This document shows positions 1-64,000 of a stretch of 64,000 bases of DNA, piece by piece. Source of the DNA: Balanoglossus misakiensis (Eukaryota; Animalia; Hemichordata); the NCBI GenBank assembly GCA_040954595.2, contig CM082597.2, positions 7,279,849 through 7,343,848 on the forward strand. Reading direction: 5' to 3'. Positions within the stretch are counted from its first letter, which is position 1; each line of letters begins with the position of its first letter. Under the pieces are notes generated by a model, which did no database searches, had not been told where the DNA came from, and was given only the letters and a program-made list of their open reading frames with translations. Made by a program: the position numbers and the translations under genes.

Positions 1-861
1 AAATGCAGACGTCACAACACTTTCGGTTTAAGATTTTCTACATATTCACAAAAAAACACGGGTATAGTTAACACTATTTAAAACCTTGTTACCCGGTGAG
101 TCTGGTGGCGTGTGTACGACAGTTCTGAGGTACAAATCTTCGCTCGAAACCCAACGCGAGTTGGAGGGAGACCGAGTTTATTTAGACCTACTTGCAACAT
201 TGTAACAATTTTTCGTATGTTTGCGCGCGTTCTGATATCACGCCATGTCAACTGAGTTTGAACGAGCTGTTTCGCGTCGTGTCGTCTGCTCAGTTTTCGT
301 GGCTAAAACGACAGGAATAATACCCCAGTTGGCTTTAGAATTGTACATATCGTGAGATTTGAGCGCCATAGAAACCGCAGATATCGTGGAACAGGAAGGT
401 TTAGTGTTAAAATCATTGTTTTAATAGAAATAATATTGACCTCTGAGTTATGCTAGTTTGTGTCGGTGCCAAAAGGACGCGATGTTAGTTACACGGCAGC
501 CAAATAGAATCGGAGAAATGAAGAAATGTTATCACGATACTTTGGATTTCGTGTTATTATTTCTCGGGACTTTAGTGTTTTCTCAGACAAGGTAACAGAA
601 CAGACACACAATGCATCTCGCGGTTCCGTTTTCAATGTTGAATTTTATGTTTTGACTGCATTTGCGTGTCAGCTCACAGGTCTTCACATTCATCAGAAGC
701 TATTGTGCGTCGCTGAGATTTGATTCTTCATAAACGAAAATTATTAAATAAAACATTTCCAGAAATTTAGAAGATTGTAGACTTTTCTGCTAGTTGTCTA
801 TTTAGTGCTAAAGTCACGATGAACGGCCAAAATTTAACACAGACTCGCCGTCAACACTAAA

Positions 862-1249
862 CATTCTCACACTCCTGGCACGCTGGGAGTGTGAGAACAC
901 AGGGAATAGAGAAATGAATAGTGTTGTTGTTGATGATGATGATAATAAAAACATTTTAAAAAAATCAATGATACAAAAATCAATGACGCGAGCGCTGATT
1001 GGTTGAAAAAGACTTCATTTGCAAACGCGCGCTATATGTTATCCAATGGCGCGATATGTATTACAGGGACAGAGACTACACCATGCCCAGACGACAGTTC
1101 CAGAGTCATTTATTCAATGTTTTTAACGGATTTGGCTAATATGTGACCGTGTGAGAAAAATAATCTCACACTCCCAAGGACCTGGGATCATATTTCTCAC
1201 ACTCGTCGGGGAAATATGATCCCAGGTCCTTGGGAGTGTGAGATTCTAT
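862..1249. mobile_element. Non-autonomous hairpin-bearing repeat, homologous to 22730-23049
   Basis: Both copies share ATTCTCACACTCCTGGCACGCTGGGAGTGTG, GCTGATTGGTTGA and ...GATCCCAGGTCCTTGGGAGTGTGAGATTCTATT. Confidence 0.75.
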
Positions 1250-2029
1250 TAGTGTACAGCTACGAGTGTGTGTCCTCTGTAACTGCCTTCCTTCGATAAC
1301 CATACAACAACAACCAGACGGTAAACGTTTATGCAATGGACAAATGTTTTAAACTTGGTCGACATTAAGGAAGTATGCATGAACAATCGATTGATTGGAT
1401 TCCCCAGCGATACTATTTTAACTTGCGATATTTTTGTGGTGAAACTGAAAATCGGCAGGCTGCATTGCCAGGTGTTCTGCACATGCGCTAGTTCCTCTGT
1501 CTTGAAAGAAAAGTCGAATTTCACCATCTTATAAATGTGCATTCGGAAAATAAAGCCAAAACGTATTCTTTGTGACCGAAAATACTGCTAGTGTGATTTT
1601 TATTGTTCAAATCCAACCTATTATTATTATTTAAATTGGTTTGTGATACCTCCTCGTAGCACAATTGTCATTGCAATGGACGGTTTTTAATAGGATTTTG
1701 GAAAAATGTATAATTTTAGCCCCCAAACGAGTGACATCAAAACGTGTGTTATCAAAACAAAAATCATATTTCTTTGTCTTTGACCTAAGGTACATATTTG
1801 GCGAAATTTCGGAGTGATCTGACTACTTATTAATGGAATTTTGTAAAAAAAAAGCATAATTTGAGCCCCAAAATAGTTGCCATAGAAACATGTGGTTACA
1901 AAATGGATATCATTTTTGTTCGTTTTGAGCCAAGATACCCCTATGATAAAATTTTCCTGGAAATTGGACCTATTATTATTAAAATTATGTTTATATAATT
2001 CTTTATTTAATTAATTATTTAATTTTGTT

Positions 2030-2480
2030 TTATTAAAAGAGGGTAGTCTGTGTTACAAAGTAAAATTGTAATATACAACAGAGCCCTCAAAGGCAAAAGG
2101 AGAATGAATACAACATTATGAATATTAATTAACAATGAATATTACATTATTACAATGTAAACTTTAACATATATGCAACTACCAGAAAATGTAAACCTGA
2201 TATAGCGCCGTAGGTTAAGTGCCCGAAAATTTGACAAGTCGTGGTTCCAACCTATACATGTAACATTATAAGATCTTAAGTATGATTCGGTTAACTTGCA
2301 CTCACCGAGATGGATATGATGGTGCTTGACAATGATAATACGGAATTCGAGCAAAATTTGGAAGATGGAATACGGTGTCTATCCAAAATATGAGAAAGAA
2401 ATCTGTATTTTGTTGTAGATGCTGTACAGTGGTTTATAGCCTGGATATTCGTATGCACCACTCCCATCCCAATCAAGTCA
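2030..2480 (-). mobile_element. Possible decayed 3' fragment of a non-LTR retrotransposon
   Basis: The minus-strand peptide ...YNVTCIGWNHDL... weakly resembles the C-terminal G..WN.L tail of CR1/L2 ORF2 and is followed by an A-rich tail region. Weak evidence. Confidence 0.25.
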
Positions 2481-2658
2481 AATATTCAATACGCCCCCCC
2501 ATAAAACTACAACAGAAGACCACTTTGCATTTCTCGATAACTGTACACCATATAACGCTGGTAACTCAATTCTTCCTGTCTGATTCACGTTTGCAGCTTC
2601 TGTATAACAATACCGTACATGTAGATAACCAAGAATAAGTGATTAAACTCTCTTTTAG

Positions 2659-5600
2659 GTGCTCTGGGAGGTTATACAACAAAAGACTTTTCACGATGGT
2701 AAGTTGAGAAGATAATCTACATTTGTGTAAATGATGGGTACAGACACTGATGTTTCTTTACTGACAGGTTTCTGTCTTAATTGCATGGAAAACAAAAATT
2801 CATCGAAATAATCGTAGACACATATATGATGTCATACTAGATTAGTCCGTTCACAGGTACAGCTTATAAAGTCACATGCCTGTGCAGTTTACTGCCAAAT
2901 GTAGCAGCTGTAGCTGTGTCTGCTAAATGTCATTCCTATAATGCACATTAAAGCAGTAATACCGATACTTTCAGAACAGATAATGTAGTTTAAACAGTAG
3001 TTACACAATTGAAGTCCTTCCGTTCTGGGACAAAGTGTGTCTCTCGCTGCCCCTTTGATACAAGACACACCGTTTATGTTATTCTACAAGTGGATATATA
3101 GTCAATCAACATTCAACCACACACAACTTCCATTCTACTTGTAGGATATGAGAGTAAAAATCTCGCCAAATTGAATAAATGGTAAAGATTGATTATTCAT
3201 GTTGGCGAGTGTTTCACTCCCATGTCTACAAGTGGGATTAAGTTGTGTGTGGCCGAACGTTGATTCACTATATGTATATCCACATGTAGAATAAACGGTG
3301 TCTTCTATCAAACATAATTAATGAAAGGAGGACGGCGAGAGAGAGACTTTGTCCCTTTAACACTTTAGTAATCTTCTTCTGTTTTCTTAGGTTTTCTTTC
3401 GTGATGAGCAGTAGCGGAGAGATCTTGTCCGTATTCTACGACAAGGAAGACAAACAGGACGTTGTTTCTCTGAAGAAACTGCTGATTGGAACTTTGTCTG
3501 CGAAGTTGCACTCAACAGAGGCGACAGTGGCAAAAGGGGCACCCTGGTCCTATAGGGTGAACGAAACAGGGCATGAAGGTGCGTCTATATTGGTTTGAAG
3601 AGTAAAATATATTCACAGAAAATATGCGAATGGCAAAGTTTGACAGTAAAAATGGCAGGACCACAAACACTGAGACTCAACTGTGGGTTTCTATAGTGTG
3701 TCTTTAGTGGAAAGAATATTGGCTTGCAAAGGTTTGTAATGCATGTTCTGCGGTCAAGGCATAATTACACGTGTATCTTCTGAATGCTATTTTCATGGTT
3801 TTGCTACATTATAATAAAGTAATATGCATTGAATATATGATATTCAAGTTGCAACAAAAGTATGCTCCACCTATAAAATATTTCATAAGGGAAACCACTG
3901 GACAATAGTGGTTGCCAGTTGTAGCGTTGGTTTTTCTTCTTGTCGGTTGTTGACATTTCGAACGTTTGTTTATATCAGCGTCAGCCTCTTGCAGTGTGTA
4001 CATCGTCTTCTTATGATCCAAATGAGATCTTAATCTCTCAATTACGTGAATATGTTATAGCAATTTAAGATATTCATAAATAATCTCCGATATTTTCTAA
4101 AGGAAATCACGAATCAACATATATTGTCAGCAAAGAGAGCAATGGACTGCTTTTCAAAAGGACAAAACATGGTCACGTGGTGGAGAATGCAGACGCAAAG
4201 CATGAGAAGGTAAGCTCTTATTTTCATGCTGCTTTCGAGGACGGTGCAATTAAAGGGACAAAGAGAGAGACTTTGTCCATTTAAGTGATATCACCGCGAA
4301 TGACTTTCAACACGACATACATGTGCATTCAGAAACCATGGATGTGTTCGTGACAGCGTTTTCAAATACTGCGAATAATCTTAATGATTTCTTCGAAATA
4401 GTCCAGAGCTCTATCCATACTTTCTAATAATTGCTTTTTTTACGGGGTGTGAAGTGACATTTACACATCCGGATCACATTGCACGAATGGTTATGATGTT
4501 AAGGTCTACACGGTCGCGTGCTATAAAATGACACCTGGTCAACACATAAGTACTGATCAAGGCACACATTACAACAATTCCGTTCCTGAAATCTCTGAAC
4601 AGGGGATAAACTTTCCATTGAAAGAACCAGGTCACATGTGTATGGGGTGAAAACGGCGCGTACTCGGCAATTTCCGGAAAATTCGCGCTGATTTTCTGCA
4701 CACACTACAACTTTTCGGGCTTTTTTTTAAGATTGGCGCAATATATTTACATCCATATTTGATATTTAATACCAATATATATACTAGTTTGTATTGTAAT
4801 ATTTTATTTCTCTGTAACAATAATAGAAACAGCGATAACTCGGATACAAATGAGTAATGACAACAAAACGGAGCAAAATGTGCCAGGACATGGACTTTAA
4901 GTTGCTTGTTTGAGTGTTTGCCACATGTGATAATCCTGCTCAATGTTTTGTGTTTGTGTTTAAACACTGATCAAGCAAAAAGCTTAATAAAACGGATAAT
5001 AATTGTGCGATCGATTGCACATTCCAAATACAATTTGAAGTTCCTAGGATGGATGGGGCAACCACTGTACGGGAGAAAATTTCCCTTTTCCTTGACAGTC
5101 AACAACATTCGTGTGTAGTAACTTCAGAACTTCGGAACCACGGAACTTAGGAACTTAGGCAACCTCACAAAAACAAGATTATTTTGTTTTGATCGTGTAG
5201 TATCGTAGTGCCGTAGTATCGTTGCAAAAGAAAATAATACTATACAAAGTGTAATGACATTTTGTGAAAATGTACAATATCAAAGCACAACAAAAAGATT
5301 CCATCACGATGCTACGGTACCACTGGTTATAATATGCGAAACTATAAGCGTGTTGTAATATGAAACTTGAGACTCAGACCATGACAAGCCAATTCTATTC
5401 TTTGTGGTGTCCTGGAACATTTGGTATGAAACTATAAATCTTGTTTCAAACACCCGAACGACACCTAAGGTACCATACCTGATCATAACATCGGGTTACC
5501 ACGTGGCTGCCTCCTGCTTTCAAAGCGATTTATTGTTCTATAATATTCCCATGTTTGTTCCGGGACATCAATGAGGAACACAACGTTGGCATTGTGTCAA

Positions 5601-8600
5601 TACACATGTGGCCTCAATTACTTCACTTGATAATTCAGATTTCAGACACGTGTATTTTCCATTGCGGCACCCCTGTTAGACACAGTTGCACCTACCCTCT
5701 TCTACCATTTAGCTTCATTTCCTGTCCAAATTACAAAACTGGCTTTATTATGCTGCGATAATAGGTGTCCACACCTGGCTTTATGACCTTGATTGTTTTA
5801 AAATGTATTTGTCAGTCGTGTGTAACTGATTGTGCTTACGTAATTAACTAGCTGTGTTATTACATCATGAATCAGTTGATAACTTAGTAATCTCGCTCAT
5901 ACGGAAAAAACCGTGGCGAAATATAAGTAGTGTCGATTTGGTGTGGGTCATAAAAACACGTTCAACCTTACCTTCCCTGGTATGAAAGGAATTGATCTAT
6001 GTCAAACAGACCCAAACCGCGATGATATACAATTACGCTGTAAGTCAGACTGAAAAATTGCGAAGGATAGTTTATTTGTGATTGCGTTATTTATGAAACA
6101 ATTTGATTTGATAACCGGGCACAAAACAGAAGTAGAAAGTAAAATTACTAAAGTAAAAATTCAGTCAGCTATATGCAGAGTTTCTTTCAAAGTTAGCAAA
6201 TGTTGATAAGTATGTTGGTGGAGCAAATGTGTATAACCAAACTAAGGCCGTTACATTAGAGTAAATTTGTAACACGGTAAATATATGGCCTTGAACATGA
6301 GAAAAATTCTTTAGGATGCTTAAAAGTCAAAATGCGTTCCATAACCCTGGTGTTATGGGACTCATTTGAATAATTATTGTATGGTGATCCCGCAAATTAT
6401 TGCATTACGGAACTCCATAGGTTACAGCAGTAGGTGTATAAACATTTTACTTATTCTACCGGTACAGGGCCGGAATGGATAAGAATATGTCTAATGTCGA
6501 CACTTTGATTATTTTATAACAAGCCAAGTACATGTACTAGCGGGTTCATTCTAGCGTTTCGAATTGAGTTTTGTTAATAAAACGGCCTATACGTACATCT
6601 GGCCGGCAGGATCTTGTCCGGATGTTTATGAACGTAGGGTACACATGCACATGTACTGATAACCTAATTAGGACACTCAGTGCCACAGTTTCACACCTGG
6701 AATCTTTGAGTGGCGCTTTGCAATTAACACACGGACTGAACCATATGCGATTTTCAACGCAATGTTTATTATTTGCTGTCCAATTACAACACCTGTTCAA
6801 ACTTTAAAATCGAGATTGTGAAAATTGGACTAATTTTCATGATTGCCAATTCCACAGGCTATTCTGTCATACGTGCAGAACGGGGAAACCGTGGATTGTT
6901 GAAGATGTCGCAATATGCGCACGCACAGTATGATATAAAGCACGGCAAACTTAAAACTTGACTTTTTGGAACCGCCGGTCAAGTATCTTGGACATAAGAT
7001 CTGTAAATCAAAATCTTAACAATAATTAAGCTTTTAATATTCATTAATGCAAATGATAGCCGCATTTGAAAAAAAAAAACATTAATCAAGTAGTTTTATG
7101 GAAACTTTATGTCCCAAAAGAACATTTTCCAACTTTATCATTTTAACGCTAAATATTGCAGGACAGAAACGGGTGGTGAGAATTCCATGAGATGAGATTT
7201 ACTCTAAACCTGCGCCACTCCCAATTTTTGTAACTTACTTATATTTACAATGCAAACAGTGCCAGGCAATTTAGAAATTGATCGGCACAATTAAATGCAA
7301 TAAACCACATTATTCATGCACAAATAAAATGCATAGTTTTGCTGACAGTGTACATTGTACATAAGCTTCAGTTCTTTTTATAACGAACACTGATTATACA
7401 AAACGGTAGTTACACCTTTTAAAGTAATATTTCCTAAATTCGTAAGTACACTAAAATAGAGTCACATTACACATAGCTTTCACTGGATATCAAGGATTTA
7501 GGTAACAAACGGAAACAATTTATTTGGTTAAGAATTGCAGTGAAAATTTGTTCCCACAACCCTATTGCGCAAACTTAATATGATGAAAATAGCAAGTGAT
7601 AATATGTTTGCGATGAACACATAAAACTCTATTATGCTAATAGTGGTTAATGCGTACAAAACAATAACCAAGCTGAAATTATGCGAAATCGGAGCCTCGT
7701 CACAGTTGGTCACTTGATTTCACAAATCGTAAAGATTTATAGTGAAATATTTGGCCTGAAACTACACAGTGTGTACATCTGGACGGCACATGTGGCGCGC
7801 ATGCGTATCTGAATTTAATGAGTATCAAATGAGCACCGCGGTGGCCTTTTGCTTTTAAAGTGTTTTATTGCGTTAATTAATTGTTTCACTAACGTTCGCT
7901 GGCCAACATGTGGCCTATTTTCATTACACCAGTGTTTTATATTACTTTCCCTAACACTTCATTTAGCTTTGTTTCTGACAAAACTAGTTATGTCACTTGG
8001 TATAAAATTACTGCCAGGCAAATCACCGCTTTATTGGAATGACATCACTTTGTTACTTTGAAATGTATTGTCATACCTGATTAACCACGTCCATATGTAC
8101 TCTAGCATTGGTTTGGTTTGGTTACTTAAAGGTATACAGTCACCTCCAATTTACAAACGCCCATATATGGCTGAAAATTGCGTATTTGAGGGTTCTAAAG
8201 AACGTATGGTGGCGCTCTTTTTTTCGCGTGTGCCATCCAATGAAAATCCGTGATTGGCTAGATCTCAAGTTTACCATGGTAACTGTAGCAAAATTTCCAT
8301 AGGTGACCGTATACCTTCAACATTCCTTAAATTTTCTAACATGAAATTACCTATTCTATTCAAATGTTCACATGTACTGTAGGTCAGATTGTTGGCATTT
8401 TCTGCATGAGATCAAAACACTTCATAATTTCGTGATCTTTTCTTGCTCCATCGATGATGTGCCACAAGAGCGCTAAAGATTCATCCCGGATGTTCCTTCA
8501 AGTATACACCTCTGCACCTTGGTCATTTCTAATTTCTGCTGCTTAGATTTTTCCTTTCAAACTGCATTTTCCAATACACTGTCTTGGGAAATTTGTCGCC

Positions 8601-11600
8601 TAGTTTCGTTTTACGATTCTAGTATCCGGCATTTTATAGGCCGTAGTTTGCAACCTTATTACATTTATTACAAGTCAATCAAGTTTTATTGGCCATGGTG
8701 TGGTATCCTGGAAATTGTGCTATGGCATCGCTGAAATTTATATTATATCCTAACTAGCCGTACCCGGACACCATGTTAATCCAAACAGTAATTAAACAAC
8801 TTGGTGACAGTGAAAAGAAAAACACGCAGGCATGATATATGAACCTTTTACATATACATTCAGTCAACAATAACAATAATAACAACAACAACACCAACAA
8901 CAACAACTGATAGTGATAAAATCTCCAGAATATTGTGGGACGGCGTTTGGAGTGGGGAGACTTTAGTGGGTTTTCGAAGAAAGAACTTATCAGAAATGCA
9001 TTGGTTTCAAATTTACTATTAATATAATACACGATGATGTATTTTTGCGAGGACATAGAAGGTAATGACACCTGGCTCTGAATTTCATGTGTCTTACAAT
9101 GTATACTTTCATGGTGATATATTTTACAGAATATACTATATGACCACGCCCTTCAGATACCTCGTACAGTTAACGTTCAGGAACACTTTGTCCCTCCAAA
9201 TAAGAAACACCACCGGTAGGTTGTTGTTTTGTATTTTGTTCGTCAGATGCAACGTTCATACAATCTTAAAGCAGAACATACCGAGCAAAACGCTTAAACA
9301 GATGTCGAATTTTAATATGTGGTAGGGGTAAATGGTATGTTTTCATTCCAACTAAATCATATATGATTACCAGATATGAATTAAGTATTGTAAGTATTTT
9401 CACATTCAAGACATGTTTGTTGTATAATTACAGTGAACCGTCGGTTGCTAAGGCCAAAGACGGTACAGAATCACTATTCGAAGAAACAGGTGAGTCCGTT
9501 ACCTTTGTGTTATTCCAATCGCTACTGTGGACAGTAACTCTATGCAGTTCGGCACTACACATTCCCAGGGAGCGAAATCACGTGTGGGTATTACACCGAC
9601 CCTCACCACCATGGTTTGATCCAAATCCATTGTCTTCTAAGGTAAAGTAAGACCTCAATAGCAGGAAACCGGGGATGAACTGGTTTAACTTTTTATCATT
9701 TTACAGATATTCCTGAAATGAAGAGCACTTCCCACAGCTCTCTGAAGTACACTGGTCAACAGTACACTGATGGCGCAAGTCCAATTCAAATCCCCGAGGG
9801 CCTGATCAAGGGCGGTCTGCAGATCGACAAGGTACGTGTATCCGTCGATATGGCGACCATATCGTCAAATTCGACTCTCTCCGCGACACACGTGGTCTCA
9901 ACAGACAGATCAGTGAGTGGCCGTGTGCTATTACTTGACTACAAATCCCTGGCAGGCTCGCAATTACCACAGGTCGCCCGATGTTTACAAAATTATTCAG
10001 TTGCCATATATACACAATAAGAAAAACGTAGACTGTGCATTGTCGTGTACAAGAGGAAACGCCACCAGCGACGAATCTCACGATTTCACTCTAAATGGCC
10101 CGTTAAGATCATACTTCTGATAAATATGATGTACCGTCAAAGAAGATGGCTGAACATACATGGGGAGACATGTATCGCTTTAGTACAAGACACAATATCC
10201 TTTGCAACAATTCATCCAAAGGTAACAACATCGATTGACATAGATTGTAGAACGCTTGTGGAAGCCATATGTGTATAATTGTTAGAAAATAGACATACAA
10301 ACACACTGTTTATGAACATTTGTTTGCTGCTTTGTCGTTATTATTGTACAGCTACCGGTGCCAAAGATACCTCTCTCTGAAAATGAACGACATATAGTTG
10401 GAAACATGACGTGTATTCAGATGAATCCATCGCCAAGTAAGCAGTTTTTACTCCTACATGTAGTTTAAAATCGCCATGTGATCATATGTAAAATCATGTT
10501 GATCTTTCCTAGAGTAAAGTCACTAAGCAGGTACTTTATAAGCGTATAGACATAAATGCAGTCACAACACATTTTGAGCATTTTGCACTGGTCATAATAA
10601 AAAAGATCCTAAACATGTATCTGCGAAAGTGCCAAATTTAGTGTCTATGTAAAACTTTGCATTTACTATACTTACACGTGTTATGCAATTTAATGTAGTA
10701 CTGTATTGTAGAGAATGAAACAATTTCAGTCAATATATTATGCAAATGATCTGTGTTAACGCTATGTTTTTCTTAACTTTTCCAAGGATCACCTGAAAGA
10801 ATGCAATGTTTTCAGAATATCATTCACATTGTTGGGCGGCTATCGGATGATGACTTGGAACTCTTTGCCACGGCGTACATTGAGCCCAATGCGAGCAGTC
10901 TGAACAGTACCCGGACAGCATTCAGGGATATCGCCGTCGACGCCTTGGGGGCAGTAGCTACCGAAATGGCACAGGAGCTTCTAGCTGACATGGTACTTTT
11001 GCACGAAAGACCAAATGGAAGCCTCATCGCACAGGCACTGATTCACTTTGTAGAACTCGATTGCCCTCCAGCAGACAAAGCTCTTGTGGCAATAACCAGA
11101 CTAGCGTTCAAGACAGAGTTAATGTTTACAGGTACGCCCATTACTGATCTTAGAATTGTATTTATACTAGTTTTGTTTTTATGTTTTAAACTTTTTTATT
11201 TTTATACTTTATAGTATGACCCCACGGTAGATTACAACCTTATAGGGGTCTCTACCCCTGTATGGGAAATCCTTTAATGTGAAATAAATAAAAATAAATA
11301 AATGAATGAATGAGTGAATGAATAAATAAATAAATATCATGTTGTGTCACTGTTCCAATATGAGTAACCGACAACCTTAGACGACTGTTAAAATCATGCG
11401 TTAATTATCACACACTTACGTTACATGCGAGATAAACGTACTTATGTTTATCACACAGAAGTGTATATATAACACTATTAAATGTGCCTTTGGAATTTCA
11501 TTATTATGTAGATCCGGAGGAGGTGGACCTTGTTCACAACAGAGCGATGTTAGTTCTTGGATCAGTGGCCAAGACTCTCAAGTCCTCGGAGAGAACGGAT

Positions 11601-12810
11601 GATCAGGAACGTGCTGATGACATTGTGAAAACAATTGAGGATTCTCTTGGTGTCCATGGTACGTACGCTGACTTTCTGCCCTGTCAGAATCGATGATCCT
11701 ATTTACTTCAAAATGTGTTACTAGGAAAACAGTATGTGCAGAGATGCCAACAAGCACACCCGGTACATGTACATTAATTTGCACAGGATTTTCTTGAGGA
11801 TGTACGTTGGTCAAAATTGAAAGTACTGCCATTTCTTTTGATTGGTGATTTTTGGATTATACTGTGTATGTATAATGAAAATCTGTGATAAAATATAGGG
11901 GTCACCGCGCTTGTTTTTGAAATACGGATCCATGAATTTAGTCGATAATAGAAGAAAACTACTACATAAAAATCTGACTGTCTTTTTTTTTTGTTTTAGA
12001 TTCCTGGCATCACCGACAGATACGTTCCACTCTTACAGATGTAGACTACAGTTACTTTATCCAAGAGAAGGCCACTTTGATCCATTCATTGGGGAACGCA
12101 ATCTATCCGTCTTCTTTTGAGCATCTGTTGTCTTATGTGAATAATTCGGACAGTCATCCAATACTTCGCAGAAGCGGTGTGCACGCTATTGGCAAATATT
12201 CACATCTGCAGGTGCGGTGGATGGATGTGCGTGCGTGTGATTTGTTTTTGTTGGATGGGTGTGTAGATGGGTGGGGTTAAAATTAGTGGAGATTGGTCAG
12301 GTTTGGTTGGGTGGCTACATGGATGGATGCATGCATGCATGGATTAATTGGTGCATGGAAAGACGGGTTGGACAGACAGACAGGCAGGCAGGCAGGCAGA
12401 CAGACAGACAGGCGAAAAATCAATCAAACGCAAACAAGCAGACAGACAGGCAGGCGAAAAAATCAAACAAATACACAGACTGACAGGCATATAGGTTGAG
12501 AGAGATGATTATGCATTTCACCCTTTAGTTTGTGCAGCATCCGGGAAAATGCCTATAATACCAATGTAGTTTCACGTCTTATAGTTTATATTCAATTTAA
12601 GAAGAAACATCGACTTTCGATATGTATTAAATATTGACAGTTACGTTCCAATGATACACAATAATCCAATGTGTTTCCTTCATAGGCTGCAAGGCGACTT
12701 TTGGACTCTGCATTACACGATGTTGATGAAACCGTGAGGTATGCTGCTGCAAGCGAATACTTGCGACACAGTCACACCAAAGAAATGGGCCACGTCGTTG
12801 ATGAAAACGG
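2659..12810 (+). CDS. Domain: vitellogenin-N / large lipid transfer (LLT)-like module (beta-barrel plus alpha-solenoid)
   Basis: DFSRWFSFVMSSSGEILSVFYDKEDKQDVVSLKKLLIGTLS...YRVNETGHEGNHESTY matches the LLT beta-barrel pattern. The helical part has AVDALGAVATEMAQELL, LVLGSVA, TLIHSLGNA (compare the LKALGNAG hallmark of vitellogenin/MTP) and DVDETVRYAAA. Confidence 0.7.
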
Positions 12811-15800
12811 GTAAGGCCTTATATGACTTTTATTTATCAACTTTCACGAATTCTAGAATGGTAGGCATGCGTAATATTAAAATCCTTACATTTTCTGAGG
12901 TTATTCTGCAGGCGTCTCATTCGAATCTGTCAGATCTGTCTCTGCAAAGGCGATCTATCTGTAGGGATTCAACTGTCCGTAGGCAAGCACATGGCAAATA
13001 AGAATCGAACATTAAACGAAAACTCGTTGTCACAGATCAGATACAATTCGCACGGAAATGTTTACTTTGTCCAGTTGATCGAACTTTACCATGAACGTCA
13101 CTAAGCTTTGTAATTCTAAGATCAGCTGTTAGAGTCAAATTTTAGCGCAGTGATATGAGGACTTTCTTACGATATCTTTATAACCTAATATACTCTTATG
13201 TCACGGTTGGTTTGATAAATAAAGAACTACCTGACAGGTAGTTCTGCGAAAGTGTCGAGACCAATATCTGTAATGTAAATGCTTACCGAATACTCACAAG
13301 AAACTATAATTGACGCCAATGAACACAACATTCATTTCCAGAAACATCAATGTCACATATGATTCTGAAGAACATCACCTCAGCAGAAAACGAAGAGGGT
13401 TTTTCGACGGTCTTCAAGTCAAATTACAGTCACCTTCGTTGGAATGGACGAAAGAGATCGGTACCAGTGACGTTGGAGCGTCCATGGGTCTGATAATTAA
13501 AAACTCTTTCAATCTCGATATCAGTAAGTAGAACAAAACATGTACAACTGTGATAGAATTTCGGTTGTTGTCACTAAGTGTATTTTCGTATAGACAAGCA
13601 GCTGGATATGATAAGGCCAGATAAGGCCAAAAATAAAAAATATGTGCTGTTAAGATTACATGGTTTTCAAAAATAGGGAAGGTAGGTAGGGATAATTTTA
13701 TTTTGAGATTTTTTTTTATTTCTCTGGCTGCCAGTATTATGACCACACGTGATGCACGCACTTTTCAAAAATTATTTGACATCGTTATTTTTACTTCCAT
13801 GTATACGAAGCTCTAAAAAGTTTAGGGTCGGCGGGTTATAAATTAGGGTTACCCGTAGGTCGGGTAATCGGAACAGCACATATTTTTTTATTTGGCCTAA
13901 CAATTCATAACCAACTTATATAATGCTTACAACATTAGCAGAAAATAGTGCAAGGTAAGAGATGTCTATAGTGATATTTTGGTCCACTTCTAAAATATCA
14001 GTTTTTGTTAATTATATAGCTATGTTATAGGAAGCATTTGAATGACAGATTGTTATGCGCAGAAAAGATGCGCAGAACCTAAAACCTGTTCTCAGCCGGC
14101 AATATACTCTCAGCGCACGCGTATCCCCGGCCCGTAGCCCCTACCTACGGGCCATAGACTCTGTCAACCATGTAATATCACGTTTTTTTGCTATGTCACG
14201 TGGTACGGTCTCAGCCAATCAAGAGTGAAATGCAGCGTCAGGTGTAAAAACTATGTTTGTTGTTGACAGAACCTTTTGAGGGATCTATGAAGATAGACGT
14301 CTTGGACCACGCATACGCCAAAGGCCACATAGGATATATTAACTTCGAATTTAAGATGTTGGAAGCGAAAGTATGTTTCAAAGGGGAAGCCAGTTATTCC
14401 CTCAACATCCTGAAGGTATTTGTTACGTATATGTCACCTAATCACAATATAAGATTTCTTGCAAGATATTCCAAATTATCATTAAGGTTGGAATGAAAAA
14501 AAAAACTATTTTAAGGAATAATTATAACTCACATGCTGGAAAGGGGACCTTGCAATGTATTTCTTACAAAAACCTAAATTATGGACTAATGGAGAAAACA
14601 ATCTAATATTTCATGTTAATACTTTGCACCGTCCATAACAATAGCTATTACAACCTGTAATCTCCGTTTGTCCGTGTTTATACCCACCGTTCTGCTTGCA
14701 ATTTATCTGTAAGGAATTAATGGACGTGTAAACTGATAATACCTTTTTTTCTCTCACCTGGGAATTTAGGAATTTAGCTTTGAAAAAATCAAAACATTGG
14801 TCACACAATTTGATAAGGTCGTCGATAATGTCGTCGGCGCTATTCGAGACACAATGGCCAAGTTCGCCGAATTGCTGTCGCCAGAATCAATATCTTTCAG
14901 TAAGATATTTGATGCCTTCGTGAATGCCATCAAAGATCTTCCAAACCACGTGAAAAGTCTGGCATCAATAGTCCACGGCATTCTCAGAAGAATAGGCAAG
15001 TATATTGGCCTACCGGACTTCTTTTATGCTCTTCAAAACGTCATCTTCCGCATCACTGGGCTTTTTAATGCAGTCAGGAAAGACGTGATGGAACTTTATA
15101 ATGTAAGTTTTTTTCCGCTGTTCATTTCTATGATAATAGACAGACTGGGGCCAGCATGTAGAAATTGACAATAGCATTAAAAAAGTAAAGGGACAAAGTC
15201 TCCCTCTCTCTCGCTGCCCCTTTCCCATTAATTATGTTTGATACAAGACACAGTTCATGTTATTCTACATGTGGATATATAGTGAATCAATGTTTGACCA
15301 CACACAACTTCCATCCCACTTGTAGACACGAGAGTGAAAAACTCGTCAAAGTGAATAAAAAGTTTCTACCATTTATTCATTTTGAGCGAGTTTTTACTCT
15401 CTATCATACAAACGGGATGGAAGTTGTGCGTGGTTGAACGTTCTTTCACTATATACACTCATGAACATTAACATAAACTGTGTCTTGATCAAACATAATT
15501 AATGAAAAAATTAGGGCAGCGGGAGAGACATTGTCTCTTTAACGATCACGCCTGTGTGCCCTCTTAGTAAGCCATATCGTTGCTCTTTTGTGGTGTTGAA
15601 TGACACATGACAATGCCTGAAAATGTTCTTTGTTTATTGCAAATAACATAGGTTATACCATCTGGATTATAATCACAACATCCTTTCGCATGATCAGTAA
15701 GTCCATTGTGTAAACTCATTCTCAAATCGCCATTGATTTTTTTCCGTTTTCAGTCGATCAATGACGCAATCACGGTGACCTTTCCCTGGGTTGTAGAACA

Positions 15801-18800
15801 GATAACCGAAGCAATCGCTGCTGCTAAATCTGCCATGGAGCTGCTGTTCGAATCACCAGTTTCAGCAATCAAGGACATAGCACGGTTCATATTCAAGTGA
15901 GTGTTATATCACGCATTTCCAGCGGCAAGTGCAATGCGTAGGTGACATTAACTGAGCCCCCCCCCCCCCAACGGTACAGCTGTCTACCACAGCTAAGGTT
16001 ACACATGCAGATTGCATTACTTCACATAGTTATTGGTAAACGATTATACCCCTTTTATAAAGTAATTCCTGATTTAACCAAGGCTTGTAAGATGAGGAAA
16101 TCTGCAGTTGTACACCAAAGCATATATCCTTTTTCAGGATTAAAGGTGCAGTATCGAGTGTTCTGCATGCAAAGAGACGAATCCAAGACGCCTGTTTCTT
16201 CACCGAGGGAAACCGACCATATTGGTTTGACATGAAAGACGAGCTGACAGAAATTTGGGAAGACATTCTTGAAGTGAAAGACTCCATTAAGAATATTGGC
16301 AACTGGTCTGTGGACGGTGATAAAATCAGAGATTTTACTGGAGTACCTCAGGCAAGAGGCGACCACCGATACATTTTTCTGAAATTGGAAAAAAAGATTG
16401 AGTTGTGGATTTATGTAAAATAACACAATCTTTAGGCCATAATGCCAAGGATCTAGAAATCGCAAGCGTAACTTATGTAACTAAAGCTGTATGCATCTCC
16501 TTTAATCTAGGGTGCGGTTCAAGTCTATATTGTAGCGGATATTTTAGGAGTGTTTGATCTACTGAGTGGACCAATAGAAAGACTGAAAAAGCTGGCTGAG
16601 CCATTCCTTAAGACTTATGAAGCTGTGTCTCAAGTAATAGAAAATGTGAAGAGTGGATATGAGACAATCAAATACGGGTGGGTCAAGTTATTTATGTCCA
16701 TGTATGTATGTATGTATGTATGTATGTATGTATGTATGTATGTATGTATGTATGTATGTACCGGTATGTATGTATGTTTGTATTGGAAACCAATTTGAGT
16801 TTTATCTATATTTTCATGTTTTTTTTTATTTGAACTGCAATGACGGTCTGTCATTCCATGTTATTCGATTGATACAGGTACGAAAAAGCCAAATCATTTC
16901 TGAACAAAATCTTCGGCGGTAAGGGTGCCAAAAAGTTCCCCCGCAAAATTGCAGAAACAGACTGTGGGAGAGGATTCTATCCCACAACAAGGAAAGGAAT
17001 GCCACCTGGTATCGATTTGGAAATCAGAAATGGAAGAGTAGTAAGTATATAAATAAAGCTTTCCGTTGTAACCAGCATGTTGTAATTTTTGTCAGTTGTA
17101 AATATTCATAAATTTTCTGTGTACAAATGAAATGTGTATGCCTGTCGTTTATTAACAGCTCGTGTCGCCGTACACTGGAAATGTCACCCGAACAGGCTTC
17201 AACCAGATAACGATAGATGTTGAAGATGAACTGAAGAATACACAAATCATCATCAACCATGTCAGGCTCGACAATAAAAACAACAACCGAATGGTAAAAT
17301 TCACAAAAGCCTTTTCCGAACTAAACATTTCCAGGCGGTCTGTTAATTATTCGCTATATATAGCGGGCATGAAGACCTGCCTGTTATATAATTGGTGTTG
17401 CGTAAAGTTTTATGGAGAATACCTTTGCTCGTCCAAGCTAGACCACTATTTCCGATTAAGATGTATGCAAAGTCATCCCATGCACCACGCTGTTATGAGA
17501 CAGACAATGTGATTGCATGGAATAAATTATTAAAGGGACAAAGTCTCTCTCTCGCTGCCTTTTTTCCATTAATTATTTCGGTACAAGACACCGTTTTTGT
17601 TGATGTACATGTGGATATCTAGTGAATCAACATTCCACCACACACACATCTTCCATCTCGCGGGTAGACACAGAGTGAAACAACTCGCCAAAATGAATAA
17701 TCGGTCCTTGCCATTTATTCATTTTGGGCGAGTTTCTACTCTCATATCATACATGTAGGATGGAAGTTGTGTGTGGTTGAACGTTGATTCACTTTATATC
17801 CACATGTAGAGTAATATAAATGGCATCTTGTATCAAACATAAGGCAGCGAGAGAGAGAGACTTGTAACTTTAACAAACATAACCTAACTTTGAATATCGC
17901 TGTCTCATTATTTCCCACAAGGTGTTCAAAGGCAAGCAACTTGGCCGTGTGACACAGTCCGGTTGTACACCGAATGTAATACACCTGGCCATGAGAAAAA
18001 CAGGAACGACGTCGTATATGGATCCGACAAAATACATAGAAAAGAGGAAGATGCTATCACCCCCTTGGAAGCAATATTGTGATGAGTATTTACTAATATT
18101 GAAGGTAACATACGAAATACAATATGTAAAGTAATGTATGAATGTAATGTAATGTAACGTCAGTACATAGAAAATATGGTATGGACTGCAAATAGTGACA
18201 GAGGAGTGTAACATGTATTGTATTGTTTGGCGGCCTTTGAATTCACAACTGGATGAAAAACAGTATACTTATTAATGTATTTGTCCAACTGAACGAAATA
18301 TGGGTAGATTTTATTATTTTGTTAACGTTGCGGTACAACTTAGGGCCATTGTTCCTTCATAAATTTGAAACTTTACAGAATGCCGTCATAGCGGGACCAG
18401 CGTCCATTACAAGAGGACCGAAATCGAAGGACGAGAACCCCAAAAGAACAAAGAAGCCAAAAACTGGAAGTTTGCGCGTTCCATCCAGATCGAGGAGAGA
18501 TGTGCAAACTGTGGCACAGAGTGGAAGTTTGTTGGAGAGAGGAAAAGGTATATCTCCCCCGCTTTCAGTCTGGAGTCTGGTCCCCTGCCCCATTCCCACC
18601 GCTGGCATCCGTCTTGCTTATGATCACATGGTCTTTGTTTCATTATAACATGCGGGCAAGGTTTTTGGCCAAGATAGCGATAGCGGCCCGTACCTGACCC
18701 CTTCCCTTTTAGCGTAGCGCCAGACTATCCCGCTGTTACGTAGAATTATTTCTATATTTCGAATATTGCTATCAAGAATTATAGTCCAGGTCGAAATGTT

Positions 18801-21800
18801 GCAAATTATGACACCTGGCAAATTCAGTGAAAAGAAGACTGAATACATGTGGAATCCTGAAGGCATTTCGTTTCACTTTTATCAATTTTAACACCATGGT
18901 GTTTCAATGCAGCTATAGCTTCTTTGAGAACAACTGACTGAATATGACTGACTCCATGACTGATTGTTGACTAACTTACTGACTTAAGGTGGCATTGCAT
19001 GAAAAGTTGTGATTTTTGCCAAATTTTACTTTTTTACATAAATCGGTAGGCCTAATACTGACCCACAACCTGACTAATACGTCTTGGCGGAAATGGTGCA
19101 TAATCACCCCAAAATAGCACTTTTCTGAATGAGTTCACAGCTTAACAAATAGGTGTCAACAATGCAAATAGCCGTTTTTCTCAGTTTGCATTTTCGCTGC
19201 TCTTGACAACTTCGGACTAAAATAGCTTCGCCCTGCGTTGGCCGAATTTGCTCAAATTTTGACAGGGAATTGTGTATGACCCATCCAACAAAACGCTAGT
19301 TTTGTTTGTCGATAAAGTGTCCCTGGCGGGAATAAACTCTGATTCAATACAACTCACCGTGAATTTGATCAAATTTTCTGAAAATCTAACTTTTAAACGC
19401 TGTTACTCCTCAATGGAAGCAGATAACGCAAAACAAAATTAGCGTTTTTTTGCACGTGTACTCTAGTTTTGAATGACATATTAAGATGCATGATGCATGG
19501 TCAACTTTTTTACCTATTTTAAATTTCATGACATAATATCAAAAAATGTTTTTTTTTCACCCAAAATCGCCACCATTTCCGGGGATCAATAATATTTGCA
19601 ACTCAAACAAAAGTTCAAAAACTCAGCTTCCAGAATATATATAGTTTATGGGGGTTTTAACTTTTTCTTTGATGAGAAATAGGCCTCTGAAAAAGTCTCG
19701 ACGGTTTCATGCAGTGCCACCTTAATGACAGACCGACTGACGGTATACTGCAGGATCATTTAGAATCTGAACGACGATCGAACCCTACTTTTTCACTTGT
19801 AAAACATATATCACCATATAATTACATCCACGTAACATTTTCTTGTCAAACTAAGCCCACGAGTCAATGTATTTTACTGTTCAGGTTTACTCTCCAAACT
19901 TGGCTTATCCGGAATCGACGACAGGGGACCAATATTTGATCTGAATATCAAAGACATCACGCTGCGGAAAGTATTTGAATTCCTCGACGCTGCTGAACAA
20001 GAATCCACAATTGTGGAGCTAAATGCTGCCATGGAAGACCTGAAGGTAGGCCTATCCGTTTAAAAATACACCCCTCCCTAACACCCCAAATTCTTTAAAG
20101 CCCCGATGGCTGCCAATGATGTGCATTATTTTCATTATTTTATTTTCACACTTAGAATCCTTCCTTTAAATAGGCTAAGGATTCAACTGCCCATTGCAAG
20201 AGTTCACACAACTATCGTGGTATGCGCACATTAGAATCTCTACAAATTCAAAACAGTTGCCGTCTATCTACTTAGGATAAGGAGAAGATCGAAACATTTG
20301 ATCGTACTGTTTGAAAATTTGCCCATGGCGGCAGCCATTAATTGAGCCTTTATCAGTTTCACCTGAATGATAATTATCGCATTCAACAAGCCAAAGATCA
20401 CAGTCGACAATGCCTATGTATATACAAGTCTCGATCCACGTCATTGATGAATCGACAAAGAATAATTAGTATGGGTCTGGTGACCAATGTTTCAAATTAT
20501 TCTTGACCAGAAATTACTAACGTGGAGGGAGTTTCGCCGTCCAGAAACTCTTACCGATGATGAACTCCGTATCACGTCATCGGCCAGGGGAAAGAAGACG
20601 AGGTCTGAATCGAGGCCACTTCTGATCAAACACTTCAGGGAACCAGAAGAACGCAAGTTTCTTTATTTCAATAGTCTTGTCCGTCTTAGCATGGTGATAT
20701 ATTTTTAGCTTAAGGGCTGCTTCGTGAATTTTGATCGGTATCGCATCATATTCGAGTGAATGTGACCATGTGATATTTTTCGCACAGAACAGGGTATATT
20801 TGTCGCACAGAACAGCACTAACAGTAACATATATGCAGCTTCCTGACTTGAGCAAGGGAAGCTGTCAGGGATCCCCAATTGAAAACACATAATGAAAAAC
20901 AATTTACTTAATGAAAATACCAGGCAGCGAGCACATGAAACTCCATTTCTTCGTGCTACATAATCAGAGTGAGCAACGTATGGTGAAGTCATCGTCGCTA
21001 TTGAAAGGAAACTCCATCCAAACCTAGCCAGGACAGGCAGGTAGCCAGTAGGCAGACAGATAGATAGATAATGCGAAATACATATAAGCATACATGTTAT
21101 AACGATACTTTTATCTTGCCCATCTACAGGTTGCACTGATGAGCTATGGCGTTACATGCCGAACAACACCTTCTGTAACTTTGATTTGGACTGCAAAGGC
21201 GTCCACTGCGACATAGAAATAGAGTTCTTCTACTTTCCTGTTCACGTTCCGGTTGTTGTACGACTTGATTCATGTCAACTACAGCTGTTTGTAACTCTTG
21301 GTGAAAAGGAAACTACAGTGGATCTCGTTGAACTTTCATTTGGTGAGTATTATGACATCAAATCAGGTCAAATAATCATTGTCTTACATGGTAAGCAATT
21401 ACCAGGTCCAAGAAACAATTGAACGACAATTACTATACGTCGGTTTTAAAAGTTGCCTTGAACCACTTAAAGTAGTGGTACTAGATGTCCAGAATTGGTA
21501 CGACAGTGCCAGAACGTATCATGTCCACGAACGTCATCTTCTAATGTACACACCCCTTTTTGAATCTATACGATTCTATATGATTCGTGATATTGAGTTT
21601 GACACTGCCACGCCTTCAAAGACGCATGAGATTTACATTTCGCAATTACATCTACTGGTAATCAGTCATATTTTGTGGGCTTGTGTTCATAGTCTCAATT
21701 CAACCACAATATATTCTATTTACAGTTGCTGTGAAATGCGTGTCTTTTCAAGTGACCAATCGGCCGATTCTGAGGCAATTTAAATAATTATTTAAACACA

Positions 21801-24800
21801 ATTGCAAATACTTTCGAAACCAACAAATAATTCTGGGTAATACCATCTTACCCATTATTTCTAGGCGAGTCAGTTGAAGACTATGGTATTGCTCAAGACG
21901 GCATTGGAGTTGGTGTAGAAGGTATAGAGCTGTTCCAGTCCGTCCATGTGGCATATTCATTAAGTGCTAGGGTCCCTCAAAATGGTGGGTCTGCCTCGGG
22001 GATACCAGCAGAGGTTTGTTAATTGTATTTTAGTAAGATATCTTCTCGATGCCCCTTTTCCTGAGTTTTAAGGTACATGCATACGTTTCATGGTTGTTTT
22101 CTCAGAATATGTACTGACAGATTCTTCGTTCGAACGGAGCTATTTATTCGTCATCCTAGAACCTCAATTGAAGAAGTTATTTCATTTTCAAAGTAGTGCA
22201 TGACTTTCGCTTATCTTATAATTATATCTTATTGCATGCAGTCAACGTTAACTCGATAGTTCACGACTATTGGCTCTTTTTACTTGATCTGTTGCCCTAT
22301 CGGTGAAATAATTAATTCAAATAAATGTTCCATTCTTAAGTACCGGTATGTCCATAATCTGTCTATTCCATATACAATAATCTTAGAACTCGACGTCTAT
22401 GGTAGTACGCACTTCGGTAACAGAATTTTAGAAAATGACAATCCTCCAAACTTTCCATTTCTTTGCTATATTTTGGGGTGTGGGAAGTCTTTTTGAAAAC
22501 AAAGAAGAAATCTCCATATAGACTTTACACAGAGATTGACGGCCATTTCGCATTTGAGACAATTTTGCTCTGTCGTTCAAAATTTTGCGCGGTGACCCCC
22601 AGTTTACTTTCTCAATTTTAAGAGAAAATATCCTACAGTTGCCTTAAGCAAAGTATGATAGAAAGGCGCATTATACGTACATTAAATTGCAAATTCCATT
22701 TTGAAGTTATAGGATCCGGTGATTGCCTTATTCTCACACTCCTGGCACGCTGGGAGTGTGGGATCAGAGTATGAGAACAAATCGATCCCACAATCTCACT
22801 AAATCGAAAGCTGTATATGACGCGAGTGCTGATTGGTTGACAAAGCGTTCTTTTGCTAACGCGTACTTAATGCTATCCAATGGCGCGATGTGTATCATAG
22901 GGACAGAGACTACACCTGACCTGGGATCATATTTCTCACACTCGTTGGGGATATTCTGTCCCACACTCGCCTGCGGCTCGCGTGGGACAAAAATTCCCAA
23001 CTCGTATGAGAAATATGATCCCAGGTCCTTGGGAGTGTGAGATTCTATTATTCCATCTAAACCCATCCATCTGTTACTTTTCAGGTTGATCTGAAATTAG
23101 GCATCTGTTCTACTAAGACGGATACTTGTATGCCGTTTGTAACAGTCTTTAAAGATCTCTTGCTGGAAAGTGAATTGTGTGACAGTGTAGGTGACGACGA
23201 TGGCACCGAAGAAGGTGAGCGCCATTTTATTTGCTTTCTTAAATGTATTTTGTACAAAATAGATTCATTTTGTAGTTACAAATGTACTCGACATTGACAA
23301 TGAACATGACAGTAACAGCTTACACATGTCAACAGCGGAAATGCAATATTCTAATAGTGTAACTTTTCCGATATTCAGCAATGACATGATATGATATGAG
23401 ATGAGATGACATTATCTATCACATTTTGTTTGAAGTCAACTTATTGCACCATGCTACTGAACAAAACGACCAGGTAGCCACGGTGTAATGATATTGACCT
23501 CTGTCTCTCCAGGCATCGAAATTCAGGATATGTCCCTGAAGGAATTTGAAGAACAATTGAGCGTGGTAAACATGGACCAGCAGAAGATCACTTCATTAAT
23601 CAATGAAATACTGTTTGTGGTGCAGGCGAAGGTAATTTGACAATACTTCCGAGTACGATTTTCCTTGTCACTGGGTGGGTTGATTTTAATAAAACATGCA
23701 ATAAGTGTTATATGCCTAGAAAGGTGTCATTTAAACTCTAAATTAAACAACATTAACGCATTCAAAGTCTGAGTTCGATGCTTGAGCATTTCGTGTCCGA
23801 TTTGTAATCGTCGGAGACATAATTGTCAAATTTAATGCATATGACTTAATATCAATTCAGACTTATACCAGATTCTCGGAGAGATCGAATTACTAATCAC
23901 CAGAAAAGCTTCTAATCTGAGACCGTCGACACTCATTTCGCTAATTACAAGACAAGACAAGCTCAACATATAGATGTCCGATTCGCCTAAGAATTACACG
24001 CAAGAAGATATACGCAGGGCTGGTGTCACAGTGTTGTTATCATCACTAAGTCATATCAAACTACTGTTAACCTCCAGAGCAAATGTTTTAAATCATATCT
24101 TTTAGACCATTGAAGAAATCACAACTAAGCTACTTAATGATTTTGAAAACGAGTTCACCAGTTTTGACATCAAGCTATCTGGTACAATGGAGTTCGGTCC
24201 AAGAGATGTAAGATTTTTCGATCAAAAATTCACGTTCTTCGTGGGACCTGTGCCTTGTCACTTTGGTGAGTAATGTCCACAGATTTTTCTATCCAAGACT
24301 TTTCTCGCCTTATTTCTCTTTTAACGGGAAGCGGTCGTCGCGCCGCGTGGATATCCCCCTTGATAAGAATATGTCCTCCCAAACCAGCAGATACCTCCTG
24401 CAGTCGCCACGACCTACTATGATCTTCAGTTGCTGTCATGCCCAGTCTATTCTACGGTCGGCTGCTTCGTTCATTCTACGAATGATCTAATTTCAGGGAT
24501 TTGTGGAAAAATTGTAATGTTTATAAACAAAACAACGCGGCGCGACGACCCCTTCACTTTAAGGTAGATGACTACCAAGATGCAGTGCGTGATTTAAGCA
24601 ATAAAACACCCCCAGCCATGGTATACCACGAGATTTTGACCAGTTCACGACATATACGCACGAGCGATAGCGAGTGCGTATATGCAGTTGAACTGGTCAA
24701 AATCTCGTGGTATACCATGGCTGGGGGTGTTTTATTGCTATTATATTATGCCAGTATATTGAAACTTTGCATAAAACATTTTTAAAAGGCATTTTCTTTG

Positions 24801-27800
24801 ACTATGATATATGACTGTGGTATATGACTAATATATCACAGTCACGTGTCGTGTCGTGTCTCGACCAATAAAATAGCGTGATTTACACCATCAATATACT
24901 GGTATAATATAATATCACATTACAAAGTCTTAATGTAGAATGTTGAGAAAACTGTTGCAATAATGTCATTTGAATTTTTCACAAAAGGTCCAAAAAGAGG
25001 TCTATCATTAAATGATACAAAGAAAACACTGTAACCGTGTTTGATTTGTCGAAAGAGCTGTTCCGATATTTTCACCATATGAAAACGATGGCATAAGCAG
25101 TGCGAGAAAAGTGCTTACTCAGCATTTTCCACAATATTTAGGACCTCCTAACCGGAAAAATAGCATGACAACACCCTGTTTTTCTCTGTACTTGGGTATT
25201 TAATACCTATTGATAAACAATATATATGAAAATCTGGGAAATGACAATATCCTAACTTCTGAGTATAGTCATTGGACTTAAAGGAACGCGAATGGAACAG
25301 ACCTCTTTTCATACACCTTGCGTGTCGTCATTTATATGATATCATGGCTCAAGACGATCAGGCAGGACCCAATGGATACACATAGTATATTCTTTGAACC
25401 TAAAAGAATAAGTGACGCAGAAGATATTTGATAGTTCTTTTTTATGTGTGTGCGTTTCATTTTAGGATTTGGTGCCAGTGGTTCCTTTGGTGTTACATTG
25501 TCCGCCGAGCTGGCAATTTTAGCAATGAAAGTCAATGTGAGTTCAGATTTTCTGTTCTTCAATTCAGACTAATTTTCCAAACCTATAATCTGCAAGCCCA
25601 TGATATATTTTCATGATCGTAACAAAACGTGTAAAAGCCCCAATAGGAAGGCATATGTACCTGTCGTAGCATATATGTCTCGCCTGTATGTACTGATTCT
25701 AATAAAATCGAGCACAGTCCCTTTGACGCCTTTTCTTATGTTGCATTTCCTATAAGTAGTTTGATTGACTTAAAGGCACACATACATGCTGTAACTGTTG
25801 GTCTTAATTTCAGTATTCTGTTCTAAACAAAATTACTGAACACAGTTTCGAACAGTTACAGCTTATGGAGCTTTAAACACATTTTGCTACCTTACAGAAG
25901 TAGTATATTTCGTAGGTGTGGGCTGTGTGAGTTATATACCACGAAATCTGTATTGCATGTTTTTTTTGTGTAATTGCATTTAATTAGGCCAAACTTCGAC
26001 CCGACGTTGGTGCTGCTGGATATGGTTCTGTTGCGATTGGAATACCATTGTTTTATGCCGAGTTAGAGTTAAAAGGTTTCATCCTCACAACAGCATTTCC
26101 GACTCAAGCCGAAGTCACGTTCAGTTCTTTCCCGCTTGGCCTCAAGTAAGTTTGTTTATGTACAGACAGACTCGCTTCTACTGTTTATTGTTCGTTCAAC
26201 TATGAAACCCAGCGCCGACACATGGCGAGTCCCAAAGAACCTTCTCAACAACTTTAAGTCTCAGGCTTCAAGCAAATTTGTGATCCGTGTTGATTGACTT
26301 AAACGTTTCTAAATATGTGCGAGAAAAACAAGCCTATCCATTTTGAAAATCACATGACACACTACATATATAGCTAAAATAAATGTAACTTGGATTTCCG
26401 TTCAAACGGAAATAATTATCCTATACGTATTTATTTCTGGATCCGAACAATGTGTCTAAAAGGGTTAATTACGTTTTCTCCATCAATTAAGTTGGCACAC
26501 GTTTGTTAAACATGCTGAAGGGATTTTGTGTTCGTATACTGATGAATTGTATTTATTCCTGAAATGGTGCGACTATAACAGGAAATAAGAAATAATTATG
26601 CTGTCCCTCATATAATCGTCTTCATGTTGTTTATGAAACCGGGCGTCCAGAGCGTCGAAAATATTTTCCTTTACATTGTAAGCCTTCGTTGGTAATTACT
26701 CTAATATGATACATGAACGTGCATTTTAATGTGATTGGGCTCAAACAGGACCAGAATGGACCTTAAAATGATTCCACTCAGGCTAGAACTCAGAGCTAGG
26801 TGTGTCGCCGAGGTGCCGTTTTTCGGAATAAAATTTGTGTTGGTGGACTTCTTGATATGGAGCTTCACGACTAGAGAGATTGAAGTGAATATCTTCAACA
26901 AAGGGGATTTGGAACCAGATGACACGCCACCAGCGTTTGCTACAATTGCCATTCCTCAGGTAGAGTCTTCTTTCATGTTTTCTTCAAATGTTCATGATTC
27001 ACGAAAAGCAAGAAGATAATGTCGTAATATCAAATAGTACCGCATGACCCTATGCATGTCTTCTCAAAATTAAAGAGTGGACGGGGAGAACACTGGAGGC
27101 AATCCAGACCTCCCGTGCTTCTACTTTGTGTTTTTTCTGTCATGACATGACATGACAATTGACATGACATCATGACATGACATCATAGGCACGTGAAACC
27201 CCAGAATGTTGCATTGCACTTCACGAAATTCGATAGATACCGATTCATTCATAGACGCCATTTGCAATATCATTGCCCCAATCACGCAACGCCATAGTCG
27301 AGAAATTTCCGCCAAGGAAACGTGAGTTCTTGTGTAGATTGAGGTCAGTTGGGTCCAAATGTTCGTGGTGCTTGTCATAGCTTCAAATTGCACAGGTAAT
27401 CATTAGTGTCCTTTTCCGTTTGTGCTTAAGGCGAGTAAGCAAGCGTTGAGTCTGACTGTTCAGCAGTGTGTACGTAACAGCGTTGCAATATCACATTTTC
27501 CCAGAAAAAGCTAACCTCAAGACGTGCCATAACAGCAACCAATGAATGCACAGTACAGCAAATAGCGTACAGAGACGAGGTGGATCCCGCCTTTGAGTTG
27601 GCAGTGGCAGCAAACGATGATAAGAGTGAAGTCGACCTGACATATTGTGTTGGCACTTACAAGAGCGGATGTGATGTTCTCGACAATCAGGAAATGGGTG
27701 GACAGTCTGTGGTAATTGCCCAGGTAAATTTAAATTTTGGATTCCCCTAGATAAACATCCAACCAGTGCAATTCTTCATGCTACATAACACTAGCATTGT

Positions 27801-30800
27801 AGGTAAATAATAATTAATACAATAAAATATATACGGTTATCATAATCGAAATAATATGCGAACTCTATGATGCAATAGTTGGGGTAATTGGCGACACACA
27901 CTAGAACTTACACGCGTTGTCAAAGGCCAAAGAATGGCTATTCAACTGACCTAAACAGGCGGCACTATTTTATTTTCTGGCAATATCTAAGGTATCTGCC
28001 GTTCAAATTTTACACTTAATTGAATGATGGCTGTCCTTCAGATACTGCCTGGTGGGATACCTCTGCATTTTACGGTAACAGCGACTAACTCTGGCAAGTC
28101 TACAGCCAAGGTCACTTGCCTTCTGCCAACATATGACGTCACGTTGCCCGAAGCGAGGATAGTTCCAGACTTTTACTCCACCAGTCGCCCAGACAAACTC
28201 AGAGTGTCAGCCGTTGCATATGATGACAGTCCCATTGTCAATCAAAAGGTAGTATATATTTTAACATGTCAATCGATATCATTGCCTAACATATCGACAA
28301 CTTCATTTGAACGAAAGTTTGAAATCTTTATGCACAGTTCCTTGGAATTAGTTTATTTAGGGCTCAGAAGATTCAAAGTACATGCATGCATTGTCTATTT
28401 CGCATTTTTTTATTATTTTTATAGTGATAACGTGTTAGTTGCAACTGACTGAATAGCAATGGTTGCATGTTGTCCTTGCGTTATATTGCATTTAATGTTT
28501 GCTTTGTTATATGACTAGATTTCTAAAATTTAGTAATAAAAAGCCATTTCCACATATGGTGGAGTTGTCATGATATCTGAAAAGTTTAGAGCTATTTTGA
28601 GAGAACAAATTACCATAAATTCCAGGTTACAAATTTATGTTTCTGAACATAGAAAATATAACATGCATTAATTGGTCTCAAAATAAACATTCACCTTAAA
28701 TAACAATGGTAGACAACGTTTTGTCATTGCTATTAACATAACATGTGATTTCACAATCAGATTGGTATTGGCTTTGGTTGTGGTATCTATGGCGACCAAA
28801 TAATTCCATGGACGGGCATTCCATTAAATGGTTACCGCAGTCAGTTACAAAAGGTTGGACTCTCCAATCTAGAAAGCTTTTCACCGAAACGACGTGGCCG
28901 ACTACAAGTGTCGCCGTACCAAGTAGCTACGTATACAACTCCTACCCGATGCGCACAGCAATGTTTGCCGTTGTCGAATTGTCAAAGCTTCAACTATGAC
29001 TTCGGGAGCAGCGGTCGTTGTGAACTGTTGAACGGTATTGAAAGCAATCACGCCAAGTTACATGAGGTAAGGATTCAATTGAGGTTGTACTACATGTAAG
29101 TGACTGTCGTTTTGACAAAAGATTTCTTTAGCCAGTTTCGACAATTCCCGATACAGGTATTATAGTCTGGAAAATTCGATCCATTTCACTATTTAAATAT
29201 TATTTTGTTTGCATATCGCATATTTACATATTGATATTTAACTTTAAGAGGGAAAGTTTGGGCCACTACGAATATCACCATTTGCCATGCAAAATTAAAC
29301 ATATGACTTAATCTACTGTGTTGCAGTCGAGTGAATTTTATTACTTCGAAAAACTCGGCGTGGGACATACAACTCAATTTGATTATGAAGATTTGCAACT
29401 TCGTCACGGTGATGTTCATTATGTAAACATGCACGTCATAAACAGCCTTGGTGAGTAATAATAAAAAATGTTCGTGTTCTTCACCTTTTGTGTAATTGAT
29501 TGTAACAATAATTCAATCTTTTGGATCTTGTCTAATTGACTACAGAGTTTTAAGGCATGACTAGTTACTTTCGGAGTAATCTTCTTTCTCAGGCTATGAG
29601 AACGTCATTTCATCAAAGCCAATAGTCGCTGATTTCGTCCCACCGAATCCAGGACCGATACAGAATGCTGCATACGATGAGGTGTCCCATGAAGACTGCA
29701 CTTCGTATCTTCCCAATGAATGGAAATACAGATGTGTTGAGGAAACAGATTTTCCCAATCACAGGCAAGCAGACATTGCACAACAATAGTCCGAAGACAA
29801 TATTGGGAATAGTTTCTTACTTGTCAAAATCACACAGCATCATGTATAATACTAGCTGGCTCGCTTTTTGCTCCTAATCAGTGAGAAAAGTTTCCCGTCG
29901 CACACTTTCTTGTTGCACAAGTTCTTAAGACACGTTAAACTTCATGAACGCTGAAGTTTTCTGATTCTGCTTCTTGTTGTAGACTGATCATCGACGGCCC
30001 GGGTTCTGCTACGGTGTTCAACGGGCATGAGCCATTGGTTGACCTTCTGTATACGCGAGCTAACACCTACATATCAGGTATTCTTTAACAATGAGAGATC
30101 GGGCTTTTTGTATAGTAGCTTCAAGTTTTTGTTACTGTAAAGAATTAAGGGGACAAAGTCTCTCTCTTGCTGCATTTTTCTCCATTAATTATGTTTGATA
30201 CAAGACAAGCTTTATGTTATTCTACATGTCGATATATAGAGAATTAATGTTCGACCACACATAAATTCCATCCCGATTGTAGGATATGAGAGTGAAAATC
30301 ACGTCAAAATGAATAAATGGTAGAGACCGGTTATTTATTTTGGCGAGTTTTTCACTCTCGTGTCTACAAGAGGGATGGAAGTTGTGTGTGGTCGAACGTT
30401 GATTCACTATATATCCACATGTAGAATAACATAAACGGTGTCTTGTATCAAACATAATTATAATGGAAAAAGGGCAGCGAGAGAGAGGCTTTGTCCCTTT
30501 AACTGTGAACTTTCTTTCCTCCTGAGCAAATCATTAGCAAGAGAATGCACATGAATATGTTTAAAAATGAAAGTTACCATTGCAATTCTCTTTATGGACA
30601 GCTAATTGGGATGGTTTTTACGACGGCGAAACCGGCATATTCGGTTACACGTGGGCGGTTGGAACATCACCGTGTCTGGAAGATATTGTGGATCACCATG
30701 ATCCCCACCGTCACATCAAAAATGAGAATGAATGGACGCATAAAGGATACACTACAGACTTCCATGGCCCTATACTTCTGGGTAAGAAAGTATGCTCAAT

Positions 30801-33800
30801 CTAACACGAAATGTGTAATAACTAACTTTACGTAATGAGACACATCCTATCATTATTAAAAACATTTTACATTAAATGCCTTTTCCTCGAGGGCAATACA
30901 ATGAAGGCAAACAAGAAAATCTTTGTGTTAGCACGTAACTGTTTATTGGAAACAAAAGATTTGACCCACTGTTGAGCAAGGCCTTTAATGGCCTGTACAA
31001 CTAACATATACACATTACTTACAGTGTCTACCACAAAATGGTGCCTTCAGTCAAAATTTGACCACATATTGTAGTGTCAGCTCTGAATGCCCCGTATTGT
31101 ATCTTTCCTTCGTGTATATACAGATGGGTGGTACTATATTACAGTTAGGGCAGTCAACAAGGTCGAATTTGGCGGTCCTATGGTGACAGTTGTGTGTCAC
31201 TCTACTCCATACGTCATAGACAACACGCCTCCGTTTGTCAATGAAGTCTTATTTCTTGGCTACGACGAAGACACGTGTACGGTTACTGCAAATTACAATG
31301 TCAGGTAAGACCCAATGAAAAAAAAATATGCTGTCCCGATTACACGACCTACCCTAATTTTAACCCGCTGACCAAAAACTATATTATAGCTATGTAAACC
31401 TGGGAGTAAAAATAACGATGTCAAATATACAAAATTTATGAAAATTGCACGAATCACGCGAGAACAATGACGAAATCGCGCACATCACGCGAGAATTATG
31501 ACATCATTCTTCTACACTACGCCAGCCAGACAATTAAAACATTGCAAATAAAAAACCCTACCCTAATTTTGAAAACCTTGTAATCGGAACAGCACATATT
31601 ATTTGGGGGGGGGGGCTAAGTACAAAATTAAGTCTACTAAATAATCTGAAATTTTATACTGATAATCTAATACCCAGGGGGTGTGCTCCCATGATGTTAT
31701 ATATTCTTTCAGGACATGCTTGCACTCAAATTGTTCGTCCATTAAGTACTTTCAACATTTATGTACAAAATATTACTTGGTAACTGAATACTGTAAAGTT
31801 TCACTCCTTCACCATAGCTGTTATATTTTGACGAAGTTACTTTTTCCTTGTTACCTTTCCAGTGATGATTTATCAAATATTCGAGAGATCCACATGGGAC
31901 TTGGGAAGAGCAAAAGGGACATATACATCATGGAATGGAAACAGGACAGCAACATCACGCACACCGCCAAGTCACATTGTATCCCCGATGGTCTCCCCAC
32001 CTGGATAAAAATCAGAGCTACAAACAATGGTTTGGATTAAACATTTCTTTTTTATATTTGACAGATTTACACACAGAATGTTGCGTCAGTGCATACATAG
32101 TGACGGCATGAGGATCCTTGCTAACATATAGCGCAAACAATTAAACAAAAATCGGCCATTTTGAAATCCTTTCTATGTTCTACTAAACCGTAGTCCTTTG
32201 CGCGACATGTTGGCTGAACTTTGCAGAAGACAATGATGACGCCAAAACACTCTTCCCAGAATAATTGCACCTATTTTATAAACAATAATATTGACACATA
32301 ATGTGCTTCAATTTGTTCTGATATCAACCACTTCGCTTTGTTCTATCTAACAGTTGACCTCAAAACCGTCGGGCACGAGACATCGCCTTTCATCGTCGAC
32401 AGAAGCCCGCCCACTGCAGGGGAAGTATTTGATGGAACTGTGCATGATCACGACATAGACTACCAAAACAAATACGATGAAATCTGTGTTAGTTGGCACA
32501 GTTTTTTCGACGTACATAGTGGACTAGGTTGGTATCGTTGCTCACAATCTGATTAAAATCAGATGTAAGGAACGGCGACGTGTTTTTTTATGCTGAGGCG
32601 ATAGCATAAAAAACCGTACCGCATAAGTAAAAGACGTCGCCGTTCCCTACGTCTGATTTTAATCAGATTGCGTTACTCACAAAAACGCAATAAATTATAG
32701 TGAAACACATTCTGTGATAATTATAACTCGCATGAACTGACACATCGTGTTTATACTAAAACCAAGTTTTTGATTGGTTGTATTAGAAAAATTCACCTGG
32801 AACGTGGGAACATCACCTGGGGATAATGACACAGTGACGGGCGTCGAGTTGGAACCAACCGAGTACAGAGTTTGCAATGACAGCGTTGTTCTCACGCACA
32901 ACACAACTTACTATTCAACAATCATAGCACAAAACGCAGGGCACAAGAAATTGGAAACCAGTGTCATTTCCGATGGAGGTAAGCCCCCCAAAATAATATG
33001 TGCTGTTCCAATTACATGGTTTTCAATAATAGGGTAGGTAGGTAGGGAAATATTTTTATTTCGCGATTTTATTTTATTTCTCTGGCCGCCATAGTGTAGA
33101 ATATGATGTCATAGTTCTTGCATGGTGCGAGCGATTTCATCATAGTTCTTGCGTGATTCACGCGATTTTCATCTATTTAGTAAATTTCGCATCGTTATTT
33201 TTATTTCCGGGTTTACGAAGATCTAAAAAGTTTAGGGTCGGCGGGTCAAAATTAGGGTAGGTCGGGTAATCGGAACAGCACATATTTTTTTTTATTTTGG
33301 ACTAAGCATAGTGTCTGAGGAAGAAATCCTACCGTTAGTTGCACTAAATTACTTACAAACTGACAAGGGCACAAACTCAGCTGGCATGATTGTATTCATG
33401 TACCGGTATATCTTTTTCCCAGTGCTTTACGATGAGACTGACCCGATTGAGGGCTGGATAAAAGACGGACTGGATTCCAAACGCGACATGGTGTTCAGTC
33501 CGAAGGGATCAACCGTGTCGGCAAACTGGGGCGACTTCTATGACCCGGAGTCTTTCATCAAAGAATATGTAGTAACAGTGTGGCGGAGACATGCCTCACA
33601 AGGTACATGTTTTTTCTTCTTCTGATTTCTATCATTTACACATGCTTTGTGTGAGTTTTGCACATAATTGCATTTTCTGGTGCCATTTGACGATACCGTT
33701 CAATCCATTTGGTGAAACTTATTTTGATTGTTGTCATAGCGGCAATAAAACTTCCGACACACATAACTCAATGTATCATGTGAAATTATCGGATTGTGAA

Positions 33801-36800
33801 ATACTACTCACAAGCTTGCTTATAATAAGGGTGACCAAACTTCACATGTTATTGGTAGGCTATTCTAGTGTAAATTGAACGGGGTACATATTCTCACAGT
33901 ATTCTATCTTTATACCACAGCACTTAAACCAATATACCTCACCGAAGACGCAGTGCTGTGTCTACAATTTGTGGCCTTTCGAAAGATAACGTTTGGTCTC
34001 ATTCCGTTTCACAACTCTTTCGTACATCGCTGTTACAGGAAACTCGAGTACCCCCTTTCACATTATCCAGGAAGCACAGACAATTCCCGCCACTGGGAGT
34101 TTCATAAATTGGCATCATTTCCACCTCCATCACCATGACTACGTGTATGTGGAGCTACAAACTACCAACAAAGCATTGTCAAGTATCACCACGGACTCGG
34201 ATGGATACCAGGTGGACTTGACGGTGCCGATATTCAAATTTGTCGGTGATGGTCATGTGATTGGTCGTGACATCCAGTATACGGTAGGTGTATTTGCACG
34301 CGCAGGCAAGTAGTTTTTAGCTATGTTTGGTCTCGTTAGGTAATAAACCGATTTGCAATATATCATCAGTTAATCTGCAACTGTTTTACTCTAACTGAAC
34401 CGAAATTTAAATAAGATATGGAAATTTGAAAGTCATGAAAAAATATATACCCGGGTGTACACTCATATGGGTATGTGTCGCCCAACTAAAATCATGTATA
34501 AGTAGTCCCGGGGTCAGTTATCAACTCTCGAAGAAGTATCACACCATTCACATAATATTTAATGGTCTTATTCATGACTCAATAGGAAAAACAAACCCCA
34601 TCGTATTGAAGTGTAGTGGTGAACTAATCATGTTTACATACACACTTCCCGCTTGTTTGTTTAGCATTGGTTGAATATACAAACATGCGCATATTGTGGT
34701 AGGGTTCTGAGTCGGATTAATAATGTTTCAGTATTAAGTTTCTTTGATGTGTATACTTACAGTCAAGTTCCACAGAGTTGTCCGCCAATTGGGACTTTGA
34801 AGATCCAGACTCTGGCATTAGCGTCTACAGAATATCTGTGTATGAAACCTTTGGTGGAACCACTTTGAAGATATACCCAAGAGACAGGTACGCCATAATC
34901 ACATTGCATTCACCTCATTCACACACGAATGGCATTAATTGTCCTGACCCCATAATGATAATTCTGGGAATATTAATGCAATTATTACACTTTACGACGT
35001 TCGCATTTGGTATGGCTGACGTACAGGGGTAAAATACATTGTAGTTGCTAGGTCCATTTCTATCATTTGGATAGCTTTATTTAATATATGGTATATTAAT
35101 CTGGTCCTTTGGTACTGATCCACACTGTGAGTACAACTATACCATCACACGTCGAGCCATGCCAAAAGCAGCAACTTTGCGCTTTTTATAAACTTTCTCT
35201 GATGCAACTATTTCATCATTATGACATGCCCCAATCTTTATTATTGTGAACTGGATGTGCATATCCAACAAATGAACTGCTTTGCTGTTGATTTTAGTGA
35301 CGTTGAAGAAGTCAACTCGTCGGTGTCAGCTTGGACTTCATCGGAGCCTCTGTCACTAACAAACGGCGCCCTCTACCGTTTACGCGTCTCTGCTATCAAC
35401 GGAGCCGGTCTCAGCAATGTCCAGGATACGGATGGTGTGTACGTCGACACCAGCCCACCAATAGTAAGTTCTTAAACACAGGATAACCTCCTATGCAAGG
35501 TTTCTGGCACCATAGTAACAAATATAGTTCCAAGTTCGGTCGAAATAAGAAAGAACGCAGATTTTGATTAAAAACGTGTCAGCAAGAATTTTTGATAACA
35601 ACGCTGAATTAAAACAATATAAGAATCGCATCGAAAATCATGTTTCTTATTTCTCCCCACAGATGAGATATGTGGCCATCGGGGTCTCAAGCGAAGACGA
35701 AGAAGAAGAGGTCATTGACGGTTATGTCATCACAGCTGACACAGAAGGCATCAAGGCATTCTGGGAAGCTACTGACTTCGAAAGTGGTGTCGTAGATAAT
35801 CAAATTTGCATTGGCACCACTAAAGGTGCGTTAATAGTTCAGCATGCCACGCAGTCATATAAACACGGATAAAAACATCATTGTCATGCATATTTTCTTA
35901 ATTACAGTCTCATTAAGATTTGTATCTTTCAAATTTACTATCTCACTGTATTACTTTGCATATTAGGTGGCAATAATGTGCTAGATGTTACCAGCATGGG
36001 GCCTTCAATGGGGGGCTATATAGGCAACCTGGTGTTAGTGAGGTATGACGTGGACACGGGCGGCCCGGTGTATTATGTGTCGGTTAAAGCTATTAATGGT
36101 GCTGGGACTGAATCCAACACATTAATTTCTAGGTCAGTCTCTGTTCATATTGGTCTATTTCTTCGAGATCATGAACTCTTGCGGTACTTTTAAGATTGTG
36201 TTCTCAAAGCTATGGTGGAGAACATTGCATTTCAATCGCAAACACATGAAACCGTGTCATATTGAACACCTATTGCCTGGCCATGAGGGCCATAGCAGCC
36301 GTTTATTACCCCCGAGGGGCTGTGAGTTACCAGAATCACATGCTATTTCCCCGAGGCCGTACTGCTATTGCCCTAGGGACTCATAGTCGATTCTATTTCC
36401 TATCACGTGACGGATTCTGGCGAATCACGACACAGTATTAGCATGAAGTATATTATAACTGTATTTAACAATGCTAATTTCTCATCAGTGGCATTAAGGT
36501 AGTTGCGGATGACAAGGCAGGATTTGTTTTCGACGGGCCTGACGTTCACTTCTCCGGGCATTCTGTGGGAGGCCAAGGCGTTGATGTGGATTTCCAAAGG
36601 GAGACTGGAACAGTGACAGCACAGTTCAGTGGATTTGAAAGCGAACAGCATGGAATCGTTCATTATGAATGGGCAGTGGGGAGTGGACCGGGACTGGATG
36701 ACATCCAGCCTTACATTGCCGTTGGAATTCTTGTCGACCAGGATGAGAGTGGTCCTGGCGGTGGTAAGTGCTGTCACGATAGTTTGCCCGGGATTTCCGG

Positions 36801-39800
36801 TGGGAGTTATACATGTTAGTGTGTTTGTTTGTAATTTCGAACCCAGCTGTACATGCAATACACACCTAACTGGACGATGATCGATCGTATTTATGGGTAG
36901 CGAAGTGTCTGTGTCATTTTAAATGACTCCTTTGTTTGTTTGTTTATATGTTTGTTTGTTGTATTGCACTTCTTTCGTTCGTAGTTCTAATGTTCGTTTA
37001 TGACTAATACGTTCAGTGAAATTGACAACAAATTGTACCTCAATTATTTTCTGCTTTTGAAAAGGTCTTGCTGGTTCTGGACAAGCACAATCCCTGCTCG
37101 AACTTGAGTCCGGCGTCACTTATTTCACTACTATCCGAGCAATAACTGGGGCTGGAAATGCTCTCGACTCGGTTGCTGATGGTTTTACTGTTGACACGAC
37201 ACCGCCCTCTATCAAGATGGGTATTTATGATGTTTTGCGAGAAAATGATACAGCGGAGCCCATGTTTGCATCAAAAGTCGCCATGTATCAGGTACTTGTA
37301 TACATAACTCTCACTTCCATATGTAGTCAGAGTATAATTTACAGACAGGGCAGGTTTGAATAGAAAGTAGTAACTTATTATACCGGGTACAAAAAAAAAC
37401 CAAAGGTACATAGTGTATAGCTATCACGGACCAATCCTATAGGCGTGTTTGTTATGTATATACCTGGTATATACGTAATGTGTTGAATTCAAATTAATAT
37501 ATTTTTTTCTTTTTTATCAGAAATTTTCAGATTCGTTGGTCGACACTTGGCACGTGACAGATAATGAGAGCGAAGTGTATTTCACGCAGTTTTGTTATGG
37601 CAGCTATCCGGGAGCATCAGACATTTATTCCTGCACTGATAGCCATGGACGTGGAAGGACACCAATTGCATTAGTTCGGCCCAATATGAAGAGCATTCCC
37701 AATGTGGTAACGGTGTCATCTGTGAACAAAGTAAGTACAAACCCTAAGACATATCATTAAAGGTGAAATATCGTAGCCCCCTAAAACATACACAAAGAGA
37801 CAATGTTGCAAAACACAACACGAACCGCTTCGATTACATTTGTTTATTCCTTATATATGTGAGTACACTTGCGGATTTAATGCCATCATCGAGCAATATA
37901 AATTTCGGTCATACAAATGTATCAAAGAGGTGTAAGCACATGCCGGTTGTCTCTGCAGGTAGGACTTTGGTCAACAGCAAGTTCAGAGGGTGTGACTGTC
38001 GATTCTACACCTCCCATCCAAGGACAGGTCCTATGCTCTTCTCATATAACTACTAGTGATGACCTAAAGTGTAGATGGTCTGGCTTCAATGACGAAGAGA
38101 GTGGAGTAGCGTATTACTCTATAGGCATTGGTCTCACAGAGGAAGATGATTCGATTCGTCCTTTTACAGCCGTTGCTCCATTTCATCATGAATATCAATT
38201 CAAAGGTAAGTCGTGTATTGACAGTGTTGCCTAATTGTTTCACTCCATCGGCAGTTTTGCCAAACTAGGGATGTTTGCAGCTTGAAGCCACCCACAATGC
38301 CAATACTCAGTACATACTTCTGTTCACACTGTTCTCAAAAGAACATACATGTATAGTGTCAAATCACAAAAAAGCATTATTCTATGGAATCTGCTGGCTC
38401 AAAGGATGAACAAAAGGACTTCCAAACGTTAAACAGTGGTGCATTTCATAGCTTTATTCAATGTTACTCATCAACCCTGTAGCTAATTAAGATTAAGCTT
38501 TAAGGTTAATGGCAGTATTTTTCATTTGCTTTGAACGGTGCACAGTGCTTACATGTACTTATATGTGTAGACCACCTTCTGACTGTGTGACTATATCTTT
38601 AGGACCATTTGAACATCAGACCTATTACGTCACTGTATCTGCTATCAACAATGCCGGTGACCAGACAAATGCATACTCCCGGGCGATACATGTTGATGAA
38701 ACTCCACCAATTGCCGGCAGAGTTGTGGAGCTGACAGGCGAAGATGAGCAACATTACAACGGCGACGATGCAAGTAATGGGGACCCCCTTAACTGCATGA
38801 CATTTGAAGGTAGTGTCTCAATGCTGACGTGTATTCTTTATCCTATCTAGCTCGATCTTGCATGTACAAGTTTCAAATTCAGTTTATACCGTATAAACAG
38901 TGTTTTAATGCAAACCACTCATACAACAATTTTCATCATTCAGTGAATGTACATTTCTATGATGAAATGTTTGAAGCCATCAGAACAGAAGTGTTGCACG
39001 AAATTATCTGAATCCACATGTTTGTGTTTCCACGGATGCATTATTACCAGTTGCGGCGGTAAACAAAATCTGTATCCCGGAAACGTGTGTCCATATGGTG
39101 TAAGACGTCAGATGAATGATAAATGACAATGTTATATGATTCAATTGACCATAACTGCAATATGTGGAATTTCTTAATTTGCCAGATCCGTTACTTCTTA
39201 TTGCGCTCACTTATTTGATTGAACAAGAATCTGCGTGTTTTGTAGAATAGAGATGATAATTATGTAAATTAGAATGTAGTAATATCTGAGGTCGGGTGAT
39301 ACATGTATTTCACTGGTTACAATTCAGATTGTGTTGCAAAGCCTGCAGTGTGCCAAAGATCTCTTGACAGAATATTAGTGACTTGGGAACCTTTCCAAGA
39401 CCCAGAAAGTCCAGTCGTGAGGTAAGTACAGCTTCCGACCAAATGTTTCAATTTTCATTAAGTGCGCCATATGGGAAAACACATGCTTATAATTACATGT
39501 AGCCTCACTTTATCGTCTGACAGTTTTTTGCCGAATATTTTAACGCTCACAGGTACCAAGTAGCCGTGGGAACATCGCCAGGTGGTGTACAGCTGAAGTC
39601 CTTTTATGACGTGGAAGGGAACAACGAGACGATGACACTTGTTATGGGGCTCGATCTTTATGACGTCAGACGAGCGTTCGTGTCCGTGAGGGGCTTCAAC
39701 GCAGCTGGTCTTCAAACGACCGCCGTTTCTGATGGCGTCTTCATAAGTCGAATAAGCGCTGGTTTGCCTCCTCTTGAAGGAAGTTATATTTGGGACGGCA

Positions 39801-42800
39801 ATGGGGACAAAGATTTGTAAGTGATTGTCTCGGTCTGTGTAGAATCCTGTTAACGTTCAAGAATATAACAAAACCTTATTTAAGATTAAAGGCAATTATC
39901 TATAAAAAAAATCTGGTTATTTTATAGCGTTTTTTTTTTTCGTTTATCACATACATTGTTCTTCTCACACTAACAGTATCCAAAAATACTCAGTTTTCTG
40001 CTATTTTTAACAAGTGAAATAAATGTCCTGACTTGATAAATATAAAGATCGGAAATACTGAAAAATAGTTTTTTTTTAAATACTGATAGTGAAGCTTAAG
40101 GAAATGATAGAGCTGCAAGATGTGTATTACCATTGTATTTGCCTCTTCAGAAACATCAACATTTCTCGTTTTCTTGATCTTAACTTTTCCATTTACCCCA
40201 ATATTTCAGAAATTACCAAGGTGACAACGAAGTTTTGTATGGACAGTGGAGTTTCGATGGTGACCCTTGTCCAAAGCTGAGGTACGAGTGGACAGTAGTT
40301 CGCATCGATGGAACCATAGTACAGCCAATGATAGCAACATCTGAAGGTATTGTAAAAAAAACATTACGGAAGAAAAGAACATTTGTGAGATTTATACAGA
40401 GAGGACTCCAGCATGTTTCATATCATAACAGATGTAGAACCTATTATTTTACTAAGCATTCTCTCCATGTTGCAGCATTTCGAATGAACGATGGACTGGA
40501 TATGAAGAATGGAGAAACGTACTACTTGGTTGTCAGGGCAACAAACCTCCTTGGCTTTTCCCATTCACTTCGCTCTGACGGCATCACAATACAACTTCAA
40601 CCACTCCTGCCCAGAGACGTCAGAGATGGCGCTGTTTATGGATTTGATCTGAACTTCCAATCATCAATCACAACGTTGTCAGGAAATTGGGATGCATTCG
40701 GTATACACCCAGATCAGTTGATTGAAGGCATGGGAGGTATAATATGTGCTTGAATTTTCTGTGTTTTATAACGGTTATAATTACTCTTGATTTCACCGAG
40801 TGTTCACTGTCGAAAGCTCCTCTCATCCGCTTTTTACGAGATTAGAACTCGGACCTAAGCTTACTGGACCATACTCACGTGCCAAGCAAGTCCGCACCTG
40901 AATCTCCCCCAAAACGATTTTCAGATTCTTGAATACCATGGTCATATCATTTCGTAACCTTCCAGGACAGGTAATTGACCACTATGAAATAGCAGCCGGA
41001 ACGGATCAACGTTATCCCAACACGAGGGACGACATTCACAGGTTTCTAGACATCGGTCTCAACACGTCACACACATTCACAAATCTGAGATTGATCCCCG
41101 AGACGCAGAAATACTACATAACGGTGAGGGCGTACGCGGTGTCGACTGCAATGGTAGAGGTTACATCGAATGGAATAAAAGTTGGTTATGGTGGGGAGTT
41201 AGTATCACAAGGGCGCCTAAATATCCAACGGTAAATACACTAGTTTTTATTAATGTCTGCCATTTTAATGCACATTAATTGGCCTTTATAATACATCTGT
41301 ATTAAGTAACGTAATAATAATAATGTCAATCTTGACAACTGGGTGCTTGAAAGATAATCTAATATTCAGCACAAGAAGCCACTTAGAGGAACCAAGTCCC
41401 TCTCGCTGCCCCTTTTCCATTAATTATTTTGATACAAGACAACGTTTATAATATTCTACATGTGGACATATAGTGAATGAACGTTCTACCGCAAACAACT
41501 TCCTTCCCGTTTGTACTATGAGAGTAAAAATTTCACCAAAATGAATAAACGGTAAACACCGATTATTCATTTTGGCGAGTTTTTCACTCTCGTGTCTACA
41601 AGTTGGATGGTTTTCTATATTCAGTGAGCGATTCCCGTTTCTGTGGATGACTTGGCAATGTGGCCAAGCCTAAAAAATATATAACCGCCAATTAACGACA
41701 GTTTTATGAATTGCTCATAAAGGTGTGTTTAACTTAAGTTGTCTACAAGGCATTTGAATTCAATAACTAATTTTGCGGCTAAATCGTTATTATTATTTGT
41801 TTTATTTGTCGTTTTCAGATACATAGCATCTACCACTAGTCTTACTGTGTCCTGGACCGACTTTAGATTTGTTATGCCTGTTTTCTTTTATTCGTGGGGT
41901 ATTGGTCAAAATACAAGCAGACTACACAACCTATATTGCAAGGACCTAGTAAGTACAACATTATCACCTACTGGACTGCTGTTACATAAGGGAGGGCTGA
42001 TTCTGAAATACAGAAGGAGACATGGACATAGTGCATTTATCTTGGGCAGTGTCATTAGCAGAAACTCTCCGCTTACAAGATACTAGTAGTTTTGCATACT
42101 TCTCTATTTCCAGCAAGCACTTAACTATGGGTATCAAGCAGCGGCAAATCTATATCTCCGAGACATGTTTGACGAGAAACAGTGGACAGAGGTTGGCCAG
42201 GACACTTTGGTCGTGGAGCAAGGTCTAAGCCTGGAACACAAACAAACATACTCGGTCGTCGTCATGGCAACTGACGAATCTGGACAATGCTCCCTTGCAT
42301 GGAGTGACTTTACTGTGGATGTCTCTCCTCCCAACGCTGGAACTCTGAAAGTGGGAGCTTTTGAAGACCAGGTAAATTGTGTTTTTTTCAACAATTCACG
42401 TAGCAACAGTTTTGATCCCGCGACTTATATACCTCTGCTTCCTGCAGCATAAAACCAATTTCGCATCGAAATCATTGAGGAAAACCCTATGTACAAACGC
42501 TGTTGGTAGACAGTGATTAACATAACAATGACAACGTGTGGCTGATATTTGCCCTCCAATAAACAACCAACATCTTTCTATACAATTTCGTTTTCAGTGT
42601 GTTGTCCAAGACATGCACACTTCAGTTATAATCCCCCAAACAGCGATGGAAAACCTCCGTTTGGGGGATTACTACCTACAACGTTTGTGCAGGCCTACTT
42701 TGGCATGAGTGGAGGAAGTACATGTGTATGATTATCGATCGTTATTTCAGATGCATTTGAAAGATAATAACGATTAGCTGGTTTCATTTAACTTCATGAT

Positions 42801-45800
42801 ATTACAGATAGTCACGTACACTGATCGGCGGGACATGTTGTTTGTGTCGTGGTTTGGTTTCCATGATGACGAAAGTGGTATGAAATCTTACTCTGTCGCC
42901 CTCTATGACGGCATATCTTGTGGCTCTGTAGCCGATAAAATTATTCTCCAGGATTCCACTGATGTTTTGCCCAATGACACAGATTATACATTTGTTGAAT
43001 TGGACTTGCAGGTGAGTGAGTATATTCGTTGTCATAAAGGAACATTTTTCTCGGTATTTATTATTATTTATGTACATGTATTCATAAATGGATCAGTTTT
43101 ATTTCAGCGAGGTAATTTTATAATTATATCCTCGTTAAGCCTTTCTGCTTACAATAAAAAATCCGAGATGAAATTGTTCGTTAGTGAACGATTCATGTAT
43201 TGTTAGTCATATCCATTTAGCTCTCACCCCCTCACTCTTTGCCTGCCTATCTATTTGCCTATAGCTAGCTATCGGAAACAAAAACCCATTTAATATTATT
43301 AGTATTACCATCACTGTGGATTACTTTGCCTCCATTTTCTTTGTTTCAGCGGCAAAGACCCTATTTTGTCCATTTGAAATCGACTAATAATGCTGGTTTA
43401 ACAACGGCAATTGTCTCCCCGACTATCATACTTGATGTTGATGAACCAACTGAAGGAGTTGTCAAAGATGGACTGGATTTTGAGACTGACATTGAATACC
43501 AGAGTTCTACTTCGTCAATTGAAGGTAGCCAAAGCAGAGTTTCAAATTGCCCAGCTGATAACAATATGCATAGCAGTATGATTTTTAAAGCCAAATTAGT
43601 TCTATTGTTTGTACTTGTTCGATGTTATACTAGTAGTTTGAAATAAAAAAATAACCTAATGTAAACAGCCAGTCTTACTTTGGTTTCATTTTAAGGAGTC
43701 TTCCTGCACCTGCCCAATCCAAGTGGAGATTCTTGCCCAAGTCGAACATTTTCAATGCGCACGTACGATGCAGAATGGGGATCTGTGCAAACACGTGGTA
43801 TTTGGGGCGTCAATGATGCAGACACCATCGCATTCCGTCCACTGCAGGCAAGGCATCCATTAATTACTAATATCAATAATGATTTCACTGAAAACAGCAT
43901 GACTTAACTTTTAACAAAGGTACCTTTGTTAAATGAATTTTTAGTACACAGAGTAAAAGTGTGTACACATTATTATGAAATATGTACCACAGTATTCCAA
44001 GCGGGCCGTGCAATAATAATTCTGGTATTTTTGCGAGCTCATATGCAAATGAGCATCCAGAAGAATAAGATCCCCCATTTCCCCTTCAATCGATCGTATC
44101 TTTCAAAGTTTAACCCTCGTTCTGTTACACAATCACTTGGAGTTAATATAAACCTCCGGAGGATATAACAAAAGTTTTATTTCAGTCGCAAAAAAGCCGA
44201 TTGTTGTTTTAGTTGTGCGCGTGACAAAGTAGTATTTTTCACAACCCATATGCAAATGAGTAAAAACAAGCCGGACTACGTTTTGTTTGTAAACATTGAA
44301 CGCCGTCGGCAGAGCTGGAGTATGATCGCCGAAACGTGGGGAATTTTCAACATTCGGAGACGCCATTGTCTTATCCTTCCCAAATTTTGTCAGAATAACT
44401 AAACATTATTTGGCAGTATGTTTGGGAACCTCGGAAAATCCCTCGCTATCGCCAGTTTCTCAAATATTGCCGATGCTATCTTGCGACCTGAGCTAAACCA
44501 CCGATGAAATGAGCCAACATGATCGCCGAAACATGCGGATTTTTCAACATTCTGGCACGTTCTTTTATTATCCTTCCCAACTATCGTCAGAATAACAGAA
44601 CATTTAGTTGTCAGTGTGTTTTGGAACCTCGAAAATTACGAAAATTTCTCGCTATCGCCAGTGTTTCGAAATTTATCGCTGCGATCTCACGACCTCAGGT
44701 AACCCACTGATGGAATGACCCCACATGACCCTTCTTTGCATAACAAAGGTTGCGTCATTTTGGCCAATGAGCGGCCTCCTCTGGGTTGCATAGCCTTTGG
44801 CACATCACTGTAATGAAAATCAATACGCCACGATCGAAACTTTGATTTTCGTCAAATCTGGGGAAACATATGCAATAATAACAGAACTTCATGACCTCTG
44901 CGCGCGATCTGTGCAATATGGATGTTATTTTCACTCGTGAGAAGGTGTATTCTTCTGCATTTTTACTCGCTGTCGCTCGTAAAAATACTCGGAAGAATAC
45001 ACCTTCTCACTCATGAAAATAAAATCCATATTGCACAGATCGCGCGCAGAGGTCATGAAGTTCTGTCATATTATGAAATATGTACAATGTTCTGTTAATT
45101 GGTTTAATATGCGGAACACCCATTCAATTTGCAAGTTTCTCGGAGGTTTGAAGTAACTAAAGAATCCTATTCGTCTGCTTAGGGGCACATCAGTAATATT
45201 ACACAACTTCATGACCTCTGTGCGCGATGTGTGCCGTACAGAAGTTATTTTCATTAGTGATGCGGTGTATTCTGGGGCTGTACTTTCAAGAGCATAGCAA
45301 GTGAAAGTACAGCAGAATACTCCAAATCACTAGTTCAGTTATCTTTATAATCTGCATAATGGTACTATTCTACGTATTTTTCTCGAACTTCATGAACTTG
45401 GAACGTCCGTCGTGTAGCTGTCATTCAACGCTGATGACAGTCTCTCAGTTACACTGGTCCGGGATGTTAAAGATGCAAAAATGTACTCTGGGGCTTTGTA
45501 CCATTCGAAACCGGACATAAGTGAAGGTGGGAAATACCGAGTAAGTATAGTCGATACGTCATTGCTTATTTTGCCTAGCACCGTTTCATGAGCTGAAATG
45601 TAAGATATACGTAAAGGGGTTGCGTTGTGTGACAAATGCTCGTAGAAGACACACAAGAACGGGAGAATGCACAACAGATCTACAAACAATTCAAAAATCA
45701 ATCCCTCTGAAGTACAAGAATTAAAAAACAAAGATTTGAAAAAATGCACAGAGTTTTTTATTCACGATAGGTTGATATCATGGCCGCCTCTGGAGACATT

Positions 45801-47761
45801 GCTGCTGTTACAAGCCTTGTTTTCTGGGATGGTCCTGGCGGTGTGGTCGGTGATTTTCATCCTCTGTTTGAGGATACTGATTCTGCGCTTAATCCCAAAG
45901 ACTTCACTGCCTGCGAAGTGTGTTGTGCTAGCAACGATTCTTACACGGATCAAGGTAAGTATAATTATTCAGACATTCCTTCTCTAATAACAAATACATA
46001 TTCACAATAGCCTGATAACGTCTGTCTGTCTGTATGGTATGTCTGTCTGTCTGTCTGTTTGTCTATCTGTATGTATGTATGTATGTATGTATGTATGTAT
46101 GTATGTATTGTTTTGCAATACATACGTCCGATTAACCTTTTTAACGACAGACGCCAGCTGCCCATGTAACTGCACTGAGTACGCTGAAGTATATACCACA
46201 CTTTTTGCAACAAGTGGTTCCACCACAAGCATGACTACCAACCCATCGTCTGAAGCAACAACAACTTCCCCACCACCATGGCAGATCATTGAGAACAGGG
46301 ACGAAGGGGATACTTTTAAGGGAGATGATAGCTTGCAGTCAGTACAGTATCAGTCAGCAGGGTTTCAACTACACCCAGGTATGCAAACCATGCAACTTCA
46401 ATATCGTTGTTCATATTGGTGTGAGTATAAAATAATGTGGGGCACCTTCTGCAAGTGGTTTCTATGGTGTGATATCACAATTAATCATGCAAATTTTAAA
46501 CATATCCGATATTTTTAATATTAATTTAATCCACATATGAAGTATTTACTTTAAATTAAAAATTTTCGTTTTAGCTGTCGGAGTAGGCGACGATATAAAA
46601 CATTTTGCTGTGCTGTGGTACAGGTATCAAAATAATTCAGAACCCGTGAAGTACGATCTTGCCGAGTTAGATTTTGATCCATCACAGGCGTGGCATTCTT
46701 ACAGAATAGACGTAGTCAAGGAAATGGTGAGTAACCAGGATAGGTGAGAGAGATGCGCGCATGAATATGAAACCAATCATATTTTCTTCTCACGAACAAA
46801 ACTTAACAAAACAAGTTTATGCAGAATTTGAAATGGAAACAATGTAGCCACTTAGATGTCAAAGGAGCGAATATTTTGATCTTAACTAGTACTGTTTCCA
46901 CTCGAAAAACGATGTCCTCGTCGATATTACACAACCCTTAGAACAAATCTCATATTTCTTACAGGATGGAATTTCTCTGGAACTATTTGCAGATGGAAGA
47001 CTCATGGTATTACTGTCTGGAATTCCGAAGTTTTCACCCAATGCAAAGTTCATAATGTCGGTTTGGAACAGGGACGCTTATGTCCCACCACTTGATAACG
47101 TCTTTTATCCACCTATGACATCTGCACAATTTAGAAATATCAGGTATTCTTTCGTTTTTACTTGAACCCCCCCCCCCCAAAAAAGGTAATCTTAGTACAT
47201 TACTACATGTACCTTATAAACAAATTGTTTACAGCTTTTCATTCTTTGTTGTCCCTGATGACACGACCAGTATTTCCAATTTCAACTTCTTTTGTAATAT
47301 ACACATTTATAAAACATACTAAAATAATAAAATATATCTAATATATACATGATATCTAACGGATGTGTTATCGCGATGAATGACGCGCATTTCTTTGATG
47401 TCTAGATTCCCTCCATTGTCAGACGCATTATGCAAATCTGGCGAACCATTCCGTAATGGTGACCATGCAATAAAGGCCTTTTTCGCCGGAATTGGATCTG
47501 AAAAATTACAGGATGATGTCGTGTCATTCCGAGAGGTTTGTTTTTCATTTTGTGATATTTAATCAAATAAGAGTGATTTTTATATATATAAGGTTATATA
47601 TTATACTCACAAAGACACAGGGACTTTTATTATAGATTTTATAGCAAGTCTGTAAACAGTGAGACCCCGCCCACTAATTATTAATACAATACAACATACA
47701 TAATTTGTCTTATTTTGCAACGGCACCTTATGAACAGGTAAGGCATATTTGGTGCAAGAGA

Positions 47762-47792
<31 letters not shown>

Positions 47793-50700
47793 CATAGTAC
47801 ATACATACATACATACATACATACATACATACATACATACATACATACATACATACATACATACATACATACATTATACATACATACATATATACATACA
47901 TATACATACATAAATACAAATACATACATACATACATACACATACATACATACATACATACACACACATAATACATACATACATACATTATACATTCATA
48001 CATACAGACAGACAGACAGACGCTTTCATTAACACGGGAAGCTTTCTTGACAGGTGGAGAGACCTTGCCTACCATGTACCAATCCGTGTGAATCTGCAGC
48101 CTGTGATCCTGAGTGTTCTAATACTGATATAATGGAGTACCGGGTAATGCTGGATGGTCTAACTCTGAACCCGACAAGAACTGTACAAGATGGCGGAATC
48201 AATAGAACCATACCTGCTGTCTACCACCTGACAATCAAAGCTGTGACGGGTCAGTTTGAACATTGATTAGATGGTGTTAAGTGACATGTATATTCTTATA
48301 GCCCTCTGCCAAGCAAAGTAGATACTGGTATTTCCAATGGGCATACATTTTGAAGTACATGAAACAAAGTTGATAAAATGGCAAAGGCCATCTTAGTATG
48401 ACAGCCTGTAGCTAACTGTTGCACGTATTTCCCATGTTTTAAACTGTATAAGATTAACCAAAAACTCAAAATATGTTTGCATTTATGGAATGTCTGTCGC
48501 TCATCCTTATATGCACTCCATTTATAAACATTTGCCCATACATGTACCTGCATTTACAGGCTCTGGACGATATGTGCTCGCTTCATCAAATGGAGTGTAC
48601 GTAGACGACACGCCAACAGTATTTGATTATCTATACCACGTCGACGTCTCCTGGTCACTTGATCAACCGATCCAATACCAGGGCAGTAACACAACCATAG
48701 CTGTCCGCTGGAGTGCGTATGACATTGGAAGCCAGGTGTGTTTAGCTTGCGTCACGTGTTCTAACAAGTCCTAGATGTAATGAGATGCAAAATGTCGTGA
48801 ATAAGGCGTGAGTAAAGTGAATGCTTGCTATGATCTTGCAAGCCGAATGATTGCGTAACCCAGCACTAAACTTTATTCCAACCAAGGCAAACCTTCGAAA
48901 CGTTAAGCGATAAAGTAAAAATGGCTCCAGTAAACAAGCATCTTTATTGAGAAAAATAAAACACCAAGCGACTAATAGGCTAGTCTTAGCAACCTACTTC
49001 AATTACTTATCGATTGTAGGTACATGAATACAGATGGGCAATTGGAAGCCAGCCTAATGTCACTGATATACAAGACTTTGTGTCAGTCAGATTGAACACA
49101 TTTGCTGCGAATGATGGACTTCTTGGAATACTACAAAACAAAAACACTTACTATGTCACTGTACAAGCAGTCAACCGAGCTGGACTGGTCACTTCCCGTG
49201 AAACCACAGGTTAGTTCCCAAAGGTCTTCGTTACAAAAGGTCTTCAAGCGTATGTCCACGCTGATGGATAAAACTCAATCTACCATACATGTACATGTAG
49301 TTTGCACGTGATGGCTTTCAAAATTCTTCTCTAGTGAAAATATTCACTCTTCCATAACACTCTAATATTCTAGTCGCACCACAAAGCAAACGTAACTTGA
49401 CATCAAAGTACACATGGATTATATGTTCCATGATATTGCACTGAAGTTTTAGCAAGTTGTTTTATCGATGTAAAGTTTCGTCACAACATAACAAAAGGCA
49501 GGCGTGATTTCTCAACCTGAATACATGTACACCGGTTGTTACTTAGTTATTTTGCTTCCAATCAGTCCTGTGAAATAGAGCACGAACACGGGCGACGGCT
49601 GCAAAATGGGACATTATACGTAAATATAATTCGAAAACTTCGCACAGACAGAAATTGATGGATCTTGTCAGTCCCACTTTCTTTATCCTGTATTATGATC
49701 AATGCACTCGACTGAAAAGTTTAGGGGAGACGGTTACATCGAATCACTCCGCTCGGATAAAGAAGTTAGAGTTCCTCTCTTTCTTGAGGGACTGTGTTCC
49801 CATGTATACATACTGTGTATCATTGCTGGAATTGTTTAATTATGCATTCAATATTTACCTAAGGATTATATGATGTTTTAAACAGGAGTTACCGTTATAT
49901 TATCATCACCCGACATCTCAGCAAGCAATTCTACAAGCGAGTGCCCGGATGTCGAAGTAAACACATCAGTTCCTGGCGCTATGCTTTGTGGGAGTCAGTC
50001 AAGTACAGGGATGAAATGGACAAGGGTGGACGATGATTCAATCGATGCGTATTGTGAGTTACCCCAGAAATACTCAGTATTTGCCATTTGCTATCTGGTA
50101 CATACGTATTACATGGTAGTTGTTACCAAATACTACATTACGTATTAGTCGTAGTAATAACGTCTACTTTGTATCCCATGTTAACTGCACATATACATTA
50201 TTCCTTCACCGTTAAATTAAGTCTAACTCCAATAATGTCTGTGTTATTCCTTCAGTTTTCTCAATAGGAAGTTCCAAAGACACAGAGGATATATTGGCAA
50301 AACTCCAAGTCAGTTACAACACATCTGGTGAAGTAGTAATACAAGACGGACTTGTGTACATCGGAAATAAGCCTGTGCTGAATATTTCAGATGCAGGGCA
50401 GCCTTCGACAGGAGCTACTGAGTCACCGGGTGTAATTAAGAACAGATTCCGTATGGAACCAGGAAGGTACCTCATTCCATTCCATTCCTTACCTTAGTTT
50501 ACTAAAACAAAACTCATATTGACCCCTGTGGTAGCTCGTGATTGGTTCTGGTGAATGTCCCTCTGAATTTATTTGATGGCTTTGAAAGATGCAAAATAAA
50601 GTGATAATATATTGACTACAACTAATCGAAAACAACATTAAATTTACATGTTTTATGTAAGTAATCAATCAAGTTTTCAATTTCCATGTTTATTTTCAGA

Positions 50701-53700
50701 ACAATGTTTTCTAAAATTACTGTGTGCAACAAGGGACATACATGTGGTGAAATGGCAACTTCTACAACGACCATATCGAGTAAGTGTGGTTTACGTTGAA
50801 TCACTTACAGGGAGGGGTCACCCAGGGTTAATTTTCCATACATGTGGCCTTGGATTACTTATGAATGACCCACTGCATTGCATATGCATTTTGCATCCAT
50901 TAAATCAATAGTTCCTCGCACCTGTACTACATTGATTGAGACCAGGTCACATAGTATAACAGTCAACCTATTGCGCTTTTCCCCCACAATGCATTATTGT
51001 GATGCCATACAAATATAGTGTTCTGCTTGGTTTACCAAAACGGGTGACGTGGTTGATGAAAGCGACTTCTATTGGCTAACTGACCTCCCAGGACACATAT
51101 ACATGTATGCAAAATTACCCTTGGTGACCTCATACATTTATGGAAGCTTTGTTCTAATTTAGGTGTCGAAGTATAAGCCATTCAAGGCAAGCCATTTAAA
51201 AAAAATAGTCGAATGTGGAAATACGTTGAAATCAACTTCATGCATGTAATGTTAATTACATTTTAAATAACTGTTAAGTCGCGCGTCAGTAAACAAAGTC
51301 TACAGTAATTTCATCTAAACAAAACGATATATGCGGGTCATCATTTTTTATTCACAATGGCTGTAATATCTTGGCACACAGGAAATGGCGATGCTATAGC
51401 CAGTGCTGTCAACGGTTCTGATGTGCATATATCATTGTTTAATGATGATACGTTTATCACAATTCAGGCAGGTAGGTACAATTGTTACTAAATATTGTGA
51501 GTTTCAATGGTTATCATTTAAATATATCTTTATAGTTCGGGGAGAAAGCTTACTTATAAACACGCCTGTCGTTCCCTCGTTGAAGTTTTGACGTGGATCT
51601 TTAAGTAAACATATATATGAGCAACCGTATTGAGGCCAGTTGTACATACACACAGAAAGTGTATGCTATATATAATACACTACATGTTGATGGTTACAGT
51701 CACTTTTTTTCTCTTTTTACATTCCTTATTACAAAGACCATGAGTCAGCTCAAGATGTGACGTTAATGGCCGGTGTATTATCTGATGATGACTTGAGTGA
51801 CATGTATGTGTCGGATGCTTCGCGAGATTTCAAACCATTCATCGTGAGTCCAGACATGACAATGGACAAAACGGGCAGACTATTGAGAAACAGGTGATAG
51901 GTCTTTCAAAGTCTTATAATGACATGATGGCCAAAAAGATGCTCCTACTATAATCGCACACATTATTGCATGTGTATATTTTTATCAATCACTCTCAATT
52001 TGCAATGCGGTACCACATTTTAACATTTCTATCAAAATCATTTATGCTTTTCAAATGTACTTAAATGTAGAAATATTACTTGCCCTTTGAAAGGATTGGT
52101 TTATTCTGGCTTCATCTTAAACGCAATATTTTATGTTGAGAAATAAACAAAAAATAACCTCCTCGGTGTTCAGTATAATGAAATCATTTCTCCCTAAATT
52201 CATAATTTCGTATGCACGTATCTGCCCCATTTCTTACAGAATCAAAGGCATTAGTGGTCCTTCATTTTATGCGACAACCGTCGGACGCAAACAGATGAAT
52301 GGTCCATTGAATCTAACCGTTGGATTCAACGCGTCACAATCTAGCGATTCCGCGGAGACTGAACACAGAGAACCAAAACTGCTATTTTGGCAAACAGGTA
52401 CATAGTTTTCGCAATCTTATGCGACTGTTTCTAGACGTTTCAGTGGGGGCAAATGTTGTTTGTGATAAATGTTATACATTGCCATTCAGTCATGAGTATG
52501 TTGAAGGATCAAGCAACTATCACGTACATTTTATCAGAATTCTCAGACAAAAAAAACATTTCATGTACGTTGCATTTCTTTGAATGATATCACTTTGTAA
52601 TCGGCCAAATTCAACGTCAGCTATATTAGTTATGTTGAGAATTATTGTAAATTTACATTTGTTAATGATTGTATGATATGTTCAATTAGGCTTAAGTGCT
52701 AGAAGACATTTTCAGACATATCTCACATAATTCTTACATTTTGACCCGGACAGACATGGGAGAATGGCGAGACTCTAGCCACACATGTGTCGGTTCAGAA
52801 GATGTCTATCACTACGACTGGAACATCGGAACATTAAGTGTGCTGGTAACTTGGTGTTGTAATTTTGTTCGAAATGAGTCGTATTTAAAAGAAAAAGTGA
52901 CGTTTTAGATTTAGAAGAAATCATGGTGGTGATTATTTGATACTTATTCAATTGGAAATAATTCACATTCTTCATTTTGCTATACAACTAGGTCTATGCC
53001 GTAGAATTCAAAACAAATGTAAAACTTTTTTTTTTTTTCATTTTTGTGTTGTCGTCAGGTGTGTTCAACTGAAAGGCGGAAGAGTGATCATACTTCAGCA
53101 AAAAGTACCTTCTTTACGGGACCCACACTCTTCACCGTAGCGAGTATCGGCCCATTCGTCAACTCTCCACCATCGATAACGTCTGTCAGCGACTTGTGGA
53201 TGCCAGAGGATGCTGGGACAATTCAGTTTCAAGTGCAAGCAGACGACAGTGATTATGACGACGTTAAATTTGCTTTAGACGGCAACAGTGCACGTGGTAC
53301 AAGAAGCGGGGAAAGCAGTGAGGTATCCCTGTCGCAAGATGGAAGTCTATCATACAAACCCTGCTTGGACTGTTTTGGGGTAAAACTGGTGCGAATTCTG
53401 GCCACAGAGAATAGACAGGACAAACATCGAGCCTTGGCTACATCGTCAACTTTACAAATAGACGTACGTAGCACCAATGATAACCCGAATATTTTCTCCG
53501 TCATTGATTACTCGAATGTTGTCGATGGAATGGTTCTAAAACAGATGGTGCAGATAGAGGAAAGAAAACAAGATGGCGATGGCGACAGCGGCATTGAAGT
53601 TGTAGTTGGAGCATTCGATCCGGATACGCATGACACATTGAGTTTGCTTTTTGATCCTCCCCAACACGGCACCCTTCACACTGGTGAGCAACACAGAGAA

Positions 53701-55783
53701 GTTGACTTCATCAATGAAGACTGTTTAGCAATGTCCAACGTCACAGAAGATTACTTGAGCTACAACAGCTCCGATGTGTCCACCGTTTTATTCCCGTGCG
53801 GGTTACCAATCCCTCACAGGGCCGACCAGCTGGCGTGGGTGTTCGCTGCAGTCAAGTATGTCCCGGATGTGGACTTCCATGGCGAAGATTCCTTCATGCT
53901 GAACGCTGTTGACCGGAGCGGTGCTCATTCGGACGTCATAACTGTCAGGGTGTACGTTCTGGCAAATCCGTGCTTGAACGGCGGTGTCTGCAACGGAACA
54001 GACTCGGATGCAGATTGCGCAAGCATGGATCGATCGAAGGGATTCGATGGTTACTCCTGTGACTGTCCACCTGGTTATATCGGAGAATACTGCTCTAATG
54101 ACCACAATGAGTGTGAATCCAATCCGTGCCCAGCTAACTTTACATGCATCAACCAGGTGAGACCCTAATGAATATGCAAATTTCGTTAAAGATTTCTGTT
54201 TCTATTGATATTAATAGTATGAAAAGTGATGTGTATGGGTACCTTGACACATATACATGTACCTAGTCCTGCATATCATCTGAATTCAAGCATTTTCATT
54301 TTGCTCCCAGATAAATTCTTTCGCGTGTTATTGTGAACACTTGGACTGGCCTTGTGGTGGTAGATTTTCCCCAACTGTCATTGTTGCCGCCTCCTGTTCA
54401 GCTGTTGTTTTTGCTTTGGTTGTCATCGCCTTATGGAGAATAATGAACTCAAAGAAACAGAAAAATCTCAAAGTAGCGTAAGTTTTATTATCAAATGTTG
54501 TCTTTCATGATATATCACATCTACTTCATCTCAAAGATGACCTCTTAATATGTTGATACAATAAAGTGTAATATTACGCAAACTTGTCTATTTCAATGGC
54601 CAGTGGGAAATTTTCACTTTTATCGCAATGTTCTGTAGCCCAGAAATCGATCACCTGGCGATGACCCTTGACCAAAACCCTGACAATCAAGGTGAGAGTC
54701 TCGAGTTGACCGGCAATAATAACGATGATGTCACTTCTGGCAAGAACGAAACGAAGACAACGGAAGACGAAATCGAAGAGGAAGTCGACATTGATGATAT
54801 CGAAGATGTTCAACATCTGCCAGACAAATCGGCAAAAGTAAGAAATTTAAAATTCTATCCATTTAACTAAAACAATGTTTCATTTTCTCTTTCAGTTATA
54901 AATTCATACTTGCGAGATAAATAATGTTCAATAATATAAAGTCTATTCACATAAAGGTGACCGAATATTTTATTTGTTTCTTTCTGGAAAATGATGCTTC
55001 TTATTTTGATTAGTTTGTGCACGATAGTTGTTTGGAAGTTGAAATTCATTTCCTATTTTATTTTAGCCATTGCAGGACGATGGTGACGCGTTGACCAAAG
55101 ACGAGAAACCGGAAATTGTGCCCATGGTACCTCAACGTTTTGGATTTGTGGACAGACCAATGATGCCGGTGAGCAATCTTTGTCTCTCTGTATGTTCGTG
55201 AGTGTGTGTTTGTGTGTGCCTATCTGCCTGTCTCACTGACTGATTGAGTGACTGACTGACTGCCTACATGTTTGATGACTGTCTCTATTTGTGTGTTTGT
55301 TTGTTTGTCTGTCTGTCACTGTCTTTCTTTCTGTCTGTCTGTCTGTCTGTCTGTCACTCTGTCTGTCTGTCATTCTGTCTGTCTGTCTGTCTGTCTGCCC
55401 GACTGTCTGCCTGACGAACAGACCGAACAACTGACTGCTTGCCTGCCTACTTGCATGTCTGTCTCTGTCACTGTATGTATCACTTTAAAACTCTTAATAT
55501 ATTGGATATTAGGAATTCAATTGTCAATATACACCATTTTCGACTGTATAGTCGGATTGACCAAATAGCGATCAGTTTCACAAGAAGCTGAATCAACTCT
55601 TTAAACTGTAATGGATGAATTATTTTGTTCATTATTCCGAAATTTGTTAGCCAAAGTTATTACTAGGTTAACTTTTCCCTTTTACAGCGACGCGCATGGG
55701 GACGAGCTGCTTCTTCCAGACCAGTTTCTAGAAACAAGGTGGCTCCCTTGATGGAATCGACATTGGTCCAAAAGCTTGAATAA
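2659..55783 (+). CDS. Giant multi-exon single-pass membrane protein (>=5,068 aa, 5'-incomplete): LLT/vitellogenin-N, M23/LECT2-like, FN3-like array, PAN, GH16-like, cadherin-like, EGF, TM
   Basis: Manually spliced exons (AG..GT, four GC donors): 2659-2698, 3391-3578, 4103-4209, 9130-9215, 9434-9489, 9707-9831, 10352-10436, 10787-11131, 11512-11658, 12000-12211, 12686-12810, 13342-13523, 14270-14415, 14770-15102, 15754-15896, 16138-16351, 16511-16677, 16878-17040, 17159-17293, 17922-18104, 18379-18547, 19885-20045, 20511-20652, 21130-21342, 21865-22013, 23085-23214, 23513-23631, 24106-24265, 25466-25536, 25988-26145, 26749-26959, 27505-27723, 28042-28248, 28761-29066, 29327-29450, 29593-29764, 29983-30077, 30602-30781, 31124-31304, 31863-32029, 32354-32527, 32787-32978, 33423-33602, 34039-34283, 34763-34887, 35298-35463, 35663-35825, 35967-36132, 36489-36763, 37065-37291, 37521-37730, 37959-38205, 38603-38809, 39328-39421, 39553-39816, 40210-40346, 40476-40736, 40966-41230, 41819-41948, 42114-42371, 42808-43011, 43350-43524, 43696-43847, 45418-45540, 45771-45954, 46151-46378, 46575-46726, 46965-47143, 47406-47535, 48054-48249, 48560-48735, 49020-49209, 49886-50053, 50256-50466, 50700-50779, 51382-51471, 51737-51893, 52240-52397, 52754-52845, 53059-54156, 54311-54477, 54639-54837, 55067-55168, 55688-55783 (stop TAA). 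The phases join into one frame, and the summed length closes in frame at the stop. The first exon starts in phase 1, so the start codon and signal peptide lie further upstream. Individual boundaries may be off, or small exons missed. Confidence 0.88.
3027..3360. mobile_element. MITE family A (long TIR, TTAA-flanked, Kolobok-like termini), copy 1
   Basis: GGGACAAAG..CTCTCGCTGCCC at the left end and GGCGAGAGAGAGACTTTGTCCCT-TTAA at the right; near-palindromic body. Confidence 0.85.
4250..4284. mobile_element. MITE family A collapsed remnant (termini only)
   Basis: TTAAAGGGACAAAGAGAGAGACTTTGTCCATTTAA. Confidence 0.65.
8130..8316. mobile_element. Short TIR element (TTAA-type)
   Basis: TTAA-AGGTATACAGTCACCT ... 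AGGTGACCGTATACCT-TCAA. Confidence 0.7.
12220..12490. repeat. Degenerate (GATG)n/(CAGA)n/(CAGG)n microsatellite tract
   Basis: Directly visible tetranucleotide repeats. Confidence 0.8.
13625..13897. mobile_element. MITE family C (PIF/Harbinger-like, TAA TSD), copy 1
   Basis: TAA-GGCCAAAAATAAAAAATATGTGCTGTT ... AACAGCACATATTTTTTTATTTGGCC-TAA. Confidence 0.85.
14770..16930 (+). CDS. Domain: amphipathic alpha-helical (apolipoprotein-like) region
   Basis: LVTQFDKVVDNVVGAIRDTMAKFAELL..., VVEQITEAIAAAKSAMELL and LKTYEAVSQVIENVKSGYETIKYGYEKAKSFL show regular 3/4-spaced hydrophobic periodicity over about 300 aa. Confidence 0.6.
15186..15542. mobile_element. MITE family A copy 2
   Basis: TAAAGGGACAAAGTCTC...GAGACATTGTCTCTTTAA; body homologous to 3027-3360. 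Confidence 0.85.
16701..16777. repeat. (TATG)n microsatellite
   Basis: Directly visible. Confidence 0.95.
16950..18040 (+). CDS. Domain: LECT2/peptidase M23-like, predicted non-catalytic
   Basis: Spliced sequence TDCGRGFYPTTRKGMPPGIDLEIRNGRVLVSPYTGNVTR...IIINHV...VFKGKQLGRVTQSGCTPNVIHLAM...YMDPTKYI. It aligns motif by motif with M23/LECT2 (H.G.D, APF.G, KG..LG, H.H, DPT.YL). Confidence 0.8.
17530..17873. mobile_element. MITE family A copy 3
   Basis: TTAAAGGGACAAAGTCTCTCTCTCGCTGCC ... GGCAGCGAGAGAGAGAGACTTGTAACTTTAA. Confidence 0.85.
18988..19721. mobile_element. 734-bp non-autonomous DNA transposon (TTAA TSD, Kolobok-like)
   Basis: TTAA-GGTGGCATTGCATGAAA ... TTTCATGCAGTGCCACC-TTAA, inserted in a degenerate (TGAC)n tract. 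No transposase ORF. Confidence 0.85.
22730..23049. mobile_element. Non-autonomous hairpin-bearing repeat, homologous to 862-1249
   Basis: Shared blocks with 862-1249; internal inverted repeat at 22918-23028. Confidence 0.75.
24325..24558. mobile_element. Short TIR element with TTAA TSD
   Basis: TTAA-CGGGAAGCGGTCGTCGCGCCGCGT ... ACGCGGCGCGACGACCCCTTCACT-TTAA. Confidence 0.75.
24597..24912. mobile_element. Hairpin-bearing repeat element
   Basis: Near-perfect inverted repeat at 24597-24739 (AGCAATAAAACACCCCCAGCCATGGTATACCACGAGA... and its reverse complement). Confidence 0.75.
27505..50779 (+). CDS. Domain array: about 19 fibronectin type III-like repeats
   Basis: Recurring unit D.TPP..G.V.DG....D..YQ......A.W..F.D.ESG+..Y...+G......D+......L..G..YY.TV.A.N.AGL....S.G..VD, for example at 32400-32978, 34763-35463, 37959-38700, 42330-43440 and 48560-49209. 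The count is by eye. Confidence 0.85.
28860..29345 (+). CDS. Domain: PAN/Apple
   Basis: TPTRCAQQCLPLSNCQSFNYDFGSSGRCELL...FYYFEK fits the C-x3-C-x5-C-x-SFNY-x7-C-x-L core. Confidence 0.8.
30145..30502. mobile_element. MITE family A copy 4
   Basis: TTAAGGGGACAAAGTCTCTCTC ... GAGAGAGGCTTTGTCCCTTTAA. Confidence 0.85.
31309..31616. mobile_element. MITE family C copy 2 (opposite orientation, TAA TSD)
   Basis: Homologous to the reverse complement of 13625-13897; flanked by TAA at 31306-31308 and 31617-31619. Confidence 0.8.
32547..32669. repeat. About 120-bp inverted repeat (hairpin element)
   Basis: AATCTGATTAAAATCAGATGTAAGGAACGGCGACGT ... ACGTCGCCGTTCCCTACGTCTGATTTTAATCAGATT. Confidence 0.8.
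32983..33302. mobile_element. MITE family C copy 3 (TAA TSD)
   Basis: Colinear with 13625-13897; flanked by TAA at 32980-32982 and 33303-33305. Confidence 0.8.
41386..41612. mobile_element. MITE family A copy 5 (truncated)
   Basis: ...TCTCGCTGCCCCTTTTCCATTAATTA...GATACAAGAC... homologous to the other copies; right end missing. Confidence 0.75.
43770..47143 (+). CDS. Domain: GH16 (lichenase/beta-glucan-binding) ConA-like fold, predicted non-catalytic
   Basis: LSVTLVRD...MYSGAL...GGKYRVDIMAASGDIAAVTSLVFWDGP, then LDFDPSQAWHSYRID...LELFADGRLM...IPK...KFIMSVWN...AQFRNIRF. This parallels Bacillus-type lichenase motifs (YGLYEVRMKPAK..GIVSSFF.YTGP; LGFDA...YHTYAFDW...WYVDG...IP...KIMMNLWN). Confidence 0.72.
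44320..44715. repeat. Diverged tandem duplication (about 197 bp x2) inside an intronic repeat
   Basis: ATGATCGCCGAAAC..G.G.ATTTTCAACATTC...CTCGCTATCGCCAGT...CGACCT occurs at about 44322 and about 44519. Confidence 0.7.
44875..45340. mobile_element. Hairpin-bearing repeat element
   Basis: Inverted repeat at 44881-45066 (ACAGAACTTCATGACCTCTGCGCGCGATCTGTGCAATATGGAT... and its reverse complement), plus a third arm copy at about 45205-45260. Confidence 0.8.
46020..46108. repeat. (TCTG)n/(TATG)n microsatellite
   Basis: Directly visible. Confidence 0.9.
47762..48021. repeat. (CATA)n/(CAGA)n microsatellite
   Basis: Directly visible, about 260 bp. Confidence 0.95.
53059..54355 (+). CDS. Domains: two cadherin-like/bacterial Ig-like repeats, then EGF and calcium-binding EGF
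   Basis: VNSPP...MPED...QADDSDYD...LSYKPCLDCFG...DVRSTNDNP; AFDPD..D.L...PQHG...YVPDVDFHGEDSFMLNAVDRSG; NPCLNGGVC...YSCDCPPGYIGEYC; DHNECESNPCPANFTCINQINSFACYC...C. Confidence 0.85.
54377..54436 (+). other. Transmembrane helix (type I topology)
   Basis: VIVAASCSAVVFALVVIALW followed by the basic stop-transfer segment RIMNSKKQKNLK. Confidence 0.85.
55180..55480. repeat. (TCTG)n/(TGAC)n microsatellite
   Basis: Directly visible. Confidence 0.9.
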
Positions 55784-55886
55784 ATGATAATGTCATTTGC
55801 TTAGTGATTCCATGAAAATGATTTGATATTTTACATTTTATCAACACTGGTACACGTTCTTAAGTATTTAGTTTTGAGAGATTAAA
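55779..55886 (+). promoter_or_regulatory. Candidate polyadenylation signals
   Basis: AATAAA overlaps the stop codon (55779-55784) and ATTAAA lies at 55881-55886. Which one is used cannot be told from sequence. Confidence 0.3.
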
Positions 55887-57223
55887 TAGCCATATCCTGA
55901 CAGCTAACCAGATAACATGTACATGTATATATTCTCGGTTGAACAATTTGAATTTCTGAACCACTATTGGGAATTTTCTATGTGTCATTTCTGTTTTATG
56001 ATTCGGTATCAATCCACGTTTATTTGGTTATCAATATGACATCAAGAGTAGATTTTGAAGAGCATATCCTGTTTCAAGTTATTTACAATACGTTTTTCAA
56101 CCAAAGTAAACTCAAGGAAAATTTGAACTTGGCGTGTGCCACAGCCCGCCTGATCGAAATACCAAAGTGTTGCCTTGATTTGGAATTATTCAAACACTCA
56201 GGTGTTATACATACACGGATGGTATATTCTCTTTTGTTAAGATTATCGCATAGTGTATCATATGTAGTATTTTGTGGATTTAATTTAACGAAATAATTGG
56301 ATAATAAACTGAAGGTGGTCCTCTTAGTCTAAGGCAGCGACAGCTCGTTGTTGAACTTCACCGGAGATTCCCCTATACATTTTTTTCTTTAATGTAATGT
56401 TTATTCAACTCAATTAACATACATTTTTACACATTCATCTGAAAAAGGCAAAACCCAACTTTACAATGTTTCTGTTCCTTATCAACTATTGAAAGGTGAA
56501 ATTTCAAACCCCAGCCCCCTCCAGGCCATGCCACTTATGCGCGAGTGCTTACTGTAGCCCCCCCCCCCCCCCACATCATCCACACGCAATAAATTTGACT
56601 TCGTTCACACCAAAGGCAATCAAATATTACTCACAATTTAATCGTCAAGAAAACTTATAAGAAAATAATTCAACGTTCCATTCATCGCAACGCATCAACA
56701 AAACGAGTGTTACCGCTTCACTATGTTCATAATAAGTAACATTGCGCATTGATACTGAATAACAGTACCAACTAACAGCGTGAGAAATAAATTTGCCTCA
56801 CCCCTAAACTTCATCCTAATGACAGTACTTTATTACGTTAGAAATAATTATAAGGAGTAAACTGGACTACGACTTGATTTTTCACTCATTTCAAGCATAT
56901 GTAAAAATGTTGGAATTTATAGTATTTTGAGAATAAGTTCCCATGATACAATATATACAACATGCAGCAAGTGGGGAAAGATGGGACTTTTATACACCGC
57001 AACTGGAAATACTGAAAACTGTCAAACAATTCGTGGGTTCCGAGTTACCGAAACAGGTCACCTTGGCCGCGTGAGGGCGTATCAATGACGTCATTATAAG
57101 TACAAAGTGCATGATCCGATGGGACCAAAATTCAAAATGGCGGCAGTGCATGTGTGATCGATCGTGATCACTTCTGCTTGCAACTCCGTACTGGCATTAT
57201 TTTGACAAAAAGACTTCCTGAAA

Positions 57224-57397
57224 ATGGTTAATTGGTTTTGTGCGGCTCCGGACTGTACTATCAGCTTGCGCAATAAAAGAAACGCCGCAAAATACCCTGG
57301 ATTGGCAGACGTGACATTTCATGCATTCCCAACTGAGAAACATCGCTGACTTCGCCAGCAGTGGATTTCCGTGTTACGTCGAAAGGATGCCCACTAG
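57224..57397 (+). pseudogene. THAP zinc-finger N-terminal fragment of a transposase
   Basis: MVNWFCAAPDC...VTFHAFPTEKHR*LRQQWISVLRRKD has the THAP motifs C-x4-C, FH.FP and R..W, with an in-frame TGA and truncation. Confidence 0.85.
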
Positions 57398-57774
57398 TCG
57401 CTTGGTGATTTTTGGAATATCAATACTTTGTGTGTGTTTGCGGTCTTTATTAATAATCTCAATATTGTGTGCGTGCTTGCCTTGAGCGTGTTTCTGGTAG
57501 TGAGGCGAGTTTCGAATTTGAGACTGATCTCATGGTTTCTGGTAGCGTCGCTACTTGTTCCCTACACATACGCGCTCACACTCGCTGACGTTTACTCCAC
57601 ACACAAAAAAGCAAAGCATTTATAATAGTTACATTTTTAGACATGTCATGAATTTTATTCAGCCAATAAAAATGTAACTGTGGCTGTACATGTGGTGTCT
57701 TTTTGATTCATATCTTAATGCTTTCACAAGAGTTTCACACATCACTCTACTAGTTTTAGAAGTACCATGAGTGA

Positions 57775-58030
57775 TGACTCTCACTTTTTGTTTCACTTTT
57801 GACATTAAAGAGGGTGTGACTGCAGAGAAGTGTGAAATACAAAATATGTTGTAAGGGAATATTGTATGTTAGTTGGTCAGTTGGTTAGTGAACTGGGGAA
57901 CTTGGTTTCGGTTAGTAGGTTAGTTGGTTAATGCAAACATTCCTTGATTCCCTTACAACATATTTTGTATTTGATCTCTCTACAGTCACAACCTCTTTGA
58001 CGTCATAAGTGAAACAAAAAGTGAGAGTCA
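57775..58030. mobile_element. Palindromic MITE nested in the transposon
   Basis: TGACTCTCACTTTTTGTTTCACTT...AAGTGAAACAAAAAGTGAGAGTCA; arms of about 90 bp around a (GGTTA/GTTA)-rich spacer. Confidence 0.75.
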
Positions 58031-58102
58031 CATGTCTTGTAAAATAAAAGTAAACAATACTAAGCTATACCCTGGTTATCCTTTTCACTATCAACAACAG
58101 TT

Positions 58103-59794
58103 CTATGTACAACTGACAACAATGTTAGTTACAATAAAATCCTCATAAAATGTAGAAAGTTTAGCTTCAGTTGTTTTCCCAAACAATTCATCGAAATATA
58201 TCCTCTCTATTGAAATGGCTTTTCTTGTGAATAACACAAAATCACACCATTGCAGTTTACAAGTAGCAAGTTGCATTTGTATTTGGGTATACCATTTTGA
58301 TGTCCTCCTCAAACACACTTTGCCATCTACATCCAAAAATACATGGTATTTGGGAACTCTAGGCTTGATATATCACATGGGAATATATTGCGGTGTTTGC
58401 TGGAACATTTGATTTCACACATTTAAAGCTGGCAATGATAGTGATTTTACTAACTAGCTATATTGGAGAATCTGTATCAGAAGCTGATATTGATTTTATG
58501 TCATCACTGACAGCTGATCAAAGAGATTATGAGGATTGGTATTTGTTTAGACAAGGGAGCGTTACTGCCAGTATTGCCCATGATATCCTTCACATGAAAG
58601 AAACTCGGGATTTGAATGACTACATAGTCCAAAAAGTTATGTCTGGCAGTCACAGGACAATACCTTTAACCCACATTGATTGTGGTATTAAACATGAACC
58701 TGTTGCTAAGCATTTATATCATGAGCAATACAAAAAGTTGCACCGGAAAGTGAAATTTCAAGATGTTGGCTTAGTCATCAGTTCTGACAAGCCATATCTT
58801 AGTTCAAGTCCTGATGGGAGAGGGTATCATGGGAGGACATCAAATGGTACCTGGATAATAGTTGGACACAGTTGGTCTTGGTGTGTCAGGCTCAGACTTA
58901 TCCTTTCTAATGTCAAGCTCATCTATTTCCATAGGAGTGGACTCTCTGCGGGGTTTATCCCACTTACAGGGAACATCAGTACCAACTTGAATATTTCTGT
59001 CTTTGTGGCGTCTATCGAAGTCGTTGATGCTAAACAACAATGCAACACAATGTTTGCATGTTCCATGCTCCCTGTAAAAAAAAAAGTCAGATACATGGTA
59101 AATGTTAACGCATGATTGCAGCTTTTTTGTTTATGCCTCTCTGCAGTGACTGTCAAATGAAAACTGAGGTATTCAAACCTAAAACGTCAATGCATCAAAT
59201 GGAGAATGAAATCATATTAACTATTTTCAAATATTATCTAATTTTGCAAATCCTGATTTACAGTCCTCAACAGCACTTTAAATTAGTCAACAGATACTGT
59301 TGGAAAAACATAGACAATTCTGTCAGACTCTACTGACAGTTTTCTCATCCAAACACACAAATAAAGCAAACCGAACTAAAAAACAAATGTCAAAATACAT
59401 GTATAACCATGGTTATTTCAACCCACCATTTCTATGTACCTAGTCACACTGGTAGAACTAAAAGCCACGGTGGATTAAAATGATAAAATTTATATAAAAA
59501 AATACTTACGCAACACAATTACAGCCTCAGAAGAGAATGGAGGTCGCTGACCCACTCGGTGATCGTCGCCGGATCAGGCAAAGTGATGTAGAATTGCTTT
59601 TGGCTGGGTCGCGATTGTCTGCTACCGTCCGCCTTTTTTTGCTCGAAATTTCCTGGTCACCAGGCTCTAGTGGCCGAACGTCCAGTTCTATAGCTAACTC
59701 CACTACCTGAATTAGTCTATCTTTCCTGGTATTACAACAAGTTATACCTCTTTCCGACAAAAACTTTCTCAGGTCAGGAACTTATGTAAACATG
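58103..59794 (-). pseudogene. SAP-like + SWIM zinc finger + YqaJ/lambda-exonuclease gene, disrupted and partly inverted
   Basis: On the minus strand: VPDLRKFLSERGI..RKDRLI, then GCNCVA|intron 59509-59072|EHGTCKHCVALLF (SWIM), TDVPCKWDKPR, CEIKC and WYTQIQMQL...WCDFVLFT...IERIYFD. The N-half of YqaJ (Q...W...RQGSVTAS, GIKHEPVA, GLVIS..PYLSSSPDG) lies on the + strand at about 58425-58822. Confidence 0.85.
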
Positions 59795-59997
59795 ACCTCA
59801 TTCAGGACCGGAAGTGCAGTGATCCCAACTCGCACGCCCTCAGGCGACAAGAGTCTATGAACTTTCTACTTTATTGAGAACTCGGAACCCGCGAATTAAT
59901 GACTGGTTCTTATGTAGGTGTTGTGATCGGACAACGGGGATTTATTTGGGGAATGTGGAGAAATATTTATATGATAGAAACTAAATAAGTTTCTTGT

Positions 59998-60521
59998 CAT
60001 GAATGGCATCCTGTACTTGTAACGCTGCTTATGGGTTGAAAATCAACTGCTACTTACTGCCAAAGTGGTACTAAAATGTGTACGTAATATGCTTTGAAGT
60101 TTTGGAAGAATTAGAGATTATTGCCGAATCGCATGACATCTTAATATCCGAATAATAAGATTGACAACCCCGAGTGAACACAAAGAAAGCACGAACAAAG
60201 GGTCGAAAAGTTAGCGTCTCCAAACACCATGAATGCGCTCATGCCGCCAGTTTGGAAATCTTTGGATCGACCGGTGGATAATTGTTTGTGCTGTTATCGC
60301 AAAAAAAACACGTATACTTATACATCGCAATTCATGAGATCACGTATATAGACATATTTCAAAGCCGCCACCTCTTTTATACACAGGGCAGTCATTGGGG
60401 GAGGGGACTGTGGTATGAATGGCATCCTGTACTTGTATGGATTCTTATGAGTTGAAAATCAAGTGCTACTAAAATGTGTACGTAATACGCTTTGAAGTTT
60501 TTAAGTTTTGGAAGAATTAGA
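59998..60521. repeat. About 110-bp dispersed direct repeat (59998-60120 and 60416-60521)
   Basis: ATGAATGGCATCCTGTACTTGTA...GTTTTGGAAGAATTAGA appears twice. Confidence 0.75.
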
Positions 60522-60528
60522 ATTGCCT

Positions 60529-61043
60529 GAAAATGCCTATTTAAGAACATTGGTGATTTCGGAGAGATAAATTACGAAAATTGTTAATTTTTAATGAGAA
60601 AATATCATCACATCGACTGAAAATAACACTTCGTCAGCTAGAACCTTGAGTAGTTTTGACTATGTATGGTGTAAAACGTAAGAACCAGGATTTTTCGGTA
60701 AGAACCACGGCAATGCATGAAAATGCCTTTTTAAGAACCTTGGTGATTTCGGAGAGATAAATTACGATAATTGTTAATTTTTAATGAGAAAATATCATCA
60801 CATCGACTGAAAATAACACTTCGTCAGCTAGAACCTTGAGTAGTTTTGACTCTCTAGGGTGTAAAACGTAAGAACCACGATTTTTCGGTAAGAACCACGG
60901 CTATGCATGAAAATGCCTATTTAAGAACCTTGGTGATTTCGGAGAGATAAATAACGATAAATATTAACTTTTAATGAGAAAAAATATCATCACATCGACT
61001 GAAAATAACACTTCGTCAGCTAGAACCTTGAGTAGTTTTGACT
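60529..61043. repeat. 190-bp tandem repeat, about 2.7 copies
   Basis: AAATGCCT.TTTAAGAAC.TTGGTGATTTCGGAGAGATAA starts at 60531, 60721 and 60911; the copies are highly similar. Confidence 0.95.
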
Positions 61044-63145
61044 TTGGCCAAAATAAAGGCGGTCCACACAAAGGATTCGGTCGAGATCACGCCTCTCGAC
61101 TCCAGCAAACCGCCCTCGCCGCTTCTGACGTCATCCAGGTGGTCTTATCGGGACCGGAGTAAACTCCGGCCGGACCTGGCGCCGTTCTACGCGGCGATAC
61201 CCGACGACATACTGACAAGAAAGAGCCGACCAAAGTTCGAGCCACCGATCACCCATCGGCCGTGCAAGCGCAAGCGCGTCAGTCTGCCCGCTCTGCATAA
61301 CGACAGCGTCTGGGAGGTGATGCGCACGTGTGAATCTCCGTGGCGACGGGCCGACACCGAATCGAAAAGCGCATACCAGTGGCCCAATGTGGAACACAGA
61401 CAGAGATCTATTCTAAGATACAGTAAAGAGATGAAATAAATGATACAGGTTGCACTCACTCCTTAAGACATGAAATGAAAATTCGTTTGTAATTATGAAA
61501 ATAAAGGTTAACTTTCATAGCCAATGGAACAGAGCACATTAAGAATTTGATTATTGTAATGATTTGTAATCCATGAATGTCATCTCACTCCCAGAACTTC
61601 ATTTTGCCGGAAACATTTACCCCGAGTTAAATTTGACCGTGACTTTGTGTTTGCCATCATTGTGTATTATTTAAGTTTAAGCACGAGTTACCTCCACATC
61701 TGCATTGTACAATACATAACGTTTACAATCTGGGAGTTTCATTTTGCTAGCTTCTACACAGTGTTCTTTCAGTCGACACAAAGTTTAATGCAGGGTTGAT
61801 TTAGGGACAGGGTTATTTTAAGCATTGCTGGCATGTCATCGATAAATGGTATTTGCTTCATGTCGTCATTATCTTATCTTGATTGTTTACTAACGCTTAG
61901 ATTTATTATGTGGTGTCACGCTAAAACACGATCTATCTAGATGGTACAGCCAAGTACCTTGCTTAAACAATAGAAGCTGGAAGGGAGTGGGACAATAGGT
62001 AATATTTAAATCTAATGTAATGACTAACTACAGGAATATTTTGAATCTAATCTGACAACTCCATCAAGTAAATTGGCATACTGCAGTATCTAAGGCACTC
62101 GCATCGCTCCTGTCAAGTCAAGCAAAGTAGTTTGTGACCAACCAACCGCAATTCTTACTCAATTCAAAGTTGCCTTGCAAGTAATAACTTGAGAAAACTT
62201 TGTTAAATTTCGAGGGTCGTACTTCTATAAAGGGATGTTAGTTGCAACTTTATATACCTACTTATATACCTATAGTACTCAACTGGTCATCATATTTTGT
62301 ATATGTGAAACGGCTAATGTTTTTTTTTTGATGAATGAACTGTAGTCCGGATTTGAATTAAAACTTTGCACAGTAACAATGCAGACTATATACACGTAGG
62401 TTGTGTTAATAAGCTGGATACTGGGTATTTGATCACGCTTCAGGAAGTTGAACAAAAAAATGCGATAGGCATACACAACGAAAATAGCGAAATGTTTCAC
62501 CTAAAATGGAACTTTAATAGAACTGATCAAAAACGCCACAGAGATGTAAATTAAACCACAAACGGAGTTGACTTGCACCAACAGAACATTGAACAATCTA
62601 CACCGATTATTGGACTTCATCTGATGAAAAGTAGCATACATTCGAAATACAGTAAACCATAACTAGAAGCTTTATCATTGCAATGATGTCACTGACCTGG
62701 AATTCGGAGTACCGGTGCTGTTGAAAAAAAACATCACATGAAAATGACGTGTCAGGCTTAATGATTATGATATACCCATACCTTGGCCTGAGTCCAGCTA
62801 CCTGTTTATTTATCACAAGTCATAAGTGGTCAGTAGCATTTATCGAAATCATTCGAAGCTTTGCTTTGCTCCCGTGCAGACGGCGTGAGTCTGACTTAGT
62901 CTGGGTGACACCATTGACATTTTGTTAATCTGTAGGAAGCTGAGGACCAATTTCGAATCTTCGTAAAGGTACGTGCAGTTACATTTTTTCAGCACGGATC
63001 TAACAGTACCCGTGCTTTCATATACGCAAGTGCAAATAACAGATGGAACCTCACTGATGTGAGTGGCTTTCAGCGAAATCTTACAGGGGAAGTTTTGTCG
63101 CCGGTCACCCTCACGCAGATCGGACTGATTAAACATACATTATAT

Positions 63146-63740
63146 TATATCATGCTACCGTCCGCAATTCTGATTGGACGAGAGCTCAATCCAGCGATGC
63201 TAAAATAGTCATATAGCACTGCTGGCAGTGCTAAAACGGGCCCCTGAACTAGCATGCGGCAGCAAAAATGTGCGGTTATACCACAGTCGCGCGTGTTTAA
63301 GCCTAATAAATAAAACAAAAATACTATTGAATTAACGGACGTTTTATTTTGGAACTGCTCTGTGGAAATTTTTGTCACTTTGCCACGTGCGATGCCCGTC
63401 TTGTCACTTTTTGTCGTCTGCTTCATGTTTAATGCTCGATCCCGGCCGCTCGTGTTTACATTCATCGTCGCCATGTTGGTTCACGGTCGTAATTTCTCTT
63501 TCTGACGCCGTTTCGGTAAGAAAATGACACTGATATGCCACAAAAACAATTGTTGATATAATATAATAGCAATAACGCCCGCCTCAGTCGGGTATACACT
63601 AGATTTGTGTACAATTCGAGACATATAGCAAATCCAAAAAAAACAGGAAAACATTTTTAAAATACCAAAAACTAATGAAACTACTAAATAGTCATGTTAG
63701 AAAAACATGACGTATACCCGCCTGCGGCGGGGGTTTTTGC
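63146..63740. mobile_element. Probable hairpin-bearing non-autonomous element
   Basis: Starts TATATCATGCTA..TTCTGATTGG and ends with the imperfect inverted repeat GCAATAACGCCCGCCTCAGTCGGGTATAC / GTATACCCGCCTGCGGCGGGGGTTTTTGC. Same layout as the 24597-24912 element in reverse. Confidence 0.5.
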
Positions 63741-64000
63741 TCAAGTAAACGTCAACCTCTGATAAAACAGCAAACACGGTCAGGTAAGGGCGACGGCAAT
63801 ATTATCGCAGACAGCCGAGTAAATAGTGCATGAGGTAGAATAATTATTATTGTCTGTCATAGAGTGCCGGGGCTTTAGCCGAGCCAGACCGGAATTTATC
63901 ATTTAACGTGAGCTCACAACAGGGCCACAGGAAATAGAACTCTTGAACTAATGCAAAATTGTGGTACCAGGTGTAAGGAATGGGTAAGCGTAGCAATATG

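Follow-up and report, generated by a model that had tools for sequence, protein, structure and literature searches.

The window, the 64-kb stretch of DNA analysed here, contains a predicted gene, and sequence comparison confirms that it has one reading frame for a giant, predicted surface protein, of which 5,092 amino acids (aa) lie within the window. Its architecture defines an uncharacterised protein family that, by homology, is found in hemichordates, amphioxus, echinoderms, annelids, brachiopods and molluscs, with an additional relative in a chytrid. The family is real and widespread and has an unusual, predicted membrane-anchored and split architecture within the LLTP superfamily; its lipid function is putative. 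We tentatively favour, at somewhat less than an even chance, the reading that the protein is a cell-surface lipid scavenger, in which a furin-processed, MTP-like lipid-capture head would be carried on a stalk of 19 FN3-like repeats, a proposal drawn from homology and fold models. The domain order given in a sequence-only reading of the same DNA, namely a lipid-transfer (LLT) region, an RKRR site, helices, an M23-like domain, an RSRR site, about 19 FN3 repeats with PAN and GH16 insertions, a cadherin-like region, EGF repeats, a transmembrane helix (TM) and a tail, is supported by the evidence below.

Gene structure

The window is intron-rich eukaryotic DNA of ~39% GC. The gene occupies 2659..55783 of the + strand, as do all features below, and comprises 84 coding exons (15,281 nt) encoding 5,092 aa plus a stop. 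It was assembled with a self-trained exon-chaining script whose seeds were chosen by eye from stop-to-stop translations. In its first form the chain was unbroken, with 83 exons and 4,932 aa. After six manual edits it had 84 exons and 5,058 aa, running from 2659 to the stop at 55783, and eight splice-site edits at places where homologues showed gaps brought the product to its final length. This independent chain has the same ends as the single 84-exon reading frame claimed earlier. All 83 introns end in AG; 79 start with GT and four with GC. The chain scored 1400 on the + strand versus 97 on the − strand, a comparison that is partly circular because training used + strand seeds. The true start of the gene is upstream of 2659: the signal peptide and first ~80 aa were not found within the 64-kb window, and a signal peptide is present in the orthologues.

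That two or more neighbouring genes were merged by the prediction is scarcely credible. The annotation of Ptychodera relatives as pieces of 712-1404 aa might suggest it, but these pieces begin mid-domain, and single proteins of 5,100-5,400 aa from amphioxus, annelid and abalone align collinearly with the window protein. Single homologue segments span 82 of the 83 introns, and the last intron has tail similarity to P0001 as its sole backing. A gene break between 26959 and 27505, which had been considered, is unlikely, as 20 records (some of them isoforms or alleles) cross this junction. Branchiostoma (amphioxus) P0173 aligns as one BLAST segment over aa 8-4900 with 37% identity, and P0183, P0178, P0028, P0117 and P0062 each give a collinear alignment made up of two or three segments. 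Moreover, the 4,046-aa relative P0169 is one unbroken frame of 12,138 nt (L001 160-12297) on a 14,481-nt metagenome contig, whose source is a transcript or an intron-less gene. Cluster mates of P0169 are found on contigs of 14.5-14.7 kb.

Several repeats were observed in and around the gene. A repeat of 230-370 bp, present in both orientations in five introns (3040-3367, 15178-15543, 17523-17854, 30138-30505 and 41380-41610) with copies 75-84% alike, looks like a small non-autonomous transposon. Two more dispersed repeats are intronic or upstream (983-1251 and 22817-23050; 31305-31611, 32984-33305 and 13635-13901). Downstream of the gene, a 248-aa open frame at 58369-59112 (+) matches a YqaJ-like nuclease with 30.8 bits (cut-off 22) and probably derives from a mobile element. 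Positions 60524-61043 and 57775-58030 hold a tandem duplication of ~190 bp at 95% identity and an 86-bp inverted repeat.

A lipid-transfer head and its probable sheets

About a third of the protein is LLT-related. For the N-terminal beta-barrel (aa ~1-215; 2659..9876), residues 116-199 of orthologue P0028 match PF01347 positions 84-163 at E 5.8e-4, under the cut-off. For the alpha-helical domain (aa ~229-542; 10355..13372), residues 191-468 of orthologue P0170 match PF01347 positions 312-554 with 27.9 bits, above the cut-off of 24. PF01347 (LPD_N) is also precomputed for P0177 and P0178 and is below cut-off in P0062. The window's own single exons gave no PF01347 match alone, and the window protein is tied in by BLAST homology. 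The family thus has the LPD_N barrel and helical domain by which the LLTP superfamily is recognised, and the earlier LLT call holds. Pfam scans that covered 77 exons of the window and 34 relatives did not list the DUF1081 and VWD domains of vitellogenin and apolipophorin. P0170 alone had no match among PDB sequences, and a whole-length profile (A5) searched at E up to 1 found EGF, FN3, M23 and LECT2 but not LLTP.

In MTP the lipid site is described as lying between a C-sheet and a longer A-sheet clamped by the helical domain (available text of PMC6717300). The segment after the helical domain (aa ~552-642; 13388..14772) is a probable C-sheet, judged from its position, its predicted strands, which are of low confidence (pLDDT under 50), and its amphipathicity. 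A second candidate sheet lies far downstream, just before the stalk. Here, helices are followed by a long amphipathic beta-sheet (aa 1412-1638, strands ~1450-1630; 23521..26929) that probably resembles the A-sheet of MTP, on sequence and model evidence that is weak but convergent. A 10-row profile of this region matched MTP 746-827 in the PDB at E 0.6 with one gap in 83 columns, while the other PDB matches of that profile fell on a preceding helix. PF19444, the MTP lipid-binding domain, was matched in three of 17 members (best E 0.0018) and PF09172 in one of 17, and the beta-sheet Pfam families matched by aa 1450-1630 were exclusively LLTP ones. In a Foldseek search with a model of P0173 530-1725, MTP took ranks 3 and 5 (E 7.5e-4; aligned range not given).

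All these A-sheet matches are weak (E 0.002-0.6, none past a cut-off), which counts against lipid capture. A broader, more diverse profile found no match in the PDB, and MTP was absent from the best 50 VIA rows, which cover only residues 196-632 of the model. The model itself, which includes the insert described below, has pLDDT 63 and pTM 0.31. For the A-sheet candidate, the Atlas matches were limited to unnamed clusters and generic outer-membrane barrels, and a complex prediction of the helical domain and C-sheet with the A-sheet (P0183, run without alignments) gave 'no answer' with a score of 0.00. In favour of lipid capture, hydrophobicity is concentrated on one face in the C-sheet (strand periodicity z 4.7), the A-sheet (z 5.0) and the helices between them (helical periodicity z 7.7), but not in the FN3 stalk (z about 1).

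A complete MTP-like lipid module therefore appears to be present, split by an insert of ~800 aa that contains helices, M23, a SAP-like motif and a Cys domain; we infer the pairing of the two sheets across it. The LLT module recognised in the sequence-only reading is present, but it is larger than was seen there: it probably includes an A-sheet at aa ~1450-1630, so that M23 sits inside the lipid module. We propose that the beta-barrel, helical domain, C-sheet and distant A-sheet could fold into one MTP-like lipid cavity with the insert looped out, and that the amphipathic helices of the insert may add lipid-contact surface. An LLT fold need not carry lipid, however, as the crustacean clotting protein is described as an LLTP (available text of PMC8545670).

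Furin-type sites and release of the head

LLTPs are commonly cut by furin, according to the available text of PMC8545670 and PMC8416765, which favours the lipid-capture reading. Four basic sites are positionally conserved in the family. Site 1, RKRR (aa 547-550; 13385..13396), precedes the C-sheet, and 12 of 15 aligned members have R-x-K/R-R here. Site 2, RSRR (aa 1124-1127; 18487..18498), follows M23 and has the motif in 5/11 members versus a background of 3.9%. Site 3, after the A-sheet, has R-x-K/R-R in 5 of 23 members and a dibasic or RxxR sequence in 16. Site 4, near the membrane, has the strict motif in 25/43 members, although not in the window protein; the background for sites 2-4 is 2-4%. 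The window protein is strict at sites 1 and 2 only and dibasic at 3 and 4, so the A-sheet, stalk and TM would remain in one 437-kDa piece. Furin cuts at aa 550 and 1127 would give pieces of ~61+, 65 and 437 kDa, which the MTP-like fold could hold together.

The four conserved sites also raise the alternative of a precursor whose head or whole ectodomain is freed by furin as a circulating lipid carrier, with the anchor serving biosynthesis only. Site 4 in particular is strict in over half of the members, four complete or nearly complete members terminate with no TM, and crustacean dLp/HDL-BGBP is described in the available text of PMC8416765 as a 4,831-aa LLTP cut into three. In the window protein, however, the dibasic state of sites 3 and 4 would leave the A-sheet on the stalk, and we consider release very unlikely.

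Site 4 is in a ZU5-like domain (51745..53157) with a basic loop before the last strand. Its ZU5 identity is a lead only, with an Atlas score to the ZU5 cluster of 0.83, which is below 0.9. In most relatives the polybasic loop is right ahead of the last predicted strand. Self-associated cleaved receptors are a precedent for a cut ectodomain held by one strand, and by analogy a cut in this loop could leave the ectodomain attached in the same manner.

Disarmed enzyme folds and microbe recognition

The insert begins with an amphipathic helical bundle (aa 643-942; 14773..16923), for which the four-helix-bundle matches are generic. Matches of this bundle to TTYH channels and ClyA-type pore formers were likewise dismissed as generic, with rmsd mostly 7-10 and no hydrophobic segment there. 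Next is a degenerate M23/LECT2-like domain (aa 943-1092; 16924..18393) with a net charge of +12. When this domain was folded in orthologue P0173, rather than in the window protein, Foldseek gave probability 1.00 to many M23 chains and VIA a Z of 10-12; LECT2 matched with Z 12.1 and rmsd 2.8 over 114 residues at 24% identity. The M23-like call is therefore supported. By the motif definition in the available text of PMC9662197, an M23 peptidase has both H(x)nD and HxH. Among 11 members HxxxD is present in three, HxH in two and both in none, and in the window domain the first Zn His and the catalytic His are missing, leaving only the Asp and the last His.

Between M23 and the A-sheet candidate, at 20511..23180, are a SAP-like helical motif (aa 1198-1244) and a Cys-containing beta domain (aa 1245-1397). 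The SAP-like motif is a lead only, with PF02037 precomputed for P0179. The Cys-containing domain is an unnamed repeat domain that in the window matches DUF7821 weakly (E 0.033). It is repeated ~11 times in P0179 and ~8 times in P0180, both mollusc relatives.

Two further modules interrupt the stalk. A PAN/apple domain inside repeat 2 (28827..29359) was detected in the window's own exon by PF00024 with 28 bits (cut-off 21.4). Inside repeat 17 is a non-catalytic GH16-fold domain with a Cys- and Thr-rich loop (43719..47418), identified from the fold model of a relative: residues 123-495 of P0048 (pLDDT 76) match a Bacillus beta-glucanase in Foldseek at E 2.7e-10, which bears out the GH16-like call. 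The inferred site of the catalytic motif, the strand at 46354-46368, was placed by pattern only, as profile A7 did not reach GH16 chains. The motif E-x-D-x-(x)-E of GH16 hydrolases is present on the corresponding strand in none of 28 members, and the pattern occurs elsewhere in the domain in one of 31. Both enzymes are thus disarmed, as had been claimed.

These two folds are the basis of the main rival to lipid capture, a microbe-binding surface receptor or opsonin in which GH16 would bind beta-glucan, M23 peptidoglycan and the LLT sheets LPS or lipoteichoic acid. Apart from the presence of both disarmed folds, this is favoured by the basic charge of M23 and by reports, in the available text of the sources, that DUF1943 and VWD of crab vitellogenin bind bacteria (PMC7949091) and that non-catalytic GH16 proteins act as insect recognition proteins (PMC6403176). 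Several paralogues are found in hemichordates and amphioxus in a quick tree of 38 rows, from which P0028 and ten near-duplicates were left out, and the C-terminal end of one amphioxus form carries Sushi repeats and a C-type lectin. However, degenerate M23 folds mostly bind proteins (available text of PMC9662197), which weakens the suggestion that M23 is a peptidoglycan module. The GNBP-like role suggested for GH16 fares no better: its five best fold matches are bacterial 1,3-1,4-glucanases, and a GNBP-type N-terminal glucan-recognition domain was not listed in Pfam scans of window exons and relatives, an absence that in such scans is not decisive. The long Cys/Thr loop is inserted beside the GH16 catalytic strand, M23 and GH16 show the same degree of conservation as the remaining sequence (20-41%), and the chytrid member has an M23 domain without any His and no detected GH16. 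We therefore regard microbe recognition as the main function as unlikely. It can be combined with lipid capture if the side domains capture and the head extracts lipid; in the scavenger that we favour, the disarmed M23, PAN and GH16 would attach the head to particles, microbes, mucus or partner proteins.

Stalk, anchor and tail

The stalk consists of 19 FN3-like repeats (aa ~1655-4345; 27523..50452), two of them interrupted as above. They were defined by a repeat profile, and PF00041 is above cut-off in orthologues. Repeats 2-16 have a net charge of -119 and the stalk contains 41 sequons. The same type of repeat occurs in the large prokaryote-type proteins P0041 (25 copies), which comes from a bacterial MAG, and P0106 (7 copies). 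The stalk is followed, after the ZU5-like domain, by a cadherin-like (Big_9) region and EGF repeats (53170..54361); the window's own exons gave 33.9 bits for PF17963 (cut-off 23.6) and 20.4 for EGF (cut-off 21.5).

Alternatively, the protein could have a structural or adhesive role in the glycocalyx, in mucus, in a cuticle or in an egg coat, with the stalk as a spacer and the LLT head polymerising or anchoring on lipid surfaces. A very long, acidic, sequon-bearing stalk with cadherin-like and EGF modules would suit this. The similar repeats of the bacterial protein P0041 and the side-by-side occurrence of anchored and unanchored forms in the family are consistent with such a role, which nevertheless leaves unexplained the amphipathic sheets and a furin site kept at one position in most members. 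We consider it quite improbable.

A single transmembrane helix (54377..54436, hydropathy peak 2.87) precedes an acidic cytoplasmic tail of 142 aa without a tyrosine (54437..55783). The proposal of a membrane anchor stands for the window protein, but the anchor is optional in the family: 38 of 47 members have a TM after the cadherin-like region and, of the nine without, four end in other domains and five are truncated. The tail is 12-25% identical between orthologues, with a short motif common to the hemichordate relatives, and two tail exons gave no Pfam match. Because it has no tyrosine and is so poorly conserved, it argues against signalling on its own; it has neither the signalling domain nor the tyrosine motif of a signalling receptor, although signalling through a partner receptor would be possible. 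The description of the protein as a sensor consequently finds no support in the tail, and it is weakened further by the members that have no anchor and by the chytrid member, which retains the head and M23 but has no detected GH16. The lack of a tyrosine motif also weighs against microbe recognition and, as an endocytic motif is missing, against lipid capture. In the favoured reading, lipid would reach the cell by hand-over or endocytosis rather than act through signalling.

Family and distribution

Querying 1.84 billion representatives with P0001 returned 221 matches at E up to 1e-30, of which many were EGF-only, and 30 of the 150 listed were named. Named relatives include Saccoglossus, Glandiceps, Branchiostoma, Anneissia, Amphiura, Owenia, Lingula, Lineus, eight mollusc genera and the chytrid Geranomyces, and each of these records either is uncharacterised or has an automatically assigned name. 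At 63-64% identity, a fragment from Ptychodera flava comes closest. Among those named, proteins of vertebrates, arthropods and nematodes matched at EGF repeats at most, in a sample too small to prove loss. Orthologues with the same domain order and 27-41% identity are XP_006820036.1 (Saccoglossus), CAH1259453.1 and XP_078620548.1 (Branchiostoma), P0178 (Owenia), XP_067664253.1 (Haliotis) and XP_060074374.1 (Ylistrum). Their database names (CRB1, SELE, Vitellogenin) are automatic and reflect single domains, and orthologue C-termini vary between EGF-TM, Sushi plus C-type lectin, and an extra cadherin-like region. The Saccoglossus paralogue record P0024 begins with a WAP domain instead of the lipid head, by either domain swapping or a gene-model error. 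In the literature searched, which did not extend to subscription papers and supplements, no paper was found on the architecture or on six orthologue gene ids, in agreement with the earlier statement that no characterised orthologue is known. It had been allowed that uncharacterised homologues might exist; they do, and they form a widespread family rather than a one-off.

The chytrid protein combines a signal-like start and an LLT barrel with a C-sheet, M23, an A-sheet and 25 repeats, and no GH16, PAN, EGF or TM was detected in it. Region profiles were built from the window and eight relatives, so matches on those nine are circular, whereas those on chytrid and metagenome proteins are not. The head, site 1, A-sheet and repeats are a common core that extends to the chytrid and to unnamed metagenome proteins. 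The lipid-type head and repeats look like the oldest part, with GH16, PAN and the anchor as later additions, and the retention of this core favours lipid capture.

Discussion

The cited literature, in its available text, divides LLTPs into three soluble or luminal groups: apolipoproteins, vitellogenins and clotting proteins, and MTP. The family could be an overlooked fourth branch, older than animals and unseen among the vertebrate, arthropod and nematode hits, in which a stalk-mounted MTP-like cavity draws lipids from microbes or food particles caught by the disarmed M23 and GH16; we regard this as a doubtful proposal. If true, a type I membrane LLTP with a split MTP-like module would widen the picture of LLTPs across many marine invertebrate phyla and a chytrid. 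It would also suggest, in a form open to test, how lipids are taken up or microbes captured at ciliated and mucous surfaces, and would hint at what the LLT fold did before animals arose.

Among known systems, LECT2 and the bacterial LytM factors EnvC, NlpD and DipM likewise have an M23 fold without the full catalytic set, whereas the window M23 probably lies within an LLT module and is also missing its first zinc histidine. The insect proteins GNBP/beta-GRP share a GH16 fold without catalytic glutamates; the window GH16 differs in having bacterial 1,3-1,4-glucanases as best fold matches, in lying inside an FN3 repeat and in having no detected N-terminal recognition domain.

MTP is the best LLTP match of the window family by sequence profile, Pfam and Foldseek. 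Its large subunit (PDB 6I7S) has the same order of beta-barrel, helical domain, C-sheet and A-sheet, as described in the available text of PMC6717300. MTP is a contiguous, luminal protein of about 890 aa with PDI as partner and without a membrane anchor. The window protein departs from this definition of the MTP subfamily, with 5,092 aa, ~800 aa between the sheets, a furin site before the C-sheet, and a 3,400-aa stalk and TM after them.

Crustacean dLp/HDL-BGBP and insect apolipophorin II/I are large LLTP precursors cut at furin sites, as is predicted here, and dLp/HDL-BGBP couples lipid transport with beta-glucan binding (available text of PMC8416765 and PMC8545670). Both are secreted, and that text lists LPD_N, DUF1943, DUF1081 and VWD for them and no FN3 stalk, M23, GH16 or TM. 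On this text (PMC8416765, PMC8545670), the nearest precedent for the window protein is the crustacean dLp/HDL-BGBP precursor, a secreted LLTP cut by furin.
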